IMG/VR virus record: IMGVR_UViG_3300020472_000012
Span: 32,001 to 96,000 of that record
Strand: one strand, 5' to 3'
DNA: 64,000 nt
Source: a virus
The notes under the pieces were generated by a model. That model had not been told where the DNA came from. It ran no database searches and saw nothing but the letters and a program-made list of their open reading frames with translations. Below, one piece after another: positions 1-64,000 of this stretch (within the stretch, counting starts at the first letter, position 1; each line of letters begins with the position of its first letter). A program made the translations under genes and the position numbers.

Positions 1-1332
1 GTGAATGTTTCCAGAGAATGGGAATTCGCAACTTACTTCGACACAGCTCCAGGCACTTCACCAAATGCAACCGATAAGGGTGCATCTAACGATGAAATGC
101 ATGTGGTAGTTGTAGACGAAGATGGGGATATCACTGGACAAGTTGGAGAAATCTTAGAGACTTTCTCTAATGTATCCAAAGCAACTGATGCAAAAGATTC
201 TTTTGGTGCTTCAAACTATTACAAGAATGTAGTCAGAGACCAATCTGGTTACCTTTGGTGGTTAGACCACAACTCTAACTTAACTACAGTTGGTGTAACA
301 TTACAAAATGCTGGTACAGGTCGTACTTTCAGTACATACAGTCTACCAGTAACAAATAGTTTATCTAATGGTGCTGATGGAGAACAACCTACTTCTGCTC
401 AGAAAAATACTGGTTACTCAACTTACTTGGGTGATGCAGAAACAGTAGATGTAGACTTCCTAATTGCAGGGCCAAACTCTGCTGACAATGGAAGTGGAAC
501 CGAAGTCGCAACAGTTGCCGAAGCTACAACACATATCAACAATCTAATCACAATTGCCGAGTCAAGGAAAGATTGCGTGGTAGTTTGTAGCCCAAGACGA
601 GCAGATGTTGTTAACAATGTAGGTTCTGAACAGAGTTCAGTCACAACATTAGCAGACACACTTACATCAAGTTCATATGCAGTTATGGATAGTAACTGGT
701 TGTACATGTACGATAAGTACAACGACCAATACTGTTATGTACCTGCTTGTGGTTCTACAGCTGGTCTTATGGCAAGAACAGATTTAGTAAGAGACGCATG
801 GTATTCACCTGCTGGTTTCAATAGAGGTCAGTATCTTGGTGTAACCAAACTTGCATTCAATCCTAATCAAGCAGAAAGGGATGAACTTTACAAGAAGAGA
901 GTTAACCCAGTAGTAACTTTCCCAGGCGAGGGAACAATACTATTTGGAGATAAAACTCTATTAAGTAATCCAAGTGCATTTGATAGAATCAATGTACGAA
1001 GATTATTCATCGTATTAGAGAAAGCAATATCAACTGCTGCTAAGTTCCAACTCTTTGAATTCAATGATGCATTCACAAGAGCAAACTTTAGAGCAACAGT
1101 AGAACCTTTCTTAAGGGCGGTGCAAGGAAGACGAGGTATCGTAGATTTCCAAGTTATTTGTGACGAAACAAATAACCCACAGGCAGTCGTAGATGCTAAC
1201 CAATTCCAAGCATCAATTTTCGTTAAACCTAATAAGAGTATCAACTTTATCACTCTTAACTTCGTGGCTGCAAGGTCTGGAGTTGAATTTGAAGAAGTAT
1301 ATGGTGCTACTAACACACTAGCTGGAAGTTAA
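1..1332 (+). CDS. gp18: Tail sheath protein (C-terminal part; truncated at window edge)
   Basis: Sheath motifs WYSPAGFNRG, FDRINVRRLF, FEFNDAFTR; directly upstream of tail tube and portal. Confidence 0.97.
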   Translation: MNVSREWEFATYFDTAPGTSPNATDKGASNDEMHVVVVDEDGDITGQVGEILETFSNVSKATDAKDSFGASNYYKNVVRDQSGYLWWLDHNSNLTTVGVTLQNAGTGRTFSTYSLPVTNSLSNGADGEQPTSAQKNTGYSTYLGDAETVDVDFLIAGPNSADNGSGTEVATVAEATTHINNLITIAESRKDCVVVCSPRRADVVNNVGSEQSSVTTLADTLTSSSYAVMDSNWLYMYDKYNDQYCYVPACGSTAGLMARTDLVRDAWYSPAGFNRGQYLGVTKLAFNPNQAERDELYKKRVNPVVTFPGEGTILFGDKTLLSNPSAFDRINVRRLFIVLEKAISTAAKFQLFEFNDAFTRANFRATVEPFLRAVQGRRGIVDFQVICDETNNPQAVVDANQFQASIFVKPNKSINFITLNFVAARSGVEFEEVYGATNTLAGS

Positions 1333-1342
1333 GGAGTAAAAA

Positions 1343-1840
1343 ATGGCAACAATAGACCAATTTAAAGCACAATTAACATCTGGTGGTGTTCGTTCAAACA
1401 GGTTTCAAGTTTTCATTCCAAGAGCGGGTGAAAGAGTTGAATTTTTAGTTAAAGCTGCACAGATTCCTGCCGAAACTTTCGGTGGGCCTATCGAAGTAAA
1501 CTTTAGGGGTGCAAAACTAAAACTTCCAGGCGAAAGAACTTATGAAGATTGGACAGTTACAGTTCTAAACGATGTTGATTTTAGTATCAGAACAGGAATG
1601 GAAAATTGGATGGGTGAAATACAAGAAAGGGATAGTGGCGTTGGTGCAACTGACCTAGACTATCTTGTATCTCGTGCTTTTGTATCTCAGTTGCATAGGG
1701 ACGAATCAGTTCTAGCAACTTATGAGTTCTTTAACATGTATCCTTCATCTATAGGGTCAATCTCTTTAGATATGGATACCGAAGAAGTACAAACATACGA
1801 CATCACATTCACATACAGTCACTTTGAAAGAACAGTCTAA
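1343..1840 (+). CDS. gp19: Tail tube protein
   Basis: RSNRFQV, LPGERTYEDWTVTVLND, FFNMYP motifs; synteny; AGGAG RBS. Confidence 0.95.
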   Translation: MATIDQFKAQLTSGGVRSNRFQVFIPRAGERVEFLVKAAQIPAETFGGPIEVNFRGAKLKLPGERTYEDWTVTVLNDVDFSIRTGMENWMGEIQERDSGVGATDLDYLVSRAFVSQLHRDESVLATYEFFNMYPSSIGSISLDMDTEEVQTYDITFTYSHFERTV

Positions 1841-1858
1841 TTAAGACTGTTACTTTCT
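1831..1858 (+). terminator. Hairpin at end of gp19 (possible terminator/processing site)
   Basis: AACAGTCT-aatta-AGACTGTT followed by a short T-rich tract. Confidence 0.45.
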
Positions 1859-1864
1859 TAGTGC

Positions 1865-1872
1865 TATAAATA
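1865..1872 (+). promoter_or_regulatory. T4-type late promoter TATAAATA
   Basis: Exact gp55 consensus 9 nt before portal ATG. Confidence 0.85.
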
Positions 1873-1881
1873 TATTTTATT

Positions 1882-3429
1882 ATGGAATTATTTGGATTTG
1901 AAATAAATCGAAAGAAGAGGGAAGCAGAACAAAGGAATGCACCATCCTTTGTTGCACCTGTAAATGACGATGGGGCTCAAGTTATTGAGTCCTCACCTAT
2001 GGGGTCGAATTTTGCTGGTGGACAATACCTCTCTTCTTATATTGATATGGAAGGTGCTATCAAGAGTGAGATTGACCTCATTCAAAGATATCGTTCCATG
2101 TCATTGATACCAGAGTGTGATGCAGCTGTTGACGATATCGTACAGGAAGCAATTGCAACCAACGATTTAGACAACACAGTAAGTATCAATTTGGATGGAA
2201 TCAAAAATGGTGACTTATCTGATAATATCAAAGATACAGTCAGAAAAGAATTTGAACACATCCTATCTCTGTTAAGATTTAGAAATACAGGCCCAGACTT
2301 ATTCAGAAAATGGTATATAGATGGTCGTGCATACTTCCACCTATTAACCGAAAAGGGTTCTCCTAAGAAGGGAATTCAAGGGTTAAGATATATTGACCCT
2401 ATGAAAATCAAGAAGATTAGGGAAATCCATAAGAAGAAAGATGAGAAGACTGGTGTTGAGGTAATTGATAGGATTGAAGAATACTATCATTTCTCAGATG
2501 CTGGATTTGATAAAACTGGTACAAACAACAGTGGTCAAGTCCTAAAAATAAGTCCAGATGCAGTTATAATGGCATCGTCTGGAATGATGGATGCAACTAG
2601 AACTCAAGTAATAGGTTACCTACATAAAGCATTAAAAGCTGGTAATCAATTACGAATGATGGAAGATGCACTTGTAATTTATAGGATTGCAAGAGCCCCA
2701 GAGAGAAGAATTTTCTATATAGATGTAGGAAACCTTCCAAAAGTGAAGGCAGAACAGTATCTTGCAGATACGATGACTAGATATAAAAATAAACTAGTCT
2801 ATAATGCTGACACTGGAGAAATCAGAGACGACAGAAGACATATGTCAATGTTGGAAGATTTCTGGTTACCAAGAAGAGAAGGTGGTAGAGGAACAGAAAT
2901 AACTACTCTGCCAGGCGGACAGAACTTAGGTGAGATAGAAGATATAATCTATTTCCAAAAGAAACTGTATAAGGCACTTAATGTACCTATCAGTAGATTG
3001 GAAGCAGATGCACAATTCTCACTAGGTCGTGCAAGTGAAATTACAAGGGATGAGGTTAAGTTCTCACGATTTGTAGATAAACTAAGACATAAGTTTTCAG
3101 TTCTCTTCTTAGATTTGTTGAAGACTCAACTTATCTTAAAAGGTACGATGTCTGCCGAAGAGTTTGATAAAGCTCGAGAGTATATAACTTTCGACTTTCA
3201 AAAGGACTCACACTTTGTAGAAATGAAGGAAGCTGAAATCTACAGAGAAAGAGTTAACACACTCAGAGAAATGGATGAGTTTGTAGGTAAATACTACTCT
3301 CAGAACTGGGTAAGAAAGAACATCTTGCGTCAATCAGAAGATGAAATCGAAATTATTGATGGTGAGATTGAAAAAGATAAAGACAGTGGTGATGGGGAAG
3401 GAGAGGATGACTCTTTTGACCAATATTAA
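1882..3429 (+). CDS. gp20: Portal vertex protein
   Basis: YRIARAPERRIFYIDVGNLP, EDFWLPRREGGRGTEITTLPGG. Confidence 0.98.
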   Translation: MELFGFEINRKKREAEQRNAPSFVAPVNDDGAQVIESSPMGSNFAGGQYLSSYIDMEGAIKSEIDLIQRYRSMSLIPECDAAVDDIVQEAIATNDLDNTVSINLDGIKNGDLSDNIKDTVRKEFEHILSLLRFRNTGPDLFRKWYIDGRAYFHLLTEKGSPKKGIQGLRYIDPMKIKKIREIHKKKDEKTGVEVIDRIEEYYHFSDAGFDKTGTNNSGQVLKISPDAVIMASSGMMDATRTQVIGYLHKALKAGNQLRMMEDALVIYRIARAPERRIFYIDVGNLPKVKAEQYLADTMTRYKNKLVYNADTGEIRDDRRHMSMLEDFWLPRREGGRGTEITTLPGGQNLGEIEDIIYFQKKLYKALNVPISRLEADAQFSLGRASEITRDEVKFSRFVDKLRHKFSVLFLDLLKTQLILKGTMSAEEFDKAREYITFDFQKDSHFVEMKEAEIYRERVNTLREMDEFVGKYYSQNWVRKNILRQSEDEIEIIDGEIEKDKDSGDGEGEDDSFDQY

Positions 3430-3438
3430 GAGGAATAA

Positions 3439-3627
3439 ATGATGAGTAAAGAAAATATCAAAGACTTAGTTAATGCAATCGAGACTGGAGATAATGTCAA
3501 GGCAACTGATGCATTTCAGGCTGCAATGATAAATAAACAGGCAGATGCAATTGACTCTAAGAGACTTGATGTTCAGATGAATTGGATGGAAAAGGAATCT
3601 GGAGAATCAGAGAGTGAAGAAGTTTAA
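3439..3627 (+). CDS. Small prohead core protein (gp67-like)
   Basis: Small acidic protein between portal and protease; synteny only. Confidence 0.6.
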   Translation: MMSKENIKDLVNAIETGDNVKATDAFQAAMINKQADAIDSKRLDVQMNWMEKESGESESEEV

Positions 3628-3970
3628 AGAACTAGTAAAAGACTTAAACGAAAAGAAGTTTAAACTACCTCGTGGAGAACAAGAGGTGGATTCATACTTC
3701 GAGAAAGGTCAAAGAGGCAAGAAAGTTGCCGTTATCATTGCAAAGAAGTCAAATAAATTTAAAGTTTATGTTGATGGACAAGAACTTGCTATCTATAAGA
3801 GTGAAAAGGAAGCAAGAAAGAATGCAAAACAATTAATTGCATTATTGGGTGAAGACTTAGATGACTTCATCGAACAGTTTTCAATTGAGGATTCATTTGG
3901 ATTCTCAGATGGATTGGTGGGAAATCAATCCTATAGTGAACAAGAAGAAAAGGTTCACGAAATAAAATAA
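3614..3970 (+). CDS. Prohead core protein (gp68-like position)
   Basis: Synteny; N-terminus MKKFKELVKDLNE resembles a capsid-targeting sequence. Confidence 0.55.
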   Translation: MKKFKELVKDLNEKKFKLPRGEQEVDSYFEKGQRGKKVAVIIAKKSNKFKVYVDGQELAIYKSEKEARKNAKQLIALLGEDLDDFIEQFSIEDSFGFSDGLVGNQSYSEQEEKVHEIK

Positions 3971-3983
3971 AGGAAAGAGAGAC

Positions 3984-4634
3984 ATGTTTTTAATATCAGA
4001 ACAAATATCAGATAATGTGAATTTGATAACAGAAACCAATAAAGATGGTAAGAAAGAACAATATATTGAAGGTGTCTTTCTTCAAGCAGGAATAAAGAAC
4101 AGAAATGGTCGTATTTACCCAATCGAAACGATGAAAAAAGAGGTAAATCGATACATCAAGGAATTCGTAAATAAGAAGCGTGCATATGGGGAACTGGGTC
4201 ATCCAGAAGGCCCTACCATTAACTTAGAGAGGGTATCACACTTGATAACTGATTTAAGGGAAGATGGAAAGAATTTTATAGGTAAAGCTAAAATTCTCAG
4301 CACTCCAATGGGTAATATAGTTAAAGGACTGTTAAATGATGGTGCTAAACTAGGCGTGTCCAGTAGGGGTATGGGTTCAGTAGAACAAAGAGGAAATGCA
4401 CAATATGTCCAAGACGATTTCATGCTAGCAACCGCTGCTGATATCGTTGCAGACCCTTCTGCACCAGATGCTTTCGTTGAAGGTATCATGGAAGGTGTAG
4501 AATGGGTTCAAGAGGGTGGAATCTTCAAAGCGAAAGAGATTGAATCTTGGAAAAGTCAGATTCAACAAACCAAACAACGCCATTTAGAAGAGAAGAAGTT
4601 AGAAATCATGAAAAACTTCTTCTCAAAATTATAA
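3984..4634 (+). CDS. gp21: Prohead protease
   Basis: NRNGRIYP, GELGHP, GVSSRGMGS, DIVADPSAPDAFV. Confidence 0.97.
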   Translation: MFLISEQISDNVNLITETNKDGKKEQYIEGVFLQAGIKNRNGRIYPIETMKKEVNRYIKEFVNKKRAYGELGHPEGPTINLERVSHLITDLREDGKNFIGKAKILSTPMGNIVKGLLNDGAKLGVSSRGMGSVEQRGNAQYVQDDFMLATAADIVADPSAPDAFVEGIMEGVEWVQEGGIFKAKEIESWKSQIQQTKQRHLEEKKLEIMKNFFSKL

Positions 4635-4638
4635 AATT

Positions 4639-4646
4639 TATAAATA
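4639..4646 (+). promoter_or_regulatory. T4-type late promoter TATAAATA
   Basis: Exact consensus upstream of scaffold/capsid genes. Confidence 0.85.
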
Positions 4647-4714
4647 CTACACAGAGAAACAATTATGTTCTCGTTTTTTAATTAGTAAGTATTTAAAACT
4701 AGGGGATAAGTAAA

Positions 4715-6040
4715 ATGTCTGAACAAGATATACAAAACCAAGAAACCGAAGTAGTCGAAGGTGCAGCTGTACCACAGGCGAAAGGTGCCGTTACCCCAGA
4801 CCCAGATGCTCCTAAGAAAGCAGTTGCTGCAGTTGATAAAGCCGGAGATGCCACTAAACCTTCTAAAAAAAGGAAAGGTGACCAAGAAGGTGGAGACAAA
4901 GCAGCTCCTAAGCAGGAAGAGGTAGAGTCTGATAGTGATGAAGTCGTTGTAGAAGATTTGACCAAAATGGAAGCTCTTCGTGCAATTATTGAAGAACTAA
5001 AGGGTTTGGAAAAAGACGAAATTAAATCCCTCTATGCTGAAATGGTTAAGAAAGAAGAAGATGAAGATGATGAAGACGAAGATGACGATGAAGAAGTCGA
5101 TGAGTCTACAAAAGCTGACCTTCTTAGAAAAATTGCTGAACATTTCAAGACAGAGGACGAAGATACTGTAAAAGAAGCATACGCTGCTATTACAGAGAAG
5201 AAAGAAGAAGTCGAAGATGACGAAGACGATTCAGAAGATGACGATGAGTCAGATGATGATGAAGATGAAGTCAAAGAGAAAACTAAGAAAGAAGAAGTAG
5301 AAATTGATATGTCTGATGACATTGAAGCTTTAATTTCTGGTGAAGACGAACTTTCAGAAGAATTCCAAAACAAAGCAAAAGTAGTTTTTGAAGCTGCTGT
5401 ATCTGCAAAAGTAAACCAAATTCGAGAAGAACTTGAAAAAGAATCTCTTGAAAGAGTTGTTGAAACAACTGGTGAAATCAAAGAAGAACTTGTTACTAAA
5501 GTTGATTCTTTCCTTTCATATGTTGCAGAAGAGTGGGTTAAAGATAACGAACTTGCAATCGAGAGAGGACTTAAGTCCGAACTCACAGAGAATTTTATAA
5601 CAGGTCTTAAAGACTTGTTTGAAGACCATTATGTTGAAGTTCCATCTGACAAACTAGATGTTGTCGATGAACTTGCTGGTAAAGTTGAAGAAGTTGAACA
5701 GAGACTTAACGAAGAAGTTTCTAAGAACATTGATTTAACTGCTTCCAATGAAGAACTAGTTAAAGACAAAGTGGTTCGAGAAGTTTCACAAGACTTAACT
5801 GAACAAGAAGTTGAGAAACTTGGTAAATTAATCGAAGACATAGATTTTAACGATGAGTTTGAATCAAATGTCAAAACCATCAAAGAGTCTTATTTTGACA
5901 ACTCTGCTAAAGAGACTGTCCAATTAGACGAACAGATGGTGGCAAGTGAAGGAGAAGAAAGTGGTTCGACTGACGACAAAATCGTTGACCCAACCATGGC
6001 TGCCTACTCTGCCGCAATAAAGAGGGTTAACCCACTATAA
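4715..6040 (+). CDS. gp22: Prohead core scaffold protein
   Basis: Highly acidic coiled coil; FEAAV, YVAEEWVKDNELAIERG; synteny. Confidence 0.93.
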   Translation: MSEQDIQNQETEVVEGAAVPQAKGAVTPDPDAPKKAVAAVDKAGDATKPSKKRKGDQEGGDKAAPKQEEVESDSDEVVVEDLTKMEALRAIIEELKGLEKDEIKSLYAEMVKKEEDEDDEDEDDDEEVDESTKADLLRKIAEHFKTEDEDTVKEAYAAITEKKEEVEDDEDDSEDDDESDDDEDEVKEKTKKEEVEIDMSDDIEALISGEDELSEEFQNKAKVVFEAAVSAKVNQIREELEKESLERVVETTGEIKEELVTKVDSFLSYVAEEWVKDNELAIERGLKSELTENFITGLKDLFEDHYVEVPSDKLDVVDELAGKVEEVEQRLNEEVSKNIDLTASNEELVKDKVVREVSQDLTEQEVEKLGKLIEDIDFNDEFESNVKTIKESYFDNSAKETVQLDEQMVASEGEESGSTDDKIVDPTMAAYSAAIKRVNPL

Positions 6041-6102
6041 TGAATGGTGGTGTTAATTTAATATTAACTTTTCATTAGTAAAAATTTAAGGGGAAAACTA
6101 TT

Positions 6103-7410
6103 ATGTTTATGTCAGAATCTTTACAAGAAAAGTGGCAGCCGGTATTAGAACATCCTGATTTGCCTAAAATCGATGATTCATACAAAAGAGCAGTCACTTC
6201 TGTAGTTCTTGAAAACCAAGAAAGAGCCTTAAACGAAGACAGAGGAATGATATCTGAAGCATCACCAGTTAACGCTGCTGTTGGTTCCGATGGGTCTGGT
6301 ATCTCAAACTGGGATCCAATCCTAATTTCTTTGGTTCGTAGGTCTCTACCTAACTTGGTTGCATACGACATTTGTGGTGTCCAACCTATGACTGGCCCAA
6401 CTGGGTTAGTATTTGCAATGAAAGCTCGTTATAACGATAACACTTCAAGGTTAGCAATGACCGAGGCGTTATTTGACGAAGCAGATTCAGATTTCGCTGG
6501 TGCGGGAACACAAGCTGGAACAGACCCATTTGGGGATGCAGCCACTTATGCTTCTGGTACTGGTATGACTACTGCAGCAGGGGAGGCATTGGGTGACAGT
6601 GCTTCAAATCCTTTTGCTAGTATGGCTTTCACAATTGAGAAAGCAACTGTAACTGCAAAAACTAGAGCTCTCAAAGCAGAATACACTATTGAACTTGCAC
6701 AAGACCTTAAAGCAATTCATGGTCTTGACGCAGAAACAGAACTTGCAAACATATTGTCTGCTGAAATCCTTGCGGAAATCAACAGAGAAGTTGTAAGAAC
6801 TGTTAATGTTCAAGCTAAAACTGGTGCTCAGTCTGGTACTGCTAATGCTGGTCGATTTGACCTAGATGTTGATTCATCTGGTCGTTGGTCAGTTGAGAAA
6901 TTTAAAGGCATGCTCTTCCATGTAGAAAGAGAAGCTAACACAATTGCAAGAGAATCAAGACGAGGAAAGGGTAACTTTATCCTTTGTTCTTCTGATGTAG
7001 CATCTGCACTAGCTATGGCTGGTGTACTTGACTACGCTCCTGCTCTCTCAACTAACCTAAATGTTGACGATGCTGGTAATACTTTTGCTGGTGTTCTTAA
7101 TGGTAAGTATAAAGTCTATATTGACCCATACTACACATTAGACCCAGTAAGTGGTCACAGTAACGAAGGTTACATGACTGTTGGATATAGAGGTTCCAAT
7201 CCTTATGATGCTGGTATATTCTACTGCCCATATGTTCCATTACAAATGGTTCGTGCGGTTGGTGAAAATACTTTCCAACCAAAAATTGGTTTCAAAACTC
7301 GATATGGAATGATTTCAAATCCATTCGTAGGTTCGTCTCCAAGTGATGGTCTTGCATCAGCAGGAAGTAACTTCTACTACAGAAAGGTCGAAGTAGAAAA
7401 TATTCTATAA
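6103..7410 (+). CDS. gp23: Major capsid protein
   Basis: GVQPMTGPTGL, ELAQDLKAIHGLDAETEL, FQPKIGFKTRYG. Confidence 0.99.
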   Translation: MFMSESLQEKWQPVLEHPDLPKIDDSYKRAVTSVVLENQERALNEDRGMISEASPVNAAVGSDGSGISNWDPILISLVRRSLPNLVAYDICGVQPMTGPTGLVFAMKARYNDNTSRLAMTEALFDEADSDFAGAGTQAGTDPFGDAATYASGTGMTTAAGEALGDSASNPFASMAFTIEKATVTAKTRALKAEYTIELAQDLKAIHGLDAETELANILSAEILAEINREVVRTVNVQAKTGAQSGTANAGRFDLDVDSSGRWSVEKFKGMLFHVEREANTIARESRRGKGNFILCSSDVASALAMAGVLDYAPALSTNLNVDDAGNTFAGVLNGKYKVYIDPYYTLDPVSGHSNEGYMTVGYRGSNPYDAGIFYCPYVPLQMVRAVGENTFQPKIGFKTRYGMISNPFVGSSPSDGLASAGSNFYYRKVEVENIL

Positions 7411-7433
7411 GAACTTTTCAAGTCAGAACGATT

Positions 7434-7460
7434 AAAGGGTCTCTTCGGAGACCCTTTTTT
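7434..7460 (+). terminator. Rho-independent terminator with C(UUCG)G tetraloop
   Basis: AAAGGGTCTC-TTCG-GAGACCCTTT then T run, after gp23. Confidence 0.93.
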
Positions 7461-7482
7461 TATATACCTGCTTTTTTAATCT

Positions 7483-7490
7483 TATAAATA
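7483..7490 (+). promoter_or_regulatory. T4-type late promoter TATAAATA
   Basis: Exact consensus 9 nt before ATG at 7500. Confidence 0.8.
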
Positions 7491-7499
7491 ATAGTGTAT

Positions 7500-7667
7500 A
7501 TGATGAAATGGTTAGATAAAATAATAACAAAAAGAAGTGGTGGGAAGACCGAAGAAGATATCTACAAAGCTAGATGGGTCTGGTATCATACAATACTTGC
7601 ATTCGAGATATTCTTAACGAATATATTACTCATTGCAATCCTACTTGCCATTTTATTAAAGGGGTAA
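7500..7667 (+). CDS. Small membrane protein, 55 aa (not in ORF track)
   Basis: MMKWLDKI...ILAFEIFLTNILLIAILLAILLKG; C-terminal TM helix; follows late promoter. Confidence 0.7.
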   Translation: MMKWLDKIITKRSGGKTEEDIYKARWVWYHTILAFEIFLTNILLIAILLAILLKG

Positions 7668-7673
7668 TTAATT

Positions 7674-7979
7674 ATGATTAAAGAAATAATCAAAGGTGCC
7701 GTGTACATGATAAGTGGTGCAGTTATACTTGCAGCTATTTGGAGTGCAGACACTATGAGTGAAAGGAAAGCTCATTTTGATTCTAAGATGCAAGGTAAAC
7801 AGAATATTAGAATCAATATTGGAGACGATGTTAAACATGGTTTACTGCAACACCATTTACATGGTGAAGATGGTAAGATAATCTGGCAGAAACAAGCCGA
7901 CACTATATCTCTACCAGTAATTCCACAAGAAGAAATCGAAGTGGAAGTACCAGAAGCTATAGAAGAAGTTAGAGGATAA
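7674..7979 (+). CDS. Hypothetical protein with N-terminal TM/signal segment
   Basis: Hydrophobic N-terminus; tightly packed in operon. Confidence 0.7.
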
Positions 7980-7981
7980 TA

Positions 7982-8206
7982 ATGTCACAAGTAAAAGATT
8001 TGGTCATTAAGATAGTAAATGACCACCTTGATGTAGATTCTAAACTAGAATCTAACTTTATGGATGATTTAGGTTCAGATTCATTAGATACTGTTGAACT
8101 AGTTTTACAGTTTGAAGAAGAATTTGAAATAGATATTCCAGATGAAGACGCAGAGAATTTAACAACTGTAGGTGCTGTTGTTGAATATATAGAAAACAAT
8201 GGATAG
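7982..8206 (+). CDS. acpP: Acyl carrier protein
   Basis: [13 protein letters not shown] phosphopantetheine motif, [14 protein letters not shown]; 74 aa, acidic. Confidence 0.95.
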
Positions 8207-8333
8207 GGACACATACAAATATGTGGAATCTAAAATTCCTTTATCAGAACATAAGTATAGGGGGTGGTTTTATCACTATCCAACTAAGAAGTTCTATAGA
8301 TGGAATGATATCCCATATGAGGGAAGTAAATGA
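8199..8333 (+). CDS. Small hypothetical protein, 44 aa (not in ORF track)
   Basis: MDRDTYKY...[19 protein letters not shown]; overlaps ACP end and has ATGA overlap with gp3. Confidence 0.6.
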
Positions 8334-8908
8334 CAACTAGAAGTATAGATGTAGCAACTTGGGCTGGTGATTTACCAGATAATCTTTCATACTTATCACC
8401 TACACAATTTGAGTTGGTAATTGCAAAGTTACCCTCAACAAAGTATTTTGCAACTGGTGCGAATATACCATCAGTTAGTTTAAATGCACTTGCACAGTCA
8501 ACTAGGTTAGGAATACAACCACAGATGCCTGGCGATAGAGTTGCATTTTCAGAGTTCAATGTTAATTTCATCGTAGATGAAAACCTTGAAAACTGGAGAG
8601 AACTATACACTTGGATGATTCAAATAGCTCCTGGCTATGATTCCAATGAGTATAGAAAATTAATAGGGGCAAACGATAGAGTTGGACAAAAGTTCGATGA
8701 TTCTGGAGACCCTAAGAAAATGTATTCCGATATGACAATGGTAGTAACAACTGCAGCCAATAATCCTAATCGTTATGTTAGAATATATGATTGTTTTCCG
8801 ACAACACTTGCAGAGGTTACTATGGATACAACAACAACAGACAATCCTTATGTAGTTTGTAATGCTACTTTTGCATTTACCTACTTTGAGATTGCTACAA
8901 CATCTTAA
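8330..8908 (+). CDS. gp3: Tail completion / sheath stabiliser protein
   Basis: YLSPTQF, ANIPSVSL, FIVDENLENW, FPTTL; position between gp23 and uvsY. Confidence 0.85.
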   Translation: MTTRSIDVATWAGDLPDNLSYLSPTQFELVIAKLPSTKYFATGANIPSVSLNALAQSTRLGIQPQMPGDRVAFSEFNVNFIVDENLENWRELYTWMIQIAPGYDSNEYRKLIGANDRVGQKFDDSGDPKKMYSDMTMVVTTAANNPNRYVRIYDCFPTTLAEVTMDTTTTDNPYVVCNATFAFTYFEIATTS

Positions 8909-8916
8909 TATGAACA

Positions 8917-9030
8917 GTGAAAGAATATTGGAAAGAAGTGTGGGAGTTTTGCAAAGCTGAACCAGTTTGGGCAGCGGTCTTTTTCTTTTGTGGATATCTA
9001 ATAGGTATAGTGATAACTAACCCTTTTTAG
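8917..9030 (+). CDS. Small membrane protein, 37 aa, GTG start (not in ORF track)
   Basis: MKEYWKEVWEFCKAEPVWAAVFFFCGYLIGIVITNPF fills intergenic gap. Confidence 0.5.
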   Translation: MKEYWKEVWEFCKAEPVWAAVFFFCGYLIGIVITNPF

Positions 9031-9031
9031 G

Positions 9032-9059
9032 TAGACAAATTACCATTTTGTGGTATAAT
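9032..9059 (+). promoter_or_regulatory. Sigma70-type promoter (16-bp spacer, extended -10), leaderless
   Basis: TAGACA-N16-TATAAT with TGn; ATG 6 nt downstream. Confidence 0.75.
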
Positions 9060-9065
9060 TATAGT

Positions 9066-9512
9066 ATGAATTTAGAAAAAATCCGAGAAGAGTGGGCAAA
9101 AGATAGTGTCATCGATAAGATAGACATGGATAAAGTCTCGCTTGAAACTCCAAAATTACACTCAAAATACTTAGATGAACTCTCATCTAAAAGACTCAAC
9201 TATAAAAAATACGAAGTAGAATATAACATTCTTCTCAAGAAGAAGTGGTTGTGGTATACTGATAAGTTATCTAAAGAAGAAATAGATGAACTGGGATGGT
9301 CTTATGACCCATTTGAAGGACATAAGGTCTTAAAGGCAGATTATAACTACTATTTCAATGCAGATAAAGACTTAACAGACCTTAAACTTAAGTTGGAATA
9401 TCTTACTGAGTGTATTGATGTTTTGAAAGACATACTAAATATCCTTACATGGAGACATCAATCTATTAAAAATGCAATTGACTGGTTAAAATTCACTAAC
9501 CCAGCAGGATAA
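9066..9512 (+). CDS. uvsY: Recombination mediator UvsY
   Basis: W..DSVID, PKLHSKYL, IKNAIDWLKF; start moved from GTG 9048 to ATG 9066. Confidence 0.92.
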   Translation: MNLEKIREEWAKDSVIDKIDMDKVSLETPKLHSKYLDELSSKRLNYKKYEVEYNILLKKKWLWYTDKLSKEEIDELGWSYDPFEGHKVLKADYNYYFNADKDLTDLKLKLEYLTECIDVLKDILNILTWRHQSIKNAIDWLKFTNPAG

Positions 9513-9515
9513 ATT

Positions 9516-10178
9516 ATGCCATCTTTTTTACGAGAACCCTTAGTTATTATAGAAGACGCACTTTCAGTTGATGTGTGTGAAGAACTAAAGTATATTGGAA
9601 CCCATTCAGAAAACCAGTATGGACAAATTGGTGATGGTGGTGAACATGTTGATATACGAAAATCTGGGGTTTCGTGGTTACCTAGAGATATGAAAATAGG
9701 TGATGGTAGGGAACTACAGAAAGATATCATTTGGCCGATGATAGTTAAAACTAATGAAGAATGGTTTGGGTTTGATTTAAACTACCATGAAGCAAGTCAA
9801 TTCACTACTTACAAAGCACCAGATGAACACTATAACTGGCATGCAGATGGTGGGCCAGACTTATATCAGAATATAAGTGAAGAAGAACCACTATTTACAA
9901 ACGATGAACTTCAAGTGGGTACATATCGTAAACTATCATATGTTATACAATTATGTCATCCAGATGAATATGATGGTGGGAAATTCCAATATATAGACCC
10001 TACAAGGAATATTGCACAGACAGATTGGGGTTTAATTGAAGAGACGATACCATTTAGAGCAATGGAACAAGGAAGTGCAATCTTTTTTAGTTCTATATTA
10101 CATCATAGAGTTATGCCTGTTACCAAAGGTATAAGACATTCACTAGTAGGTTGGGTATGCGGGCCACCATTCAAATAG
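9516..10178 (+). CDS. 2OG-Fe(II) oxygenase (PKHD-type)
   Basis: YNWHAD, RKLSYVIQL, YDGG, HRVMPVTKGIRHSLVGW. Confidence 0.92.
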   Translation: MPSFLREPLVIIEDALSVDVCEELKYIGTHSENQYGQIGDGGEHVDIRKSGVSWLPRDMKIGDGRELQKDIIWPMIVKTNEEWFGFDLNYHEASQFTTYKAPDEHYNWHADGGPDLYQNISEEEPLFTNDELQVGTYRKLSYVIQLCHPDEYDGGKFQYIDPTRNIAQTDWGLIEETIPFRAMEQGSAIFFSSILHHRVMPVTKGIRHSLVGWVCGPPFK

Positions 10179-11578
10179 ACAAAATTGATGAAACTCATAT
10201 AAGAGTTACATCAGACGAGTCAGTTCAAAGAGAAATTTCAGAATATTTTACATTTCCAGTGCCGGGGGCAAAGTTTATGCCTTCTGTTAGGAACAGGTAT
10301 TGGGATGGTAATATTCGTTTATACAATAATGAGAAACTATATACAGGATTGTATTATGCATTATATCAATTTGCTAAGGATAGGGAATATGACATTGAAG
10401 GATATAATTGGGAAACTGATGTTCAAGAAGCGGGATTTATTGAAAACTTACAACTACCCTTCGAGGTTCGAGATTATCAAAGTGAAGCTATATCGCATGC
10501 TATTAAGTACAGACGCTCTCTTTTGGTGTCACCTACTGCTAGCGGTAAGTCTCTTATTATCTATTGCATCGCACGACATTTCTTAAAAGTTCACAAGAAA
10601 CCAGTATTAGTTATAGTACCCACAACCTCTCTGGTAGAACAGATGGCAACTGATTTCGAGGGATATGGGTATAATAAACCTATCGATAAAATGTATGGTG
10701 GTAATAAGGTAGGTGATACTGAGATAGTAGTTACTACTTGGCAGACCCTTAGCAGGATGCCTAGGGCCTTCTACAGCCATTTTGGATGTGTGTTTGGTGA
10801 TGAGGCACATTTATTCAAAGCAAAGGTACTTACAGGTATCTTAGAGAAGATGAAAGACATCACACATAGATATGGAACAACAGGTACATTAGATGATTCA
10901 CAAACACATAAACTCGTTCTTGAAGGACTATTCGGGCCCACTCGTTATGTTACTACTTCTAGTGACCTTATCGATGATGGAGTTCTTGCAGACTTAAATG
11001 TCCAATGTTTGGTACTTCAATACCCAAAAACTACATCCAAAGAGGTAGTTCAGATGGATTATCAACGAGAAATGGAATTTTTGGTAGATAATAACAAAAG
11101 AAATCGTTTTATTCGTAATTTAGTACAAGATAGGGGTGGCAATACCCTTATTCTCTTCCAATATGTAGAAAAACATGGAAAGGGGTTATATAATGACTTC
11201 CTACAACTAGGTGGTAACTTATTCTTCATATATGGTAAGACTGACACTATTGCACGAGAAGAGGCCAGAGCAATAGTAGAGAAGTCAGATAATGCCATTA
11301 TTATTGCATCATATGGTACTTTCTCTACTGGAATTAATATAGAAAACCTAGATAATATAGTATTTGCAAGTCCTTCTAAGTCAAAAATAAGGATTTTACA
11401 GTCAATTGGAAGAGTTTTAAGGAAAGGAAAGACTGGAAAAGCAACTGTATATGATATTGCAGACGATTTATCTTTTGGAAAAAAAGAAAATTATACTCTA
11501 AAACACTTTAAAGAAAGGATAAATACTTACAATAGGGAGAAATTCCCATACACAATACACAACATTAAATTCAAATGA
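10157..11578 (+). CDS. uvsW: SF2 RNA-DNA/DNA helicase UvsW
   Basis: SPTASGKS, DEAH, QSIGRVLR. Confidence 0.96.
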   Translation: MRATIQIDKIDETHIRVTSDESVQREISEYFTFPVPGAKFMPSVRNRYWDGNIRLYNNEKLYTGLYYALYQFAKDREYDIEGYNWETDVQEAGFIENLQLPFEVRDYQSEAISHAIKYRRSLLVSPTASGKSLIIYCIARHFLKVHKKPVLVIVPTTSLVEQMATDFEGYGYNKPIDKMYGGNKVGDTEIVVTTWQTLSRMPRAFYSHFGCVFGDEAHLFKAKVLTGILEKMKDITHRYGTTGTLDDSQTHKLVLEGLFGPTRYVTTSSDLIDDGVLADLNVQCLVLQYPKTTSKEVVQMDYQREMEFLVDNNKRNRFIRNLVQDRGGNTLILFQYVEKHGKGLYNDFLQLGGNLFFIYGKTDTIAREEARAIVEKSDNAIIIASYGTFSTGINIENLDNIVFASPSKSKIRILQSIGRVLRKGKTGKATVYDIADDLSFGKKENYTLKHFKERINTYNREKFPYTIHNIKFK

Positions 11579-12045
11579 ATTACAAATATCTAAGATTAAA
11601 CACTGGTGAACACATCATTTCTGTTGTGGAACCAATTAAAGCAAACCAAGAGGTGAAGTTAATCATGCCTATGATTGCAGATATTGTTCCTTCCATGTTA
11701 GGACAAGGAACAATAATGAAACTATCACCTTTAATACCATATACAAGTGAAGACCACATTATAATGAGACTGACAGACATATCCTACTTTAGTAGTATTA
11801 CACAACAATTTGTGGATTTTTATAAGAAAGGGGTAGATGACTGGGTACAGATACGAGACCATGTGGGTCTACAGGTAAGAACACCAAAGGAAGAACTTGC
11901 AGAAGGAAAGGCATTTCGCAGACTTATGGAACAACAAGTCAAACAATATGTCGATAACGAACTAGGGGATGTCCAGTTTGATATAGAAGAAGAACTGCAA
12001 GATATGATAATAGATGATGAAGACAATAAAAGGACTATTCATTAA
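11575..12045 (+). CDS. Conserved T4-like hypothetical protein (Sm-like N-terminus)
   Basis: YLRLNTGEHIIS; usual position between uvsW and gp55. Confidence 0.7.
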   Translation: MNYKYLRLNTGEHIISVVEPIKANQEVKLIMPMIADIVPSMLGQGTIMKLSPLIPYTSEDHIIMRLTDISYFSSITQQFVDFYKKGVDDWVQIRDHVGLQVRTPKEELAEGKAFRRLMEQQVKQYVDNELGDVQFDIEEELQDMIIDDEDNKRTIH

Positions 12046-12088
12046 CATCCCTTTATAGTAATATATCCTTCCCTTTGGGACACAATTT

Positions 12089-12117
12089 ATTTTATCATCG
12101 AACTTAAAAGCTGTCAA
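12089..12117 (-). promoter_or_regulatory. Antisense sigma70-type promoter, back-to-back with gp55 promoter
   Basis: Minus strand TTGACA-N17-TAAAAT with TGn extension; no ORF downstream. Confidence 0.6.
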
Positions 12118-12150
12118 GTCTTTTTTTCTACTATTAGATGAAAATAACTA

Positions 12151-12178
12151 TTGACAGATATGCATTATGGAGTATAAT
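12151..12178 (+). promoter_or_regulatory. Sigma70-type promoter for gp55, leaderless
   Basis: TTGACA-N16-TATAAT; ATG 8 nt downstream. Confidence 0.8.
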
Positions 12179-12186
12179 AGATACAT

Positions 12187-12741
12187 ATGGCACAAAAAGC
12201 AAAACCAGAACACTATGTAAATAACAAAGAGTTCACAGCAGCGATTACAGAACATAACCTTGCAGTTAGGAAAGCAGTCAAAGATGGAAAGGAACCACCT
12301 AGAGTTTCCGAGTATATTGGTGAGTGCATTTATAAAATTGCAACAAGGTTATCGACTAAACCAAATTTTATCAACTATTCTTATAGGGATGAAATGATTT
12401 GTGATGGAATTGAAAACTGTTTACAATATATAAACAACTTCAACCCAGAGAAATCTCAAAATGCGTTCGCATATATCACACAAATTATTTACTATGCATT
12501 CCTAAGAAGAATCCAGAAAGAAAAGAAACAGTCTGCAATTAAACAGAAGGCAATTATGAATTCTGGAATATTAACAGACATGGTAGACACTATGGATGGT
12601 GACACCAATCAGTATTCAAATTCGTATGTTGAGTTTTTACAAGACAATATGAATGAAATAACCTATAAACCTAGAGGTAAAAAGAAAAAAACCCAATCTA
12701 ATAAAGGCGTTGAAAACTTTTATCAGTCCACAAAAAAATAA
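12187..12741 (+). CDS. gp55: Late transcription sigma factor
   Basis: HYVNNKEF, PNFINYSYRDEMICDGIENC, AFAYITQIIYYAFLRRI. Confidence 0.97.
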   Translation: MAQKAKPEHYVNNKEFTAAITEHNLAVRKAVKDGKEPPRVSEYIGECIYKIATRLSTKPNFINYSYRDEMICDGIENCLQYINNFNPEKSQNAFAYITQIIYYAFLRRIQKEKKQSAIKQKAIMNSGILTDMVDTMDGDTNQYSNSYVEFLQDNMNEITYKPRGKKKKTQSNKGVENFYQSTKK

Positions 12742-13802
12742 TGAAGTTTGCTATTCTTAACGACACACATTGTGGTGTTCGTAACGATAACATACAATTT
12801 CACGAACTACAAAGAAAGTTTTATGAAGATGTATTTTTCCCTTATCTGTTAGAACACGACATCAAACATATAGTTCATCTTGGTGATTACTTTGACAAGA
12901 GAACTGGTATTAATTTCTTATCATTACAGAAAAACAAAGAACACTTTGTTGACCATCTTGATGAGTATGGTATTACTATGGATTTAATTCTTGGTAATCA
13001 TGACTTGTATTATAAGAATACATCCGAAGTCAATTCACCACAAGCACTATTAAACCATCCTAATATAAAAATCTATGGTGATGTAATTACTAAAGATTAT
13101 GATGGGTGTAAAGTATGTTTAGTGCCTTGGATTCATAGAACAAACATCGATGACACAGTAGAACACCTAGACACAACCAATGCTACTATTGCAATGGGTC
13201 ATCTAGAAATCGAAGGTGCAATGATGATGCCAGGCTATTATTCAACTCATGGTTTGAGTCTGGATACCTTCAAAAGATTTGATAAAGTTTATAGTGGACA
13301 TTTCCACACCAAATCAGAAATGAACAACCTAAGATATTTGGGTTCTCAAATGGAATTCACTTGGTCAGATTATGGAGATAAAAAATATTTTCATATATTT
13401 GATACAGAAACAAGAGAGGTACTTCCAGTTGCAAACCCTATTAGGATGTTTGAAAAAGTATTCTATGATGATTCCAAAGAAACAATGGAGTCAATTCAAG
13501 AAAAAGATTTCTCACATTTAAAAGATATGTTTGTCAAAGTGGTTGTTATGAGTAAAGACCAACCATATTGGTTTGACATGTTTATTGAAAAGATTACAAA
13601 AGCAGATGTAATCGACTTTAAAGTTGTAGAAGACCACGGCAACCTCGATATGATGGATGACGATGATGCACTATCAGATGCAGAAGATACACTTACAATT
13701 TTAACTAAACATATAGAAGGGATGGAAATCTCTGGAGAAAAATCTAAACTAGAACATTTGATGAGGTCTCTTTATTCAGAGGCTCTGGATGTTAATATTT
13801 GA
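12741..13802 (+). CDS. gp47: Recombination endonuclease, Mre11/SbcD-like
   Basis: DTHCG, GDYFD, GNHD, SGHFH. Confidence 0.96.
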   Translation: MKFAILNDTHCGVRNDNIQFHELQRKFYEDVFFPYLLEHDIKHIVHLGDYFDKRTGINFLSLQKNKEHFVDHLDEYGITMDLILGNHDLYYKNTSEVNSPQALLNHPNIKIYGDVITKDYDGCKVCLVPWIHRTNIDDTVEHLDTTNATIAMGHLEIEGAMMMPGYYSTHGLSLDTFKRFDKVYSGHFHTKSEMNNLRYLGSQMEFTWSDYGDKKYFHIFDTETREVLPVANPIRMFEKVFYDDSKETMESIQEKDFSHLKDMFVKVVVMSKDQPYWFDMFIEKITKADVIDFKVVEDHGNLDMMDDDDALSDAEDTLTILTKHIEGMEISGEKSKLEHLMRSLYSEALDVNI

Positions 13803-14035
13803 AACGAGTAATATATAATATGAATGGAATAGTATACAGTGGTTCCTATACATGTGAAGGACATACAGTACATTTTAGAATCTTAGAAGATGATGTAGTA
13901 GACATCACTGAGGTAACTCAAATGCACAGTGCTCCAATAGGTAGAACATACACATCAACAAAAACAGTTGAATTAGATGAAGCAATCAAGATACAATCTG
14001 AATTTATAAAGTTGGGATATGATAAGATTTCATAG
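13799..14035 (+). CDS. Hypothetical protein
   Basis: ORF fills gap between gp47 and gp46. Confidence 0.6.
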   Translation: MKRVIYNMNGIVYSGSYTCEGHTVHFRILEDDVVDITEVTQMHSAPIGRTYTSTKTVELDEAIKIQSEFIKLGYDKIS

Positions 14036-15731
14036 TGTAAAGTACAAAAACTTTCTTTCCACAGGCAACAAATTTACAGAAGTTTTTCTAGACAAAAGAA
14101 AAGCCTGTCTAGTTGTGGGTGAGAATGGAAGTGGTAAATCTACAATGTTAGATGCATTATGCTTTGGACTATTTGGAAAAGGATTTAGAAAAGTTTCAAA
14201 AAACATGTTAGTTAATACTATTAATGGTAGGCACATGGTAGTTGAGATTGAATTCTCAGTTGGACAGAAGAGATACAAAGTTGTTCGTGGTGCAAAACCA
14301 AATATCTTTGAAGTGTATCTACATGGTAAGTTACTTAATCAAGATGCAAACATGAGAGACTATCAAGAGTATCTCGAAAAACAAATTCTAAAATTAAACT
14401 ACAAGGCATTTACTCAAGTAGTAATACTTGGTAGTTCAACCTTTACACCTTTCATGCAAATGGGTACTAATGATAGACGAGGTATTATTGAGGATATACT
14501 TGATATCAACATATTCTCTATTATGAATGATATCTTAAAGATTAGACAAGGTGCAATGAAGACTGAGTTACAAGAGATTGAATATGATATTAAATTATCA
14601 CAAGATAGAATTGATACATACAAAGGTCATATTAAAGCATTAGGTGAAAATCGTAGACAAAAGGTTGCAGACTTTAGAGATAGTATTGCAAATTCTGAAT
14701 CCCATGTAGAAGACCTACAAGTAGAAATAGATTCTTTTTTACAAGAAGTAGAAGATAATCTAAACCCTAAGATAAAAGATTTTGAAAAGTTAAAAGATAG
14801 ACTACAACATACAGTAGAAATTGAAAGGAAACTACACGATGCATTTACTAAAGGTGAGGAACAACTAGACTTTTATGAGCATACAAAGACTTGTCCCACA
14901 TGTAAACATGACTTGGAAGACGACTTCAAGGAAAAGAAACTCGAAGAGATTGCAGGCACGAACACAGAAATCACGAGGGGAATCAAAGAACTCGAACAGA
15001 AGGTTGCATCACTCGAAAAACAACTCGAAGATATCCAAGAGGTGCAAGAACAAATCAATGATATCAACAGAAAGGTATCTAAGAAACAGAATGAGATTAG
15101 TGCATCGCAACAATATATCACGAAAATCAACAAAGAGATTGATAAACTTGTATCAGAAAAACAGTCTGATGATTCCAAGAAGTTGGGAATAGAAACAAAA
15201 GCTTTAAAGAAACACGACACTAGAAAAGAAGAACTTGTAGATAAGAGACATTATTATGACCTTGCAGCTTTCTTATTGAAGGATAGTGGTATTAAGACCA
15301 AAATTGTTAAACAATATCTTCCAGTAATGAATAAGTTGATTAATAAATATCTTGCTTCAATGGACTTCTTTGTTCAGTTTGAGTTAGATGAGAACTTTAA
15401 TGAGAATATAAAGTCTAGATATAGAGACGATTTTTCTTATGCAAACTTTAGTGAAGGGGAGAAAATGAGAATTGACCTTGCATTGTTATTCACTTGGAGA
15501 GCAATTGCAAAGTTAAAGAATAGTGTGAATACAAACCTATTGATGTTAGATGAAGTCTTTGACAGTTCACTGGATGAGGGTGGTACTGATGAGTTCATGA
15601 AAATACTAACAACATTAGGAAACGATACCAATGTCTTTATTATTTCACACAAAGGGGACATTCTAAATGAGAAGTTTAGACATGTCATGAAATTTGAGAA
15701 GGTTAAAAACTTTAGTAGGATAGCAGAATAA
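14019..15731 (+). CDS. gp46: Recombination ATPase, Rad50/SbcC-like
   Basis: GENGSGKST, zinc hook CPTC, FSEGE, LDEVFD. Confidence 0.97.
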   Translation: MIRFHSVKYKNFLSTGNKFTEVFLDKRKACLVVGENGSGKSTMLDALCFGLFGKGFRKVSKNMLVNTINGRHMVVEIEFSVGQKRYKVVRGAKPNIFEVYLHGKLLNQDANMRDYQEYLEKQILKLNYKAFTQVVILGSSTFTPFMQMGTNDRRGIIEDILDINIFSIMNDILKIRQGAMKTELQEIEYDIKLSQDRIDTYKGHIKALGENRRQKVADFRDSIANSESHVEDLQVEIDSFLQEVEDNLNPKIKDFEKLKDRLQHTVEIERKLHDAFTKGEEQLDFYEHTKTCPTCKHDLEDDFKEKKLEEIAGTNTEITRGIKELEQKVASLEKQLEDIQEVQEQINDINRKVSKKQNEISASQQYITKINKEIDKLVSEKQSDDSKKLGIETKALKKHDTRKEELVDKRHYYDLAAFLLKDSGIKTKIVKQYLPVMNKLINKYLASMDFFVQFELDENFNENIKSRYRDDFSYANFSEGEKMRIDLALLFTWRAIAKLKNSVNTNLLMLDEVFDSSLDEGGTDEFMKILTTLGNDTNVFIISHKGDILNEKFRHVMKFEKVKNFSRIAE

Positions 15732-16675
15732 TGGGTGAACTTTGGGATGTAGGAAAGAGTACCAAGAAGGGAATTATTCTTAATAGTCATGCAAGAACTG
15801 GATTGTATAAGTCATGGCAAATAATTGTGGATAATTATATTAAACAAGATAAATCATGGAATGATTATAGAAAATCTAGTGGTCTTTCTCAAGACCCTAG
15901 GCCTTGGCAAGGATATAAGGATGCAGTTGAAGAACAAATAATTTCAGTAATGTCAACTGGAGAGGGTGTAGAGGATTCACCATATTTTAAACATATAAGA
16001 AATCCAATAGAACCATTTGTTGGAATTGCATTAGATGTGTATGGAATGCCACATCCATTTGGTGGAGACTCAGAAAAGATATACAAAGAGTTAATGTTTG
16101 TAAGAAACGAACTTAATGAACTACCACCTTTTGGTGTCTTTGGTGCATGGAATGAATGGAGAACAGATTTATTACATTGGAAAACTTTAAAGAAGATGGG
16201 GTATAAGATAGTTAATCTTCATAGAAGAGAACTTAAAGATTGGTTTATATCATGTACCATTGCTATGATTGGTGGTGCAGAGGTAAACAAAAATGGTTTT
16301 CATGCATGGAACAAAGAGAGTGCAGACTACATACTAGGGGTTAGAAAGAAACTAAAAGGTAATCTTGAAATTTCTAAAACACAAGTATTACTCTTCCTAG
16401 AGTCTGTTAATCGATATCTTCAAGCATCACAAGAAATATGTACAGATGCATATTGTGTTTACGAATCATTAGAGGATGCTCCAGAAGTATTCATGAAGGA
16501 ATGTGAATTAGATTTAACTCAAGACCAATGCAAAGATTGGTTTACTGAGATAGTTCCACATCCAGTAGAAGATATGAAAGAGTATATTAAGGATGAAGGT
16601 GCATTTGAAGATATGTGGAATAAATTACAAACAACAGATTTTAAGGAAGAATATAAAATTGATATAGTACAATGA
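15731..16675 (+). CDS. Putative sulfotransferase-fold protein
   Basis: N-terminal SHARTG, LHRRELKDWFIS, VYESL resemble PAPS-binding motifs; divergent. Confidence 0.45.
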   Translation: MGELWDVGKSTKKGIILNSHARTGLYKSWQIIVDNYIKQDKSWNDYRKSSGLSQDPRPWQGYKDAVEEQIISVMSTGEGVEDSPYFKHIRNPIEPFVGIALDVYGMPHPFGGDSEKIYKELMFVRNELNELPPFGVFGAWNEWRTDLLHWKTLKKMGYKIVNLHRRELKDWFISCTIAMIGGAEVNKNGFHAWNKESADYILGVRKKLKGNLEISKTQVLLFLESVNRYLQASQEICTDAYCVYESLEDAPEVFMKECELDLTQDQCKDWFTEIVPHPVEDMKEYIKDEGAFEDMWNKLQTTDFKEEYKIDIVQ

Positions 16676-17334
16676 TAGAACCAAAACGCATAGATTTTAT
16701 TGATTCAGAAGGTATATTACTATATGAGAATGTAGTTTCTAATGACCAGTTGTTTGATTGGTTTAATAAGATGAATAGTCATGCATACTTTAGACAATGT
16801 GCATCTTCTGAAAAGACAACAGATGGTAAAGTTATTGAACAAGCAAAAGCATGGCAAGCCAACTTTAATAAACCAGATGTTATAGAACAGATAAATGCAG
16901 ACCCAAATATAAGTTCTAAGATTTCAGATGTAGATAATCAATCACCATTAGGATTTGACTTAATGGAAGAGATTTGGAATACTATTAATGACCAGTGTGG
17001 GTTTCATCATTTAGAACCAATACAACAATACATAAATGCATTTAATCATGGTGATAATACATGGGGTCATACTGATTGGTATGATTATACAATAATAGTT
17101 TATATCAATCCAGAATGGGATAACCAAATAATGGGTGGAGAAACTTTGTTCTTTGATGACGACTATCAGTTCATTAGATGTGCAGTTGCATGTACGCCAG
17201 GAAATGTAGTATGTTTTAAAGGACAAATACCACATAAAGGTGGTTTAGTGTCAAGAGATACTACTGTAGCAAGATACTCAGTGGTATTTCAATGTAAAGA
17301 GTTTGGTAGTGAAACAGGTCTAGAGGGAAAATGA
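16672..17334 (+). CDS. 2OG-Fe(II) oxygenase
   Basis: GHTD, YINPEW..GGETLF, IPH, RYSVVF. Confidence 0.9.
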   Translation: MIEPKRIDFIDSEGILLYENVVSNDQLFDWFNKMNSHAYFRQCASSEKTTDGKVIEQAKAWQANFNKPDVIEQINADPNISSKISDVDNQSPLGFDLMEEIWNTINDQCGFHHLEPIQQYINAFNHGDNTWGHTDWYDYTIIVYINPEWDNQIMGGETLFFDDDYQFIRCAVACTPGNVVCFKGQIPHKGGLVSRDTTVARYSVVFQCKEFGSETGLEGK

Positions 17335-17948
17335 AATTAGTAGCAAAAAATGAAAAAGTCCTTAGAGAAAAGGCAAAAGTATACGACTTTGAGAATCCAC
17401 CTATGGATACAATGGAACTCAAAGATAAGTTAATCAATACCATGATGGAAGAAAATGGTATAGGGTTGGCTGCACCACAAGTTGGTGTTCCTTACAGAGT
17501 GTTCGTGATGAGAGGTAAGGATAAGGACGAGTGCATGTTTATTGCAAACCCAGAGATAATAGAGTTCTCTGAGGAAACTGTTGTGATAGAAGAAGGATGC
17601 CTCACTGGTGGACTGGAAGGTATTTTCTGTCACTTAACTCGTCCTGCAGCCATAACTGCTAGGTGGCAAAATGAAGATGGTGATGTTAGAGAACTAATGT
17701 TTGATGGTTATAGTGCAAGATGTTTTCAACATGAACTTGACCATTTAGATGGTGTTCTCTTTATTGACCACGCAAGTCAAATAAAATTAGAAAGAGCAGT
17801 TAAGAAAAAGAATAAAAGAATTAAACAATATGAACGATTCAAAAAACAAATTAGGGAACTTGAATCCAGAGGTTATTTTAATACACAGTTGTCTGACTCC
17901 GAAGGAGTGCAACCTACTGATAAAGTACCACAAAGCAAATCAGAATAA
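17331..17948 (+). CDS. def: Peptide deformylase
   Basis: GIGLAAPQ, EGCL, QHELDHL. Confidence 0.96.
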   Translation: MKLVAKNEKVLREKAKVYDFENPPMDTMELKDKLINTMMEENGIGLAAPQVGVPYRVFVMRGKDKDECMFIANPEIIEFSEETVVIEEGCLTGGLEGIFCHLTRPAAITARWQNEDGDVRELMFDGYSARCFQHELDHLDGVLFIDHASQIKLERAVKKKNKRIKQYERFKKQIRELESRGYFNTQLSDSEGVQPTDKVPQSKSE

Positions 17949-18534
17949 AGTAACACATTCAGACCCTACAACTGTATATAATGGCAGAAGAATACCTTAT
18001 GAGTTTATAAATAACTTAGAGGTTAAAAGAACAATTGCAAAATATCAATACGATGTTGTTGCAAAAGTCTGGTCTCATTTCAATAAAAGTTGTTATCCAG
18101 AACAGACTGAAATCATGAGGTGGCCGATAGGTGTTCCACAGGAAACACATATTGACACTATGGGTTCAGATAAAGAAGATGAAATGTGTATAATCCCATT
18201 TACAGATTATGCATCCATCCTTTATTTGAACGATGACTTTGACGATGGGTTAACCATATTCGAGGGCGGGTACGAAATAAAACCCAAACAAGGAATGGTT
18301 GCCATTTTTGAAGGAATGAAGTATTGGCATGAGGTAAGTGCATGTAAAGGTAAAGACCGATACACCTTACCATGTTGGTACACTACAGAATGGAGAAACA
18401 TGGAACTTCAATCTCAAGGTGGTGAAGGAAGAGCGGGACTCTATAGAGGAACCCTTCCAGCATCTGGAGATAGTGAGAAGGACATGGAAACTCTTCGTCA
18501 TTGGTGGAAAGAGACCTACTTTCCACAAAGTTAG
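17830..18534 (+). CDS. 2OG-Fe(II) oxygenase (prolyl-hydroxylase-like)
   Basis: HID, LYLNDDFDDG, WHEV, RYT; overlaps the 3' end of def. Confidence 0.88.
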   Translation: MNDSKNKLGNLNPEVILIHSCLTPKECNLLIKYHKANQNKVTHSDPTTVYNGRRIPYEFINNLEVKRTIAKYQYDVVAKVWSHFNKSCYPEQTEIMRWPIGVPQETHIDTMGSDKEDEMCIIPFTDYASILYLNDDFDDGLTIFEGGYEIKPKQGMVAIFEGMKYWHEVSACKGKDRYTLPCWYTTEWRNMELQSQGGEGRAGLYRGTLPASGDSEKDMETLRHWWKETYFPQS

Positions 18535-18562
18535 TAACTAATTAGGTCATGGAGAAACTTTT

Positions 18563-19168
18563 ATGAGAAAGTTATTATTAATACTATTAATGAGTATGAC
18601 ACCATTCGTTTGGAGTGATGTTAGTGGCTCAGTTGGTATAAGTTCCGACTACATTTGGAGAGGTGTATCACAATCAGCTGGTAATCCCTCATACAACCTA
18701 AATCTTGAAGCAAATTCAAAAGGATTTTATGGTGGAGTATGGGCTGGACAAGTTGATTTTGATAACGAAGCCGATTGGGAATACGATTTATATGGTGGAT
18801 ATGCAATAGCATTATCTGAAAATATAAATGTAGATGTTGGATTTGTACAATACCGATATGATGAAGTTATCGACACATCAGAAGAAATCTATGTGAAAGC
18901 AACTGTAGGTGATTTTGGTATTAAATATTTTAGAGATACAGAAGACAGTGGGAACCAATTTATTGTTGGAACCTACGATGCTTGGTTTGTACCAGTAGTT
19001 GATGTAAATCTAGAATATGGTAGGATAGACAGTAACAACGATTACAAAGCATTAAACATAACATATTTGTTTAATAACAATGTATCAGTTGGGGCTCATG
19101 TTTTATCAAGTGCATTCAGAGGTGAAGCATTAGATAACATATCTGTATCATTAGGTTATAACTTTTAA
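18563..19168 (+). CDS. Outer-membrane beta-barrel, TorF/TIGR02001-like putative porin
   Basis: Signal peptide, SDYIWRGVSQS, EYDLYGGY, C-terminal YNF. Confidence 0.85.
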   Translation: MRKLLLILLMSMTPFVWSDVSGSVGISSDYIWRGVSQSAGNPSYNLNLEANSKGFYGGVWAGQVDFDNEADWEYDLYGGYAIALSENINVDVGFVQYRYDEVIDTSEEIYVKATVGDFGIKYFRDTEDSGNQFIVGTYDAWFVPVVDVNLEYGRIDSNNDYKALNITYLFNNNVSVGAHVLSSAFRGEALDNISVSLGYNF

Positions 19169-19185
19169 TTAAGTAATTACATGGA

Positions 19186-19216
19186 GTGTGGGGATGAAAG
19201 TCCCCGCACCACTTTT
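19186..19216 (+). terminator. GC-rich hairpin, probable terminator
   Basis: GTGTGGGGA-tgaaag-TCCCCGCAC then CACTTTT. Confidence 0.55.
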
Positions 19217-19348
19217 ATGGAAACATTCTGGTTTATAATAGAAATGCCTTTTCTATTCTTTAAGTGGGGACTAATTTTCTCAGCGTGGGTAACGCTTTTA
19301 TGGATGATTGGGAACATTTGGGAAAATAGAAAGGATGATATATCTTAA
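19217..19348 (+). CDS. Small membrane protein, 43 aa (not in ORF track)
   Basis: METFWFIIEMPFLFFKWGLIFSAWVTLLWMIGNIW... Confidence 0.55.
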   Translation: METFWFIIEMPFLFFKWGLIFSAWVTLLWMIGNIWENRKDDIS

Positions 19349-20024
19349 GAGAGTAAAACCCTTAAGGGGCATTAAAGCACTCTTACAACTTGCCAAATCT
19401 AAGCAGAACATTCAGTCTTATTTGGATGTGAATCATGCGTTCAATGGAAACTCTCCAGACAATACTATTTCTAAGTGGGCATCAAGTTCACAAGGTATTA
19501 GATATTCTAGAGGCGAACGATTACCTTTATTAAAAGAATATCCAAAGAACTCTGTTGGTTGGCATTTAAACAAAATGCAACTTGACCCTAAGTATGCAGA
19601 TTTCAATTTTCTACAATCAAACAAATACATTAACCCACAAAAAGCATTCTCAAACTGGATAGTTGATACTCATGATATTGGACATATTGTGAGTGGATAT
19701 GGTGATGATGGTTTTGGAGAACTTCTCAGAGTTGAATATGAGATAGGTGGAACTTACATGCAAGGATGGAAGGTTATATCTCTAATGTTCCAATCTAAAG
19801 TATTTTTGTTGAATCCTATGTTGTATTTTAAACTAAGACCAATGATTAAAGAAGCATCCCAGAGAGGAAAAGATTCTAATCCATATGTTATGGTAGATTG
19901 GTTTGAATATCTTGACCAACCATTAAATTTTGTGCGAGAGAGAATATTGAGACTTCAACCTACCACCTTATATCAGTATAAAGACCCTCGTTGGCATTCA
20001 TTCGTAGAAAGTAATTTTAATTAG
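19335..20024 (+). CDS. Coq4-family protein
   Basis: YPKNSVG, HDIGHIVSGYGDDGFGE matches HDxxH(x)11E; ATG at 19335. Confidence 0.75.
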   Translation: MIYLKRVKPLRGIKALLQLAKSKQNIQSYLDVNHAFNGNSPDNTISKWASSSQGIRYSRGERLPLLKEYPKNSVGWHLNKMQLDPKYADFNFLQSNKYINPQKAFSNWIVDTHDIGHIVSGYGDDGFGELLRVEYEIGGTYMQGWKVISLMFQSKVFLLNPMLYFKLRPMIKEASQRGKDSNPYVMVDWFEYLDQPLNFVRERILRLQPTTLYQYKDPRWHSFVESNFN

Positions 20025-20166
20025 ACGCTTGTTTTAATTGTTTATCTAGTGGATGTACATGTTTTTCATATGTCATAACACCCGCTGCTCTTGCAACCTT
20101 ATGTAACCTTCCAGATTTCATCAACTTATGAAATCTATTTATTTTCTTTTTCAATTCCTTTTTCAT
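20017..20166 (-). CDS. Small basic protein, 49 aa; only convincing minus-strand gene
   Basis: MKKELKKKINRFHKLMKSGRLHKVARAAG... in otherwise empty gap; preceded by CATATATAATAGT. Confidence 0.65.
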   Translation of the reverse strand: MKKELKKKINRFHKLMKSGRLHKVARAAGVMTYEKHVHPLDKQLKQASN

Positions 20167-20184
20167 ACTATTATATATGCACAG

Positions 20185-20213
20185 TTGTCACAGTATTGTC
20201 ACAAAACTGTAAT
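20185..20213 (+). promoter_or_regulatory. Pho-box-like direct repeats, 11-bp period
   Basis: TTGTCAC-agta-TTGTCAC-aaaa-CTGTAAT. Confidence 0.55.
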
Positions 20214-20234
20214 ATTTCCATTATCTCTCCAGAA

Positions 20235-20264
20235 TTGACACAGGGGTGCCCTTTTTAGTATAAT
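20235..20264 (+). promoter_or_regulatory. Sigma70-type promoter, GGGT-spacer class
   Basis: TTGACA-caggggtgccctttttag-TATAAT, 8 nt before tRNA. Confidence 0.85.
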
Positions 20265-20272
20265 AGCTAAAT

Positions 20273-20347
20273 GGTCTGTTAGTTCATCGGTAAGAATACT
20301 GCCCTGTCACGGCAGAGAGAAGGGTTCGATTCCCTTACAGACCGCCA
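20273..20347 (+). tRNA. trnD: tRNA-Asp(GTC)
   Basis: Cloverleaf; anticodon arm CTGCC-ctGTCac-GGCAG; TTCGA; encoded CCA. Confidence 0.95.
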
Positions 20348-20355
20348 GATAACAA

Positions 20356-20385
20356 TTGACACATGGGTGCATAATTTTGTATAAT
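20356..20385 (+). promoter_or_regulatory. Sigma70-type promoter, GGGT-spacer class, leaderless
   Basis: TTGACA-catgggtgcataattttg-TATAAT; ATG 6 nt downstream. Confidence 0.85.
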
Positions 20386-20391
20386 AGCAGT

Positions 20392-22746
20392 ATGGAAATG
20401 GGAAATTTTACAAGACATCAAAAAGACTCTTTGGCAAGATTACTTGCTACTGAGGATTTAGTTATAGAACATAGGAAAACACCTACTGCATATTTTGACC
20501 TTAAAGCAAGGAAATTAGTATGCCCAATTCTTAAAGATGATATGTCTGCAAATCTTTATGACCTCTTTATGGGTCATGAAGTATCACATGCATTACATAC
20601 TCCAGAAGAAGGATGGCACGATGCAATATTTGATAATGGTACATACAAAGGTGCAAAATTTAAAGGTTATCTTAATGTCCTAGAAGATGTTAGGATTGAA
20701 AAAGCAATCAAAGAAAAATATGCTGGATTAAGAAGAGCATTCTTTGATGCATATAAAGAATTACACAATGACCTTGATTTCTTTGGGGTCTCAAAAAAGG
20801 ATGTAAATAAACTTGCATTCATCGATAGAATCAATCTTTACTTTAAAGTAGGTCATACTTTAATGATTGATTTCTCAGATAAAGAATTAAAAATCATCAC
20901 TGCAATTAATACCAAGATGGATACTTGGGATAAAGTTGTTAAGATGGCAGAATACCTATTTGAACTTTCTAAGGATGAAGTGGTAGAACCACAAGAAGAC
21001 CCTAGTCAACAATTGGTTCCACAATTTAAAGATGAAGATGGTCTAGAAGATATTGGTGATGAAGATAGTTCATCTTCAATGGATATGGAAAGTGATGAAG
21101 AAGCAGAAGAAGAAATGGATTCTTTTGGTTCACCAGTTTCCGATGATATTTTCAATGAAGAAGAAAAAGAAACTAAAGAAGAAAATGAAACTGATGGTTC
21201 TAGTGATGAAGGTGAAAAAGAAGAATCAGAAAAAGAAAAAGAAATAAAAACAGAACAAGATTTAGGTGGAAGTGGTGCTGGTGAATACAGTGAATCAATG
21301 ACTGATAAAGTTTCAAGACAAAATGAAGAACACTTCCTTCATGATGATAATGAAGAAAAAGAATGGCACAATAAAGACAATTCTTATGTTTCATTACAAA
21401 CTAAAGATATTAAATTTGATGATTATAGAATCACTTACAAAAAAGTTCTTGAGGAATTAAAAGAAGGTCAAGAGAAAAATTTTGGTAAAGAAACTTGGGA
21501 TAATGCCAAAGATGAATATGTTACATGTGACAACTACGATGATGTTTGGAGATATGTCAATGAGTTTTTAGACCATAACAAAAACATCGTCAACTACATG
21601 GCAAAAGAATTTGATATGAGAAAGGCTGCATCAAACTACAAAAAAGCAATGACTGCTAAAAGTGGTGAGATTGATATGCAGAAAATCCAAAACTACCTAA
21701 TCAAAGATGATATCTTTAAAAAGGTTACAGTTGTGCCAGATGGTAAAAATCATGGTCTACTTATGTTAGTAGACTGGAGTGGTTCAATGGCTGATTGTAT
21801 TGCAGAGACTTTAGAACAATGTATAGTTCTTACAATGTTTGCCAGAAGAGTTGGTATCCCTCATAGAGTATATGCATTCTCTGATGGTTACAGAGCAGAT
21901 GATGAATCAAACTACGAAGAAGAAAGAGAAAAAACTCAAGGAGCCATTGATAGGAAAGAAGTTTACATTGGTAAAATTAAATTATTTGAGTTCTTCTCAG
22001 ATAAAATGAATCAAAGAGATTTCAAAGAAATGGTAATGAGACTTATGATTCAAGTTGATTCAATGTTTTACTGGAGAGCAAGTTCTGATAAATTTAATAA
22101 TCCTTGTTATGGTGCTCAGAACTATAACTTAAGTGGTACACCACTTGATGAGTCTTTAGTAATCATGAGAGACTACATTATAGATTTCAAAAATAACTAC
22201 AACATTGATAAACTACAATTTGTTACTTTAACAGATGGTGAAAGTTTCCAGTGTAATGGTCTTAGACAAGGTTATGCTAGAAAACAATTTTTCCACGATA
22301 GAAAAACTTTAGGTACTTTCGAGTATGCTGGAAGAAATTATGAACAAAGTGGAACTGATACTCTATTAAAGTGGTTGGAAAAAACTACTGGAGTTGATAC
22401 TGTTGGGTTCTTCCTATGCAAACAAGGTCATAGAGCTTTTGATAATGCAGTAAGTCAGTTTGGAAAATCTGAACTTGGTTACTACGACCAAAGTGTAAAG
22501 AACAAAGAAGATTATAAAGTATTCAGAAAAGATGGTGGATTCAAAGTTCCTTGCTCAGACAAGTCTGGCTACAAAGAATTCTACCTTCTAAACATCAAAA
22601 AGATGCAGATTGTATCAGAAGATGATACTTTAGATGTAGATGCTGGTGCAAGTAAACAAGCATTGAAGGGTGCAATGAAGAGAATGGGAAATAACAAACT
22701 ATCTCAGAGAAAAATCCTTCAACATTTCATCAAAAAGGTTGCATAA
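20392..22746 (+). CDS. CobT-like protein: HExxH domain + acidic linker + VWA domain
   Basis: GHEVSH, NVLEDVRIE, MIDAS DWSGS...GTP...LTDGE; partner of downstream AAA ATPase. Confidence 0.88.
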   Translation: MEMGNFTRHQKDSLARLLATEDLVIEHRKTPTAYFDLKARKLVCPILKDDMSANLYDLFMGHEVSHALHTPEEGWHDAIFDNGTYKGAKFKGYLNVLEDVRIEKAIKEKYAGLRRAFFDAYKELHNDLDFFGVSKKDVNKLAFIDRINLYFKVGHTLMIDFSDKELKIITAINTKMDTWDKVVKMAEYLFELSKDEVVEPQEDPSQQLVPQFKDEDGLEDIGDEDSSSSMDMESDEEAEEEMDSFGSPVSDDIFNEEEKETKEENETDGSSDEGEKEESEKEKEIKTEQDLGGSGAGEYSESMTDKVSRQNEEHFLHDDNEEKEWHNKDNSYVSLQTKDIKFDDYRITYKKVLEELKEGQEKNFGKETWDNAKDEYVTCDNYDDVWRYVNEFLDHNKNIVNYMAKEFDMRKAASNYKKAMTAKSGEIDMQKIQNYLIKDDIFKKVTVVPDGKNHGLLMLVDWSGSMADCIAETLEQCIVLTMFARRVGIPHRVYAFSDGYRADDESNYEEEREKTQGAIDRKEVYIGKIKLFEFFSDKMNQRDFKEMVMRLMIQVDSMFYWRASSDKFNNPCYGAQNYNLSGTPLDESLVIMRDYIIDFKNNYNIDKLQFVTLTDGESFQCNGLRQGYARKQFFHDRKTLGTFEYAGRNYEQSGTDTLLKWLEKTTGVDTVGFFLCKQGHRAFDNAVSQFGKSELGYYDQSVKNKEDYKVFRKDGGFKVPCSDKSGYKEFYLLNIKKMQIVSEDDTLDVDAGASKQALKGAMKRMGNNKLSQRKILQHFIKKVA

Positions 22747-22748
22747 AG

Positions 22749-22778
22749 TTGACACATGGGTACACTTTTTAGTATAAT
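22749..22778 (+). promoter_or_regulatory. Sigma70-type promoter, GGGT-spacer class, leaderless
   Basis: TTGACA-catgggtacactttttag-TATAAT; ATG 6 nt downstream. Confidence 0.85.
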
Positions 22779-22784
22779 AGCTAC

Positions 22785-22898
22785 ATGATAAAGAGATTAA
22801 ACATAACACCACTGATAGAGATTCCGATAGGTTTCAGAATTTATCAATCTTTGGTTTTGGGATTAATAACAATCCCAGTAATATTTGGAATTTTATAG
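22785..22898 (+). CDS. Small hydrophobic protein, 37 aa (not in ORF track)
   Basis: MIKRLNITPLIEIPIGFRIYQSLVLGLITIPVIFGIL at leaderless position. Confidence 0.55.
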   Translation: MIKRLNITPLIEIPIGFRIYQSLVLGLITIPVIFGIL

Positions 22899-22908
22899 GA
22901 GAGAAAAT

Positions 22909-24075
22909 ATGAATTTGAATGCAAATCATTATAGGTTTTTGGATGCTTGCTCAGAGCAGTTTCCAGGCCAAGTCGAGTTTTCAAAATCGACAGTAAGGAA
23001 AGTTTGTGATACAGCAAATATTCCTTTCCCATCGTGGTTAATTAGAAAACCACAATTTAAAGCTGGATATGGAACTTATTCAATTGAGTCCATAGTGCCA
23101 GAGAATTATGGTGCAGTTGCTGAAGTAGCAAATACACCATCTGTTGAAGTAGTTAACATTCCTTCAACTGGAGTTGGTATGAATGTACTGGACGATAATG
23201 TTTCAGTGATTCCTTCTCAGATTGAGAACTATGTTCCTTTTGGTCACTTTACTGACCTTAAGAAAATTCTTCAATCTGGCATTTTCTTTCCAGTGTTCAT
23301 AACTGGATTGAGTGGTAATGGTAAAACCTTAATGGTGGAACAGATTTGTGCCAAACTTAAAAAAGAATTATTTAGAGTTAACATCACAATTGAAACTGAT
23401 GAAGATGATTTAATTGGTTCCAACACTTTAGTGAATGGAAACATCATGTTCAGAGAAGGCCCTGTCCTTAAAGCAATGAGGAAAGGTGCTGTTCTTTTGA
23501 TTGATGAAGTTGACCTTGCATCAAACAAGATTATGTGTCTACAATCCATCTTGGAAGGTAAAGGATACTTAATCAAGAAAACTGGTGAGTATGTAGAACC
23601 AGCAGATGGTTTCACAATTTGTGCCACTGCAAATACAAAAGGTAAAGGTTCTGAGGATGGAAGGTTCATAGGAACTAACATCTTGAATGAAGCATTCCTT
23701 GAAAGGTTTGCAATTACTTTGGAACAAAGTTATCCACCAGTGAGAACTGAACAAAAAATCATCAAGAAAGATTTTGAACTTCTTGGAGTCAGTGATGATG
23801 AGTTTGCAGAGAAACTAGTTGACTGGGCTGATGTTATCAGAAAGTCCTTCTACGAAGGTGCAGTTGATGAAGTGATTTCAACTAGAAGGTTGGTTCACAT
23901 TGCAAAAGCATTCTCAATGTTCACTGATAAGTTGAAGTCTATCGAGGTTTGTCTTGCAAGGTTCGATGATGATACAAAAGCAGCCTTCCTTGACCTCTAC
24001 ACTAAAGTTGATGAAGGTGTGTTAGGTCAAGAAGAAGAGATTGAGGAATCAGAGGAAAATGACATCCCAATATAA
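22909..24075 (+). CDS. CobS/MoxR-like AAA+ ATPase
   Basis: GLSGNGKT, LLIDEVD, ATANTKGKG, NEAFLERF; AGGAG RBS before ATG 22909. Confidence 0.93.
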   Translation: MNLNANHYRFLDACSEQFPGQVEFSKSTVRKVCDTANIPFPSWLIRKPQFKAGYGTYSIESIVPENYGAVAEVANTPSVEVVNIPSTGVGMNVLDDNVSVIPSQIENYVPFGHFTDLKKILQSGIFFPVFITGLSGNGKTLMVEQICAKLKKELFRVNITIETDEDDLIGSNTLVNGNIMFREGPVLKAMRKGAVLLIDEVDLASNKIMCLQSILEGKGYLIKKTGEYVEPADGFTICATANTKGKGSEDGRFIGTNILNEAFLERFAITLEQSYPPVRTEQKIIKKDFELLGVSDDEFAEKLVDWADVIRKSFYEGAVDEVISTRRLVHIAKAFSMFTDKLKSIEVCLARFDDDTKAAFLDLYTKVDEGVLGQEEEIEESEENDIPI

Positions 24076-24286
24076 AAAGAACTCTCCTAAAGGAAAGGGG
24101 CAAGGGTTAAACCTTGCCCTAATTTCCGAAATGAACATAAAACAATTGATTGTATATGTTTATGGTGAAGATAAAGGATGGAAGATTACATCGAATGGTG
24201 CAACTTCCCATTATGGAGTTGAAGTATCTAAGGATAGATTACTCAACATGGCAGTAACAAAACTTAACAATCCTTACGCAGAATGA
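24059..24286 (+). CDS. Hypothetical protein
   Basis: ORF with GAGG RBS; contains GGGCAAGG/CCTTGCCC hairpin. Confidence 0.5.
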   Translation: MTSQYKKNSPKGKGQGLNLALISEMNIKQLIVYVYGEDKGWKITSNGATSHYGVEVSKDRLLNMAVTKLNNPYAE

Positions 24287-24378
24287 AATGGATAACAAAA
24301 TTGTTTTTAGACCCAGTGTGGTTATATGTATTTTTCCTTGCAACAGTTTTAGTAAAGGATATAAGGAATAACTTTTGA
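24283..24378 (+). CDS. Small membrane protein, 31 aa (not in ORF track)
   Basis: MKWITKLFLDPVWLYVFFLATVLVKDIRNNF; ATGA-coupled. Confidence 0.5.
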   Translation: MKWITKLFLDPVWLYVFFLATVLVKDIRNNF

Positions 24379-24383
24379 ATACA

Positions 24384-24626
24384 ATGACAGAATTTTCAGA
24401 TGTGGTACAAAACCAAATAGAACTCTTAAAAGCAGAAGAGTGGGGCAAACAAGTTAAAATGATTATTGGTGAAGGTGGATATGTAGTCTACCATTTCAAT
24501 AATGGAGATAAACAGATTATAGAATCCAAGACAGGTAAATCCACTTGGGAATATGCTAGTGAAGAGAAAAAACTAAGCATGTTGGAAAGGTTTCAGCGTT
24601 GGAGAGCAGACAACAATGATTCCTAG
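24384..24626 (+). CDS. Hypothetical protein
   Basis: ORF track; ATG at 24384. Confidence 0.65.
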   Translation: MTEFSDVVQNQIELLKAEEWGKQVKMIIGEGGYVVYHFNNGDKQIIESKTGKSTWEYASEEKKLSMLERFQRWRADNNDS

Positions 24627-24654
24627 TTATTTAATAATAGGGGCGTTAAGCTCG

Positions 24655-24737
24655 GGCAGGGACAGGGAACTGACCATATACAAAGAGGACACTTATAATA
24701 CTAGCTCTTGTAGTATTGACGAGTTCCCATCCCGCCA
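24655..24737 (+). ncRNA. Candidate structured RNA
   Basis: GGC-GGGA-GGGAACT pairs with AGTTCCC-TCCC-GCC; internal AATACTA/TAGTATT hairpin. Confidence 0.4.
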
Positions 24738-24758
24738 GATTTTATTTATGAATATACC

Positions 24759-26009
24759 ATGTCTATAGAAGCAAAATTATATAAGATAACAATTGATAAA
24801 CCAGAGCCACCTTTCTATTATGTAGGATGGACAGCACAAGTTGGTAAAGGTGATAGTTATCTACACTCATCGTTGAATAAACAACTTAAAGAAGATATGA
24901 GTAGGTATCCATATGACCATGAAGAAATGGAAGTTGGAACTAAAGAAGACATGGCAACACAAGAATATAGAATACTACATTCAGTAGATGCAATTAATAA
25001 TGACGATTGGTACAACAATAATAATGGTGGTGGAAAGTATGTAAGGAAACATGGTAACTTAGATGCAATGGATTCCTTCACTGAGAAACTAAGGAATAAA
25101 GAATTCCTACTTGGAGATAGTATCTTGCTTGCAGATGTTGAGAAGATGAGAAGATTCCAAGTTAGACATAAAGTTATAAACAGGAAACACAAATTAAAAC
25201 TTCAAGATAATATCAATACCAATAAAGGTGATATGAGAAATTGGGAACCAATTATCGTTCTTGAAGATTTCGATGGTGAAGGTGAACATCTTCTTTTTCA
25301 AGGTAATCACACAACCCAAGCTTCAATAGACTCTGGAAAAGTTCATGAACTTCCACACCAGTTAGTTCCTAAAGAAGAGTGGAGTAAACTTACTGATGAT
25401 GAATTAGAGACAGTTTGTAGAAGATTAAACCCACAACACGAGAAACCAAGTTTACCAACAGATGATGATGAAGCAATTGCATGGATTGTTGATAAACATT
25501 TTGAGAAAAATATCTCACCTAGTTCAGATATTATCTACGAAGAAATGGAAAAATGGGGATATCAGAAATCCTATGTTCAGAGAAGTCTTGTCTATCATGC
25601 AGAGAAAAAGATTAAGTCACAAAAAGGTATTCCATCTGGGCATATAATAATAGATTATACTCAAGGTTCAGATAAAAATAGATTAGAGAAAAAACTAAGA
25701 AAAGCAAGAACCGATAATTCTGATGCATATTCTATCAGTAGTGGTTATTTTAAGTTAGATAACTTTCTTGACGATTTCTTAGATAATGCAGACCAAAAGA
25801 AAAAAGATAGATTAGAATTGATTAAGATTTTTGTATATCATGTAGATTATGCAAAGAAAGAAGAGTGGGATAATAAGTATTATCCAATTGTGAAAACTTG
25901 GATTGATGGACTAAATAAAATCAGTCAAGAAGAATATCGAGTTCAAGTAGAATTTGAGGTTCTACCTTTTACTCGACCAAACCCAATAAAACAGACTAAG
26001 GAGTCTTAA
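24759..26009 (+). CDS. GIY-YIG-like N-terminal domain fused to ParB/Srx-like domain
   Basis: LYKIT...YYVG...YLHSS...E...WYN..GG; then QVR...PIIVL...LFQGNHT. Confidence 0.55.
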   Translation: MSIEAKLYKITIDKPEPPFYYVGWTAQVGKGDSYLHSSLNKQLKEDMSRYPYDHEEMEVGTKEDMATQEYRILHSVDAINNDDWYNNNNGGGKYVRKHGNLDAMDSFTEKLRNKEFLLGDSILLADVEKMRRFQVRHKVINRKHKLKLQDNINTNKGDMRNWEPIIVLEDFDGEGEHLLFQGNHTTQASIDSGKVHELPHQLVPKEEWSKLTDDELETVCRRLNPQHEKPSLPTDDDEAIAWIVDKHFEKNISPSSDIIYEEMEKWGYQKSYVQRSLVYHAEKKIKSQKGIPSGHIIIDYTQGSDKNRLEKKLRKARTDNSDAYSISSGYFKLDNFLDDFLDNADQKKKDRLELIKIFVYHVDYAKKEEWDNKYYPIVKTWIDGLNKISQEEYRVQVEFEVLPFTRPNPIKQTKES

Positions 26010-26011
26010 AC

Positions 26012-26155
26012 ATGGCACAACCACAATCTCAACAAGACCTATTGAAGTTTCAAGGTAAGAGAATTAAAGACCAATCAGAATCAATTGCAGAACAAAGCAA
26101 GAAGATTGCTGAATGGATTACACAACAACAAGACCCAAGACATAACCAAGAGTGA
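26012..26155 (+). CDS. Small Gln-rich protein, 47 aa (not in ORF track)
   Basis: AGGAG RBS; MAQPQSQQDLLK... Confidence 0.65.
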   Translation: MAQPQSQQDLLKFQGKRIKDQSESIAEQSKKIAEWITQQQDPRHNQE

Positions 26156-26368
26156 ATGAATAGAAAACAACACAAAGCACTTAAAGAAACATTCGTTACA
26201 GTCTTTACTGGATTGGTCATTAATTGGCCAATCAGTTTAGGATTGTTATACTTATGTTGGGATGTAATTGGACTTAACACTCTTGAGACTTCTATCGTTA
26301 TGACATTAGGTATGACTTTAGTTGCTCTCTTGAGGGTCTTTACTATTAGGATGTATTACGAAGAATGA
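26156..26368 (+). CDS. Small two-TM membrane protein
   Basis: Two hydrophobic helices. Confidence 0.75.
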   Translation: MNRKQHKALKETFVTVFTGLVINWPISLGLLYLCWDVIGLNTLETSIVMTLGMTLVALLRVFTIRMYYEE

Positions 26369-26691
26369 ATAAACAATTAGAATTAGACTTCCAGTTAAGT
26401 AAACCTATTCCTAGAGGTCAAATAGACCAACAGGAATATGCAAGGGTATTGAATTCTGTAGGAGTCTTTGTGGACTATGTTCATGGGACTTATGAAGAAG
26501 TAGAAAATTACTGTGACATCAACAATTATTGGGTAGATAGGTATCTAGACCATGTTGACCCTATGACAGTACAAAGACATTTTAAATATATTGGTTCTGG
26601 GCAGAATCCATGTTCAGTTGCTAGACCAATTTACCAGTACGATAAGGATGGTAAGTTTATTGGTTACACTGAATTTAAAGAGAAATGGTAA
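26365..26691 (+). CDS. Hypothetical protein
   Basis: ORF with ATGA-type coupling. Confidence 0.7.
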   Translation: MNKQLELDFQLSKPIPRGQIDQQEYARVLNSVGVFVDYVHGTYEEVENYCDINNYWVDRYLDHVDPMTVQRHFKYIGSGQNPCSVARPIYQYDKDGKFIGYTEFKEKW

Positions 26692-26692
26692 C

Positions 26693-26720
26693 TTGACAAA
26701 TCCAGAATCTATGAGATAAT
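26693..26720 (+). promoter_or_regulatory. Sigma70-type promoter (16-bp spacer, extended -10), leaderless
   Basis: TTGACA-N16-GATAAT with TGn; ATG 6 nt downstream. Confidence 0.75.
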
Positions 26721-26726
26721 AATTAT

Positions 26727-27023
26727 ATGAGTGATATAAAGTATAAATTTAACGAACCCAAACTATTGAAAGAAATAGCAGATTATGTAACTACTACCTA
26801 TGAACAACATTATGGTGGTGGTAAATATCAGGCAACTGATATGATAATTGACTCTGGACATGGTGAGGGTTTTTCAGTAGGTAATATTATGAAGTATGCA
26901 ATGAGATATGGTAAGAAAGGTGGTAAGAATCGTCAAGACTTGCTTAAGATTGTACATTATTCTCTTATTGCTTTATATAATCATGATGAAACATCAAGTA
27001 GTGAGGTAAAAAATGAATCTTAG
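26727..27023 (+). CDS. DUF3310-like protein
   Basis: QHY, GFSVGNIMKYAMRYGKK, DLLK. Confidence 0.8.
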   Translation: MSDIKYKFNEPKLLKEIADYVTTTYEQHYGGGKYQATDMIIDSGHGEGFSVGNIMKYAMRYGKKGGKNRQDLLKIVHYSLIALYNHDETSSSEVKNES

Positions 27024-27681
27024 TGATGATACTCTTGAAGTCCTAGACAATTTTTCAGATATTAACTCTGGAATTACTGTTAGGGTGGGGCAAGAGTTAA
27101 AAACAATTTCCCCAATGAAAAACATTTTTGGTACAGCCAAAATATCTGAGAACTTTGATAAAGAGTTTTCGATATATGACTTATCAGAATTTCTTGCAAC
27201 TTTATCGTTGTTCGATGCACCAACTTATGAGTTTGGTGAGAAAGAAGTTGTAGTTAGTGAAGGTGGTAATAAAGCAAGGTATGTGTATGCAGACCCTTCA
27301 ATGATTATTACTCCAGAGAAAGATATAACAATGCCTAATCCAGAGATTGTATTTGAATTAGATAGTAATACTCTAAGTAAAGTACAAAAGGCTGCAAATG
27401 TTCTATCGTTGCCAGACTTAGTTTTGGAATCAGATGGTACAATTGTTCTTCTTGCAGTAAGAGATAGGAAACTAACTGACTCAAGTAATGAGTTTGGTGA
27501 GAAGATTGCAGATGGTGATGGTAGTGTCTATTCAATGAACTTCAAGATAGAGAACTTGAAAGTATTGGATGATGATTATACAGTGTATGTATCATCAAAA
27601 GGTATTTCACACTTTGTTTCAAAGAATAAAGGTGTAGAATATTTCATTGCATTAGAACCAGATTCAAAATATGGGGCATAA
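27013..27681 (+). CDS. gp45: Sliding clamp
   Basis: LDNFSDINSG, IYDLSEFL, YFIALE. Confidence 0.95.
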   Translation: MNLSDDTLEVLDNFSDINSGITVRVGQELKTISPMKNIFGTAKISENFDKEFSIYDLSEFLATLSLFDAPTYEFGEKEVVVSEGGNKARYVYADPSMIITPEKDITMPNPEIVFELDSNTLSKVQKAANVLSLPDLVLESDGTIVLLAVRDRKLTDSSNEFGEKIADGDGSVYSMNFKIENLKVLDDDYTVYVSSKGISHFVSKNKGVEYFIALEPDSKYGA

Positions 27682-27693
27682 CTCATATAAATA

Positions 27694-27813
27694 ATGAATG
27701 TAGATACTAAGACATTGGTATTAAGGGCTGCAAGACCAACTCTCTCATCTAGGGGTTTTGTTCAGTTTGATAAGGTGGGTTATCAGACTTCTTTAATTCG
27801 AGATATATTATGA
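27694..27813 (+). CDS. Possible 39-aa uORF coupled to gp44 (region also forms a hairpin)
   Basis: MNVDTKTLVLRAARP...; ATGA overlap with gp44; TATAAATA at 27686. Confidence 0.35.
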   Translation: MNVDTKTLVLRAARPTLSSRGFVQFDKVGYQTSLIRDIL

Positions 27814-28742
27814 CAGAAGAATTTTTATGGGTAGAGAAGTATCGTCCAAAAACTATTGAGGATTGTGTACTTCCATCACAAATCAAACAAACCTTTTTTG
27901 ACTTAAAAGGTGAAATTCCAAATATGATTCTTAGTGGTTCTGCTGGAACTGGTAAGACTACTGTTGCACGAGCATTGTGTGAACAAGTTGGTGCAGATTG
28001 GATTATCATTAATGGTTCAGAAGAGAGTGGTATTGATGTTCTTAGAACAAAGATTAAAAACTTTGCTTCTACTGTGTCGTTGGGTGGTGGAAACAAAGTT
28101 GTTATTCTCGATGAAGCAGATTATCTAAATCCACAATCAACCCAACCAGCATTGAGAGGATTCATCGAAGAGTTCCATAAGAACTGTAGATTTATCCTAA
28201 CATGCAACTTCAAGAACAGAATAATACAACCTTTGCATTCAAGATGCACTGTAATAGACTTTAGAATACCAGCTAATGAAAGACCAAGACTCGCATCTGT
28301 ATTCATGGCAAGATTAATGACAATCTTAACTGAGGAAGGTGTGAAGTGGAATACAGAAGTATTACAAGAACTGGTAATGAAATACTTTCCAGACTTTAGA
28401 AGAACTATAAATGAACTACAGAGATATGGAACTAGTGGTGAGATTGATGTAGGTATCTTAACTAATGTCCAAGAAGAAAGTTTAAAAGAACTAATGTCTC
28501 ATCTTAAAACCAAAAGGTTTACTGATATGAGACGATGGGTTGCAATGAATGTTGATAACGACCCAGTAATGCTATATAGAAAGTTGTATGATAGTTTATA
28601 TGAAACTGTCGATAAATCAACAATCCCACAAGCAGTTTTAATTATTGCAGATTATAGTTATAAGTCTGCATTTGTAGCCGACCAAGAAATTAACTTGGTT
28701 GCATGTTTAACCGAACTAATGATGGAGTGTAAATTTTCATGA
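27810..28742 (+). CDS. gp44: Clamp loader large subunit
   Basis: LWVEKYRP, GSAGTGKT, DEAD, SRC. Confidence 0.97.
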   Translation: MTEEFLWVEKYRPKTIEDCVLPSQIKQTFFDLKGEIPNMILSGSAGTGKTTVARALCEQVGADWIIINGSEESGIDVLRTKIKNFASTVSLGGGNKVVILDEADYLNPQSTQPALRGFIEEFHKNCRFILTCNFKNRIIQPLHSRCTVIDFRIPANERPRLASVFMARLMTILTEEGVKWNTEVLQELVMKYFPDFRRTINELQRYGTSGEIDVGILTNVQEESLKELMSHLKTKRFTDMRRWVAMNVDNDPVMLYRKLYDSLYETVDKSTIPQAVLIIADYSYKSAFVADQEINLVACLTELMMECKFS

Positions 28743-28906
28743 AACAATTTAAAGAATGGATAAACAGGGACAACAACAAATTTACTTTTGTTGGTGCCTT
28801 CTGTCTATTGGGTATGACAGTTACATGGGGTGATGGTATGGCTGAGTTTGCAACATTTTCAGCAATATTTGTTTTTTGTGTAATTAGAAAAGTGCTAAAT
28901 ATATAA
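28739..28906 (+). CDS. Small two-TM protein, 55 aa (not in ORF track)
   Basis: MKQFKEWINR...FTFVGAFCLLG...; ATGA overlap with gp44. Confidence 0.6.
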   Translation: MKQFKEWINRDNNKFTFVGAFCLLGMTVTWGDGMAEFATFSAIFVFCVIRKVLNI

Positions 28907-28907
28907 T

Positions 28908-29102
28908 ATGGAATACGAACTAGTACATTATATACTTTTAGGTCTCCTTGTTGGACTCGCATATTGGCATGGTCATAAGACTGGAGTCAATGCTGGTGCA
29001 GAAGGAATGTATGAACATTTATATAATAGTGGGACAAGAAAAGAAGATAAGGTTATTGTTGCATTAGAATATGAAGATAGACATTATAAAAAGGATTTTT
29101 AA
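28908..29102 (+). CDS. Small membrane-anchored protein
   Basis: N-terminal TM helix. Confidence 0.7.
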   Translation: MEYELVHYILLGLLVGLAYWHGHKTGVNAGAEGMYEHLYNSGTRKEDKVIVALEYEDRHYKKDF

Positions 29103-29866
29103 TGGAACAACCAACACTATCAAAAGATTTATTTAGAATCAAACTCAATGTTGGGTTAGACTATAGATTTATTGCTGATTGGTGTATAGAACATGAACAT
29201 CATCCATACTTCTCACATGATGAAGATGGGGTTGCAACACCAAATCAATTTAGTGATAATCTAAGGTCATATGTTAGAGGTTCCAAAGAAGGTATAGATT
29301 TTGGTGAAGATGGTGTAGCAGATTTAGAAGAGAAGACTAAAGACATAGAATATTATCATACCTATAATCCATTTTCATTTGGATTAAGACCATTTGCAGA
29401 TTTATACTGGAAGTTAAATGAGTTCTTCTATTCAGACCCACAAGTTAACGAGGCTGGTGAACCATATTACATTCATGGATGGTTTAATGTATATACAAAG
29501 AAAGATGAAGACAATAAAGGGTATGACCACATCCCTTGGCACAAACATATGGAAGTTTATCATCCACATATCTATCATGGATTTTATTGTGCAAATGTAC
29601 AACCTTCTCAAACTTGGTACAGAGAGGGCCCAGAATCTACAGAGGAATCGTGGTTAAAACATACAGACTATGATGATATGATAATATATTCACCATCATC
29701 ATTTGAACATGCATCAACGCCATGGCTTGAAGACAAACCTAGAGTGACGATTGCATTTGACATTATTCCAGAGAGTGTTTATCTCTCAGAACATAATATT
29801 GGTAACTATCAATGGGGATTAGAACCAAGACAATATCAATCAATACCATTTCCTAAATGCATATGA
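29102..29866 (+). CDS. Putative 2OG-Fe(II) oxygenase (HxH type)
   Basis: WHKH, HGFYC, FEHAS, RVTIAFDI. Confidence 0.75.
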   Translation: MEQPTLSKDLFRIKLNVGLDYRFIADWCIEHEHHPYFSHDEDGVATPNQFSDNLRSYVRGSKEGIDFGEDGVADLEEKTKDIEYYHTYNPFSFGLRPFADLYWKLNEFFYSDPQVNEAGEPYYIHGWFNVYTKKDEDNKGYDHIPWHKHMEVYHPHIYHGFYCANVQPSQTWYREGPESTEESWLKHTDYDDMIIYSPSSFEHASTPWLEDKPRVTIAFDIIPESVYLSEHNIGNYQWGLEPRQYQSIPFPKCI

Positions 29867-31128
29867 ACTATTTTCAATACACATTAAATGATTTAGAACA
29901 CAATTCTGCAAAGAAAGAATTCAATTACATTACCTTCTTTGCTGGTGGTGGTGGAAGTTCTTGTGCATATAAACTTGCTGGTGGTGATGTAAGATACATG
30001 AATGAGTTTCAACAGATTCATGTAGATACTTACCTTGCAAACTTTCCTAATACAGTTCATGAATGTAAAGATATAAAACAAGTCACTGGTAAAGATATTT
30101 TAGAAATGACAGGATTACAAAAAGGTGAACTTGATATTATGGATGGTTCTCCACCATGTCCACCATTCTCTATGGCTGGAAAGAAAAGAGAAGGTTGGGG
30201 TAAAGAGAAAGTTGCATATGGAATGAAACAACAGAACATAGAAGACCTTACTTGGGAAATGATTAGAATCGCAGAGGAAGTCATGCCCAAAGTTATAGTA
30301 TGTGAAAATGTGAAAGGTCTTTCTATGGACTATGCAAGAGACCATCTTATTAAGATGATAACAGATTTTGAAAAACTTGGGTATTCAGTTACATGGAAAA
30401 TCATGAAGGGTCATGAACATGGAGTACCACAAAAAAGAGAAAGAGTATTCTTAGTTGGTGTTCGTGATGATGTATTAGATGCAATAGGAATGCCATTTAT
30501 GTGTTTAAGTGGATTGTTTCCAGAGACAACTCCAGAAAGAATATCGATTGGAGAAGCAATTGATGACTTAATAGATGATGAAGAGAATAAGAAGGATGCA
30601 GAATATCTAGTTAATTCAATGAATAATTCATCAAAGTCACATTGGATTAATGGATTTGAGACACATCCAGACCCAGACTATGCACACTGTGGCCCATGTA
30701 AAGGGTTAGATGGTGTTGCAGATATGATGGGAAATCGTCCTTACATATCAATAGGTGATGATATTGTTGGGCCTTGGTTTGAAGAACAAATAGAAAATGG
30801 ACACTTAAAAGAAGAGGATGCAAAACATTCTTATTATATGTCAAGAATTGTTCCAAAACATCTTCCAGCACATTCACTAACTGAACAAGGATGTCAAGAA
30901 AAATTTATGGGTGGTAATCACTTCCACTATAGTGGTAAGAGGATATACACACCAAAAGAAATGGTCAGACTTATGACATTACCAAATGATTATAAGATGA
31001 CTGGGGACTATAACGATAAAGGTGCAAGAATAGGTTTAATGGTTGCACCACTATGTTTGTACTACTTAGTAGAACAAATAAAGGAACAGGTATTAAAGCC
31101 ATGGAATTCACTGCACCAAAAGACTTAG
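29857..31128 (+). CDS. DNA (cytosine-5) methyltransferase
   Basis: Motif I FFAGGGG, IV GSPPCPPFS, VI ENVKG, VIII QKRER. Confidence 0.95.
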   Translation: MHMNYFQYTLNDLEHNSAKKEFNYITFFAGGGGSSCAYKLAGGDVRYMNEFQQIHVDTYLANFPNTVHECKDIKQVTGKDILEMTGLQKGELDIMDGSPPCPPFSMAGKKREGWGKEKVAYGMKQQNIEDLTWEMIRIAEEVMPKVIVCENVKGLSMDYARDHLIKMITDFEKLGYSVTWKIMKGHEHGVPQKRERVFLVGVRDDVLDAIGMPFMCLSGLFPETTPERISIGEAIDDLIDDEENKKDAEYLVNSMNNSSKSHWINGFETHPDPDYAHCGPCKGLDGVADMMGNRPYISIGDDIVGPWFEEQIENGHLKEEDAKHSYYMSRIVPKHLPAHSLTEQGCQEKFMGGNHFHYSGKRIYTPKEMVRLMTLPNDYKMTGDYNDKGARIGLMVAPLCLYYLVEQIKEQVLKPWNSLHQKT

Positions 31129-32102
31129 GTTTTGACGAAACCTTTGAACGATTTAATGGGAAGTTCCTAGATGAAACTTCTTATGATACTGTTGTATCTT
31201 CTATTGGAGTAGAAGAAGATATTATCAAAATCTACAAACCAACTGGTTCATTGTTTGATAAACCATTACTTGCATGTATAGTAAAGAATACCTATCAAGG
31301 TGACACTTACCATCAAGTTAAAGACACTTTGTATTCTATAGATGATACTTCTACCATGAGAGCAAACGCTGCCGGCCCTATCGACCACGAAGAAATGAAA
31401 GCAAAAGGATTGATAGAAGGTAAAGATTATGTTCTAAGAACACCAAATTCATATTATCCATTAAAGAAGAATGGTGAATTCAATCGTATTGCAGAAGCAA
31501 ATGCAATTCATTCTGTCTTTGCTGGATATAAGAGAGGTAGATTTACTGGTATGATAGGATTATCAAACTGGTGTGAAAAGAAATCTAATATAGATAAATG
31601 GAATACAATGAAAAAGATTGCAGTTGTTAACGAACAAGCACTTAAGAAAGGTTGTCCAGATATCTGGAAACTACAAAGAACATATGCAGATGAATGTATA
31701 GAAGAGAAGTATCATTTAGGTGGTGCTCCAATTACTACATTATCTGCAAACAAATATACCAGTGAAGGGACTGCAAAGATGTCTGCACATATTGATGGTA
31801 AAGACCTAGAGTTTGGTATGACTACAATGTGTGTATTCAGATTAGGTAACTTTGGTGGTGCATATCTAACATTCCCAAGATATGGAATTGCAATTGAGGC
31901 TGATGATGGGGATGTATTGATTGCAGATTCAAACGAATTACATGGAGTCACCAAGATAGAAGGTGATGGAATAAGATTATCGTGTGTTGCATACTGTTCA
32001 ACTGATGTTGCTACTAAAGGACAAGGTGGTAAATCAGAGAAGGCAATAGGACAACATGCAAGTAAGTATCAAGAAAAAGGTAGTCTTGACTCATTCTTAT
32101 GA
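31101..32102 (+). CDS. TET/JBP-family 5-methylpyrimidine dioxygenase
   Basis: SAHIDGKD (HxD), GGAYLTFPRYG, LHGVT, RLSCVAY; overlaps C5-MTase; ends GSLDSFL. Confidence 0.85.
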   Translation: MEFTAPKDLGFDETFERFNGKFLDETSYDTVVSSIGVEEDIIKIYKPTGSLFDKPLLACIVKNTYQGDTYHQVKDTLYSIDDTSTMRANAAGPIDHEEMKAKGLIEGKDYVLRTPNSYYPLKKNGEFNRIAEANAIHSVFAGYKRGRFTGMIGLSNWCEKKSNIDKWNTMKKIAVVNEQALKKGCPDIWKLQRTYADECIEEKYHLGGAPITTLSANKYTSEGTAKMSAHIDGKDLEFGMTTMCVFRLGNFGGAYLTFPRYGIAIEADDGDVLIADSNELHGVTKIEGDGIRLSCVAYCSTDVATKGQGGKSEKAIGQHASKYQEKGSLDSFL

Positions 32103-32260
32103 AGAAGATTTGGACTATATGGAAGTATGCAATAGGTAGTTTTTCAGATGAGAAAACAGAAGACTACGATAACCATGTTGCAATAATAAGAACATTTGTT
32201 GTTGGTATTAATGTGATATGTGCATTTTTTATTATGGCAAACATAATACACAATTGGTGA
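32099..32260 (+). CDS. Small membrane protein, 53 aa (not in ORF track)
   Basis: MKKIWTIWKYAIGSFSD...AIIRTFVV...IIHNW; ATGA-coupled to TET. Confidence 0.65.
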   Translation: MKKIWTIWKYAIGSFSDEKTEDYDNHVAIIRTFVVGINVICAFFIMANIIHNW

Positions 32261-32263
32261 TTA

Positions 32264-33058
32264 ATGGATAGATTATACATTCCAACATATGACAGAGTTG
32301 GTAAACAACTTGCATTTGATAGTCTTCCAAATAAATGGAAGGACAAAGCAATATTAGTTGTACATCCAGACGAAGTACATGAGGGTTATCCTACATTATC
32401 ATGTCCAGTTCAAGGGACTGGTATTGCACCAGTTAGAGAATGGATTGCACAACATGGTCAAGGAACTAGATATGGTGTCATAGATGATGACATAGAATTT
32501 GTATATACTAGAAAAGAAGACGAAGAAGGCCCAAGTAATATCAAACTAGATGATAACATGTTTGACTCTATGATTAATATCTTCAATGACTGGATGGATA
32601 TGGGGTATATGCACTGTGGAGCAGATGCATCTTGGAATCCACCTACAAGAGATAAAGACCACAAAGAGTGTGGTAGAATATGTGGTAATGTATTCTATGA
32701 TGGAGAAAGACTACCAGTTGATGATATAGACTGGACTGGATTACCAATTGCAGAAGACTATTATGTCACCTTACAGTTATTAACTATGGGGTTTCCTAAT
32801 ATGATATCTTATAGGGCTAGAGTTAATCCAAATGAAACCCAAGCAAAAGGTGGTTGTTCCACCTTTAGAAGTTTAGAGATTCATAATGAATCTATGAGAG
32901 AATTACAGAGAAGGTTCCCACAATTTGTAAAACTAAGAGAAAAGATTGCAAAGAATAGTGGAGAATGGTCTAATAAAGTGAAACTGGCTGCAACCATTTC
33001 ATGGAAAGAGGCATATAAGTCTTCTCAAGTATCGACAATAACAGATTTTATGGTATAA
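32264..33058 (+). CDS. TET-associated GT-A glycosyltransferase (GREB1/TAGT-like)
   Basis: IPTYDR, VIDDD, EDYYVTLQLL, GGCS; adjacent to TET and C5-MTase. Confidence 0.82.
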   Translation: MDRLYIPTYDRVGKQLAFDSLPNKWKDKAILVVHPDEVHEGYPTLSCPVQGTGIAPVREWIAQHGQGTRYGVIDDDIEFVYTRKEDEEGPSNIKLDDNMFDSMINIFNDWMDMGYMHCGADASWNPPTRDKDHKECGRICGNVFYDGERLPVDDIDWTGLPIAEDYYVTLQLLTMGFPNMISYRARVNPNETQAKGGCSTFRSLEIHNESMRELQRRFPQFVKLREKIAKNSGEWSNKVKLAATISWKEAYKSSQVSTITDFMV

Positions 33059-33059
33059 T
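33032..33059 (+). promoter_or_regulatory. Sigma70-type promoter (16-bp spacer, extended -10), leaderless
   Basis: TCGACA-N16-TATAAT with TGn; ATG 6 nt downstream. Confidence 0.7.
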
Positions 33060-33065
33060 ATTAAT

Positions 33066-33245
33066 ATGAGTGAAAATATAATAGAAATAATTAGAATGTT
33101 CCGAACTCTGGAAACAGAAGATATGGATGTAGTCCTATCTGCACTGAAAGAGATTAAAGACAAGAGGGATGGTGAAATTACTGTGTCGTCTAAGTCTAAT
33201 CGAAATGAGTTTGGAGTACCATTTATAGTGCCACCAAAAGAATGA
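33066..33245 (+). CDS. Small hypothetical protein, 59 aa (not in ORF track)
   Basis: MSENIIEIIRMFR...; ATGA overlap with gp62. Confidence 0.65.
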   Translation: MSENIIEIIRMFRTLETEDMDVVLSALKEIKDKRDGEITVSSKSNRNEFGVPFIVPPKE

Positions 33246-33619
33246 ACCCTTTCGACTTTGTTAATTCAGTAACATTTACAAAGGAAGATATCATGGTAGA
33301 TGATATCTCAGAGAAAGAATACGCTCCTTATATCACAAATAGGACATTATCCTACCATCAAGATTGCATACTCTATGCTAACGAAATGAATCGTAGACAC
33401 CACCTAAATAGTCGTCTTCAATTTCATTATTTCCTAAATACTCTTAGAAAAAGAAAAAGGTTTGCTAAATGGGCAAAACCGAATGTCTTGGACGATATGA
33501 AAGTCATCCAAGAGTATTATGGAGTCTCAAAATCTAAAGCGGAAGATTATATGAAACTTCTTTCTGCAAAAGAAATTGAGGAATTGAAAAACAGAATGAA
33601 AAAAGGTGGGAGACAATAA
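33242..33619 (+). CDS. gp62: Clamp loader small subunit
   Basis: PYITNRTLS, ANEMN, RKRKRFAKW, YYGVS. Confidence 0.93.
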   Translation: MNPFDFVNSVTFTKEDIMVDDISEKEYAPYITNRTLSYHQDCILYANEMNRRHHLNSRLQFHYFLNTLRKRKRFAKWAKPNVLDDMKVIQEYYGVSKSKAEDYMKLLSAKEIEELKNRMKKGGRQ

Positions 33620-33622
33620 ACA

Positions 33623-34021
33623 ATGAGCTACGACCTCTCCGATATGGTAGAGGTAGAGTTGAAAGAATCCGATGACTTTCTAAAGGTCAAAGAGACGCTG
33701 ACACGAATTGGTGTGGCATCTCGTAAAGAAAAGATACTCTATCAATCGTGTCATATCTTACATAAACGAGGAAGATACTATCTTGTACACTTCAAAGAAC
33801 TCTTTGCATTAGATGGAAAAGAGTCTTCTATAGTGGAATCAGATATTGGAAGACGAAATGCAATTGCCAGACTTCTTGAAGAATGGGGATTGATTAAAAT
33901 CATTTCCAACAATGCTGAAACACCACTTGCACCAATGAGTCAGATTAAGGTTTTACCCTATAAAGAAAAAACAGAGTGGGAACTTATTCCGAAATACAAC
34001 ATTGGTGTGGTGAGTAAATGA
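33623..34021 (+). CDS. regA: Translational repressor RegA
   Basis: DDFLKVKETLTRIGV, LYQSCHILHK, VHFKELF. Confidence 0.97.
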   Translation: MSYDLSDMVEVELKESDDFLKVKETLTRIGVASRKEKILYQSCHILHKRGRYYLVHFKELFALDGKESSIVESDIGRRNAIARLLEEWGLIKIISNNAETPLAPMSQIKVLPYKEKTEWELIPKYNIGVVSK

Positions 34022-34887
34022 ATGAACAAGTAAGAGTCATCAAGTTTACTGGAAAGAACAAAAACAAAGACAATGTTCCCAACATGGAGTTAAGGAACAG
34101 AGTCATGAGTAAAGTTTTTAACAGAACAGAAAAAGAAAGAAGAATTCTATTTGCAAAGTGTGCTCAAGCTGCATACTGGAATAAAGCAGATGGAAAAGAA
34201 TTTGGTAAACAGTTTGGATGGAAAGCACATCAGTATATCGATATTGAAGGTGCTCAAGTTCATATTTGGCATGATGCAGAAGACTTAATCATTGCAGCGA
34301 GAGGTACAGAACCTACTCAGATGAATGATATCTATGCAGATTTAGAAATATTCAAATCCGACTCATTCACTGGAGTTGGTCAAATCCATCAAGGATTTAG
34401 AGAAGAAGTAGATAAAGTTTGGGACTCAATTCTTTCCAGAGTAGAAAAGTATGGAAGGAAAGGTAGAGTTGCAAAGAAAATTTGGGTAACAGGACACTCG
34501 CTCGGTGGTGCAATGGCAACACTTATTGCATCTCGTCTTGAGTATGTGAATAAATATGATGTAGATACACTCTACACTTATGGTTCACCTAGAGCGGGTG
34601 GCCCTAAGTTTGCCAAATGGTGCAATACTCATTTGAACCACCAAAGGTTTGTAAACAACAATGATGTTGTACCTTGTGTTCCTTCTGTATTCAGATGGAG
34701 ACACAATGGAAGATGCAAGTACATCAAGTCTGATGGAACAGTAACAGACTTAGGAAGATGGTCGATGGAAAGAATCAAGGACAAAGGGTGGGGACTATTA
34801 ACAACAATAATAAAAGGAAGATTAGACTTTGTTGCAGACCATAATATAGTTGACTATATTAAACATCTGGAAAAGGATAATGCATGA
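34018..34887 (+). CDS. Class 3 lipase (alternative start 34105)
   Basis: RGT, TGHSLGG, YTYGSPR, NNDVVP, DH. Confidence 0.92.
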   Translation: MNEQVRVIKFTGKNKNKDNVPNMELRNRVMSKVFNRTEKERRILFAKCAQAAYWNKADGKEFGKQFGWKAHQYIDIEGAQVHIWHDAEDLIIAARGTEPTQMNDIYADLEIFKSDSFTGVGQIHQGFREEVDKVWDSILSRVEKYGRKGRVAKKIWVTGHSLGGAMATLIASRLEYVNKYDVDTLYTYGSPRAGGPKFAKWCNTHLNHQRFVNNNDVVPCVPSVFRWRHNGRCKYIKSDGTVTDLGRWSMERIKDKGWGLLTTIIKGRLDFVADHNIVDYIKHLEKDNA

Positions 34888-34890
34888 TAA

Positions 34891-35265
34891 ATGAAGTGGT
34901 TATTGACAGTTTTATTTTTTATGTCAGCTGCGGGCTCGTGTGATGCAGCCATAAAAGAGTGGACTGAAAAAGAAAGAAAACTCTATCATTCATACCTAAC
35001 ATTATCAGCAATCGACACATATCAAACATTTAAAATGATTGATTGTCAGAAACAACCATCTTGTCCTTTTGTAGAAATGAATCCTATAATAGGCAGTCAT
35101 CCATCTAAAGAAAGATTATTGGCTGTTAAGTTTATAGGTAATGCAGTAATCTATAAACTGTTAGACAACAATGCTAACGACAGAGAATTTGCATTAAAGT
35201 TAATGAATGGTCTACAAGGATTCGTAGTAACTCACAATGGTATTTACTACATGAGAAGGTTTTAA
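34891..35265 (+). CDS. Hypothetical exported/membrane protein
   Basis: Signal peptide; D..T...EMNPIIG. Confidence 0.7.
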   Translation: MKWLLTVLFFMSAAGSCDAAIKEWTEKERKLYHSYLTLSAIDTYQTFKMIDCQKQPSCPFVEMNPIIGSHPSKERLLAVKFIGNAVIYKLLDNNANDREFALKLMNGLQGFVVTHNGIYYMRRF

Positions 35266-35532
35266 ATGTATACATTATTAATACTAACACTTAAATCAAT
35301 CCTATCATCAGTTATAGGAAGTTCTTTCTATAGGTGGTTTCAAACAACAAATTTTGGTATATGGTTCCAAGTTAAACTCGAACAATTCATGTCTTATTTG
35401 TCCGATAAATATGATATAGAACTTGCAAAAAAAGAAGCAAAGTGGAGACAGGATTATCCATTACTTTCTGCAAGAATTGATAAGATGGATAAACGAATTA
35501 AGGAACTAGAAAATGGCAAAAAAACCAGTTGA
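35266..35532 (+). CDS. Hypothetical membrane-anchored protein
   Basis: Hydrophobic N-terminus, C-terminal coiled coil. Confidence 0.7.
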   Translation: MYTLLILTLKSILSSVIGSSFYRWFQTTNFGIWFQVKLEQFMSYLSDKYDIELAKKEAKWRQDYPLLSARIDKMDKRIKELENGKKTS

Positions 35533-36517
35533 CCACTTCAACACTGGGATGTGGACATCCCCTTGGCAACAAGTAAAATCTCTTTGGAACATATCAACCT
35601 CACGAACAAGACCAGACTACAGTCTGGAAGTATTTGGTGATGTTGCATCACAATTCTTTGGTGTTGGTGCATTAGAAAGTAGAAAGTTAGTATACAAATG
35701 GGCAACTAATCCAGAAACAAGACCTATAACAGATGGACATTGGTTACACTCAGAACTATTATGTGACCCAGATTTCCTACAATCTTGTCCAGAAGGTTCT
35801 CTAGGACATGGGTATATGCAGTTTATGGAGTTCTGGCAACCCATCTATGCAAAGGAAGGAGTTGAAGGTGCATATGGTAAGCCTTGGTATAGTGCAAGAC
35901 ACTTTGCAGATGTATCCCACAATCAAGTTAAGAAACGCAAACAAAACAAATTCAGTCCAGACCTTTCAAAACATATTGCAAAAAAAGAACTAAACTACTA
36001 TCTTAGTAACCCTAGAGTACATCCAGATATGAAAAGGGATGTAGAAAATCTAGGAATGTCAAAGGCTTTGAGAATCAGAGTTGGAGATAGACTGATGGGG
36101 ATGCATGACATGTATCATATTTTACTAGGATTTGGTAGAGACCAATTAGGTGAAATGTTAATTCTATGTTGGAATGCAGTGCATTCTGGATATACTGGAT
36201 TACATGTAATCACTTGGTTAACTGCATTTAGAGAATCAATTAAACATAGAACATGGGAACCTCTTAGAATGAGAACCGAAGCATATGAAAATGCAAAAAA
36301 ATCTAAGAACTTATTAGAAGTAAACTATGAAGAAGCACTTCTAACAGACCTAACAAAGTTAAGAAGAAAGTTGGGTATTAAGATGAATAAGTCCTATCAA
36401 AAATTTACTGGTGTAAGACATTATAATACTATTCCATCTAAACAATATAAGATGGAGAGTTGGGAAGAAGGAACTAGACTATATCAGTGTAGTCAAGAGG
36501 GCGATTCGTATAAATAA
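35513..36517 (+). CDS. Coq4-family protein (second copy)
   Basis: CPEGSLGHGYMQFM, HDMYHILLGFGRDQLGE, LRRKLGI. Confidence 0.82.
   Translation: MAKKPVDHFNTGMWTSPWQQVKSLWNISTSRTRPDYSLEVFGDVASQFFGVGALESRKLVYKWATNPETRPITDGHWLHSELLCDPDFLQSCPEGSLGHGYMQFMEFWQPIYAKEGVEGAYGKPWYSARHFADVSHNQVKKRKQNKFSPDLSKHIAKKELNYYLSNPRVHPDMKRDVENLGMSKALRIRVGDRLMGMHDMYHILLGFGRDQLGEMLILCWNAVHSGYTGLHVITWLTAFRESIKHRTWEPLRMRTEAYENAKKSKNLLEVNYEEALLTDLTKLRRKLGIKMNKSYQKFTGVRHYNTIPSKQYKMESWEEGTRLYQCSQEGDSYK
36509..36516 (+). promoter_or_regulatory. T4-type late promoter TATAAATA
   Basis: 9 nt before ATG 36526. Confidence 0.75.
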
Positions 36518-36525
36518 TACTTACG

Positions 36526-36765
36526 ATGCCAGTAAAGTATAAAACAGCACATAGAACGATAGATAGGATGACCAAAAGAGAGGTCATGAACTATTATCAT
36601 ATGAAGTGCCAGAGTTTGAATGAGTTGTTGAAATGTTTTAATGATGAAAACACAAAACCAAAACTCAGACAAAAAGTGAAGAATGAATTAGTGAGAAGAC
36701 AAAAAATTGGTCTTATCAGATTACAGATGAGAAACAGTGAAGGCGTCGTCTCTGAGTTCAAATAA
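36526..36765 (+). CDS. Small basic hypothetical protein
   Basis: ORF after late promoter. Confidence 0.7.
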   Translation: MPVKYKTAHRTIDRMTKREVMNYYHMKCQSLNELLKCFNDENTKPKLRQKVKNELVRRQKIGLIRLQMRNSEGVVSEFK

Positions 36766-36778
36766 TCGAGGTAGATAT

Positions 36779-36937
36779 ATGGACTGGTTAAAAAGCAGAT
36801 TGTCAGAAGCTTCCACTTTAGATGGTGGAGTTATCTTGGCATTATCACTTGGTATCCTGTTCTTAGGCCCAATCCTTAAATACTTAGCATATGCTGGAGT
36901 ATTATATGGTGGTTGGAAAATGCTTAAGAAAGGGTAA
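36779..36937 (+). CDS. Small two-TM, holin-like protein
   Basis: MDWLKSRLSEASTLDG, two TM helices, basic C-terminus; GAGG RBS. Confidence 0.6.
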   Translation: MDWLKSRLSEASTLDGGVILALSLGILFLGPILKYLAYAGVLYGGWKMLKKG

Positions 36938-36971
36938 CCCAATGCTCTAAACGAGAGAAGAATCGTAACGA

Positions 36972-36999
36972 AAGACCCACCTATAAGGTGGGTTTTTTT
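36972..36999 (+). terminator. Rho-independent terminator
   Basis: ACCCACC-tataa-GGTGGGT then T run. Confidence 0.88.
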
Positions 37000-37006
37000 A
37001 TAAATA
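36999..37006 (+). promoter_or_regulatory. T4-type late promoter TATAAATA
   Basis: 10 nt before iscA ATG. Confidence 0.75.
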
Positions 37007-37016
37007 TCTCATGTAG

Positions 37017-37346
37017 ATGAACATCGAACTTACCGATAAAGCAATCCAAAAACTTATGGAAAAGACCTGTGATATGGGACTTTCGCATGCTGTACGCATC
37101 GGTATTACTGGTGGTGGATGTGGTGGATTTGAATATATATTCGATTTTTTAGAACACCAACCAGCAAAGGATGATGATATTGTATTAGATTATGGAAAGT
37201 TTTTTATACATATTGACCCTGTATCTGCACCTTATCTAGATGGTCTTACTCTAGACCATACACGAAATGGACTTAATGAAGGATTCGAGTTTTTTAATCC
37301 AAATGTGAAAAACACATGTGGATGTGGCGTTTCTGTCACATTCTAA
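37017..37346 (+). CDS. iscA: Fe-S cluster A-type carrier (IscA/SufA/HesB)
   Basis: GGCGG, FFNPN, CGCGVS. Confidence 0.93.
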   Translation: MNIELTDKAIQKLMEKTCDMGLSHAVRIGITGGGCGGFEYIFDFLEHQPAKDDDIVLDYGKFFIHIDPVSAPYLDGLTLDHTRNGLNEGFEFFNPNVKNTCGCGVSVTF

Positions 37347-37357
37347 GACCCCTTTTG

Positions 37358-37365
37358 TATAAATA
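37358..37365 (+). promoter_or_regulatory. T4-type late promoter TATAAATA heading the curli-like operon
   Basis: Exact consensus, AGGAG RBS downstream. Confidence 0.8.
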
Positions 37366-37390
37366 CTAATGATATATTGAAGGAGAGATT

Positions 37391-37705
37391 ATGTCTTTTA
37401 TTGAATTTGTGACCGATGTGGGCGTCCCCATTGGGGGTGCTGTAGTCATGGGATTTTTTATCTTCATGGTACTTAAACAAATATTTGAGGGTATCATAGA
37501 TGATATAAGGACTCTAACTGGATTTTGTAAGATGTTAGAGGACAGAGCAAGAGTTGGTTGTAATGAACTGGTGAAGATAGACCTATTGGTAAGTAGTGCA
37601 TTAGATTTAACACCACCAGTCGATAGAGTGGCTAGAGCAGAAAATTTCAGAACTGATGACAAAGGTAATCCACAAAATGTTAAACTTGATGTGAGGAGAG
37701 ACTAA
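37391..37705 (+). CDS. TM + coiled-coil protein
   Basis: DVGVPIGGAVVMGFFIF TM; paralogous to next gene. Confidence 0.8.
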   Translation: MSFIEFVTDVGVPIGGAVVMGFFIFMVLKQIFEGIIDDIRTLTGFCKMLEDRARVGCNELVKIDLLVSSALDLTPPVDRVARAENFRTDDKGNPQNVKLDVRRD

Positions 37706-38016
37706 TGGAAACATTGGCAGATGCTATCTCACAATTTGGGTTCCCTGTTGTTATGGCTGCGGGAATGGGTTACTTTATCTATTTTATCTGGAGATTTGTA
37801 ACAGATAAGATAGAACCAGAACTTGAAAAGATGCATTTTGCATTAATCAAGTGCATCGATGCAAATAGAATGTTAGATAATGATATGATTCGTCTTCAAC
37901 AAAAAGTAAATGTTGTACTTGAGTACAGAGAAAGGCAAGATGTTCTTGCAGACGCAGAAGAAAAAGAAGCACTTGCAGAGGTAAAGAAGAATGAAAGAGG
38001 GAAAAGTAAGAAGTAG
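37705..38016 (+). CDS. TM + coiled-coil protein
   Basis: QFGFPVVMAAGMGYFIYFIW TM; RMLDNDMIRL. Confidence 0.8.
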   Translation: METLADAISQFGFPVVMAAGMGYFIYFIWRFVTDKIEPELEKMHFALIKCIDANRMLDNDMIRLQQKVNVVLEYRERQDVLADAEEKEALAEVKKNERGKSKK

Positions 38017-38521
38017 AATAGAATTAATAACCTTACTGGGCATATTTGTAATATCATTATTTGGATTGACACCAAAAGCATATGGTGATGAACTTACACA
38101 AAAGTTTAAAAATCCTAGCTTTAGTGGGATAGGAACATCGGCACACTATCTTACAATTGACAATCAAGAAAAAGCAAGAAGAGATAAGATAAAAGAAGAC
38201 ATCGAGGCTGCACTTCTGGCTGCTGAAAGAGCAGAAGATAATACAGTCCTTGCAAAATTCATCAGAAATTTAGAAAGCAGAATTTATTCACAATTAAGTA
38301 AACAGTTGGTAGAGTCATTATTCAGTAATGAAGATGGTGCATCATTTGGTAGTTTCACTTTAGAAGATTCGGTTATAACATACGAAAGAAGAACATGTAT
38401 CGTAGGTGTTGATGCTGGTTGTACAGAAGGTCAAGAAATAATTGTTCTAAACATAACTAATTCTGATGGTTCAACAACAACTATCTCAATTCCTATTGGA
38501 GTAGGAAACTGGGGTGGATAA
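37991..38521 (+). CDS. csgF: Curli assembly protein CsgF-like
   Basis: Signal peptide then ELTQKFKNPSFSG; F..NLESRIYSQLS. Confidence 0.85.
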   Translation: MKEGKVRSRIELITLLGIFVISLFGLTPKAYGDELTQKFKNPSFSGIGTSAHYLTIDNQEKARRDKIKEDIEAALLAAERAEDNTVLAKFIRNLESRIYSQLSKQLVESLFSNEDGASFGSFTLEDSVITYERRTCIVGVDAGCTEGQEIIVLNITNSDGSTTTISIPIGVGNWGG

Positions 38522-39443
38522 TCAAAGAAAAAATCTTTTAATAGCATTATCTGGACTTTTATTAATGTCTGGATGTGCATCTATGGTATCTCCTGGCGGG
38601 TTGTCAGACAGTAATTGTATAGAATTTATCGAATGTGTTGAAGAACCAGAAATAGTGGAACTTCCTACACATGAACAATTATTAAGTCTACCACCAGCAG
38701 ATAAGAAACCAATAGTTGCAGTATACTCTTTCCCAGATAAGACTGGACAAAGAAAACAAAAAGATTCTGCAGCCTTATTCTCCACAGCAGTAACTCAAGG
38801 TGGTGAGACAATGTTAATAGATGCATTGAAAACTGCTGGTAATGGAACATGGTTTAGGGTTGTAGAAAGAGTTGGGGTTGACCACTTAACTCGTGAAAGG
38901 CAAATAGTAAGAACAACAAGAGAGCAATACAATGAAGACAAGACTGGTCTTGCACCATTGTTATTTGCTGGAATGATTTTAGAGGGTGGTATCATAGGCT
39001 ATGACACCAATCTCGAAACTGGCGGTTGGGGTGCGAGGACATTAGGCATCGGCAGTCAGCAGCAATATCGAAGGGATATAGTTACCATTTCGTTAAGAGC
39101 GGTATCTGTATTAACTGGAGAGATATTACTCAATGTCCAGACTTCAAAAACCATTTTATCTGTCGCAGGTGGTTTCGATGTCTTTAAATTTATTGATATG
39201 GATACTCAACTTGTAGAAGTTGAGAATGGAATGACAGAAAATGAATCAATAACTCGTTCAGTTAGAAGTGCCATTGAGAAAGCAGTTTTAGAACTAATTT
39301 ATCAAGGGGATGAAAAGGGTTATTGGAAAATAAATTGGCCTACAAATAAGATAATCGAAGGCAAAGTTGAAGAGTTAGTAGACGATGCAGAGATTATTGT
39401 AGTAGGTGAAGAAGAGGAAAATACAAATGAAAATGATAAATAA
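38514..39443 (+). CDS. csgG: Curli secretion channel CsgG (lipoprotein)
   Basis: Lipobox LMSGC, VAVYSFPDKTGQRK, FSTAVTQG, WFRVVER. Confidence 0.93.
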   Translation: MDNQRKNLLIALSGLLLMSGCASMVSPGGLSDSNCIEFIECVEEPEIVELPTHEQLLSLPPADKKPIVAVYSFPDKTGQRKQKDSAALFSTAVTQGGETMLIDALKTAGNGTWFRVVERVGVDHLTRERQIVRTTREQYNEDKTGLAPLLFAGMILEGGIIGYDTNLETGGWGARTLGIGSQQQYRRDIVTISLRAVSVLTGEILLNVQTSKTILSVAGGFDVFKFIDMDTQLVEVENGMTENESITRSVRSAIEKAVLELIYQGDEKGYWKINWPTNKIIEGKVEELVDDAEIIVVGEEEENTNENDK

Positions 39444-40164
39444 ATTTTTATTATCTTTTACATTATTATTTAGTACATCTGTGGTTATGGGTGCAGTATC
39501 CTCATCTGACAATGAAATCTCATTAGAGCAAACTGGTGATACACTAACATTAACCATTGACCAAATTGGTTATGGCAATAAGTTGTGTGGTACTTTAGGT
39601 TCTAATGTTTGTGCAAGTGATTGGACTATTGCTGGCACCACGCTGACGATTAACATCGACCAGATTGGTAACAGCAACAAAGTGATTGGTAACATCGACT
39701 TAGATACATCAGATATAGATTTAACATTTACTGGTGATACTAATAGTTGGACTTGGGATATAGGTGAAAGCGGAAGTTCAGATGACTCAGATTTGTTAGT
39801 TGACTTTACAGGTTCATCAAACACTGTTGATTTTAAACAGGGTTATAGTGCAGCTGCTGAAAGATTGGATTTCGATTTTGATGTTATTGGAGATTCTAAT
39901 GTATTCGATATTGATATTGATGCAGATGATATGACATGGGATGTAGATATTACTGGAGACAGTAATAATGTAGTAACTACAATTTCTGATGGTTCAGACC
40001 ATGAATTGAAGTTAGACCACACTGGAGATGGTGGAGACATTGATATAGTTATGTCTTCTGGAACATGTCCACAAGGAGTAAGTTCATGTTATTCAACCAT
40101 AGATTTGGATATTACAAGTGATAATGCAACGATTACAATTAATCAAAAAGATACTGGGGATTAA
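39427..40164 (+). CDS. Secreted curlin-like repeat protein
   Basis: Signal peptide; repeats IDQIGYGN, IDQIGNSN, FTGDTN, FTGSSN, VIGDSN, ITGDSN. Confidence 0.78.
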   Translation: MKMINKFLLSFTLLFSTSVVMGAVSSSDNEISLEQTGDTLTLTIDQIGYGNKLCGTLGSNVCASDWTIAGTTLTINIDQIGNSNKVIGNIDLDTSDIDLTFTGDTNSWTWDIGESGSSDDSDLLVDFTGSSNTVDFKQGYSAAAERLDFDFDVIGDSNVFDIDIDADDMTWDVDITGDSNNVVTTISDGSDHELKLDHTGDGGDIDIVMSSGTCPQGVSSCYSTIDLDITSDNATITINQKDTGD

Positions 40165-41266
40165 TCTCCTACTCTTTAGTTTAGTATCGTATGCTGACAG
40201 TATTGGGGACATTACTGAACATAAGGGTAGTGCGGGATTAACCAGACAATCTGGGGAGTCCTTACCTACCGATGTGGGGATTGACATTATGTCCTTAGAC
40301 CATATAGTTACTGCTAATGGTCGAATGAAAATCCAATTTGTAGATGACACAAAACTTTCATTGACAGAACAGTCTGAGGTTACAATAGACGAATACTATT
40401 TTGACCCAGACCCATCTAAGAGTAAGATGGCAATGAGTTTTGTATCTGGTACTGCAAGGTTTGCTACTGGTAAACTAGGACTTGTTCCTAGAGAGAATAT
40501 AATAATTCAAACACCAACTGCGACCATTGGTATTAGAGGCACCGATTTCACTACAAGCGTAGATGAACTGGGAAGAAGCCTTGTAATATTGCTACCAGAA
40601 ACAGAATGTACTATTGATGGAGATTGTTCTCCATCTGGTGAAATAACAGTTACGAATGATGGTGGGACTGTAACTCTATCCGAAGCATACCAAGCAACAA
40701 TGGTATCATCGTTTGACCAGAGTCCAGTTCAACCTGTAACTTTAGAAAATATAAATGTCAATATGATTGACAATATGTTCATCGTCTCACCACCAGAAAA
40801 GATTGTAGAAGCGGTTGAGGATGAACAAGGGGAAGCTGATAATACAGACCCAGCAAGTATATTGGATTTTACTGATTTAGATGTAAATGAGTTAGATGAA
40901 GATAAACTTAAAGAAGAAGATATGGAGTTCACAGAGCTCGATATGGATTTATTAAATGTTGACTTTCTTCAAGATTTATTAACTACGATTGAAGAAGTAG
41001 ATGTTTTAAAAAAGAGAACTGGTGCAGATGACACTGGTAATATTGTAGGAACAGTATTAGGTTTTGATAAAGATACTCAGTACAATACTATCATTGATAA
41101 GGGTGCTGGAACAATATGGTTTTATAGAGAAGTAAATGGAATCATATCAGTTAAAGTACCTATTAGTGCCAATTTAACATTGGAGTCAGAAAATGAAGGG
41201 AAGAGGAATCTTATTACTGTTAACGATGGTGAGTCTATCGTTATCATCATTCGTCAGGGCGGGTGA
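40124..41266 (+). CDS. Periplasmic FecR-domain protein
   Basis: Signal peptide, IQFVDDT.L.L.EQS, GTARF, TPTATIGIRGT. Confidence 0.88.
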   Translation: MQRLQLIKKILGINLLLFSLVSYADSIGDITEHKGSAGLTRQSGESLPTDVGIDIMSLDHIVTANGRMKIQFVDDTKLSLTEQSEVTIDEYYFDPDPSKSKMAMSFVSGTARFATGKLGLVPRENIIIQTPTATIGIRGTDFTTSVDELGRSLVILLPETECTIDGDCSPSGEITVTNDGGTVTLSEAYQATMVSSFDQSPVQPVTLENINVNMIDNMFIVSPPEKIVEAVEDEQGEADNTDPASILDFTDLDVNELDEDKLKEEDMEFTELDMDLLNVDFLQDLLTTIEEVDVLKKRTGADDTGNIVGTVLGFDKDTQYNTIIDKGAGTIWFYREVNGIISVKVPISANLTLESENEGKRNLITVNDGESIVIIIRQGG

Positions 41267-42002
41267 TGAACACAATCACATACATATAGACCAAGTACAA
41301 AGTGGAGATAACTTTGAACTAGGTATTGACCAAATTGGTTATGAGAACTTAATTAAGTTCTCTTTTAACCATGATGATAATACAGTAAACATACTACAAT
41401 CTGGAAACAACATGTATATTGGATATACAGATGCATGGGGTTCTGGTTATAGTTGGGGTGGAGATTTAGATGGATTGAGAAATGATGTTGATATTCGTCA
41501 AAAGTGTTCACTTACATCCTGTAATGAAACAGATTTTCAATTTCATATCTGGGGTGATGACAACGAAGTTGTCTTTGGTCAAGGATATGAAAACAATAAT
41601 AGTTTAACACCAAATTGGAATTACGATGGTAATGAGCCTGGTGGAAACTTTGTCAGACTAGACATACATGGTGATGATAACAAATTCAAAGGAAGTCAGA
41701 AACAAGATTCAAGTTCAGTTAGTCATACTGCAACAGTAAACATATATGCAGACAATAATGATGTATTTTTAAAGCAAATGCAAAATGGAAACAAAACTTT
41801 CACGATGACTATCTATAATGACTACAATGAAGTTGCAGTTACACAAAAAAACAATGGGGCTCATACTGCAACTATTACATTAAGAGGAACCCAACCAACA
41901 GATTTAAACTTATCACAATCTGGAAACACAACACAAACTTATTCATTAAACCAGAATTGTGTAACAGCAGGTGGATGTTCAGTCACAGTAAATCAGAACT
42001 AA
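41193..42002 (+). CDS. Second secreted curlin-like repeat protein
   Basis: Signal peptide; IDQIGYEN, LQSGNN, WGDDNE, HGDDNK, QNGNK, QSGN repeats; C-terminal CxxxxxC. Confidence 0.78.
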   Translation: MKGRGILLLLTMVSLSLSSFVRAGDEHNHIHIDQVQSGDNFELGIDQIGYENLIKFSFNHDDNTVNILQSGNNMYIGYTDAWGSGYSWGGDLDGLRNDVDIRQKCSLTSCNETDFQFHIWGDDNEVVFGQGYENNNSLTPNWNYDGNEPGGNFVRLDIHGDDNKFKGSQKQDSSSVSHTATVNIYADNNDVFLKQMQNGNKTFTMTIYNDYNEVAVTQKNNGAHTATITLRGTQPTDLNLSQSGNTTQTYSLNQNCVTAGGCSVTVNQN

Positions 42003-42016
42003 ACAATATATGAACA

Positions 42017-42226
42017 GTGAAAGACAAGACCGAAAAATATACGACCCTAGTAAGAATGCCGTACAAGGATGCTATTCGTATAATCCTACGCACAATTGAT
42101 TATCATAATCATATGATGGTAGTAGACAAAGACAATTATTACTTTCACGAAAAACAGATGAGACGATTAAAAGTATGGATGATAGATATGAAAGATTTCA
42201 TCCACGAAGAAGAAAATAATGGGTAA
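42017..42226 (+). CDS. Hypothetical protein
   Basis: GTG-start ORF overlapping cyclase start. Confidence 0.6.
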   Translation: MKDKTEKYTTLVRMPYKDAIRIILRTIDYHNHMMVVDKDNYYFHEKQMRRLKVWMIDMKDFIHEEENNG

Positions 42227-44114
42227 ATTTTTAACATCCACTTGGATGGTTGGATTAGTTCTAATTGGACTAATAGGGATAAGAACACTAGACCCAGAAC
42301 CAGTAGAAAGGATTAGGAACATTCAGTTCGATTCTTTCCTAACATCATACGAACCTACCATTTCAGATAACATTATCCTACTAGATGTAGGAGAAAACTC
42401 TCTAGAAGAATTTGGCCAATGGCCGTTTCCCAGACAACAGTTTGCCCAAATGATTTCTGATTTAAGGAATGCAAATGCTGGAATGATAGGTATGACTGTT
42501 ATGTTTCCAGAACCAGATAGGTTTGGTGGAGACCAAATACTTGCATCTTGGATAAATGGTAATGGAATAATATTAGGACAAACATCTTCACCTAAAGGTA
42601 GAAGTGATGTTGCACCATTTGTAGGAACTGCAACATTAGGTGAAGGTAGTGCATATGATTTTGCATATGAATACAAGGGTATTGTAACTAATCTACCAGA
42701 GTTTGAATCTGCATCTTGGGGTGTAGGTATGATGAACTCATCACCAGAAGTGGATGGTATTACCAGAAGAGTTCCATTAGTTACTCAAGTATCTGGTCAA
42801 CTATATCCAAGTTTCCCAATAGAAGTAGTTCGTGCAAATGCAGATAAGAAATCCTACACTATGAAAGTAGAAACTACAGGTATAGAGAACTTTAGAATAC
42901 CACCATACGAACCAATAGTAACAGATTATGCTGGAAGCATCTGGTTAGATTGGTCAAAAGATTTTATTCGATATGAATATGGGGAGACTCTTCCGAATCT
43001 TCAAGGGAAGACAGTGATTGTTGGGGTGACAGCAGAGGGCATTGTTCCCATTGTTTCGACTCCGAAGGGTTCAGTTTATCCACACGAAATTCAGGCTTCT
43101 GCGATTGAGACAATAATGGGTGGGGTTTCCATTTCTCGTCCAAATTGGGGTTCCCTTCTGGAAATAAGTTTAATTCTAATTGCTTCTCTGATGATGATGT
43201 TGTCTTTTGGTCGTCTTGGTTTCGCATTAACCACTCTCTTCTCTTTGACTGCTGTCTCTGGAGTTGTTTATTCCTCATTCTACTTCTGGAATTCATCGAT
43301 GTTCCTTATAGATTTTACATTTCCCATTATAACATTGATACTCATATTTAGTCAATTAAGTTTTAATAACTTCTATAAACAGTTTAAATTAAGACAACAA
43401 ATTAAAGGACAGTTTGGTACTTACCTATCACCAGATATGGTTGATATGTTAGTTAAAGACCCATCATTGATGAGACTAGGTGGTGATAGGAAAGAAATGA
43501 CCTTCTTGTTCGCAGATATTGTAGGGTTTACTCCAATAAGTGAAAAATATATGCAAAAAGATGACCCAGAAGGGCTGGTAGAACTTATAAATATGTTCTT
43601 AGATAGGTTAACTAAAATTATCCTTAAGAATGGCGGAACAGTCGATAAATATATGGGCGACTGTATAATGGCCTTCTGGAATGCTCCTTTACCATGTGAA
43701 AACCATGCAGAGATGGCAGTTAGGACTGCAATTGAGATGGAATTAGTATGTGAGGAGTTAAACCAAGAGTTACAAGAAAAAGGATTAGATTTACCACTAG
43801 TTAAAATAGGCACTGGAGTAAATACAGGGCCTTGTATAGTGGGGAATATGGGAAGTGAGTCTCGATTTGATTATTCTGTTGTTGGAGATGCTGTTAACTT
43901 GGGTGCAAGACTTGAAGTACAAACTAGAGAGTATGATACACCTATCCTACTATCTGAATATACTTATATGCAGACAGAAGGTATTTCATGCAAAGATTTG
44001 GGTGAAATAAAAGTTAAGGGTAAAGATGAACCTGTAACCATATATGCACCATTGTTTGATGCAAAAAGTGGTAATAGAAAAGAAATTAGGAAATTATATA
44101 AAGATGGCATATAG
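42219..44114 (+). CDS. CHASE2-domain class III adenylate cyclase
   Basis: GQWPFPR, DGITRRVP (CHASE2), 3 TM, FADIVGFT, DKYMGDC, DYSVVGDAVNLGARLE. Confidence 0.94.
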   Translation: MGKFLTSTWMVGLVLIGLIGIRTLDPEPVERIRNIQFDSFLTSYEPTISDNIILLDVGENSLEEFGQWPFPRQQFAQMISDLRNANAGMIGMTVMFPEPDRFGGDQILASWINGNGIILGQTSSPKGRSDVAPFVGTATLGEGSAYDFAYEYKGIVTNLPEFESASWGVGMMNSSPEVDGITRRVPLVTQVSGQLYPSFPIEVVRANADKKSYTMKVETTGIENFRIPPYEPIVTDYAGSIWLDWSKDFIRYEYGETLPNLQGKTVIVGVTAEGIVPIVSTPKGSVYPHEIQASAIETIMGGVSISRPNWGSLLEISLILIASLMMMLSFGRLGFALTTLFSLTAVSGVVYSSFYFWNSSMFLIDFTFPIITLILIFSQLSFNNFYKQFKLRQQIKGQFGTYLSPDMVDMLVKDPSLMRLGGDRKEMTFLFADIVGFTPISEKYMQKDDPEGLVELINMFLDRLTKIILKNGGTVDKYMGDCIMAFWNAPLPCENHAEMAVRTAIEMELVCEELNQELQEKGLDLPLVKIGTGVNTGPCIVGNMGSESRFDYSVVGDAVNLGARLEVQTREYDTPILLSEYTYMQTEGISCKDLGEIKVKGKDEPVTIYAPLFDAKSGNRKEIRKLYKDGI

Positions 44115-44535
44115 TAAAAAAGTAGTAGATAGATTCAATAATGTTTTAAACAATCCTCAAAAACATTCAGTTGGAAGGTTTGACCCAACAGACCCTAATG
44201 TTGCAACTGGAATGGTTGGTGCTCCAGCATGTGGAGATGTAATGAAACTAGACCTAAAACTAGATATTGATGGGTTAATAGAAGATGTCAAATTTAAAAC
44301 ATATGGGTGTGGAAGTGCAATTGCATCATCTAGTCTATTTGTTGATATGTTAATAGGTAAAACTATTGAACAGGCTAAACTCATTAAAGATAAAGAGATT
44401 GCAGAGATATTAGAATTGCCACCAATTAAACTACATTGTAGTGTACTTGCAGAGGACTGTATTAGACAAGCAGTGGAACACTGGGAAGAGAAGTCTGCAC
44501 ATAGAAAACACAATGAACTAGGTGGACATGCATAA
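44104..44535 (+). CDS. iscU: Fe-S scaffold IscU
   Basis: GAPACGD, KTYGCGSAIAS, LPPIKLHC; start MAYSKKV. Confidence 0.96.
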   Translation: MAYSKKVVDRFNNVLNNPQKHSVGRFDPTDPNVATGMVGAPACGDVMKLDLKLDIDGLIEDVKFKTYGCGSAIASSSLFVDMLIGKTIEQAKLIKDKEIAEILELPPIKLHCSVLAEDCIRQAVEHWEEKSAHRKHNELGGHA

Positions 44536-44614
44536 AATCCCAGTTTGGATGGTTGCTACACTAGTATATGGGATAGGTGGGGGATTGTTCTTCTTAATCC
44601 TATTTTATACTTGA
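44528..44614 (+). CDS. Hydrophobic micro-protein, 28 aa (not in ORF track)
   Basis: MHKIPVWMVATLVYGIGGGLFFLILFYT. Confidence 0.4.
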   Translation: MHKIPVWMVATLVYGIGGGLFFLILFYT

Positions 44615-44638
44615 CAAATAACAAATCCATGAGATAAT
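44611..44638 (+). promoter_or_regulatory. Sigma70-type promoter (16-bp spacer, extended -10), leaderless
   Basis: TTGACA-N16-GATAAT; ATG 6 nt downstream. Confidence 0.75.
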
Positions 44639-44644
44639 AGAAAT

Positions 44645-44782
44645 ATGGTAGTAAAAGTAGTAGATACTTTGAAACAGCACAGATTAAACTGTTTGAAAAT
44701 GGCAGAGAAAAGGGCAAAAAACCTAGAGTTTAAAAAACTTTGGAGTGATATGCACGAAAAACTGTCAAAGTCAAAATCTTAA
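44645..44782 (+). CDS. Small basic protein, 45 aa (not in ORF track)
   Basis: MVVKVVDTLKQHRL...AKNLEFKKLW. Confidence 0.6.
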   Translation: MVVKVVDTLKQHRLNCLKMAEKRAKNLEFKKLWSDMHEKLSKSKS

Positions 44783-44794
44783 TTTGTATATATA

Positions 44795-44891
44795 ATAATG
44801 TAGTGTCCGAAAGGAAACTATATTATATAAAGAGATGCCCATAATGGGGTCTCGTATTTAAACCTTGCTTATTAAAAGGAGGCCAAAAATG
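44795..44891 (+). promoter_or_regulatory. ROSE-like RNA thermometer in hsp20 5' UTR
   Basis: Three hairpins; the last pairs CCTTGCTT with AAGGAGG (UUGCU opposite SD). Confidence 0.7.
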
Positions 44892-45347
44892 GTTAAACTA
44901 AGCACGAATGATATATTCGACCAAATGTGGGGAAGATACTCTCCATTCACAATAGGAACAGATAGACTGTTCCATCAACTAGAGACACTTTCGTCTCAAC
45001 AACAACAAAGTTACCCACCTTACAACATCGTTAAGAAGGATGATGAGAACTTTGCTATTGAAATTGCAGTAGCAGGTTTTGGTGAGGAAGACCTAAAGGT
45101 AGAAAAAATCAAAAATGAACTAGTAGTTTCTGGAGAAATTAAAGGTTCTGATGATGAAACTATCCATAAAGGCATTGCAACTCGTAAGTTCAAAAGAACT
45201 TGGGTACTTGCAGACGATGTTGAAGTATCAAATCCTAGTGTCCGAAATGGAATACTATATATACCTATGGTAAAAGTAATACCAGAGGAAGACAAACCTC
45301 AAGTATTGGAGTTTGTAGATACTAAAGAATTTCTTTCAGAAAGTTAA
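44889..45347 (+). CDS. hsp20: Small heat shock protein (IbpA/Hsp20)
   Basis: YPPYNI, EIAVAGF, HKGIATRKF, NGIL. Confidence 0.96.
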   Translation: MVKLSTNDIFDQMWGRYSPFTIGTDRLFHQLETLSSQQQQSYPPYNIVKKDDENFAIEIAVAGFGEEDLKVEKIKNELVVSGEIKGSDDETIHKGIATRKFKRTWVLADDVEVSNPSVRNGILYIPMVKVIPEEDKPQVLEFVDTKEFLSES

Positions 45348-45356
45348 ATTCTTTAC

Positions 45357-45384
45357 TTGACAGATTGTACTTCTGTGGTATTAT
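45357..45384 (+). promoter_or_regulatory. Sigma70-type promoter (16-bp spacer, extended -10)
   Basis: TTGACA-N16-TATTAT; ATG of 13-codon uORF 6 nt downstream. Confidence 0.7.
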
Positions 45385-45428
45385 AGCTATATGAATAAAA
45401 TAATTATATTATCGCAGGAGTCCGATTC

Positions 45429-46013
45429 ATGAGTAATTCAGTAGTAAGAGGTCAAGTTCCCTATGACTTGTCTTTTGTTAATGTGGGAGACACATTAGAA
45501 AGCATAGGTTCAGCAACTGCATTTGGTGAAAGAAATGTAGTTTTATTTGGTTTGCCTGGAGCATTTACACCAACTTGTTCCACACAACAACTGCCAGGCT
45601 ATGAAGAGTTGTATGACCAGTTTAGTGAAGCTGGTGTTGATGAAATTTACTGTACATCTGTAAACGATGGTTTCACAATGAAAGCATGGTTCGATTCATT
45701 AGGAATTGAAAAAGTTAAAGCACTTTCAGATGGTAATGGTAAATTTGCAAGATTTATGGGTATGTTAGTATCCAAAGAGAACTTAGGTTTTGGTAACAGG
45801 TCATGGAGATATGCAGCTGTTATTAGAAATGGTGAAGTAGTAAAACTATTTGAGGAAGAAGGAATAAGAGATAACTATGAAGGTGACCCTTATGAAGCTT
45901 CCACACCACAAAATGTTCTTGAATATGTTCAAGAACATCCAATGACACCTATTCCAATAACAGAACATGATGTTGAGAAAGAAGGTGAAGCACCTACCCC
46001 AGCGGGTAGTTAA
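45429..46013 (+). CDS. Peroxiredoxin (Prx5/Redoxin)
   Basis: PGAFTPTCS, SVNDGF, RSWRYA. Confidence 0.94.
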   Translation: MSNSVVRGQVPYDLSFVNVGDTLESIGSATAFGERNVVLFGLPGAFTPTCSTQQLPGYEELYDQFSEAGVDEIYCTSVNDGFTMKAWFDSLGIEKVKALSDGNGKFARFMGMLVSKENLGFGNRSWRYAAVIRNGEVVKLFEEEGIRDNYEGDPYEASTPQNVLEYVQEHPMTPIPITEHDVEKEGEAPTPAGS

Positions 46014-46034
46014 TTATAAATCTATGGAGTTGTT

Positions 46035-46265
46035 ATGGATTTTTTGAGAAAGCTTTGGGATTCAATTGTAGAATTCTTTTTAGGCACTACTAGTGGCCAA
46101 TTAGATGTTCCAGTTGAAACACCAAAAGTTCAAAAAGTGTCTAAAGCAAAACTAGGTAAACTTACCAAAGCACAATTAAGTGAAAAAGGTAAAGAACTTG
46201 GTGTTGATGTAGACTCAAGACAGTTAAAGTCTAAAATCGTAAACGAAGTTTACAAAGCCCAATAA
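46035..46265 (+). CDS. Hypothetical protein, Rho-N/HeH-like C-terminus
   Basis: LTKAQL...G.ELGV.VD.R..K..IV. Confidence 0.65.
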   Translation: MDFLRKLWDSIVEFFLGTTSGQLDVPVETPKVQKVSKAKLGKLTKAQLSEKGKELGVDVDSRQLKSKIVNEVYKAQ

Positions 46266-46266
46266 C

Positions 46267-46572
46267 ATGATTGATTATAAACTTGTCGAAAACGCGAGTG
46301 GAGAACAAGGAATTCAAATATGTGAAGGGAAGTATACTGGGGTTGTCTACACTTATGGGGAAGTACAATTACTTCCAGTTAAGGAAGGTGAACAACCTCA
46401 GATAAACTTTACTAGAGCTGTTCGTGCATGTCCAGATGAACTCCGAGATAGTATTTCAGAGGATAAGGAATTCAACCAAATTATGGGTGATATCCTTGTA
46501 GAACTTTTAGAAGAAGAAGGCGAAAAGGCCGTGGAGTTATTGAAAGATGATAAAAAATCCGAACAAACTTAA
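46267..46572 (+). CDS. Conserved T4-like hypothetical protein
   Basis: GKYTGVVYTYGEV, IMGDILV. Confidence 0.7.
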   Translation: MIDYKLVENASGEQGIQICEGKYTGVVYTYGEVQLLPVKEGEQPQINFTRAVRACPDELRDSISEDKEFNQIMGDILVELLEEEGEKAVELLKDDKKSEQT

Positions 46573-46993
46573 AGAAGAGATTATAAGGGACGAAGGTGTC
46601 GTTTATGAGATTTACAATGACCATCTTGGTCTTGCCACATTTGGTATAGGACATTTGGTTAAAGATGGTGACCCAGAACAAGGTCAACCAGTGGGAACAG
46701 AGGTTTCCAAAGAACGAGTGGATGAAGTATGGGAACATGACTTTACAGAACATGTAGAGGAATGTGGAAAACTTTATCCAGATTTAGAACATTACCCAGA
46801 TGAAGTTCAAAGGGTTTTAGTCAATATGACATTTAATATGGGTATGACTAGACTCAGTAAGTTCAAGAACTTTAAATCTGCAATTGAAAGAAATGATTGG
46901 AAACAGGCAGCTGTTGAAGGTCGTGATTCAAGATGGTATAACCAAGTCACCAATCGAGCAGAAAGATTGATGACAATGCTAGAAGAAGTATGA
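46547..46993 (+). CDS. Lysozyme (GH24, T4 e-like)
   Basis: DEG...YNDHLG..TFGIGH, NMTFNMG, DSRWYNQVTNRAER. Confidence 0.93.
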   Translation: MIKNPNKLKEEIIRDEGVVYEIYNDHLGLATFGIGHLVKDGDPEQGQPVGTEVSKERVDEVWEHDFTEHVEECGKLYPDLEHYPDEVQRVLVNMTFNMGMTRLSKFKNFKSAIERNDWKQAAVEGRDSRWYNQVTNRAERLMTMLEEV

Positions 46994-47301
46994 TTAAATT
47001 ATTCCAATTAGTAACTGGAGAAACTATTATAGGTGAAGTGGATTCAAAAGATTTCTCTTCATCTGCACAATTCAATATCAATCAACCTTTGTTTGTATTC
47101 GCACAACCAGAGGAAGATGACCCAAAGAAGATTAGAATTCAATTGATGCCTTATGCACAATTGTCTGATAATCAATGTGTTAATATTAACTTTAAGAATG
47201 TAGTCTGGAGTTCAGACCCAGAGACAGGTTTAAAGAATCAATATCAAACAATAATGGGTAAGATAGTTACTCCACCAGAAACACAAAAGATTATCACATG
47301 A
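46990..47301 (+). CDS. Conserved hypothetical protein (Sm-like)
   Basis: LVTGETIIG; typical upstream of gp43. Confidence 0.7.
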   Translation: MIKLFQLVTGETIIGEVDSKDFSSSAQFNINQPLFVFAQPEEDDPKKIRIQLMPYAQLSDNQCVNINFKNVVWSSDPETGLKNQYQTIMGKIVTPPETQKIIT

Positions 47302-47513
47302 AAGAAGTAATTTTAAAAGCCCTTCGTCTCAAGTACGAAGGACAGATTGCCGAGGCAAAAGCAAATATAGATATTTACTTAACAAGTTCAGTGGGTATTG
47401 GAGAACATCCAGAAATTCTGGAAGCAATTGATACACAAGTAAATAAGATTGCAGAAGCAGAAGATAGACTTATGGTCTTGGATGGGCATTTCACTACACC
47501 AAAAATACCTTGA
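47298..47513 (+). CDS. Conserved hypothetical protein
   Basis: ANIDIYL..VGIGEHP. Confidence 0.75.
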   Translation: MKEVILKALRLKYEGQIAEAKANIDIYLTSSVGIGEHPEILEAIDTQVNKIAEAEDRLMVLDGHFTTPKIP

Positions 47514-47537
47514 CAAATATAAGTATCGTAGTATACT
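47510..47537 (+). promoter_or_regulatory. Sigma70-type promoter for DNA polymerase, leaderless
   Basis: TTGACA-N16-TATACT; ATG 6 nt downstream. Confidence 0.75.
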
Positions 47538-47543
47538 TAATAT

Positions 47544-50033
47544 ATGCACTTTTATACTAATGTCCAGAGATACAGGAATTGGATTCTTGTAAGAGAATTT
47601 AAGGATGGGGTTAATAAGCCCAGACGAATTCCATATAAACCGACATTATATCTTCCGACCAATAAAGATAGTTCATTCAGAAGTATCAATGGCAAAAACT
47701 TAGAACCCAAGAAATTTACCAACATGAGTGGTGTTAGACCATTCATGGATAAGTATAAGGATGTTGAAGGGTTTGATATCTATGGTTTAGATAGATATGA
47801 ATATGCATGGGTAACAGAAACATTTCCACAAGATATTGAGTGGAGTTTTAGAAATATCAAAGTTATGAACATTGATATTGAGTGTGAATGTGAACATGGA
47901 TTTCCAGAACCTATCGTTGCCCCAGAACCAATCAATGCAATAACATTTAAACTATTTGGTGAACCTACCAAATATGTTTTTGGAACTCAGCCTTGGAATC
48001 ATGGTGATAAGAACATTCGTTACTTTGAATGTAAGAATGAGGTACATCTACTTAAAACATTCCTAGATGAATATCGTAAGGTTATGCCAGATATCATTAC
48101 TGGTTGGAATGTTGAAACATTTGATATTACATATCTGATGAATCGTATTACCAGAATGATTGATAGTAGACATGCAGATATGTTATCGCCTTGGAATATA
48201 ACTTCTTCTAGAGAATGGGAAAGTTTTGGTTTAGGTGGTAATAAACAACAAACTTATGACCTTATGGGTGTAGAAGTTATAGATTACCTACAACTTTATA
48301 AGAAGTTTACATTCAAGAACAGAGATAGTTATCGATTAGAAAACATTGCACAAATTGAACTTGGTGAAGGTAAGTTAGATTATTCAGAGTTTGGTGCAAT
48401 GCATTTGTTCTATAAACAGAACTATCAGAAGTTTTTAGAGTATAATGTTCGTGATGTGGACTTAGTAGAAAGACTTGATGATAAGTTAGGTCTAATGACT
48501 TTAATGATTCAGATGGCTTATACTGCAAAGTGTAACTATAGTGATACTTTTGGACAAGTGAAGTATTGGGATTTACTTATCTGGAATCGATTACGAAAAC
48601 AAAACATTATTATTCCACCAAGACCACATGGAACCAAATCACAAAAGTTTGTTGGTGCATATGTAAAAGAACCACAAGTAGGATTGCATAATTGGGTGGT
48701 ATCATTTGATTTGAATAGTCTATATCCACATTTGATTATGCAGTATAATATCAGTCCAGAGCAATTGGATAAAACTGGTACTCAACATGATATTGATGAA
48801 TTACTTGAAAAGAAAGTAGACTTTGATTATAGTAATCATCTTGCAGTTTGTCCTAATGGTGCAAGATTCAGAAAGAATAGACAGGGATTTCTTCCAGAGA
48901 TTCTTGAATCTCTATATGATGAGAGAGTCATGTGGAAGAACAAGATGATTGAATTGCAAAGAGAATATGAAGATACTGATGATGCAGAACAGAAGAAGTT
49001 TTTAAACAGAGAGATTGCAATTGCACACAACAACCAAATGGTTCGTAAGATTTCTTTGAACAGTGCTTATGGTGCATTGGGTAATCAGTGGTTTAGGTAC
49101 TACGATTTGATGATGGCAGAAGCAGTTACAACTAGTGGTCAACTCGCAATTAAATGGGTTGAACAAGCAGTTAACTCCTATCTAAATGAAGTTCTAGGTA
49201 CAGAGGATGATTATGTTGTTGCAATTGATACTGACTCAATCTATGTACGATTTGATGAATTAGTTAATAGGGTTAATCCAAAGAACCCTATTGATTTCTT
49301 AGACAAGGTTTCTAATGGTAAGATGCAAGAAGTGATTAACCATTGTTATGATGACCTTGCACAATATACAAATGCATTTCAGAATAAGATGGTAATGGGT
49401 AGAGAGGTAATTGCAGATAAAGGTATCTGGACTGCCAAGAAAAGATACATTCTTAATGTACATGACAATGAGGGTGTAAGATTACATGAACCTAAACTTA
49501 AGATGATGGGTATTGAAACTGCAAAGTCTTCTACACCAGCATGGGTTCGTGGTAGATTAGAAGATGCATTGACAGTTGTTATGAAGGGTGATGAAAAACT
49601 TGTACATGAGTTTGTAGAGAATGCAAGAGAAGAATTTAAGAAACAACCAATAGAAGATATTGGTTTCCCTAGAGGAGTGAATGGTGTTGTTGAATATGCA
49701 AATCCAAAAACAATTTACAAGAAAGGAACACCTATTCATGTTCGTGCATCATTATTGTATAACCACCATGTAAAAAAACATGGAAAGGAATTGGTATACC
49801 AGTTAATTAATAATGGTGAGAAAATGAAATTTGTTTACCTTAAAATACCAAATCCTACTGCTGAGAATGTCATTGGTTTTATAAATACTTTACCGAAGGA
49901 GTTTGAATTGGCAAAATACATAGACTATGACTTACAGTTCGAGAAATCATTTGTAGAACCTTTTAAACTTATTCTGGAGAAGATTGGGTGGTCAACAGAA
50001 CCGACATCTTCTTTAGAGGAATTTTTTGGGTAA
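47544..50033 (+). CDS. gp43: Family B DNA polymerase
   Basis: DIE exo, SFDLNSLYP, KISLNSAYG, IDTDS, KKRY; clamp-binding tail SLEEFFG. Confidence 0.98.
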   Translation: MHFYTNVQRYRNWILVREFKDGVNKPRRIPYKPTLYLPTNKDSSFRSINGKNLEPKKFTNMSGVRPFMDKYKDVEGFDIYGLDRYEYAWVTETFPQDIEWSFRNIKVMNIDIECECEHGFPEPIVAPEPINAITFKLFGEPTKYVFGTQPWNHGDKNIRYFECKNEVHLLKTFLDEYRKVMPDIITGWNVETFDITYLMNRITRMIDSRHADMLSPWNITSSREWESFGLGGNKQQTYDLMGVEVIDYLQLYKKFTFKNRDSYRLENIAQIELGEGKLDYSEFGAMHLFYKQNYQKFLEYNVRDVDLVERLDDKLGLMTLMIQMAYTAKCNYSDTFGQVKYWDLLIWNRLRKQNIIIPPRPHGTKSQKFVGAYVKEPQVGLHNWVVSFDLNSLYPHLIMQYNISPEQLDKTGTQHDIDELLEKKVDFDYSNHLAVCPNGARFRKNRQGFLPEILESLYDERVMWKNKMIELQREYEDTDDAEQKKFLNREIAIAHNNQMVRKISLNSAYGALGNQWFRYYDLMMAEAVTTSGQLAIKWVEQAVNSYLNEVLGTEDDYVVAIDTDSIYVRFDELVNRVNPKNPIDFLDKVSNGKMQEVINHCYDDLAQYTNAFQNKMVMGREVIADKGIWTAKKRYILNVHDNEGVRLHEPKLKMMGIETAKSSTPAWVRGRLEDALTVVMKGDEKLVHEFVENAREEFKKQPIEDIGFPRGVNGVVEYANPKTIYKKGTPIHVRASLLYNHHVKKHGKELVYQLINNGEKMKFVYLKIPNPTAENVIGFINTLPKEFELAKYIDYDLQFEKSFVEPFKLILEKIGWSTEPTSSLEEFFG

Positions 50034-50066
50034 CTGATTCTCTCCTTCTTAATTAAGGAGAGAAAA

Positions 50067-50483
50067 ATGAACCCACACATTTATAGAGCAGACATAACGA
50101 GAGTTGTAGATGGCGATACATGTGATGTGACACTTCATTTAGGATTTGATATATTATATAAAGGTAGAGTAAGGCTGACTGGAATTGATACACCAGAATC
50201 TAGAACCAGAGACCTTGAAGAAAAGAAATTTGGACTTGCATCCAAAGAATACTTCAAGGAATGGGTTGCAAGATTTGATTCTGTATTAGTTGAGTCAACT
50301 GAGAAAGGTAAGTTTGGTAGAATACTTGGTAGGATTTATAACCCAGATATGTCTGAATGTTATAACGACAAGAGTATAGAAGACCATCATGCAGTACCTT
50401 ATAATGGTGAAAACAAAGACCTAGTAGAGTCACAACATATGGCCAACAGAGAATGGTTGACAGAACAAGGACTCGTGGTATAA
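50067..50483 (+). CDS. Thermonuclease (SNase-like)
   Basis: RVVDGDT, RLTGIDTPE, GKFGRILG. Confidence 0.92.
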   Translation: MNPHIYRADITRVVDGDTCDVTLHLGFDILYKGRVRLTGIDTPESRTRDLEEKKFGLASKEYFKEWVARFDSVLVESTEKGKFGRILGRIYNPDMSECYNDKSIEDHHAVPYNGENKDLVESQHMANREWLTEQGLVV

Positions 50484-50510
50484 TAGTATTATATTTGAGG
50501 ATTTTATATT

Positions 50511-51557
50511 ATGGATTTATTGAAAGACCTTGCAAAGGCAAGTGGTAATGACCTTGCATCAGTAGTAGACGATGGTATCGTTGCTGGTGATGTGGATGGT
50601 TATTTAGACACTGGTTCATATATATTGAATGCACTTTTAAGTGGTTCAATATATGGTGGACTAGCATCAAACAAGATTACAGCATTAGCGGGAGAGTCTT
50701 CCACTGGAAAGACTTTCTTTGCGTTAGGAATTTGTCAAAAGTTCCTAGAAGACAACCCAGATAGTGCAGTCATTTACTTTGAAAGTGAATCTGCACTAAC
50801 TAAAGATATTATAGTCGAAAGGGGTATTGACCCTAAAAGGATTATGATTGTCCCAGTAGTTACGATTGAACAGTTTAGAACTGAAGCAGTTCGTATACTA
50901 GACCAATACGATAAGACACGAAAAGAAGACCAGAAAATATTATTTGTTCTGGACTCATTAGGTATGTTATCAACTGAAAAAGAGGTAACAGATGTAGAGT
51001 CTGGAAAGATGGTTCGTGATATGACAAAGGCACAAGTAACCAAAGGTGCATTCAGAGTATTAACTTTGAAACTAGGAAAGGTAGGTGTCCCTATGATTGT
51101 TACGAACCATACCTACGATAAGATTGGTTCCTTATACCCAGAGAAAGAAATGGGTGGTGGAAGTGGTCTTAAGTATGCAGCTTCTAGTGTAGTATTCTTA
51201 TCGAAGAGAAAAGAAAAAGAAGGTACAGAAGTTATAGGTAATATCATTCATTGTAGGAACTGGAAATCTAGACTTACAGTAGAAAACAAAATGGTCGATG
51301 TTCGATTGACTTATGATAAAGGTTTATCTAGACATTATGGACTTCTTGAACTTGCAATTAAGTATGGTATCTTTAAACAAGTATCAACAAGGATTGAACT
51401 TCCAGATGGGAAAACTCAGTTTGGAAAAACTATTAACAACAATCCAGAAACTTATTTCACACCAGAAATCTTAGAACAATTAGATGAGTGTGCCAAGAAA
51501 GAGTTTAGATATGGTGCAGAAGTAGAAGAAATTGAAAGTGAAGTAGATGCAGAATAG
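50511..51557 (+). CDS. uvsX: RecA-like recombinase UvsX
   Basis: [19 protein letters not shown]. Confidence 0.95.
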
Positions 51558-52932
51558 GTTAGAATTATTAATACTTAAGAATCTCTTTACGAGTGATGAA
51601 TACATTCGTAAGGTGATTCCATATGTTAGGGATGAATTCTTTTCTGAGAGAGAAGAGAGATTAATCTTTGTTAATATTAAAGAATACTTTGAGAAGTATA
51701 ATAAGAATCCAACTCATGAAGCATTAACAATTCAAATGAATGAGGCAAGTGGTCTCAATCAAGATGAACTATCCAGTGCATTACACATTGTATCTCAATG
51801 TAAATCATCAATAGAAGAAACACCACACGAATTTCTATTAGATGAAACAGAGAAATGGTGTAAAGACAGAGCAGTTTATAATGCAGTAATGGATTCTATT
51901 ACCATCTTAGATAAGAATTCAAAAAGAGATAAGGGTGAGATTCCAGAGTTACTTAAGGATGCACTTTCAGTATCTTTTGACCAACATATTGGTCATGATT
52001 GGATGGAAAATGCAGATGCAAGGTATGAATTTTATCATACAGAAGAAGAAAAGATTCCATTTGATTTAGATTTACTTAATAAGATTACAAAGGGTGGAAT
52101 GCCCAACAAGACTTTGAATATTATAATGGCTGGAACTGGGGTAGGTAAATCCTTGTTCATGTGTCATTGTGCAGCCAACAATCTCATGATGGGTAAGAAT
52201 GTACTTTACATATCTATGGAAATGAGTGAGGAAAAGATTGCAGAAAGAATTGATGCAAACTTAATGAATATTCCATTACAAGAACTTTCAGATTTACCTA
52301 AACCGATGTATGATAAGAAGATTAAATCTATTAGGGATAAGACAGTTGGAAGGTTAGTGGTTAAGGAATACCCAACAGCAGCTGCACATACTGGACATTT
52401 TAGACATCTATTACAAGAGTTAAATCTTAAGAAAGACTTTGTTCCAGATGTAATCTATATTGATTATCTAAACATATGTGCATCATCAAGAATCAAGCCT
52501 GGAAGTAATGCAAACACATATACTTATGTTAAGAGTATTGCAGAAGAGGTTAGAGGTCTTGCAGTAGAATACGATATTCCAGTTATGAGTGCAACTCAAA
52601 CAAATAGAACTGGATTTGTTTCTACAGATGTAGGATTAGAAGATACATCAGAATCCTTTGGATTACCAGCAACTGCTGATTTGATGATTGCATTGATATC
52701 AACAGAAGAACTGGAAGACCTTGACCAGATAATGGTTAAACAATTAAAGAACAGATATAATGACCCATCATACTACAGAAGGTTTGTAGTTGGTGTAGAT
52801 AGAAGTCGTATGAAGTTGTATGATTGTGAACAATCTGCACAAGATGAGTTACATGATTCTGGGCCAGCTTTCGACAACTCTGATACTGGAAAAAGGATAT
52901 CAGAAGAGAAAACAGATGGTTGGAACATATAA
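51547..52932 (+). CDS. gp41: Replicative DnaB-like helicase
   Basis: [27 protein letters not shown]. Confidence 0.97.
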
Positions 52933-53800
52933 TAAGGTCTTACCTTTTAAAGACGATGAACGAGTAATTGACCAATTTGGTTGGACACTAACATCAGTCA
53001 TTAAACCTACTAAAGCATCCAAAAAGAAATGGAAGGATGCATATCTAGAAAATACAGAACAGAGAAGAAGTGATGATGCTGAATACCTAAGTGGATTAAA
53101 ATTCAGTGAGTTCCATGCTGGACTATGTGAAGACATTGTACATTATTGGAGTATGGTTGGTGGTAAAATTGTAGACCCATTTGCTGGAAGATTAACAAGG
53201 GCATTCGTTTCTGCATCATTAGGAAGGTCATACGAAGGTTATGATGTATCACCTACAACAGTAAAGAATGTTAATGAACATTTAGATAAACATTCTATAT
53301 CTGATGCAATTGTTAAAGAGGGTGATGGTTGTATGATGCAACTCACTTATGATGAAAGTGCAGATTTAGTTATGACTTGTCCACCATATCATAGATTAGA
53401 AGCATATGAATCTGCAACAGGTCAGTTATCTGATGTAAAGGGGTATCACCATTTCTTAGAAAGAATTAATGAATGTGGAACGAACATAGAAAGAGTTTTA
53501 AAGCCTGGTGGGTTTTGTGTCTGGATATGTGGAGACTGGAGAGAAGATGGCAAGATGAGGTCTTTTCATTCAGATGTAATAAACATGTTTACATTTAATG
53601 CTGGTCTTAAACTCCACGACACAGTAATTATAGAAAACCAATCACCATTTGCAGCTTTGCAATTAGGTAAGGTTGCATCAAAAAGATATACAAGTAAAGT
53701 ACATGAATATATGTTAGTGTTTAGAAAAGAGGGTGAGATAGTTCCTACTTCAAATAAGATTAAGTTACACGAAGAAAGTAGTTTAGAGGATTTCTTCTAA
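52916..53800 (+). CDS. N6-adenine/N4-cytosine DNA methyltransferase
   Basis: DPFAG (motif I), TCPPY (motif IV variant), LKPGGF, HEYMLVFRK; ends SLEDFF. Confidence 0.88.
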   Translation: MVGTYNKVLPFKDDERVIDQFGWTLTSVIKPTKASKKKWKDAYLENTEQRRSDDAEYLSGLKFSEFHAGLCEDIVHYWSMVGGKIVDPFAGRLTRAFVSASLGRSYEGYDVSPTTVKNVNEHLDKHSISDAIVKEGDGCMMQLTYDESADLVMTCPPYHRLEAYESATGQLSDVKGYHHFLERINECGTNIERVLKPGGFCVWICGDWREDGKMRSFHSDVINMFTFNAGLKLHDTVIIENQSPFAALQLGKVASKRYTSKVHEYMLVFRKEGEIVPTSNKIKLHEESSLEDFF

Positions 53801-54444
53801 TGCAAATTTGGAATAATAGAGTAGACCATCATGTAGATATTACAGACCATCCATTGGTTCATGTAATTGAAGCACCAGATAATATCATGGATATAAATGG
53901 AGAACTATGTAAAACAATTGATGACTTGGATAACAAGGGTGTTGGTAGTTATGATTCTATTAATGCAAAGGTATCAACTTTTACTGGATGGAAAACTTTT
54001 GAACCAGAACCATTTCAAACATTAATGGATTGGGCTGGTGCAGTTGCATCAGAGATTAGTCTGGATAGGTTTGGTGTTAACTTTGTTGGGACATATACTC
54101 ATTGTTGGGGTATGAGATATAGTAAAGGAGATTTTTCTCCAGCACATGGTCATTTTCCAGCAGTTTGGAGTTGGGTATATTATCCACTTATTCATGGTGA
54201 AAATATTGCACCATTACAATTTCCCTACAGTTTAAAATCTATTATGGATGATGAAGGGGATAGAATTTCTGAAACTAGAATTATTGATGATGTTGCATTA
54301 AGTGTACCAGCACAAACTGGAAGATTAGTTTTATTTCAATCTCATATATATCATCAAGTACCTACAATTACAGATGATAATTTAAGGTATGTTATTGCTG
54401 GTAATATGGCACATGACTTTACCAGAGACGAAGCACCTTTTTAA
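53800..54444 (+). CDS. Putative 2OG-Fe(II) oxygenase (HxH type)
   Basis: PAHGH, SWVYY, LFQSHIYHQV, RYVIAGN. Confidence 0.85.
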   Translation: MQIWNNRVDHHVDITDHPLVHVIEAPDNIMDINGELCKTIDDLDNKGVGSYDSINAKVSTFTGWKTFEPEPFQTLMDWAGAVASEISLDRFGVNFVGTYTHCWGMRYSKGDFSPAHGHFPAVWSWVYYPLIHGENIAPLQFPYSLKSIMDDEGDRISETRIIDDVALSVPAQTGRLVLFQSHIYHQVPTITDDNLRYVIAGNMAHDFTRDEAPF

Positions 54445-54446
54445 TT

Positions 54447-54926
54447 ATGGAAATTATAGATAAATTTTTACCACAAAAAGATTTTAAATATCTTCAAGAC
54501 TTTATTATGGGCCCAGATATAACTTGGCACATTCAACAGGGTCTTGCATATAGAGATAAGGTAGGTAAAGATGTTTTATTAACCCATATGTTTTATCAAA
54601 ACGAAGAACCACATTCACCATTTGTTAATGAAATGGTTCCTTTATTAGAAAAACTTGATAGGAAAGTATTAATAAGGTTAAAAGCAAATGCATATCCTAT
54701 AACAGACGAAATAGTAGTTCATCCAAGACATACAGACTTAGATTATGAATGTAAAACTGCATTGTTTTATATAAACACTAATGATGGTTGGACAGAGTTT
54801 GATGATGGAACTAAGGTGGATAGTGTTGAAAATAGACTCGTAGTATTTGATTCTCAAGTACCACATTCTTCTACATCTTGTACTGATGCAAAAGTTAGGT
54901 ACAATATCAATATCAATTATTTTTAA
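54447..54926 (+). CDS. 2OG-Fe(II) oxygenase
   Basis: HTD, FYINTNDG, NRLVVFD..PH, RYNININY. Confidence 0.88.
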   Translation: MEIIDKFLPQKDFKYLQDFIMGPDITWHIQQGLAYRDKVGKDVLLTHMFYQNEEPHSPFVNEMVPLLEKLDRKVLIRLKANAYPITDEIVVHPRHTDLDYECKTALFYINTNDGWTEFDDGTKVDSVENRLVVFDSQVPHSSTSCTDAKVRYNININYF

Positions 54927-55002
54927 GGGGCGGTAGCTCAGTAGGGAGAGCGACTGGTTTGCATCCAGTAGGTCGTAGGTTCGATTCCTATTCGCTCCAC
55001 CA
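54927..55002 (+). tRNA. trnA: tRNA-Ala(TGC)
   Basis: Cloverleaf; ACTGG-ttTGCat-CCAGT; G3:U70; encoded CCA. Confidence 0.95.
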
Positions 55003-55021
55003 AATTAATGCACTCATGGGG

Positions 55022-55051
55022 TTGACTCATGGGTGCATTTTTTTGTATAAT
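55022..55051 (+). promoter_or_regulatory. Sigma70-type promoter, GGGT-spacer class
   Basis: TTGACT-N18 (catgggtgca plus T tract)-TATAAT. Confidence 0.85.
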
Positions 55052-55072
55052 ACTGTAATAGGAGAAATAAAT

Positions 55073-55297
55073 ATGAGTCATTTTTCAAAAGATTTAGCAA
55101 TTGATGGAATCGTTGATGATATTGGTGCAATGGGAGATATGGATGTAGTTAAAGCACTTAATCCTTCAAACCTCTCAAAAGTATCAAAATTTGTTGGTAA
55201 TAACATCAATGGTGCAAATATTATGGATTATGCAAGGGATGTTTTAGCAGACCAAATGTATGATGATTGGGCAAATATGCCTAGTCCACATGGGTAG
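55073..55297 (+). CDS. Hypothetical early protein
   Basis: AGGAG RBS, MSHFSKD start. Confidence 0.75.
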   Translation: MSHFSKDLAIDGIVDDIGAMGDMDVVKALNPSNLSKVSKFVGNNINGANIMDYARDVLADQMYDDWANMPSPHG

Positions 55298-55304
55298 AAA
55301 TCCC

Positions 55305-55334
55305 TTGACAGATGGGTGCCATTTTTAGTATAAT
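55305..55334 (+). promoter_or_regulatory. Sigma70-type promoter, GGGT-spacer class, leaderless
   Basis: TTGACA-gatgggtgccatttttag-TATAAT; ATG 7 nt downstream. Confidence 0.85.
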
Positions 55335-55341
55335 ATAGGTA

Positions 55342-55542
55342 ATGAATAAACAAGTAGTAGTATATAACTCACTCTGGAGACCGAAAGGTCTAGTCCTTAA
55401 AGGAACTGTTGCGGGTTATATGCTCTTTTTATTAGTTACAGGTTTGATTGGGACAATGCTACACGAGTCTAGTATAACAGATGGTTTCGTACCCATCGGC
55501 AGACCCAATCAAATCATTTTAAAATTAGGGGAAAATATATGA
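55342..55542 (+). CDS. Small membrane protein
   Basis: One TM; leaderless position. Confidence 0.55.
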   Translation: MNKQVVVYNSLWRPKGLVLKGTVAGYMLFLLVTGLIGTMLHESSITDGFVPIGRPNQIILKLGENI

Positions 55543-55889
55543 AAATAAGTAAAGAATTGGAAAGTGCAGTAGAAAAACTTTGTGAAGATATAAACAAAGC
55601 ACATTTTGACCAGTTTCCCAACTTGACAGAGTACAATACTTACCCATCTTATGCGGGTCAAAAATACATTAAAATTATCACTGATACTGGTAATCAAAAA
55701 TCAGTTTGGGGTTTTATTAATGCAAAAGAATTTAAGAAAGGTCTTGCTGGAATCACTTTTTTAGAAGGTGATATTCTAAAAGCTGCTGGATGGAAAACAC
55801 CAGCATTGAATGCACCAAGAGGTAACATTCTAAGGGCACCTTATCCTATTATTGGGATGAGACAATATGGGCCGGATTACCTAAGATGA
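55539..55889 (+). CDS. Conserved phage hypothetical protein
   Basis: KYIKI, SVWGFI, GDILKAAGWKTPA..RGNI. Confidence 0.8.
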   Translation: MKISKELESAVEKLCEDINKAHFDQFPNLTEYNTYPSYAGQKYIKIITDTGNQKSVWGFINAKEFKKGLAGITFLEGDILKAAGWKTPALNAPRGNILRAPYPIIGMRQYGPDYLR

Positions 55890-56092
55890 GTGTTGCAGTA
55901 AATATAGAGTTGTATGAATCTCAAGAGTTTGAAGCATTTTGTCAAACTATGTACATTGCAAATTGTTCAGAAAGAAGACAATACAACGAAGAAATTTATC
56001 CCTCAGTTGAGGATTATTTAACCAAATGTGGGGATTTTTTGAGGGCAGAGTTCGTAAAGAGCCTGAAACAATATGTCAGAAACGAAAGTTAA
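55886..56092 (+). CDS. Hypothetical protein
   Basis: ATGA-coupled ORF. Confidence 0.65.
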   Translation: MSVAVNIELYESQEFEAFCQTMYIANCSERRQYNEEIYPSVEDYLTKCGDFLRAEFVKSLKQYVRNES

Positions 56093-56585
56093 AAGAATTT
56101 TTATCGATATGGATGGAGTCTTAACAGACTTCCAACTTGGTGTCGAAGAAATGATTGGAATGAGATTAACATCAGATGATGTTGGTCATTCTGAATACGA
56201 TAAGAGAAAAGAGGAACTAACCAACAAAAGGTTGTTTAGAAATCTTCCACCTATGAAAGATATGTGGGAGTTAATGGGTTACCTAAAACATACTGGTTTA
56301 CCTTTAGAAATCCTAACTGCAGCTGGTGTTATTAACAGAGAGTTGGTAGTTTGGGATAAACATGAGTGGATTAAACAGTGGGTTGACCCTACAATGGTAG
56401 TTACATGCACAATGAGTGGTTCTCAAAAAGCAGCCTTTGCAGAGAAAGGTAATGTCTTGATTGACGACAGAGGTAAAAATATCGATGCTTGGGTTAAAGC
56501 TGGTGGTATTGGTATCAAACACAAGACTGCAAGAGACACTATAACTGAGTTAAAATTACTTAGAAATGGGATGAAAGTAATATGA
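56073..56585 (+). CDS. HAD-family 5'(3')-deoxyribonucleotidase-like protein
   Basis: IDMDGVL, ILTA, K..W, LIDD, W..AGGIGI.H. Confidence 0.9.
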   Translation: MSETKVKRIFIDMDGVLTDFQLGVEEMIGMRLTSDDVGHSEYDKRKEELTNKRLFRNLPPMKDMWELMGYLKHTGLPLEILTAAGVINRELVVWDKHEWIKQWVDPTMVVTCTMSGSQKAAFAEKGNVLIDDRGKNIDAWVKAGGIGIKHKTARDTITELKLLRNGMKVI

Positions 56586-56749
56586 AAAAACGATATAAAT
56601 ACTTTAGTAGACCACCTTTTCCAGAGATTGGTCGTGATGCATTGCCATACTTAGAGTGGTGTGACTATAGAGATAGGGTAAATGAGAGAATAGCATTTAC
56701 TCTAATAGGGATTATAATAAGTGGAGCATTAGTTTTAATGTTTTTATGA
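56582..56749 (+). CDS. Small membrane protein, 55 aa (not in ORF track)
   Basis: ATGA-coupled on both sides; C-terminal TM. Confidence 0.6.
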   Translation: MKKRYKYFSRPPFPEIGRDALPYLEWCDYRDRVNERIAFTLIGIIISGALVLMFL

Positions 56750-56949
56750 TGAGTACAGACAATCAGAGTTCAGATAAGGGTGTCCTAATAGGACATACTG
56801 TTATAGATATTCTTCAACAAAAAGTTAGATTGAAGAAGGAGCTCATTCACCTTAGAAAACTCAAACAGAACGAAAATCGTCAACAAATCTTAGAAGATAA
56901 GATTTCTGAATATGACGAATATCTCCATCAACACAGATTACAGAAATAA
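56746..56949 (+). CDS. Small coiled-coil hypothetical protein
   Basis: ORF track. Confidence 0.65.
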   Translation: MMSTDNQSSDKGVLIGHTVIDILQQKVRLKKELIHLRKLKQNENRQQILEDKISEYDEYLHQHRLQK

Positions 56950-57051
56950 CCCAGTGAAATCGTAGGGTAAATAATAGAGTCGATTGGCGTCCTTCCGCTC
57001 GGATAAAGTTAGGAAAAATTTCACAAATAACTAACAGAGTAAATTGCCACT

Positions 57052-57079
57052 AAGGGAACAATGCATTGTTCCCTTTTTT
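57052..57079 (+). terminator. Rho-independent terminator (perfect palindrome)
   Basis: AAGGGAACAATGCATTGTTCCCTT then T run. Confidence 0.88.
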
Positions 57080-57084
57080 ATTTG

Positions 57085-57092
57085 CATAAATA
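57085..57092 (+). promoter_or_regulatory. Late promoter variant CATAAATA
   Basis: One mismatch to TATAAATA, directly after terminator. Confidence 0.6.
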
Positions 57093-57113
57093 GTATTAAA
57101 CAGGAAATTATTT

Positions 57114-59270
57114 ATGCAAACATTTCAAAATTTTCAAGAAGACCTCAATAGTCTAGGACACAACAAACCACTTCCGCCTAAAAAACAAAAAAGGTTGGAG
57201 AGTGATAAGGGTGCATTTAAAGACTTTGAAATAGAAGAGTGGAAATCAAGACCATTCCCTAAAAACGATAGTGAAGAAGCAAGAAAAGAACTCTTGATTC
57301 TGCAATCTATGGTTGCAGATAGAGACATGGAAGTTGCACAAGAGTTCATGTTAGAGGTAGATAAGAAGATAAAGTTACCATTTAAAAGGTATTTTAAGAA
57401 GAACGACCTAGACCTAAGACTCATCGACCAAGCTAAAAAACTCGTAGATAACTCTTCTCCAATCATTTTAGAACTAAAACTACACTATAATAGAGTTAGA
57501 CCATACAAACTTGCATCTAGAATGAACTTTGAAAGACAACTTGCATTCACAATTGTTCCTTTAAAAACTGCAAACTCTCCATCATATCCATCTGGTCATG
57601 CAACACAAGGTAGACTCATGGCAAGATATCTTGCAGATAATGTTCCTATGAGACATCGGATGGAAATTATGAAGATAGGAGATTATGTTGGGCAGTCTAG
57701 AATGTTAGGTGGTGTTCACTATCCATCAGATACAGAATTTGGTCAAGAATTAGGGGATGCACTTTTTAAACATTTAACCCTTGACAAAGAAGTCTCAGAA
57801 AGTATAATATCAATTAATGATATTATATTGGAGGCAAAAATGAAAAAAGACGATTTATTTAAAAGAAAGAACAAATCTATTTTTATTGATAAAGCAGAAC
57901 GAGGTGATTTACTGGATACAGATGGTAACAAATTATCAGTAAAGGATAAGACCCAATGGTCAGAACTAAAAAAAGAATTACTGTCTGCATCGGATAAAGG
58001 TGAACTTCCCAACTGGACACCAAAAAATGTTAAGAGTACATTTGGTGTTTCTTTAGGTGGAATAGAAAAAACTGGTAATGGTATGGGAAGAGGTTCTTCT
58101 GGAAATCCAACTGGTGAAGACTGGGAAGCTGGTATTGCAGTTGCTCTATACTACAACGACAATGATGGGGAACTACCAGTTGACTCACCAGAGTGGGAAA
58201 GGTTTGGAAAGTATTGGAGTGATTGGTCAGAACAAGCAATCAAGACTGCACAACAATTTTCATCTAAATTAAAAGTAAACGAACTTGAACAAACTGGTGC
58301 AATGAAAGTTAAAGGATTAAGTAAAGAGTGGAAAGGTACTAACACAACACCTAAAACAGATTTAATGAGTGGTGCTAAAAGAATCTCATTAAAGAAATCT
58401 GGTGGTTCACAATTATTATCTGCTGGTAAAGACGAAGCAATTTCTACAGTAGAAGCTGCAATGAGAAGGTATTCTACATCAAAAGTTGGACAAACAAAGA
58501 TTGATACATTGTTAGATAATTTAGAAGAAAAGATGATAAAACTATCTACCAGTGATACCATTAGTTCAATTACAGATTTGAAAGACAAGTCAACATTAAC
58601 ACCACAAGACAAGAAGAAGATTGCAGAATATGAATTGGGTGATAAGTTTGCAAAAGAATTAACTAGTGAAATGGAAACTTTATTTAATAGTGAACAGAAA
58701 ATGAAGGATTATTTTTGTTGGGAAGCTGCAACTGGAGAAAGTAAGTTCGGTAAGGATACATGGCCGACTGCAAATGAAATGGTAACCTTTAAAGAGGCTG
58801 GTGGTATTGCAGACCATCTTCCATTGTATGATGCAGATAAAGCAGGTGCTAAACTTGCAAAAGGAAATGATTTCTATGTATCATTTAAGAGTTCATCTGG
58901 TTCACCACCATATCTTTCATTAAGAAGTAAGAAAGTAAGATTAAAGAATAGTTATGAACCAACCTTTGCAGATATCATTCAAGAAGAGTGTGGAAAAGAT
59001 AGAATTGGAATGAAAGTATTGCATGAGAGTAAAGTAGAAGACCTTAATGAGTTCCAGATATTAAACAAATTATGGAACAAAACTAAAGCAGTTGCAAAAT
59101 CTGTTGCAGATGGTGCTAAGAAGGTATTGGCTGCAATTCACAAAAGATTAAACGCTGCATTTAATTGGATTAAGAAACAAGGTAGAAGATTACTAGATGC
59201 AGTTCTAAGTTTCTTCGGATTAGATATTAAAACTGTTAAGGTTAAGAGTGGTGGAAAATATCCATTATGA
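57114..59270 (+). CDS. Multidomain protein: PAP2 phosphatase + PD-(D/E)xK-like domain + amphipathic tail
   Basis: KLHYNRVRP, YPSGH, SRMLGGVHYPSD; E...TPKTD...ISLKK. Confidence 0.8.
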   Translation: MQTFQNFQEDLNSLGHNKPLPPKKQKRLESDKGAFKDFEIEEWKSRPFPKNDSEEARKELLILQSMVADRDMEVAQEFMLEVDKKIKLPFKRYFKKNDLDLRLIDQAKKLVDNSSPIILELKLHYNRVRPYKLASRMNFERQLAFTIVPLKTANSPSYPSGHATQGRLMARYLADNVPMRHRMEIMKIGDYVGQSRMLGGVHYPSDTEFGQELGDALFKHLTLDKEVSESIISINDIILEAKMKKDDLFKRKNKSIFIDKAERGDLLDTDGNKLSVKDKTQWSELKKELLSASDKGELPNWTPKNVKSTFGVSLGGIEKTGNGMGRGSSGNPTGEDWEAGIAVALYYNDNDGELPVDSPEWERFGKYWSDWSEQAIKTAQQFSSKLKVNELEQTGAMKVKGLSKEWKGTNTTPKTDLMSGAKRISLKKSGGSQLLSAGKDEAISTVEAAMRRYSTSKVGQTKIDTLLDNLEEKMIKLSTSDTISSITDLKDKSTLTPQDKKKIAEYELGDKFAKELTSEMETLFNSEQKMKDYFCWEAATGESKFGKDTWPTANEMVTFKEAGGIADHLPLYDADKAGAKLAKGNDFYVSFKSSSGSPPYLSLRSKKVRLKNSYEPTFADIIQEECGKDRIGMKVLHESKVEDLNEFQILNKLWNKTKAVAKSVADGAKKVLAAIHKRLNAAFNWIKKQGRRLLDAVLSFFGLDIKTVKVKSGGKYPL

Positions 59271-59707
59271 AGAACTTTAAATCGTACATAACAGAAGCTG
59301 CAAAGAGTCCAAACTGGTACAAAAGTTTACACAGGGCTCAGAAAGGTATTTTCTATAGAGGTGAAAACCCAAAGACTAGAACTTCTGGTGCTGGATTAGG
59401 TGCATTAGGAACTGGAATCTATCTTACTTGGGAAGAAGGTATGGCAGGTGCATATGCAAAACTTTCTAACAAGGGTGTAGTTGTAAAGTTTAAAGTACCA
59501 GCTAATCTAAAGATTGCAGATGCACAAGGTAAAGACATGGAAACTGCAAAGAAGAAAATGGGTATAGATGGATATTCTGCTGACCCTATGTATGCAAAAG
59601 CATTGACTTTTGAATTAAAGAATTTAGGATATGATGGTGTAGTCAGTGATAAATCAGTTGAAGGGTTAGTAATTTTTGACCCAAAAAAAGTAAAGAAGGT
59701 GAAATAA
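59267..59707 (+). CDS. ADP-ribosyltransferase-fold protein
   Basis: FYRGE, GTGIYLT, AGAYA, GYDGV; N-terminus MKNFKSYITE. Confidence 0.7.
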   Translation: MKNFKSYITEAAKSPNWYKSLHRAQKGIFYRGENPKTRTSGAGLGALGTGIYLTWEEGMAGAYAKLSNKGVVVKFKVPANLKIADAQGKDMETAKKKMGIDGYSADPMYAKALTFELKNLGYDGVVSDKSVEGLVIFDPKKVKKVK

Positions 59708-60442
59708 ATGCCAGCAATAAAAAGAAAAGGGTTTTTGAGATTTATAACAGAAGGTAAAGGTGGTGCAGCTGCTGGTAAGTTAGAACTCATAAAAACAAGT
59801 TTTGTAAAAGCAAAACAGTATGTAGAAAAGAAATATCCAGATTTTGATATAGAAAAGGAAATACCTAACTTCCAAAAGAACTATGAGTATGCACAGAAAC
59901 TTGCAAGGGGTGGTTTTGCACAAAGAAAAGATATGCCTGTAATAGATAACAGAGACATTAAACTACTTCAAAAAAGATTAAAGAAAGGTGCAATTGACAT
60001 TGCAAGACCTTTTGCAGATAACGAAGTTCCAGATGACCCATTCCCTCAAGGACTAGATAAGACAACAGGAAAGAAATGGGCAACTCATGGTCTTTCAAAA
60101 TATGATGGTGATGCAAAAGATGATATTGTTGATGTTAAAATTAAAAGTGTTGCAGTTGGTAATTTAAAACCTATTCAAAGTCAAATCTATTTTGATAAGT
60201 CAATTAAAAATGTTGCATCATTTGGGGCTCAAGGAACTAAAGATTTTTCTGCATCAAAGAGTAATTTTTATGTTATATCATCGGATAACAGAATTATAGA
60301 TGGTCATCACAGATTCTTATCTGCTGTATTAGTTGACCCTAAGATGAAAGTAACTGCACTTGAGATAGATTTACCAATTAAAGATTTATTACCATTGACA
60401 CTTTCGTACACTGATGCAATAGGAAATACTAGGAATAAGTAA
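59708..60442 (+). CDS. ParB/Srx-like domain protein
   Basis: RKDMPVI, LKPIQSQIY, IIDGHHR. Confidence 0.75.
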   Translation: MPAIKRKGFLRFITEGKGGAAAGKLELIKTSFVKAKQYVEKKYPDFDIEKEIPNFQKNYEYAQKLARGGFAQRKDMPVIDNRDIKLLQKRLKKGAIDIARPFADNEVPDDPFPQGLDKTTGKKWATHGLSKYDGDAKDDIVDVKIKSVAVGNLKPIQSQIYFDKSIKNVASFGAQGTKDFSASKSNFYVISSDNRIIDGHHRFLSAVLVDPKMKVTALEIDLPIKDLLPLTLSYTDAIGNTRNK

Positions 60443-60786
60443 TGGCTAAATTAACTTTCAAAGAACATATAGATTACGAAAACGATTGTGAATGTTTTGA
60501 CCATACTATTACAGAGTCAGAATATCAAGGCAAAAAGGTTAAACTAAATGACCCTATCAGAACATCAGAGAACCCTAATAAGAAGTTCAAAGTATATGTT
60601 AAAAATGAGTCTGGTAAAGTTGTTGTAGTTAGATTTGGAGACCCAAAGATGTCAATCAAAAGAGATAGTGATGAAAGAAGAAAATCTTTCAGAGCAAGAC
60701 ACGATTGTGCAAATCCAGGCCCTAAATGGAAAGCAAGATACTGGTCATGCTACCAGTGGAGAGCAAGTGCAAAGGTAGATAACTAA
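60442..60786 (+). CDS. Conserved basic phage protein
   Basis: KKFKVYV, VRFGDP, RKSFRARHDC, RYWSC. Confidence 0.75.
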   Translation: MAKLTFKEHIDYENDCECFDHTITESEYQGKKVKLNDPIRTSENPNKKFKVYVKNESGKVVVVRFGDPKMSIKRDSDERRKSFRARHDCANPGPKWKARYWSCYQWRASAKVDN

Positions 60787-62000
60787 TGGCTGCAAAGAAT
60801 TTACATCTGGAACATATCGAAGACGAGATATTTAACACTGGAGTTGAAGGTGGTAGAGGTTCAATAAACTTTATACTATCTCTTAGCAAAATGTTATCAT
60901 CTGGCACGAAGAGTGCAACCAATGTCACAGTAAAATGGGATGGAGCACCAGCAATCTTTTGTGGTGAACATCCAGAGACAGGTGAATTTGTAGTTGCAAA
61001 GAAAAGTATATTTGCAAAGAAACAAGAATACTACACAACACATGCAGAGATAGATGATAAACTTTCTGGAGACCTTGCAACTAAATTTCATGTATGTTTA
61101 GATTACTTACCAAACCTTAATATTAAAGGTAAGATACTACAAGGTGATTTGATGTACACTAAAGATGATTTAAAGAAACAGAAGATAAACAAAGAAGATT
61201 ACTGGACATTCCAACCAAATACAATTCTATATGCAGTACCTTCTGCATCTACACTTGCAAGAACGATGAAGAAAGCAAAATTAGGAATAGTGTTTCATAC
61301 CACATACACAGGTGGCACTTTAGATGATATGAGTGCATCCTTTGGTGCAGACTTATCTGGATTAACTAAAACAAAAGATATATGGATGGATGATGCAGAA
61401 TACAACGATGTATCTGGAACTGCAACATTTACTCAGAAAGATAGTGCAGAGATAATCAGATTGATGTCCAGAACAGGTAAAGTTTTTTCTAAAATTAAAT
61501 CTACACAGCTCAACAAATTCTTGGAATATCAGCGAGCAATGGAACAAGGGGCTACATATAAGACATATCATAACAGTAAAGTGAGAGAAGGTAGTAACTT
61601 GTTAAAGTTAAACTACAAGAAACATGCAGAAGGTTACTATAAGTTTGCAGAAACGAAACTACAAGTTGCAGTCGATAAAATGAAGTCTGAGAAAGGTAAA
61701 AAAATTAAACAAAAAAATATGAATACATACTTAACGAGTATTAGAAAAGATAAAGTTATGTTACAAAATCTTGTAGAGTTCCAAGCATTAATTAACTATG
61801 CAAAAACTAAGATACTTTATAAAGTAAATAAAGCAAAACAACTTACATCTACATTTGTTAAAACAGACAATGGATTTGATGTTGTTGCACCAGAAGGATT
61901 TGTTGCAATTGATAACAACTTAGGTGGTGCAGTGAAACTGGTCGATAGAATGGAATTCAGTTTCAATAATTTCACTGCTGCAAAAGCATGGGATAAATAA
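60786..62000 (+). CDS. Conserved T4-like protein with ligase-like KxDG motif (DUF6267-like)
   Basis: HLEHIED, TVKWDG, QGDLMY, PEGFV, VKLVDR. Confidence 0.7.
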   Translation: MAAKNLHLEHIEDEIFNTGVEGGRGSINFILSLSKMLSSGTKSATNVTVKWDGAPAIFCGEHPETGEFVVAKKSIFAKKQEYYTTHAEIDDKLSGDLATKFHVCLDYLPNLNIKGKILQGDLMYTKDDLKKQKINKEDYWTFQPNTILYAVPSASTLARTMKKAKLGIVFHTTYTGGTLDDMSASFGADLSGLTKTKDIWMDDAEYNDVSGTATFTQKDSAEIIRLMSRTGKVFSKIKSTQLNKFLEYQRAMEQGATYKTYHNSKVREGSNLLKLNYKKHAEGYYKFAETKLQVAVDKMKSEKGKKIKQKNMNTYLTSIRKDKVMLQNLVEFQALINYAKTKILYKVNKAKQLTSTFVKTDNGFDVVAPEGFVAIDNNLGGAVKLVDRMEFSFNNFTAAKAWDK

Positions 62001-62016
62001 ATTATGAGGATATATT

Positions 62017-63174
62017 ATGAACAATGGGGATTCTTCCTTATCTGAATATAGTAAATTTAGAACTATTACTGGTGAAAAAAGATTCACAGACATAGAAAAC
62101 ATTCAATGGTCTGGTAGAACTGTATGGGAATACCAACATCCAACATTCGTTTCTCATTCGAGAAAAGCATTTTTAATTGCACCTAGAAAGACTGGTCATT
62201 CAACACTAAGATTTGCACTTGCAGAAGCAAATGAAAAATATGGTGATGATTGGGTCTGGTTAGAAGGTGGAAATAGACATCCAAAAAACTGGTTAAACGA
62301 TGACGACTTCTGGGAGTTTGCATGGGAAACTCATTATACAGACCCAGAAGAAGATAAACTTGCAAGTAATGTTACACTAATGCCAGATGATGAGCATGAA
62401 CTTAGGATTGTAGATAAACATTTTGCTTATAAAAAAGATACACTATACTCATATTCAGATAAAGCTGGTGATGATTTTTTAGGTAATGCAGTAGGAGTTT
62501 GGAAAAAGAAATATCCTATGGAAAAACATTTAACTAGTTGGTCTCCTTTTATAATGTCAGAATACTTTAAAGATTGGAAAGTTTATGTAATAATTAGAGA
62601 GCCTTGGGATAGATTTATATCTGGACTTATAACAGAATTAGATAATGGATTATATACGCCATGGTTTACTGATTATCAACACACATCAAAAGAATTGTGG
62701 GAAGAATCTTATATAAGAATGAAAAGATTATTGTTATGGAATGATGCAGAAAACATTCTATATGGAACTCGAAATGGCCCCCAAACAGACCATACACTTA
62801 TATTAAGTGCTTGGAAATGGGATGGATGGAGTATGTTTGATAGAGCAGACCATTTTATACCATGTATTCCACAAATAGATTGGGAAATGAGGGATGGTGA
62901 TTGGTCATTTGTTATGGACAAAATAAGAGATACAGGTTCTACATTTATCAATAAACTAAAAGAATGTGATATAATTCCAGAGGAAATTGAAGATGGTAGA
63001 GATGCTGTACCAGCAGATTGGCAATTTACTAATTTATCTCCACCAAATAGAAGACACATTCTAACAGAGGCAACTACAAACGATGAAGACTTAAAACCTT
63101 TCTTTGATAGATGTAAAGAAATAGTCAAAGAAGACCAAGATATCATAAAAAAACAGGAAGTTAAGTTTTTATAA
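62017..63174 (+). CDS. Sulfotransferase-family protein
   Basis: PRKTGHSTLR (5'-PSB), IREPWDRFISG (3'-PB). Confidence 0.7.
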   Translation: MNNGDSSLSEYSKFRTITGEKRFTDIENIQWSGRTVWEYQHPTFVSHSRKAFLIAPRKTGHSTLRFALAEANEKYGDDWVWLEGGNRHPKNWLNDDDFWEFAWETHYTDPEEDKLASNVTLMPDDEHELRIVDKHFAYKKDTLYSYSDKAGDDFLGNAVGVWKKKYPMEKHLTSWSPFIMSEYFKDWKVYVIIREPWDRFISGLITELDNGLYTPWFTDYQHTSKELWEESYIRMKRLLLWNDAENILYGTRNGPQTDHTLILSAWKWDGWSMFDRADHFIPCIPQIDWEMRDGDWSFVMDKIRDTGSTFINKLKECDIIPEEIEDGRDAVPADWQFTNLSPPNRRHILTEATTNDEDLKPFFDRCKEIVKEDQDIIKKQEVKFL

Positions 63175-63176
63175 AT

Positions 63177-63184
63177 CATAAATA
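63177..63184 (+). promoter_or_regulatory. Late promoter variant CATAAATA
   Basis: 6 nt before ATG 63191. Confidence 0.55.
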
Positions 63185-63190
63185 CTGGAT

Positions 63191-63847
63191 ATGAAGACCT
63201 TTAAAGATATTGCAGAAATAAATTCCCAAACAGCAGTCTTTGCATTTGGTAGGTTTAATCCACCAACAGTTGGACATCTTAAACTTGCAACTAGAGTTCA
63301 AAAGATTTCTGGTTCGGATGATGCATTTATTTTTACAGGTTTTACACAAGACCCTAAGAAAAATCCATTACCTTATAAAGATAAGATAAAATTTATGAGA
63401 CTAATGTTTAAACCAACTAAAGTTACAGTAAAGGATACTAATGCAAGAACAGTATTTGATGTAGTAGTTGATTTATATAATGATGGATATAGAAGTATTA
63501 AAATGGTTGCTGGGTCTGATAGAATTAGGGAGTTTGAAAACCTTTTAACAAAGTACAACAAAGTGAAAGGTAGACATGGATTCTACAACTTTAAATCTAT
63601 TGAGATTGTATCTGCTGGGGAGAGAGACCCAGATGCAGAAGGAATTGAAGGTATGAGTGCATCTAAGATGAGAGCACTTGCAGCTAATGGTGATGAAAAG
63701 ACTTTTGTTAAATCATTACCAAAAGGATTCAGACAGGGTAAACAACTATACAAGGCAGTAAGAAAAGGTATGGGTCTTAAAGAACATTGGGACTTTTTAC
63801 CATCTTATATGAGAGAAGATGTTGGAAGAGAAATACGAATTACTTAG
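63191..63847 (+). CDS. Cytidylyltransferase-like (HIGH-family) nucleotidyltransferase
   Basis: FGRFNPPTVGH, KNPL, GSDR, MSASKMR; N-terminus MKTFKDIAE. Confidence 0.9.
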   Translation: MKTFKDIAEINSQTAVFAFGRFNPPTVGHLKLATRVQKISGSDDAFIFTGFTQDPKKNPLPYKDKIKFMRLMFKPTKVTVKDTNARTVFDVVVDLYNDGYRSIKMVAGSDRIREFENLLTKYNKVKGRHGFYNFKSIEIVSAGERDPDAEGIEGMSASKMRALAANGDEKTFVKSLPKGFRQGKQLYKAVRKGMGLKEHWDFLPSYMREDVGREIRIT

Positions 63848-64000
63848 TGAAGGTATCAACGATGTTGGTATCTTTAAAGCAGTCTTCATGGCAGGTGGGC
63901 CAGGAAGTGGTAAGTCTTATGTTGCAAATAAGTTAGGACTTAAAGCACTTGGACTGAGACCAGTTAACTCAGATGATTTCTTCGAGGCTGGATTAAAGAA
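63819..64000 (+). CDS. P-loop kinase, N-terminal fragment (runs off window)
   Basis: MLEEKYELLSEGINDVGIFKAVFMAGGPGSGKS...VNSD. Confidence 0.8.
   Translation, partial: MLEEKYELLSEGINDVGIFKAVFMAGGPGSGKSYVANKLGLKALGLRPVNSDDFFEAGLK

Follow-up and report, generated by a model that had tools for sequence, protein, structure and literature searches.

The window analysed here, a stretch of 64,000 nucleotides taken at its full length (positions 32,001 to 96,000 of record IMGVR_UViG_3300020472_000012), belongs to a marine T4-like phage whose 114-kb contig is 63% complete. On its plus strand lies a predicted C5-cytosine DNA methyltransferase of 423 residues (29857..31128; PF00145, E 5e-49, 167.9 bits, gathering cut-off 22), a putative writer of 5mC at GC[C/T] in which motifs I (FxGxG), IV (PC), VI (ENV) and VIII (QxRxR) were found as FAGGGG, GSPPC, CENV and QKRER. 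The gene overlaps the start (31053) of a same-strand ORF for a predicted TET/JBP 5-methylcytosine dioxygenase (349 residues, 31053..32102; PF12851, E 5e-13, 48.9-50.7 bits, gathering cut-off 34.9), an arrangement (parallel, within five genes of TET/JBP) that Burke 2021 uses as a criterion. The TET product carries the HxD iron-binding motif as HID at residues 246-248 and is 51% identical to an ORF beside the methylase of Melnitz, a cultured OM43 phage. A predicted TET-associated glycosyltransferase of 264 residues lies further along the same strand (32264..33058; PF20691 TAGT, 33.6 bits, gathering cut-off 27.5) and matches phrog_842 (E 2e-36). A possible further component is a plus-strand ORF of 416 residues (24759..26009), homologous to Melnitz ORF 6269-7552 (E 1.5e-13), which comes immediately after the Melnitz methylase-TET pair; it gave no match in Pfam, PHROG or PDB. 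A second DNA methyltransferase, of the N6/N4 type (52820..53800, plus strand; PF01555, E 2e-19), is outside the GCC footprint described below; G004, Melnitz, Mosig and HTVC008M all lack it.

The first-pass annotation had predicted a GpC-targeting methylase, and homology points the same way: its nearest characterised relatives target GpC (Burke 2021, PMC8256090; SpCmoX, PDB 8YF3, PMC12783734). The closest solved structure is 8YF3 (E 3e-70), the GC-specific SpCmoX of the SpCmoX/CmoA/CmoY system of Synechococcus phage S-B43, which provides a handle for hypermodification (PDB 8YF3, PMC12783734). Assignment as a CmoX-type carboxymethyltransferase was considered and rejected. CmoX transfers a carboxymethyl group and needs Arg350 (PMC12783734); the methylase here shares the SPPC motif but has Leu aligned to R350 (IGLMVAP versus VGRMVPP) and adjoins a TET gene, and on these two grounds the product of 29857..31128 is taken to be a methyltransferase.

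Avoided words and their flanking bases

Counts are given as observed/expected against 400 synonymous-codon shuffles for the window and 500 for the whole contig, where the observed values were reached in 0/500 shuffles; H-preceded denotes a word without a 5' G, and unshielded CCWGG and CCGG are HCCWGGD and HCCGGD. All 18 CCNGG in the window are GCCNGG or CCNGGC by direct count, as the first-pass annotation had noted for its Pro-Gly pairs, and all are in-frame Pro-Gly (16 in called genes, 2 in ORFs dropped by the gene caller). A 3' C alone flanks CCAGG at 49..53 (CCA GGC), 922..926, 1526..1530, 22963..22967 and 60715..60719 and CCTGG at 8630..8634 and 38592..38596, while both a 5' G and a 3' C flank CCAGG at 2911..2915, 13230..13234 and 45594..45598 and CCTGG at 8528..8532. 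A 5' G alone flanks CCGGG at 10262..10266 (also a CCGG), CCAGG at 17197..17201 (supplied by the rare codon ACG) and 63900..63904, and CCTGG at 41637..41641 (GAG), 45555..45559 (TTG), 52498..52502 (AAG) and 53504..53508, the last within the second methylase ORF; the codon triplets quoted earlier for 49, 17197, 41637, 45555 and 52498 are exact. GGC makes up 5.6% of Gly codons, yet it is chosen in 11 of 16 Pro-Gly pairs.

Unshielded HCCWGGD was absent (0/21.5), with GCCWGGD at 13/9.6 and GCCWGGC at 4/0.3. Across the 114-kb contig all 36 CCNGG are shielded, with HCCWGGD at 0 against 41.8+-4.4 expected, GCCWGGD at 28/14 and GCCWGGC at 7/0.5. The five CCGG of the window (the CCGGG above and those at 4842..4845, 6139..6142, 31372..31375 and 55872..55875) are, on recounting, all GCCGG, the one at 31372 being GCCGGC; HCCGGD stands at 0/21.6, and 7/7 CCGG are shielded in the contig. 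If CCWGG and CCGG are both targeted, Pro-Gly (CCN GGN) always creates a site; Pro-Gly dipeptides stand at 0.40 of expectation, against 1.08-1.14 in relatives lacking the module.

GGWCC is likewise absent from the window (0/31.9; GGSCC 27/8.7) and from the contig (0 against 54.7+-5.1 expected), so that the full count holds neither unshielded HCCNGGD nor GGWCC. As claimed earlier, Gly-Pro is written with GGC or GGG (22/22 pairs), although GGT and GGA make up 84% of Gly codons; as evidence for shielding, the observation does not stand, because an AvaII-type GGWCC enzyme alone explains the recoding. GATC occurs once (1/184.9), at 6313..6316 within a GGATCC, in agreement with the earlier count, and ACGT not at all (0/96).

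Four non-palindromic words, CCGT, CCTCC, CCTGA and CCCGA, obey the same flank rule as CCNGG. HCCGT stands at 0/101.7 and GCCGT at 8/11.7 in the window (0/194 and 15/19 in the contig); the eight GCCGT, with no other CCGT present, have the word at 3729..3732, 4788, 7699, 42059, 42423 and 46529 on the plus strand and 13636-13639 and 20309-20312 on the minus strand. CCTCC is found 0/52.2 times H-preceded and 3/5.8 G-preceded (contig 0/95 and 5/9), each of the three as GCCTCC on the minus strand (6582..6586, 44878-44882, 57830-57834). CCTGA stands at 2/76.5 H-preceded and 4/7.0 G-preceded (contig 2/160 and 7/15): four of six in the window follow a G (56062..56066, plus; 3516-3520, 26828-26832 and 43091-43095, minus), the exceptions being T-preceded at 6154..6158 (plus) and C-preceded at 41254-41258 (minus). 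CCCGA gives 0/14.5 H-preceded and 2/1.5 G-preceded, both on the minus strand (10932..10936, 24652-24656). The non-avoided control words CCGA, CCGC, CCAT, CCTT and CCAA have ordinary flanks, 6-15% being G-preceded. About 15 words are purged: GATC, ACGT, GGWCC, CCWGG, CCGG and the four non-palindromes are joined by CGWCG, GCGC, CGCG, AGTACT, TTCGAA, GGTACC and GTGCAC.

The claim that sites are purged unless a cytosine lies in GpC fits CCNGG and CCGG, yet GpC is too broad a definition, as GCGC (1/20), CGCG (1/10), GTGCAC (0/15) and G-flanked CGWCG are purged despite holding or touching GpC. In six pooled module-clade genomes, observed/expected for G-preceded versus H-preceded words was 0.69 versus 0.02 for GCC, 0.42 versus 0.08 for GCT and 0.10 versus 0.02 for GCG. 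The protective context is GCC > GCT >> GCG, and GpC alone is insufficient. In agreement with this order, TET-linked phage C5-methyltransferases were measured to prefer GpC[C/T] (PMC8256090). Cytosines able to carry such a mark make up no more than about 1.6% (GCC) to 4.6% (GCY) of the total. That modification of one strand protects, as the first-pass annotation had predicted, is supported twice, by the tolerance of single-flank sites (the twofold excess of GCCWGGD in the contig) and by the non-palindromes markable on one strand, such as GCCGT compared with HCCGT.

Relatives with and without the module

The bias had been expected to be missing from relatives without the module, and this is the case for Mosig, HTVC008M and 44 metagenomic loci. 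In 61 metagenomic loci (717 kb) with a methylase of at least 75% identity, 3 of 96 CCWGG are unshielded where 82 are expected, against 213 of 295 (196 expected) in the 44 module-less loci. Melnitz, which has the module, stands at 0/68 for HCCWGGD and 0/54 for HCCGGD, while HCCWGGD is at 89/87 in Mosig and 112/101 in HTVC008M. At conserved orthologous Pro-Gly positions, sites are shielded in 26/26, 18/18, 22/22 and 8/8 cases in module phages, compared with 4/11 and 1/10 in module-less ones. The methylase and TET are the only genes common to Melnitz, our contig, G004 and G005 and absent from Mosig and HTVC008M. The Melnitz methylase/TET pair is located elsewhere than at gp44-gp62. A natural control comes from CCGT, which occurs 79 times H-preceded and 8 times G-preceded in CCGT-tolerant lineages, CCGT-avoiding lineages retaining only G-preceded copies.

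Two close relatives, G001 and G002, bear the footprint, with no methylase or TET in their sequenced 48 and 32 kb (contigs 26% and 18% complete); their gp44-gp62 locus has glycosyltransferases and a DruA-like gene instead. A search of HTVC008M for three DNA methyltransferase families (PF00145, PF01555, PF02086) found no member, yet a partial rescue by G was seen for CCGA (H-preceded 3/128, G-preceded 13/43) and CGATG (5/94 and 12/15). GATC is present in Mosig only as GGATCC. These two cases indicate that context effects can have other origins. We found no published report of such a footprint in the literature.

A probable sparse mark and the nucleases it may deter

The sequences directly show the word counts, a flank rule that varies with the base after GpC, and the joint occurrence of this rule and the methylase/TET pair among relatives; the chemistry of the mark, the cytosine that bears it, and which nucleases select and whose they are, we infer. 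We consider it probable (about 0.8) that sparse hypermodification of GCY cytosines shields the sites that the genetic code forces on the phage, which purges the rest. The C5-methyltransferase would methylate the GpC cytosine before C, and less well before T, the TET enzyme would oxidise 5mC to 5hmC and the TAGT glycosyltransferase would add a sugar, so that the mark would be written sparsely on phage DNA after replication. A G before a word starting with CC would lead to marking of its first C and make the word safe, a mark on one strand being presumably enough; on the footprint alone, the marked base of GCC could be either of its two Cs. Purging would be driven by sequence-specific nucleases met in infection, most likely host restriction enzymes, and shielding would be used only where synonymous escape is impossible, forced Pro-Gly sites taking the form CCN-GGC or NNG-CCN and a good number of Pro-Gly pairs apparently having been dropped from proteins.

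Phage T4 offers a likeness, in that sugar-bearing 5hmC blocks restriction and the TAGT glycosyltransferase here matches the PHROG family of a T-even glucosyltransferase. In T4, every C is already replaced when replication begins, and no sites have to be avoided, whereas here at most about 5% of C would be markable, after replication, and avoidance would thus do most of the work. In classical restriction-site avoidance, as in the GATC-free Staphylococcus phage K, counts of short palindromes likewise drop to zero; what differs here is that a single neighbouring base, by making the context modifiable, decides whether a word is avoided, and that the effect extends to the protein level as Pro-Gly loss. 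Virus-encoded C5-methylases that protect viral DNA include the orphan and multispecific enzymes found in Bacillus phages SPR, phi3T and rho11 and the GpC-specific M.CviPI of chloroviruses, which also carry their own restriction enzymes; those methylases span whole restriction sites, whereas the three-base context here overlaps sites only by chance or codon choice. Close counterparts are also clusters of C5-methyltransferase, TET (5mYOX) and glycosyltransferase genes, with the same three families in the same order on marine metagenomic T4-like contigs, whose enzyme activities were shown in E. coli and in vitro and whose function was left open (PMC8256090; preprint 10.1101/2023.12.21.572611). 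Genome-wide protection by a GpC-limited mark was called 'unlikely' (preprint 10.1101/2023.12.21.572611); beyond this, the phage genomes compared here point to use of the mark on phage DNA together with purging of every unmarkable site.

The same shield could also serve against nucleases encoded by the phages themselves, which would degrade host DNA or exclude competing phages, self-immunity coming from purging and marking; we regard this as unlikely. CCWGG, CCGG and GGTACC are avoided in every module lineage, and their avoidance travels with the module through lineages in which that of GATC, ACGT and CCGT varies; host restriction alone does not obviously predict such a pattern. Many restriction nucleases also lie inside such modification gene clusters (preprint 10.1101/2023.12.21.572611). 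G001, the closest relative (gp44 95% identical), has, exactly at the methylase's place, a gene for a type II endonuclease of the Tsp45I family (PF06300, E 2e-66) and no GTSAC (0/40 expected in 47.8 kb); among about 170 loci it alone has such a gene and it alone lacks GTSAC. This is the one direct connection seen between a nuclease gene and an avoided site. Against this, the ORFs that were scanned, a part of those on our 63%-complete contig, contain no type II endonuclease family, only an HNH homing-type and an SNase-type nuclease, and no gene besides the methylase and TET is shared by every module phage yet lacking in the module-less ones, which means that no conserved phage nuclease co-varies with CCWGG/CCGG/GGTACC avoidance.

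It is very improbable that the G-flank rule has its source outside the methylase, TET and TAGT, either in some other, unrecognised enzyme that writes a mark in GpC context or in the nucleases' own preferences for certain flanks. The footprints of G001 and G002 and the partial G-rescue in HTVC008M speak for such an origin. However, at least six unrelated words obey one flank rule, which suggests that it lies in the DNA itself rather than in each separate enzyme, the GCC > GCT >> GCG order equals the specificity published for the methylase family, and the CCWGG footprint is absent in every relative without the module at the gp44-gp62 junction; the G001 and G002 sequences, small fragments as they are, still encode TET-associated glycosyltransferases, enzymes that depend on 5hmC. 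An origin without nuclease selection, as a side effect of mutation bias (e.g. deamination of 5mC) or of preferences for codon pairs or in translation, is scarcely credible: the genome does show strong strand-specific codon-context biases (AGC 0.58, TGC 1.41) and CpG depletion, but the rule is valid on both strands and for palindromes, deamination should deplete the marked GCC copies that are in fact spared, obligate Pro-Gly sites are all recoded with rare codons, shielded forms lie 2- to 15-fold above the null, and at orthologous positions module phages differ from module-less ones, which lack the CCWGG flank rule.

Within the preferred reading of a sparse GCY mark, a more specific possibility, which we put forward tentatively, is that the mark is a patch for code-forced sites (Pro-Gly as CCNGG, Gly-Pro as GGNCC) kept as rare as possible, with part of the nuclease pressure coming from phage-carried enzymes. 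Because marking would come after replication, even marked sites would be treated as a liability. The signs that suggest this are a shift of Ala codons to GCA, TGCA at 1.25-1.65x expectation in the four module genomes tested and depletion of avoidable shielded CCWGG to about 0.3 of expectation. If so, flank-conditional avoidance would be a general read-out of DNA-mark specificity from sequence alone, which could extend to phages without a recognised writer, such as HTVC008M and Mosig with its GGATCC-only GATC.

The phage and its module genes

The window spans positions 32001-96000 of its source contig. This contig, an IMG/VR virus of 114,373 bp that is 63% complete (CheckV), has a G+C content of 35% and comes from a T4-like phage that bears nearly all of its genes on the + strand. 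The closest cultured relatives are Kyanoviridae pelagimyophages, namely the Methylophilales (OM43) phage Melnitz and the Pelagibacter phages Mosig and HTVC008M, with gp44 identities of 56-62%. A near-identity DNA search among cultured phages returned no useful match. The clamp-loader genes gp44 and gp62 flank three genes that constitute the module: a C5-methyltransferase (29857-31128, PF00145), a predicted TET/JBP dioxygenase (31053-32102, PF12851), and a predicted TET-associated glycosyltransferase (32264-33058, PF20691). The nearest solved structure to the methylase is that of the GC-specific carboxymethyltransferase SpCmoX (8YF3, E 3e-70); however, the CmoX-defining Arg350 is absent from the window enzyme, which is therefore predicted to be a methylase and not a CmoX.

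Several further genes were considered. A 416-aa ORF (24759-26009), homologous to the ORF directly downstream of the Melnitz methylase-TET pair, may be an uncharacterised component of the module. It had no Pfam, PHROG, or PDB matches and no similarity to the 445-aa glycosyltransferase of the related metagenomic contig G001; its homologue is found in the related contig G005 and is missing from a third, G004, and from Mosig and HTVC008M. Upstream of the methylase, orf254 (29102-29866) was rejected as a nuclease, as it matched a 2OG-Fe(II) oxygenase family only weakly (phrog_81, E 7e-4), had no PDB match, and is kept at the same locus in relatives. A second predicted DNA methyltransferase, of the N6/N4 type with a permuted motif order (52820-53800, PF01555), is missing from G004, Melnitz, Mosig, and HTVC008M, and a small staphylococcal-nuclease-like protein (50067-50483, PF00565) is common to Melnitz, G005, and G001 and not found in G004, Mosig, or HTVC008M.

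Site avoidance and its sequence context

The first-pass annotation had proposed, by eye, that restriction-type sites persist only where shielded by a GpC step, and its counts were borne out. All 18 CCNGG in the window carry a 5' G or a 3' C and encode Pro-Gly in frame, all five CCGG are GCCGG, all 22 Gly-Pro pairs are coded with GGC or GGG, and a single GATC occurs (6313-6316). GGC makes up 5.6% of Gly codons, yet is used in 11 of 16 Pro-Gly pairs, and GGWCC is absent from the window. Against shuffles of synonymous codons, the null that the annotation had called for, unshielded sites fell far below expectation in the window (observed/expected: HCCWGGD 0/21.5; GGWCC 0/31.9; HCCGGD 0/21.6; GATC 1/185). 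Across the whole contig, CCNGG was shielded in 36 of 36 cases, with HCCWGGD at 0/41.8 and GGWCC at 0/54.7.

An unbiased k-mer scan identified about 15 purged words. Among the non-palindromic words starting with CC, survivors are almost exclusively preceded by G: copies preceded by another base (H) or by G stood at 0/194 and 15/19 for CCGT, 0/95 and 5/9 for CCTCC, and 2/160 and 7/15 for CCTGA, and all three copies of CCCGA are G-preceded. The control words CCGA and CCGC, which are not avoided, displayed ordinary flanks. Words that no modifiable C can precede (GATC, ACGT, GGWCC, AGTACT, TTCGAA, and GGTACC) are purged outright. Loss of GGAGG through avoidance of Shine-Dalgarno sequences was rejected, since every remaining copy is GGAGGC and the loss extends to CCTCC on the coding strand.

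The proposed GpC shield held for GCC and, to a lesser degree, for GCT, but not for GpC in general, since words that hold or touch a GpC are still purged (GCGC 1/20; CGCG 1/10; GTGCAC 0/15; CGWCG 1/44). When avoided-word copies were pooled over six clade genomes and expressed as a fraction of expectation, survival of G-preceded and H-preceded copies was 0.69 and 0.02 in the GCC context, 0.42 and 0.08 in the GCT context (CTGAAG/CTTCAG), and 0.10 and 0.02 in the GCG context. This order agrees with measurements on TET-linked phage methylases, which prefer GpC[C/T] (PMC8256090); the footprint, that is, the retention of avoided words only beside such a step, predicts a writer specificity of GCC>GCT>>GCG from sequence alone.

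The pressure extends to the proteome. Pro-Gly dipeptides occur at 0.40 of expectation in this phage, G004, and G005 and at 0.62 in Melnitz, compared with 1.08-1.14 in module-less relatives. Shielded CCWGG is enriched in frame (33 vs 6.4 expected), and avoidable shielded copies, out of frame, are likewise depleted (2/7.3, 5/8.5, 1/8.2, and 1/9.7); the shield would therefore be a last resort, in keeping with a mark added after replication. Module phages also favour GCA among Ala codons (0.61-0.76 vs 0.47-0.54 in module-less relatives) and TGCA (1.25-1.65 of the codon-shuffle expectation in this contig, G004, G005, and Melnitz vs 0.79-0.94), and GCY contexts are under-represented in them; the phage may minimise its modifiable sites.

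Relatives with and without the module

The methylase was found at 53-89% identity in 80 IMG/VR loci. In the 61 loci where identity is at least 75% (717 kb), only 3 of 96 CCWGG were unshielded, with 82 expected, whereas in 44 related module-less loci with adjacent gp44 and gp62, 213 of 295 were unshielded, with 196 expected. In Melnitz (host OM43 H5P1), where the methylase, TET, and a third ORF adjoin the DNA polymerase gene, HCCWGGD (0/68), HCCGGD (0/54), and GGWCC (0/65) are absent, and the shielded forms comprise 68 GCCWGG/CCWGGC and 15 GCCGG sites; Mosig and HTVC008M, in which no C5 methylase or TET was found, carry HCCWGGD at 89/87 and 112/101. Of the conserved Pro-Gly pairs at orthologous positions, module phages shield 26/26, 18/18, 22/22, and 8/8, and module-less phages 4/11 and 1/10. 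In the comparison of relatives suggested by the first-pass annotation, the CCWGG footprint co-occurs with the module, and just two genes, those for the methylase and TET, are common to all module phages and missing from the module-less ones. Avoidance of GATC, ACGT, CCGT, CCTCC, and CCTGA varies among sublineages, and in those that avoid a given CC-word the remaining copies are G-preceded only. A single methylase-bearing locus, L049, contains exceptions (three unshielded CCWGG, two unshielded CCGG, and two GGWCC) and could be the product of recombination or of chimeric assembly.

The footprint is also present in G001 and the related contig G002, whose partial sequences (26% and 18% complete) do not include methylase/TET. 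Three close relatives (L106:14943-16070, L125:14294-15439, and L116) carry, at the gp44-gp62 locus, GT-B-like glycosyltransferases and a protein resembling DruA (PF14236) in place of methylase-TET. Members of this DruA-like family number in the thousands in marine metagenomes, and HTVC008M and Mosig, which lack the CCWGG footprint, carry it too; the protein therefore does not suffice to replace the methylase as writer in G001, G002, and L116.

Module-less phages displayed context effects of their own. GATC within GGATCC is a second context-conditional avoidance, in which GpC is not involved: the lone GATC of the contig is embedded in GGATCC, as are 18 of 18 genome-wide in Mosig (MT647606.1), and GATC in HTVC008M has G at -1 in two thirds of strand views. 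In HTVC008M (NC_020484.1), where searches with PF00145, PF01555, and PF02086 found no DNA methyltransferase, a preceding G partially rescues CCGA (H-preceded 3/128, G-preceded 13/43) and CGATG (5/94 vs 12/15), and TCGA (2/211) and RGCY words are avoided too. In Mosig, HTVC008M, and loci L129-L175, GGSCC is purged (0/19 and 1/16) and GGWCC occurs at expected frequency, a pattern inverse to that of the window phage.

Selecting nucleases and the proposed role of the mark

The selecting nucleases could be encoded by the phages themselves or by their hosts. The evidence pointing towards phage-borne enzymes comes from G001, whose gp44 is 95% identical and in which a gene for a type II restriction endonuclease of the Tsp45I family (L106:12046-12813; PF06300, E 2e-66) occupies the place of the methylase in the window phage. 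The G001 contig (47.8 kb) is devoid of GTSAC (0/40), which occurs at expected frequency in all other relatives, and no methylase was seen near the gene. The gene product thus resembles a restriction enzyme carried by the phage, which would be immune to it through purging of the sites. For the constant CCWGG/CCGG pressure, the evidence instead points towards host enzymes: no type II endonuclease was found among the scanned ORFs of the contig, and the shared module-specific genes are the methylase and TET alone, with no nuclease. A comparison of gene presence with motif-avoidance patterns across four close genomes yielded no restriction-enzyme candidate.

The discoverers of GpC-limited cytosine hypermodification regard genome protection as unlikely and leave undecided whether phage or host DNA is the target (preprint 10.1101/2023.12.21.572611). 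Our literature searches turned up no published account of flank-conditional site avoidance. Here, the evolutionary evidence suggests that the mark is located on phage DNA, that it would block several unrelated nucleases, that marking of one strand would be enough, and that it would act jointly with a near-total site purging that reshapes even the proteome. The clade is abundant in ocean metagenomes and, as the footprint is seen in Melnitz, a cultured OM43 phage, these predictions are bench-testable. The footprint provides evidence from nature on what GpC-limited cytosine hypermodification, added after replication, may do for a phage.

What the first reader, a model, noticed from the sequence alone, without database searches (positions are those of the whole stretch)
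29857..33058. Cytosine hypermodification pathway (C5-MTase, TET/JBP, glycosyltransferase) inserted in the replisome operon
Seen: a C5-MTase, a TET/JBP dioxygenase (HxD...H...R) and a GT-A glycosyltransferase are tightly packed (one small membrane ORF between the last two) between clamp-loader genes gp44 and gp62. Established: phage C5-MT/TET pairs make 5mC then 5hmC post-replicatively, with GpC preference reported by Burke et al. 2021, and TET-associated GTs glycosylate 5hmC. Inference: this T4-like phage makes sequence-specific glycosyl-5hmC after replication, unlike T4's pre-replicative dCMP hydroxymethylase route.
Basis: partly seen in the sequence, partly recalled or inferred. Interest (0 to 1): 0.8.

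Follow-up and report, generated by a model that had tools for sequence, protein, structure and literature searches.

The report
Clamp-tailed cytosine hypermodification genes in phage
An uncultured marine T4-like phage carries a published type of three-enzyme pathway (methylate cytosine, hydroxylate it, add a sugar) between its clamp-loader genes. The new point is that the hydroxylase, and less surely the sugar enzyme, end in the peptide its DNA polymerase uses to hold the sliding clamp.

Summary
Between gp44 (27810-28742) and gp62 (33242-33619) lie a C5 cytosine methyltransferase (29857-31128), a TET/JBP dioxygenase (31101-32102), a 53-aa membrane ORF and a TAGT-family GT-A glycosyltransferase (32264-33058). 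Three further ORFs lie upstream, one with a 2OG-oxygenase-like fold.

By gene context in relatives and an insert in the methylase's DNA-recognition domain, the pair looks like Burke's GpC-specific clade I/A.

- **Methylase:** its closest solved relative is the carboxymethyltransferase SpCmoX. It has Leu where CmoX needs Arg350, and no CmoA gene was found, so methyl transfer is likely.
- **Variable slot:** among about 80 IMG/VR relatives the methylase-TET pair is constant. The slot between TET and gp62 swaps tailoring genes.
- **Shared tail:** TET ends GSLDSFL, the polymerase SSLEEFFG and a separate N6/N4 DNA methylase SSLEDFF. The glycosyltransferase ends STITDFMV, a weaker match. The C5 methylase has no such tail.
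- **Docking model:** it places the TET tail on gp45 (ipSAE 0.71, best control 0.00). Similar complexes are solved, so this shows likeness only.

This scan has already noted such tails in at least 8 other genomes. I found no paper describing them.

The parts
27013..27681 (+). gp45 sliding clamp, the proposed docking platform
   Evidence: phrog_223 at 3.6e-69 and PF09116. Predicted interface residues are 32, 35-39, 101-108, 178, 197-198, 211 and 213-217. Most of these are invariant or nearly so among 13 relatives.
27810..28742 (+). gp44 clamp-loader large subunit
   Evidence: phrog_168 at 9e-123 and PF21328 Gp44_lid. It is 62% identical to the gp44 of Methylophilales phage Melnitz and 61% to that of Pelagibacter phage Mosig.
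28739..29102 (+). Two small ORFs (55 and 64 aa) of unknown function
   Evidence: No Pfam or PHROG match. The 64-aa ORF is conserved with the 254-aa ORF in all relatives that have the cassette between gp44 and gp62.
29102..29866 (+). 254-aa protein with a 2OG-oxygenase or cupin-like fold. It is probably a resident gene of the gp44-gp62 junction. A role in the pathway is not shown.
   Evidence: Sequence evidence is weak: phrog_81 at 7e-4. ESM Atlas look-alikes are PF13759 cyanophage 2OG-Fe(II) oxygenases, score 0.96. The model (pLDDT 83) matches Fe/2OG oxygenases at E about 1e-4 to 1e-5 and TM 0.35-0.47. His147, His149 and His203 are invariant. The ORF is absent from relatives whose MT-TET pair sits elsewhere. 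Mosig has an Fe2OG dioxygenase at the same junction, with no detectable sequence similarity to this ORF.
29857..31128 (+). DNA cytosine C5-methyltransferase, predicted to be GpC-specific and SAM-dependent
   Evidence: PF00145 at 5e-49. The best solved relative is SpCmoX, PDB 8YF3, at 3e-70. It has the SPPC motif but Leu at the Arg350 position in every TET-linked copy. It has no polymerase-like tail.
31101..32102 (+). TET/JBP (5mYOX) dioxygenase, predicted to convert 5mC to 5hmC
   Evidence: PF12851 above the cut-off. H230, D232, H281, R87 and Y298 are invariant, and R292 and V296 nearly so. The fold matches CMD1, TET2, CcTet and NgTET1.
32079..32099 (+). C-terminal tail GSLDSFL of TET, a putative gp45-binding motif
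   Evidence: G-x-L-x-x-F is invariant in 24 tails while the linker before it varies. The tail has low pLDDT in the model. It docks on gp45 with ipSAE 0.71 against a best control of 0.00.
32099..32260 (+). 53-aa ORF with a hydrophobic stretch, probably not part of the pathway
   Evidence: phrog_1679 at 5e-18. Its only homologue among the relatives lies far from the cassette, in L005.
32264..33058 (+). TAGT-family GT-A glycosyltransferase, predicted to put the first sugar on 5hmC
   Evidence: PF20691 above the cut-off and phrog_842 at 2e-36. R12, D74-D75-D76 and E164-D165-Y166 fit the published R...DDD...EDY/F signature.
33032..33055 (+). C-terminal tail STITDFMV of the glycosyltransferase, a weaker candidate gp45-binding motif
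   Evidence: The tail is almost unchanged in glycosyltransferases whose cores are only 35% identical. It ranks only 7th of 138 ORF ends against the polymerase tail. These bases also form a promoter-like site.
33066..33245 (+). 59-aa ORF of unknown function before gp62
   Evidence: No family match. Its stop overlaps the gp62 start.
33242..33619 (+). gp62 clamp-loader small subunit
   Evidence: PF16790 at 9e-14 and phrog_225 at 1e-39.
47544..50033 (+). Family B DNA polymerase (gp43), ending SSLEEFFG. It is the reference clamp-binding tail.
   Evidence: PF00136 and PF03104. C-terminus. The T4 gp43 C-terminus EKASLDFLFG binds gp45 (PMC6212786).
52820..53800 (+). N6/N4 DNA methyltransferase ending SSLEDFF, a further DNA-modifying enzyme with the tail
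   Evidence: PF01555 at 2e-19, and phrog_498 and phrog_12517. It is the best match to the polymerase tail among all ORF ends. Only 2 of 35,627 hexamers in the proteome score as high.

Best explanation
This is a post-replicative cytosine hypermodification pathway of the published phage C5-MT / 5mYOX(TET) / glycosyltransferase kind. It sits in the gp45-gp44-gp62-regA operon of a pelagimyophage- or Melnitz-like marine phage.

Proposed steps, all inferred from homology:
1. The methylase uses SAM to make 5mC at GpC sites. That would be at most about 13% of the phage's cytosines, or about 5% if GpCA is excluded as in Burke's clade I.
2. The Fe(II)/2OG TET hydroxylates 5mC to 5hmC.
3. The single GT-A enzyme moves a host-supplied nucleotide sugar onto the 5hmC hydroxyl. 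The sugar is unknown.

A further step is inferred from sequence and one docking model. TET ends in the short acidic-hydrophobic peptide that the phage's own polymerase carries at the position where T4 and RB69 polymerases bind the sliding clamp. The separate N6/N4 DNA methylase does too, and the glycosyltransferase less surely. These enzymes probably dock on gp45 clamps left on newly made phage DNA. That would aim modification at phage rather than host DNA and couple it to replication.

My odds are about 0.85 for the pathway, 0.65 for the clamp tether of TET and 0.5 for the glycosyltransferase.
For: - **Family assignments:** all three are above curated cut-offs, with catalytic residues present.
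- **TET fold:** it matches DNA 5mC dioxygenases.
- **Methylase-TET coupling:** the two genes overlap, and 57 of 62 relatives keep them adjacent.
- **Methyl rather than carboxymethyl:** every TET-linked methylase has Leu and SPPCPPFS. The CmoA-linked CmoX enzymes of phages S-B43 and S-CRM01 have Arg350, SPPCSAFS and an 8-aa insert. No CmoA, ParB or ThyA/ThyX gene was found in the record.
- **Clade:** context and the insert in the methylase's DNA-recognition domain fit Burke's experimentally active clade I/A.
- **Motif is rare and terminal:** in the phage's own proteome (138 ORFs, 36,317 aa) the pattern [STN][LI][DETGN]xF[FLMI] occurs 5 times. Four of these lie 0-1 residue from a C-terminus: the polymerase, the N6/N4 methylase, TET and the glycosyltransferase.
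- **Same pattern in relatives:** in 85 loci, 128 of 149 occurrences are C-terminal. Nearly all are on TETs, polymerases, TAGT glycosyltransferases and unknown tailoring proteins.
- **TET and polymerase tails match:** the hexamers agree at 4-6 of 6 positions in 29 of 32 loci that hold both.
- **Literature:** the T4 gp43 tail and the T4 ligase LDFLF loop bind gp45 (PMC6212786).
- **Docking model:** the gp45 plus TET-tail model supports binding but does not show it. ipSAE is 0.71 and the best of 3 controls is 0.00. That mark was reached by 58 of 80 solved complexes and 2 of 110 mismatched pairs, and these counts hold only roughly because my own alignments were used. The runs agree in at least 83% of contacts and the partner's pLDDT is 43. 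Contacts are Leu36 and Phe39 of the tail with the interdomain loop and C-terminal strand of gp45.
Against: - Nothing was measured. Chemistry, site preference and sugar are all inferred from homologues.
- I could not align directly to Burke's sequences, because no supplement is held. The clade assignment therefore rests on context.
- Leu at the cofactor-selecting position is neither the Asn of M.HhaI nor the Arg of CmoX.
- The record is 63% complete, so a dCMP hydroxymethylase or CmoA gene could lie in the missing part.
- The motif pattern was written after seeing the four tails.
- With the polymerase hexamer as an a priori query, the TET tail scores 16, a level that chance would give in about 0.3 ORF ends per genome. 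The glycosyltransferase tail ranks 7th and is not distinctive on its own.
- The glycosyltransferase tail codons overlap a promoter-like site, which could add DNA-level constraint.
- Clamp-peptide complexes from RB69 and T4 are solved, so the docking pass may reflect likeness only.
- The C5-methylase, the first enzyme of the pathway, has no tail.
Confidence: 0.72

Rival explanations
1. The dioxygenase acts on thymine, as JBP and the phage clade C 5mYOX enzymes do. The glycosyltransferase would then make a base-J-like glucosyl-5hmU, and the methylase would be an unrelated anti-restriction methylase.
For: Phage thymine dioxygenases exist and often sit beside glycosyltransferases (PMC13229309). 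Pyle 2023 estimates that most 5mYOX contigs lack a nearby methylase. The three most distant TET relatives here (about 50% identity) have no methylase in the fetched upstream sequence.
Against: The methylase overlaps the TET gene, and all 57 relatives with at least 60% TET identity keep them adjacent. Published thymine-dioxygenase clusters lack an immediately neighbouring C5-MT. The context matches the 5mC-active clade I/A. No ParB gene was found.
Confidence: 0.08
2. The 'methylase' is a CmoX-type carboxymethyltransferase that uses carboxy-SAM to make 5-carboxymethylcytosine. The TET and the glycosyltransferase would then act on something else.
For: The closest solved structure by far is SpCmoX, 8YF3, at E 3e-70. 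The enzyme shares the SPPC motif of that family, and CmoX is also GC-specific.
Against: The defining Arg350 is Leu here and in every TET-linked copy. The SpCmoX R350N mutant was inactive with either cofactor. No CmoA or amide-ligase gene is nearby, and no CmoA was found in the record. Burke's clade I/II enzymes made 5mC in E. coli, a host that supplies carboxy-SAM through its own CmoA.
Confidence: 0.04
3. The pathway is as proposed, but the shared C-terminal peptides do not bind the clamp. They could bind another common partner, or be a degradation or localisation signal, or reflect chance together with DNA-level constraints.
For: No binding was measured. The TET and glycosyltransferase tails are not statistically distinctive in a single-genome scan. 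The glycosyltransferase tail overlaps a promoter-like site. The docking pass may come from likeness to solved structures.
Against: The motif sits at the extreme C-terminus of the polymerase, where T4 and RB69 bind gp45. It is invariant in TET tails across relatives down to 50% identity despite variable linkers. It is almost confined to C-termini of polymerases and DNA-modifying enzymes in 85 loci.
Confidence: 0.25

Closest known systems
Phage C5-MT / TET (5mYOX) / glycosyltransferase gene clusters from metaviromes: Burke et al. 2021 (PMC8256090), clade I/A contigs 43 and 14; Pyle et al. 2023 (bioRxiv 10.1101/2023.12.21.572611)
   Same: Same three enzyme families in the same order, methylase then TET then glycosyltransferase. 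HxD-H-R and the V-x-Y pocket are conserved in TET. The GT-A signature R...DDD...EDY/F is present. Close relatives sit in the HSP20-redoxin context of clade I/A. Sister loci show the published subclasses: two glycosyltransferases, epimerase plus glycosyltransferase, or P-loop kinase.
   Different: Here there is a single GT-A with no epimerase or second glycosyltransferase. The cassette lies between gp44 and gp62. The cited papers list clamp genes only as neighbours, and I found no mention of polymerase-like tails in them.
SpCmoX, the DNA cytosine C5-carboxymethyltransferase of Synechococcus phage S-B43 (PDB 8YF3; PMC12783734)
   Same: Same phage-specific branch of C5-MT homologues (E 3e-70), with the SPPC motif. 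CmoX has GC-site specificity. In phage S-CRM01 the CmoA-CmoX pair also sits in the replisome operon, between gp62 and regA.
   Different: Arg350 is replaced by Leu. There is no 8-aa insert after motif IV. The DNA-recognition domain is longer. The partner gene is a TET, not CmoA or an amide ligase.
gp45-binding peptides of T4 and RB69: the gp43 C-terminus EKASLDFLFG and the T4 ligase loop LDFLF (PMC6212786). From my own knowledge, also T4 gp55 and gp33.
   Same: A short Ser/Thr-Leu-acidic-x-Phe-hydrophobic peptide at the extreme C-terminus after a flexible linker. It is predicted to sit in the pocket formed by the interdomain loop and the C-terminal strand of gp45.
   Different: Here it is carried by DNA-modifying enzymes rather than by replication or transcription proteins. 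Binding has not been measured.
T4 cytosine modification: gp42 dCMP hydroxymethylase followed by alpha- and beta-glucosyltransferases
   Same: The end product is glycosylated 5hmC. The glycosyltransferase is related to the GT-A enzymes beside gene 42 in T-even-like phages, with 28-30% identity.
   Different: T4 makes 5hmC before replication at the nucleotide level and replaces all cytosines. Here 5hmC would be made on DNA at GpC sites only. No ThyA-type gene was found.

Membership tests
Phage post-replicative C5-MT/5mYOX/GT cytosine hypermodification cluster (Burke 2021; Pyle 2023) | C5-MT with the catalytic Cys of motif IV and intact motifs I, VI, VIII, IX and X | tested here: met
   PF00145 matches profile positions 1-323 of 324. 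Motifs read FFAGGGGSS, GSPPCPPFS, CENV, QKRER, TPKEMVRLMTLP and IGLMVAP.
Phage post-replicative C5-MT/5mYOX/GT cytosine hypermodification cluster (Burke 2021; Pyle 2023) | TET/JBP dioxygenase with HxD...H iron ligands, two 2OG-binding Arg residues and the V-x-Y pocket | tested here: met
   PF12851 at 48.9 bits against a cut-off of 34.9. H230, D232, H281, R87 and Y298 are invariant, and R292 and V296 nearly so. The fold matches TET2, NgTET1 and CMD1.
Phage post-replicative C5-MT/5mYOX/GT cytosine hypermodification cluster (Burke 2021; Pyle 2023) | C5-MT and TET on the same strand and no more than five genes apart | tested here: met
   The genes overlap by 28-76 nt. They are adjacent in 57 of 62 relatives.
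Phage post-replicative C5-MT/5mYOX/GT cytosine hypermodification cluster (Burke 2021; Pyle 2023) | GT-A glycosyltransferase with the R...DDD...EDY/F active-site signature | tested here: met
   PF20691 is above the cut-off. R12, DDD74-76 and EDY164-166 are conserved in relatives. No structure was predicted for it.
Phage post-replicative C5-MT/5mYOX/GT cytosine hypermodification cluster (Burke 2021; Pyle 2023) | Formation of 5mC, 5hmC and glycosyl-5hmC on DNA | not testable with these tools
   This needs co-expression and nucleoside LC-MS.
Burke clade I/A (GpC[C/T/G]-specific) | Insert in the methylase's DNA-recognition domain relative to clade II, and an HSP20-redoxin neighbourhood | tested here: inconclusive
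   There is a 22-aa insert relative to Melnitz-type enzymes, which follow a DNA polymerase as in clade II. Relatives at 76-79% identity lie in an HSP20-redoxin context. Burke's sequences could not be aligned, because no supplement is held.
CmoX DNA cytosine C5-carboxymethyltransferases (PMC12783734) | SPPC motif | tested here: met
   GSPPC at motif IV.
CmoX DNA cytosine C5-carboxymethyltransferases (PMC12783734) | Arg350 binding the carboxylate of carboxy-SAM | tested here: not met
   Leu occupies this position in the window and in all 13 TET-linked copies aligned. Arg occupies it in S-B43 and S-CRM01.
CmoX DNA cytosine C5-carboxymethyltransferases (PMC12783734) | Phage-encoded CmoA (carboxy-SAM synthase) nearby | tested here: not met
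   TIGR00740 has no match in the 114-kb record, which is 63% complete. No such gene lies in the cassette.
Phage thymine dioxygenases (5mYOX clades C1/C2; PMC13229309) | No immediately neighbouring C5-MT; often a ParB activator | tested here: not met
   A C5-MT overlaps the TET gene. No ParB_N match was found in the record.
T4-type pre-replicative 5hmC pathway | Thymidylate-synthase-family dCMP hydroxymethylase | tested here: not met
   PF00303 and PF02511 have no match in the record. The record is incomplete, so absence from the phage is not proven.
gp45 sliding-clamp-binding C-terminal peptides | Acidic-hydrophobic motif at the extreme C-terminus, resembling the phage's own polymerase tail | tested here: met
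   The polymerase ends SLEEFFG, the N6/N4 methylase SLEDFF, TET SLDSFL and the glycosyltransferase TITDFMV. The glycosyltransferase match is weak.
gp45 sliding-clamp-binding C-terminal peptides | Physical binding to the clamp's hydrophobic pocket | not testable with these tools
   There is only a model: ipSAE 0.71 against a best control of 0.00. The mark was reached by 58 of 80 solved complexes and 2 of 110 mismatched pairs. Contact agreement is at least 83% and partner pLDDT is 43. Similar complexes are solved, so it shows likeness only.

The most novel reading that the evidence does not exclude
DNA hypermodification in T4-like phages is tethered to the replisome. The TET dioxygenase, the first-sugar glycosyltransferase, some unknown tailoring proteins and an N6/N4 DNA methylase would all ride on gp45 sliding clamps through polymerase-like C-terminal tails. 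Epigenetic 'writing' would then be aimed at freshly replicated phage DNA. This would be a viral counterpart of DNMT1-PCNA coupling in eukaryotes. It could also explain why these cassettes keep landing in the gp45-gp44-gp62-regA-gp43 operon.
Probability: 0.6. Interest if true: 0.7.

Novelty: new member of a known kind. Interest (0 to 1): 0.55.

Why it matters
The cassette itself adds one more member to a published class. Three points go further.

1. **A swap-in slot.** In this marine phage lineage the methylase-TET core is fixed, while the slot after it swaps in different tailoring genes. These include GT-A, GT-B (T4 alpha-glucosyltransferase-like), GT8, epimerase, cytidylyltransferase, and P-loop kinase with unknown partners. 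That gives a natural series for studying how DNA decorations diversify under host defence pressure.

2. **A sequence signature.** One residue, with linked features, separates methyl-transferring from carboxymethyl-transferring members of a single phage C5-MT family. The split matches the partner gene, TET or CmoA. This could serve for annotation.

3. **A targeting mechanism.** If the polymerase-like tails do bind gp45, they would explain how post-replicative enzymes find phage DNA quickly and spare host DNA. They would also matter for reconstitution work, because the published TET43, GT43-I and GT14 enzymes were purified with C-terminal His tags. The cultured relative Melnitz offers a test system.

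Tried and rejected
- **DNA-level search:** megablast of the region against cultured phages found only a 59-nt gp44 match. Comparison had to be at protein level.
- **The 254-aa ORF:** it had no hit in cultured phages, no PDB sequence hit and no similarity to the Mosig dioxygenase at the same junction. A large protein search found only close relatives without Pfam domains. Its role stays open.
- **TET and glycosyltransferase:** neither had a usable PDB sequence hit. The glycosyltransferase fold was not modelled.
- **Burke's supplement:** it is not held, so I could not align directly to contigs 43, 14 or 88.
- **Insertion borders:** the small ORFs flanking the cassette share no similarity with the small ORFs between gp44 and gp62 in Melnitz, S-CRM01 or DLP6. 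The borders of the insertion could not be defined.
- **A possible gp33 control:** an 83-aa ORF ending KLDDFLISNQK looked like a gp33-type positive control, but PHROGs did not support that identity. I left it out.
- **Promoter scan:** the total of promoter-like sites was no higher than in shuffled sequence, 36 against 39.7. Only two sites at gene junctions are mentioned, as leads.
- **Unknown partners of the P-loop kinase:** the 330-425-aa proteins in sister loci matched no Pfam or PHROG family.
- **Dinucleotide statistics:** GpC observed/expected is 0.78 and CpG is 0.33. I did not treat these as evidence for or against the target site.

Full report
**What is there.** The window is part of a 114-kb IMG/VR virus record estimated to be 63% complete. 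By gp44 identity its nearest cultured relatives are Methylophilales phage Melnitz (62%) and Pelagibacter phage Mosig (61%), both Kyanoviridae. On the + strand the order is as follows:

| Gene | Coordinates |
|---|---|
| DUF3310 protein | 26727-27023 |
| gp45 | 27013-27681 |
| gp44 | 27810-28742 |
| two small ORFs | 28739-29102 |
| 254-aa ORF | 29102-29866 |
| C5-methyltransferase | 29857-31128 |
| TET/JBP dioxygenase | 31053 or 31101 to 32102 |
| 53-aa ORF with a hydrophobic stretch | 32099-32260 |
| TAGT glycosyltransferase | 32264-33058 |
| 59-aa ORF | 33066-33245 |
| gp62 | 33242-33619 |
| regA | 33623-34021 |
| class 3 lipase | 34018-34887 |

All genes abut or overlap, and no + strand terminator-like site was found. 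It left out the four extra ORFs inside the gp44-gp62 interval.

**The three enzymes.**
- The methylase matches PF00145 over the whole profile (5e-49) and has motifs I, IV, VI, VIII, IX and X.
- The dioxygenase passes the Tet_JBP cut-off. In an alignment reaching 20% identity, H230, D232, H281, R87 and Y298 are invariant, and R292 and V296 nearly so. These are the residues Burke et al. list for phage TETs.
- The TET model has pLDDT 93.9. Its listed PDB hits down to rank 22 include CMD1, human TET2, CcTet and NgTET1 at E 1e-9 to 1e-11, ahead of ALKBH1 and FTO at 1e-6.
- Gene callers and homologue alignments favour the ATG at 31101, giving 333 aa.
- The glycosyltransferase passes the TAGT cut-off and matches phrog_842. 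It carries R12, DDD74-76 and EDY166, the signature Pyle et al. give for phage GT-A enzymes that glycosylate 5hmC.

**Methyl or carboxymethyl.** The closest solved structure to the methylase, by a wide margin (3e-70 against 2e-14 for M.HhaI), is SpCmoX. This is the cytosine C5-carboxymethyltransferase of Synechococcus phage S-B43 (PMC12783734). CmoX is defined by an SPPC motif plus Arg350, which holds the carboxylate of carboxy-SAM, and it comes with a phage CmoA.
- The window enzyme has SPPC but Leu at the Arg350 position.
- In an alignment of 14 TET-linked copies and the two CmoA-linked enzymes (S-B43, S-CRM01), the split is clean. The TET-linked copies read ARIGLMVAP and SPPCPPFS. The CmoA-linked copies read ER(V/I)GRMVPP and SPPCSAFS, with an 8-aa insert.
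- No CmoA was found in the record.
- Burke's TET-linked methylases made 5mC in E. coli, a host that supplies carboxy-SAM through its own CmoA.

I therefore read this enzyme as a SAM-dependent methylase. Both branches of the family that have been mapped act at GpC, so GpC is the predicted site. In the 114-kb record, GpC holds 13.4% of cytosines and GpC followed by C, G or T holds 5.1%. Modification would be partial, unlike in T4.

**Cytosine or thymine.** Phage thymine dioxygenases are now known, and published clusters of them lack an immediately adjacent C5-MT. Here the methylase overlaps TET. Of 62 IMG/VR relatives with enough upstream sequence, 57 keep the pair adjacent, including all with at least 60% TET identity. 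No ParB gene was found. No ThyA or ThyX homologue was found either, so there is no sign of a T4-like pre-replicative route. The record is incomplete, so this is not proof.

**Comparison with relatives and with the literature.** The methylase-TET core sits at three different places in related genomes.
1. Between gp44 and gp62, always preceded by the 64-aa and 254-aa ORFs, in the window and about 18 loci.
2. After HSP20 and a redoxin, and upstream of lysozyme and the polymerase, in loci with 76-79% identical proteins. This is Burke's stated context for clade I/A.
3. Directly after the polymerase, in Melnitz. This is Burke's clade II/B context.

The window methylase also has a 22-aa insert in its DNA-recognition domain relative to the Melnitz type, as Burke reports for clade I. 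Other T4-like phages have far less between gp44 and gp62:
- Melnitz, S-CRM01 and DLP6 have only a small ORF there.
- Mosig has an Fe2OG dioxygenase there.
- S-CRM01 carries its CmoA-CmoX pair between gp62 and regA.

The replisome operon is thus a repeated landing place for cytosine C5 modification genes.

In the sister loci, the 1.4-3.4 kb between TET and gp62 varies widely. It holds TAGT alone or doubled, GT8 plus TAGT, GT8 or TAGT plus a T4-alpha-glucosyltransferase-like enzyme and a cytidylyltransferase, epimerase plus TAGT, or a P-loop kinase with unknown 330-425-aa proteins. These are the subclasses described by Burke and Pyle. Burke lists the clamp loader A subunit among neighbours, and Pyle lists gp45 and clamp genes. 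The cassette is therefore a new member of a known kind. With a single GT-A and no epimerase, it is a minimal form, and its sugar donor must come from the host.

**The 254-aa ORF.** It has only close relatives and no Pfam domain.
- ESM Atlas look-alikes belong to the cyanophage 2OG-FeII_Oxy_5 family.
- Its model (pLDDT 83) matches Fe/2OG oxygenases weakly, TM 0.35-0.47.
- It travels with the gp44-gp62 position, not with the methylase-TET pair.

I treat it as a resident junction gene whose role in modification is unproven.

**Polymerase-like tails.** While aligning the glycosyltransferases I noticed that TET ends GSLDSFL and the glycosyltransferase ends STITDFMV. The phage's family B polymerase (47544-50033) ends SSLEEFFG. 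A 326-aa N6/N4 DNA methyltransferase (52820-53800; PF01555) ends SSLEDFF.
- The pattern [STN][LI][DETGN]xF[FLMI] occurs five times in the 36,317-residue proteome. Four of these are at the C-termini of these proteins.
- In 85 loci (273,543 residues), 128 of 149 occurrences lie within 4 residues of a C-terminus. They fall on about 73 TETs, 36 polymerases, the gp62-proximal TAGT glycosyltransferases, a few unknown tailoring proteins and the TET of Stenotrophomonas phage DLP6.
- In TET, G-x-L-x-x-F is invariant down to 50% identity while the linker before it varies. The tail has low confidence in the model, as expected for a flexible arm.
- TET and polymerase hexamers agree at 4-6 of 6 positions in 29 of 32 loci that hold both.
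- Similar tails occur on some much more distant TET homologues.
- In T4, the gp43 C-terminus EKASLDFLFG and the ligase loop LDFLF bind gp45 (PMC6212786).
- A docking run of gp45 with the last 40 residues of TET supports binding but does not show it. ipSAE is 0.71 and the best of three controls is 0.00. The mark was reached by 58 of 80 solved complexes and 2 of 110 mismatched pairs, and these counts hold only roughly because my own alignments were used. The runs agree in at least 83% of contacts and the partner's pLDDT is 43. Leu36 and Phe39 contact the interdomain loop (101-108) and the C-terminal strand (211-217) of gp45. Clamp-peptide complexes are solved, so this shows likeness only.

Cautions on the tails:
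- The pattern was written after the fact.
- With the polymerase hexamer as an a priori query, the N6/N4 methylase is striking (score 27). TET is modest, at a score expected in about 0.3 ORF ends by chance. The glycosyltransferase ranks only 7th.
- The glycosyltransferase tail codons coincide with a promoter-like site (TCGACA-16-TATAAT) just before the 59-aa ORF and gp62.
- The C5 methylase has no tail.

**Status of the tail idea.** I found no mention of such tails in Burke 2021, Pyle 2023 or O'Toole 2026. After reaching the idea independently, I looked up this scan's earlier notes. The same reading has been made on at least 8 other genomes, mostly for thymine-type pathways. What this genome adds is a cytosine-type pathway in which the methylase lacks the tail, and a further tailed enzyme, the N6/N4 methylase.

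**Verdict.** The cassette is a new member of a published class, and the replisome tether is a plausible, testable and apparently unpublished mechanism.

Noticed in passing
window 52820-53800: An N6/N4 DNA methyltransferase (PF01555) ends SSLEDFF. Of all ORF ends in the genome, this is the closest match to the polymerase tail SSLEEFFG. Its ORF start overlaps the preceding helicase-sized gene, so the true start is probably later.
   Followed up: partly
window 33032-33059: A promoter-like site (TCGACA, 16 nt, TATAAT, with TG) lies in the last codons of the glycosyltransferase, just before the 59-aa ORF and gp62. A similar site at 26693-26720 precedes the DUF3310-gp45 genes. It could restore gp62 and regA expression downstream of the inserted genes.
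   Followed up: no
L004-L031, between TET and gp62 (e.g. L004:9047-11402, L011:9125-10830, L019:5974-9284): This is a highly variable tailoring slot. It holds TAGT, T4-alpha-glucosyltransferase-like, GT8, epimerase and cytidylyltransferase genes, or a P-loop kinase 3 paired with 330-425-aa proteins that match no Pfam or PHROG family. The 425-aa protein of L019 ends NLEEFF, another polymerase-like tail.
   Followed up: partly
L077:3700-9017 and L078: In the most distant relatives, three ORFs (249, 417 and 295 aa, two of which had no Pfam match) separate the methylase from TET. The 249-aa protein ends TLEAFI, another tail-like end.
   Followed up: no
L087 (Synechococcus phage S-CRM01), 2315-4152: A CmoA-CmoX (carboxymethylcytosine) pair sits between gp62 and regA. 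The same replisome operon therefore hosts a different cytosine C5 modification system in a cyanophage.
   Followed up: partly
whole record G000 (114,373 bases): CpG is strongly depleted (observed/expected 0.33) and GpC mildly depleted (0.78). GCA makes up 62% of GCN sites counted on both strands.
   Followed up: no
window 53800-54444 and 29102-29866: There are two 2OG-Fe(II)-oxygenase-like genes besides TET. One is a clear PF13759 member next to the N6/N4 methylase. The other is the divergent 254-aa ORF upstream of the C5 methylase. Substrates are unknown.
   Followed up: partly
window 34018-34887, 35513-36517 and 50067-50483: A class 3 lipase follows regA, a Coq4-family protein lies a little further on, and a staphylococcal-nuclease-like endonuclease follows the polymerase. 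All sit within the replication module.
   Followed up: no
L021:3412-6754: In sister phages the methylase-TET pair is preceded by a CHASE2 adenylate/guanylate cyclase, HSP20 and a redoxin.
   Followed up: no

Follow-up and report, generated by a model that had tools for sequence, protein, structure and literature searches.

Known Clamp-Binding Peptides and Clamp-Linked DNA Modification

In phage T4 both gp43 and gp33 bind the sliding clamp gp45, and the T-even gp33 is a clamp client. The corresponding tails of phage T2 are ASLDFLFG (gp43), TLDFLL (gp33) and SLDFLYEAND (gp55). The gp43, gp33 and gp55 peptides of T4 and RB69 (1B8H; 1CZD) are the closest described counterparts of the peptides presented here, which come from an uncultured marine T4-like phage; the 64,000 nucleotides analysed, referred to below as the window, lie within a 114-kb record with 142 genes. 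The two sets are alike in their C-terminal or near-C-terminal position on a flexible linker, in the pattern [ST]L[DE]…F/L-F, in the presence of an encoded gp45-family clamp, and in the pocket between the protomer domains, which is modelled in the present case. They differ in that the T4 and RB69 peptides sit on replication and transcription proteins, whereas the carriers here are a predicted TET dioxygenase, a TET-associated glycosyltransferase (TAGT) and an N6/N4 methyltransferase; the local consensus is SLExFF as opposed to SLDFLF, and clamp binding in this phage is a prediction from modelling.

A DNA-modification enzyme tied to the sliding clamp has likewise been described in T4, whose α-glucosyltransferase binds gp45 (Sommer et al. 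2004 BBRC, as cited in PMC13216743) and is proposed to act together with replication. The enzyme co-purifies with gp45, reconfirming the 2004 result, and expression and activity account better than gp45 affinity for the shares of α- and β-glucosylation (PMC13216743). It differs from the glycosyltransferase of the window, which belongs to another family, TAGT (PF20691), in acting on 5hmC incorporated from the nucleotide pool. The T2 α-glucosyltransferase ends in …KEQFDIITK, without a polymerase-like tail, and the clamp contact of this enzyme must therefore be of another kind; as the TAGT of T2 has no such tail either, clamp binding does not require the tail, nor is it a general feature of phages with gp45.

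The hypermodification pathways built on a C5-methyltransferase, a TET enzyme and a glycosyltransferase (PMC8256090; bioRxiv 10.1101/2023.12.21.572611) have the same adjacent gene trio as the window, and both papers (the former by Burke et al. 2021) note that genes for the clamp loader or gp45 lie close to cassettes of this type. Neither mentions a C-terminal motif or clamp tethering; one uses the word C-terminal for His-tags alone, the other not at all. A sequence-only reading of the window had known of no description of tailed modification enzymes; this stands as regards the tails themselves, on which a literature search found no paper, but not as regards the clamp contact, since the binding of the T4 α-glucosyltransferase to gp45 was already published (PMC13216743). 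With this precedent, the novelty of clamp-linked modification needs qualifying.

In eukaryotes, DNMT1 is recruited to PCNA by a PIP-box peptide resembling QxxLxxFF and marks new DNA behind the fork. The likeness lies in a short clamp peptide on a DNA-modifying enzyme; the lineage of the clamp family, the enzymes and the purpose differ, the latter being epigenetic inheritance in the case of DNMT1 and probably anti-restriction masking in this phage.

The Modification Cassette within the Clamp Operon

The gene identities given by the sequence-only reading (PF12851, PF20691, PF01555, PolB, phrog_234, and gp45 as PF09116 at 27013-27681) hold. The genes concerned are:

12187..12741, + strand: gp55 late sigma factor (phrog_234, E 2e-59)
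27013..27681, + strand: gp45 sliding clamp, 222 aa (PF09116, E 8e-13), the proposed docking platform
27810..28742, + strand: gp44 clamp-loader large subunit (PF00004 and PF21328 Gp44_lid)
29102..29866, + strand: ORF254, which opens the inserted cassette, no tail (weak phrog_81 match, E 7e-4)
29857..31128, + strand: C5-cytosine DNA methyltransferase (PF00145, E 5e-49)
31101..32102, + strand: TET/JBP-type 5-methylpyrimidine dioxygenase, 333 aa (PF12851)
32264..33058, + strand: TAGT, GT-A with DDD motif (PF20691, phrog_842)
33242..33619, + strand: gp62 clamp-loader small subunit (phrog_225, E 1e-39), closing the gp44…gp62 slot that holds the cassette
47544..50033, + strand: gp43-type family B DNA polymerase (PF00136 and PF03104; 49% identity to cyanomyophage gp43)
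52916..53800 (ORF from 52820), + strand: putative N6/N4-type DNA methyltransferase, 294 aa if counted from the start that homologs favour (PF01555, E 2e-19)

The cassette is bordered by gp44 and gp62 within the clamp operon, a placement shared by at least 17 relatives. ORF254 gave no match in a Pfam search and is possibly a 2OG-Fe(II) oxygenase; its atlas feature neighbours bear PF13759, which is a lead only. The C5-methyltransferase and TET reading frames overlap by 28 nt, and the former enzyme, as had been noted before, lacks the motif, ending in …NSLHQKT (…PWNLLQEKT in a homolog).

The TET protein scores 48.9 bits against PF12851 (cut-off 34.9), and in the homolog alignment the catalytic HxD…H triad (H230, D232, H281) is invariant and the 2OG arginine R292 at least 90% conserved. 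Its AF2 model (pLDDT 89) has the DSBH fold, and the best Foldseek matches are CMD1, CcTet, TET2 and NgTET1 (E 1e-10 to 1e-12). The longest ORF begins at 31053, with homologs favouring the ATG at 31101. The overlapping upstream C5-methyltransferase points to 5mC, not thymine, as the probable substrate. The glycosyltransferase matches PF20691 (33.6 bits, cut-off 27.5) and phrog_842 (E 2e-36), with an invariant D74-D75-D76 as the GT-A DxD motif; membership of the AGT family (PF11440) was ruled out, the profile match being to PF20691 only. The second methyltransferase (PF01555, 70.7 bits, cut-off 26.7) has an invariant DPFxG and, as motif IV, an invariant CPPY, not the canonical D/S/N form; motif I stands ahead of motif IV, whereas the Pfam model has a different order. 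Its ORF spans 52820-53800, and homologs favour a start at 52916.

A Shared C-Terminal Motif

The five C-termini singled out by the sequence-only reading are present in the translations as claimed:

50007..50030, + strand: polymerase tail SSLEEFFG, the in-genome reference for a clamp-binding peptide
32079..32099, + strand: TET tail GSLDSFL, at the end of a flexible extension of ~30 residues
33032..33055, + strand: glycosyltransferase tail STITDFMV
53777..53797, + strand: N6/N4 methyltransferase tail SSLEDFF
12706..12723, + strand: gp55 motif GVENFY, followed by QSTKK

On the TET protein, the glycosyltransferase, the N6/N4 methyltransferase and the polymerase the tail makes up the last 7-8 residues, and on the three modification enzymes it follows the pattern [ST]-[LI]-x-x-F-[FLM]. 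The polymerase tail aligns with T2 gp43 (…ASLDFLFG). Because of the QSTKK that comes after it, the gp55 motif lies 5 residues from the end, a placement equivalent to that of SLDFLYEAND in T2; relatives of this gp55 have GVENFYQSTK and VEKYFNSTKKK.

The regular expression for the tail, chosen post hoc with the tails already seen, matches 0-2 residues from the C-terminus in 4/142 genes of the record, against 0.117 expected from its internal frequency (Poisson P 7e-6). Two related records give 3 matches against 0.13 expected and 2 against 0.135, counts that are not independent, since the genes are homologous. FF-type ends alone are not specific, as they occur on a baseplate protein family (…LEGIQNFF) and on the gp21 protease (…IMKNFFSKL).

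Conservation, Modularity and Distribution of the Tails

Comparison of translated homologs establishes the identity of the motif and the conservation, modularity and distribution of the tails. The TET tail is kept in 110/113 of the nearest TET clusters, the opposite of the loss in homologs that would have counted against the clamp. L329 and F332 are 97% conserved, as against 14-69% in the preceding linker, and over residues 301-333 the AF2 pLDDT falls from 67 to 51, the extension being unstructured in the model. Among full-length TET representatives at 50% identity the tail is present in just 5/69. The glycosyltransferase tail, as [ST][LI]xxF[FM], is kept in 24/37 full-length homolog clusters, and two homologs, P0146 and P0148, stop cleanly right before the tail position, a modular loss. 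An LxxFF-type tail, at which the AF2 pLDDT in the window falls to 66-43 on an extension unstructured in the model, is found in 59/119 N6/N4 methyltransferase homolog clusters; half of the clusters end instead in …NFW, …EWW or …NWW, and, as the polymerase in those contigs ends in KTIERFF where visible, just some of the methyltransferase tails fit the shared template.

An unbiased scan of C-termini in 159 related IMG/VR loci recovered gp33 (PF16805) in 39 copies (e.g., …GSITSFFSD). The same scan found the tail on an AGT-family α-glucosyltransferase in a related marine contig (…TQSLEDFFG, L003:2984-4354), a GT-B transferase (…TSTIIDFMV), another N6/N4 methyltransferase (…TGSLSSFFE) and one C5-methyltransferase (…LQLDQFMI). 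At least six unrelated folds have gained the tail, and its loss has been modular. Enzyme tails resemble the polymerase or gp33 tail of their own genome (204 vs 162±17 over 12 pairs picked with the tails already seen; permutation test, P 0.011), examples being polymerase NASEWFAF with methyltransferase NAEKFFEF and gp33 ASLTTFFK with methyltransferase S[ST]LTDFFE.

Among the isolated phages with TET-like genes, all four that encode gp45 have a tail resembling that of the polymerase (Melnitz, C48C1, DLP_6 and, doubtfully, Cr30). The polymerase and TET-like tails are TTLEDFFG and GNLNDFLGE in Melnitz, ATLEDFFG and ISLEEFFV in C48C1, and ATLDSFFA and ATLGDFFV in DLP_6, the last with a TAGT-like protein ending in DLSSFFN. 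The TET-like proteins of three isolated phages lacking a T4-type replisome are tail-less (gp45 was searched for in 2/3); in S-CBWM1 and HTVC112P, gp45 and this polymerase are absent and the TET-like proteins have no tail. Thus, in the comparison of clamp with no-clamp phages that had been proposed, the tails of isolated phages are found only where gp45 is shown to be encoded.

The gp45 Clamp and a Model of the Complex

A profile of 25 homologs of the window's gp45 matches T4 gp45 (1CZD) and RB69 gp45 (1B77/1B8H) with E about 1e-30. A complex was modelled from the gp45 trimer and TET 300-333, the only enzyme tail so treated, and reached ipSAE 0.67 (0.66, 0.67 and 0.67 in three runs) against 0.00 for the best of three controls; the control with gp45 replaced also gave 0.00. 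In the calibration of the modelling tool the mark is reached by 58/80 solved complexes and 2/110 mismatched pairs, counts that are only roughly valid for the alignments made for this analysis. In the model TET 326-330 and 332-333 contact gp45 residues 32, 35-39, 102-108, 178, 181, 197-198, 211 and 213-216, and L329 and F332 are seated in the inter-domain pocket of a single protomer; at least 54% of contacts are common to the runs, with partner pLDDT at least 43 and below 50. The pocket residues contacted are mostly invariant among the 25 homologs. The model favours the docking that the earlier reading had suggested checking in this way, and may echo the solved RB69 gp45-peptide complex 1B8H.

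Proposed Mechanism and Alternative Explanations

Taken with a probability of about three in four, the C-terminal peptides of the TET protein, the TAGT and the N6/N4 methyltransferase are gp45 clamp-interaction motifs of the same kind as those of the polymerase, gp33 and gp55, tethering the enzymes to new DNA. The earlier proposal that these three enzymes ride on gp45 by a polymerase-type peptide is supported in silico, every computational test run having been passed. From this we infer gp45 binding, coupling to replication, the order of the reactions and an anti-restriction benefit. Each tail, at the end of its flexible linker, would place its L and F in the hydrophobic pocket that separates the two domains of a gp45 protomer. 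Since clamps go onto replicating phage DNA at primer-template junctions alone and afterwards remain on the duplex just made, such a tether would gather the enzymes on fresh, unmodified DNA, which they may scan in one dimension. The tail-less C5-methyltransferase, which might be recruited through the TET protein as the earlier reading suggested, would make 5mC, the clamp-bound TET protein would oxidise it to 5hmC, and the clamp-bound TAGT would glycosylate the product, while the second methyltransferase may add an independent N6-A or N4-C mark. That the first enzyme of the pathway is tail-less here is a counterpoint to the clamp reading.

Binding to gp45 might instead serve chiefly regulatory competition, that is, timing relative to the polymerase and gp33/gp55, or confinement to phage DNA as opposed to host DNA. 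This is unlikely, even though the phage group has at least six tail-bearing proteins for the three pockets of a clamp and expression and activity outweigh gp45 affinity in T4 glucosylation (PMC13216743); the restriction of the tails to DNA-modifying enzymes of several folds suits substrate targeting at least equally. Both this explanation and tethering to new DNA require gp45 binding, and nothing here separates the two.

The consensus of bacterial β-clamp-binding motifs is QL[SD]LF, which L-[DE]-x-F-[FL] resembles. This similarity would suit docking on another hub, either the host β-clamp or a further phage replisome protein common to the polymerase, as would two related records (G009 and G010, whose lineage shows the best co-variation of tails) in which polymerase and methyltransferase tails match and gp44 is present, with no gp45 detected. 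Such a hub is slightly less probable still, since the tail is homologous in position to that of T2 gp43 and gp33 also bears one, both proteins binding gp45 in T4, since TET-like tails of isolated phages occur only with an encoded gp45, and since the model places the TET tail in the gp45 pocket, the control with gp45 replaced scoring 0.00.

Chance or compositional likeness, or a C-terminal signal for stability or degradation that the proteins have in common, to which the FF-like ends of the baseplate family and gp21 and a motif defined after the data were seen might point, is very improbable given 4 C-termini against 0.12 expected, L and F 97% conserved beside a variable linker, gain on at least six unrelated folds with modular loss, co-variation with the polymerase or gp33 tail, and tail-less TET-like proteins in phages without gp45.

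Implications

If the enzymes are tethered to gp45, they might act at the fork and close the interval in which new DNA is vulnerable to restriction. The enzymes in the published hypermodification experiments bore C-terminal His tags (PMC8256090; bioRxiv 10.1101/2023.12.21.572611), and such tags would mask a tail of this type. Because the tail peptide is of the kind that grips sliding clamps, the chemical masking of the DNA of this phage is probably carried out at the clamp on DNA that has just been replicated.

Genome setting and the modification cassette

The source, an IMG/VR record of 114,373 bases with an estimated completeness of 63%, of which the window constitutes bases 32001-96000, is a T4-like marine myophage with every gene on the + strand. 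Its family B polymerase, located in the window, is 49% identical to cyanomyophage gp43, and the closest isolate with a TET gene is Methylophilales phage Melnitz, of the family Kyanoviridae. The gene order gp45 (sliding clamp), gp44, ORF254, C5-methyltransferase, TET, TET-associated glycosyltransferase (TAGT), gp62, regA places a four-gene modification cassette within the clamp/clamp-loader operon.

Clamp operon, cassette and oxygenase genes (window positions)
27013-27681, +: gp45, first in the clamp-operon order
27810-28742, +: gp44, after gp45 and before ORF254
29102-33058, +: modification cassette (ORF254, C5-methyltransferase, TET, GT), inserted between gp44 and gp62
29102-29866, +: ORF254, first cassette gene, overlapping the C5-methyltransferase start; weak phrog_81 match, Atlas neighbours carry PF13759
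29857-31128, +: C5-methyltransferase, between ORF254 and TET
31101-32102, +: TET, with the C5-methyltransferase upstream and the TAGT downstream
32264-33058, +: TAGT glycosyltransferase, last cassette gene before gp62
33242-33619, +: gp62, followed by regA
53800-54444, +: 2OG-Fe(II) oxygenase (PF13759, phrog_81), beginning on the final base of the methyltransferase stop codon

The order gp45, gp44, (ORF), C5-methyltransferase, TET, (GT) is kept in at least 17 related contigs. ORF254 has no Pfam match and may be another 2OG-Fe(II) oxygenase. In another lineage an N6/N4 methyltransferase gene is found about 2 kb downstream of gp45.

Clamp-like tails in the window and related loci

The sequence-only reading had listed five C-termini resembling sliding-clamp-binding motifs, and all match the sequence as written: polymerase SSLEEFFG, TET GSLDSFL, GT STITDFMV, N6/N4 methyltransferase SSLEDFF and gp55 GVENFY, the last followed by five residues, the same spacing as after SLDFLY in T2 gp55 (…SLDFLYEAND). 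A single regular expression, composed only after the tails had been seen and applied 0-2 residues from the C-terminus, matches the polymerase, TET, GT and methyltransferase, i.e., four of the 142 genes (0.117 expected, P 7e-6). The C5-methyltransferase, whose gene overlaps that of TET by 28 nt, ends without the motif, and the oxygenase at 53800-54444 (…TRDEAPF) is also tail-less. No match to the late-transcription protein gp33 (PF16805) turned up in the record from which the window is taken (63% complete). An 83-aa ORF outside the window (G000:C1:25700-25951, the same as locus L161:1700-1951), ending …KLDDFLISNQK, was dismissed as gp33, to which it has no similarity; relatives of 55-90% identity share its end, [LI]DDFL[IL]SNQK, and it is possibly a further clamp client.

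When the C-termini of every ORF were scanned in 159 related loci, which had been retrieved via the methyltransferase and gp45, the polymerase and 39 copies of gp33 (PF16805; e.g., …GSITSFFSD, …ASLTTFFK) were picked up. Since clamp binding by T-even gp33 is well established, its recovery serves as a positive control of the scan; the reference tails of T2 are …ASLDFLFG in gp43 and …TLDFLL in gp33. The following proteins also carry such tails.

Other tailed proteins in the related loci (locus:positions)
L003:2984-4354: AGT-family α-glucosyltransferase, …TQSLEDFFG
L003:6156-7400: C5-methyltransferase, …LQLDQFMI
L105:4941-5993: GT-B transferase, …TSTIIDFMV
L097:4655-6061: second N6/N4 methyltransferase, …TGSLSSFFE
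L041:7764-8321: T5orf172/MUG113-domain protein, same tail type
L083:7358-8635, L053:1331-2599, L070:995-2287: three function-unassigned proteins of 422-430 aa, one being phrog_10773

Two further ends were set aside because they belong to structural or assembly proteins lacking the S/T-L or acidic positions: that of a T4_baseplate (PF12322) family, …LEGIQNFF (e.g., L008:6040-6747), regarded as a false positive, and that of the gp21 head maturation protease (window 3984-4634), …IMKNFFSKL, not counted as a clamp client. Both are useful negative examples for tail-based screens.

Conservation of the tails

The tails proved to be conserved in homologs. In TET the motif is terminal in 110 of 113 full-length clusters (from the 120 nearest homologs), and in an aligned set extending to homologs of 43% identity, conservation is 97% at L329 and F332 vs 14-69% at the preceding ten linker residues. 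The AF2 model of TET is well folded (mean pLDDT 89; best fold matches CMD1, CcTet, TET2 and NgTET1), with a low-confidence extension from residue 301, and the methyltransferase model has a similar low-confidence C-terminal end. Among full-length TET representatives at 50% identity the tail is present on only 5 of 69. The tail-less TETs are too divergent in alignment to serve as a query, and one of them, P0289, used as such found no relatives. A distant TET, P0328 (29% identity), ends …SNSLDDLFG; searches of viral_contigs and metagenome_contigs returned no relatives of it.

The GT tail is kept in 24 of 37 clusters; two homologs end exactly where the fold ends (…KSSQ) and distant TAGTs carry no tail, and the GT tail is therefore module-like. 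Methyltransferase clusters are divided between an LxxFF-type tail (59/119) and another aromatic end, …NFW, …EWW, …NWW or …KWW (58/119). The homologs of the window gene at 52916-53800, with either kind of end, comprise P0176-P0282 and those in loci L021, L068 and L172-L178. In contigs with WW/FW methyltransferase ends the polymerase, where visible, ends KTIERFF; a hydrophobic-x-K/R-aromatic-aromatic template accommodates QVSKWW and GIEKFL but not EGEWW or KDNFW, so these tails are only partly explained.

Isolated phages with TET-like genes

The expectation that the tail should follow the presence of a clamp is supported by the TET-like enzymes of isolated phages, which are tailed in C48C1 and DLP_6, which have gp45, and tail-less in S-CBWM1 and HTVC112P, in which gp45 was not detected.

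C-termini in isolated phages with TET-like genes
Melnitz: T4-type polymerase annotated; polymerase TTLEDFFG; TET-like GNLNDFLGE
C48C1: gp45 and T4-type polymerase present; polymerase ATLEDFFG; TET-like ISLEEFFV
DLP_6: gp45 and T4-type polymerase present; polymerase ATLDSFFA; TET-like ATLGDFFV; TAGT-like DLSSFFN
Cr30: gp45 and T4-type polymerase present; polymerase DLSSLFD; TET-like …TGATLF (doubtful)
S-CBWM1: neither gp45 nor T4-type polymerase detected; TET-like without tail
HTVC112P: neither gp45 nor T4-type polymerase detected; TET-like without tail
P12024L: 35-kb siphophage; TET-like without tail

A GT end was visible in DLP_6 only. The enzymes of C48C1, DLP_6 and Cr30 belong to a different TET subfamily (core identity 28-34%), and therefore the tail spans, or arose in, two subfamilies. 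Isolated phages hold no close homolog of the methyltransferase, all being below 33% identity, and the comparisons of its tail with that of the polymerase are drawn from metagenomic contigs.

Co-variation of tails within genomes

Where both are visible, the enzyme tail resembles the polymerase or gp33 tail of the same genome beyond the general consensus: polymerase KTIERFF is paired with methyltransferase GIEKFL or QVSKWW, polymerase NASEWFAF with NAEKFFEF, and gp33 ASLTTFFK with S[ST]LTDFFE. A permutation test on 12 author-selected pairs (204 vs 162±17, P 0.011) lends modest support to such apparent co-variation of the sequences.

The NASEWFAF/NAEKFFEF pair comes from a distant lineage (L245 = G009:C1:51820-55719, and G010), where a 441-aa ORF without an assigned function, a Mom-family DNA-modification protein and a ClpP protease are encoded beside gp44. 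Searches by protein, PF09116 and profile recovered no gp45 from the divergent-tail records G006-G010; gp44 was found in G009 and G010 (39% identity), and this lineage, with gp44 and without gp45 detectable by three types of search, does not fit the clamp reading.

Model of gp45 with the TET tail

A model of TET residues 300-333 (alignment A2) bound to a trimer of gp45 (alignment A3) gave ipSAE values of 0.66, 0.67 and 0.67, against 0.00 for the highest-scoring of three controls; the mark of the tool is reached by 58 of 80 solved complexes vs 2 of 110 mismatched pairs, a calibration only rough for self-made alignments. The runs share at least 54% of contacts, with partner pLDDT of at least 43. 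TET is predicted to make contact through residues 326-330 and 332-333, L329 and F332 being the tightest, and one gp45 protomer through residues 32, 35-39, 102-108, 178, 181, 197-198, 211 and 213-216, which lie in the two domains and in the segment between them. This is presumably the site occupied in RB69 1B8H, a structure present among the PDB matches to gp45. Because a similar complex has already been solved, the model points to likeness to it, not to binding by this copy.

Interpretation and significance

Taken as gp45-binding peptides, as the sequence-only reading had proposed, the enzyme tails find support in silico from conservation, the gp33 copies in the scan, isolated phages and the complex model, and the prediction is given a probability of about 0.75. 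Against it, the C5-methyltransferase, needed first in the pathway, is tail-less in the window; the sequence-only reading had suggested that it may be recruited via TET. The α-GT and the TAGT of T2 are both tail-less too.

The client peptides of gp45 are already known, and so is a precedent among modification enzymes: T4 α-GT is the one published as a gp45 binder (Sommer 2004; PMC13216743). Clamp or clamp-loader genes near such cassettes were described by Burke et al. 2021 (PMC8256090) and in a 2023 glycosyltransferase preprint (bioRxiv 10.1101/2023.12.21.572611), neither of which mentions the tail, and a full-text literature search returned nothing relevant on clamp-binding motifs of phage methyltransferases or hypermodification enzymes. 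The earlier statement that no description was known needs qualifying in view of T4 α-GT; for tails on these enzymes no paper was found. In the window the proposed clamp link reaches a pathway of the 5mC type and a family of N6/N4 methyltransferases that is abundant.

It is somewhat probable that T4-like phages with post-replicative DNA modification have repeatedly attached a portable peptide that binds gp45 to whole pathways of unrelated modifying enzymes (TET/JBP, TAGT, GT-B, AGT, N6/N4 and C5 methyltransferases); the sliding clamp would then be the tool-belt on which hypermodification is coupled to replication. Modification after synthesis, as opposed to the nucleotide-pool route, should leave new phage DNA temporarily exposed to host nucleases. 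A clamp tether, if real, would account for methylation, oxidation and glycosylation matching the pace of the fork and being confined to phage DNA.

There are practical consequences as well. C-terminal His tags on phage TETs and GTs may hide a functional element, and the reading suggests including the clamp and its loader in in-vitro assays. Melnitz and DLP_6 are two culturable phages with the feature, which is thus directly testable. The tail, if the reading is true, would be a cheap sequence tag for finding DNA-modifying enzymes in T4-like genomes, with the function-unassigned proteins of 422-430 aa (one phrog_10773) and the T5orf172 protein of relatives as candidates, and base hypermodification would join replication, repair and late transcription among the processes covered by the tool-belt idea.
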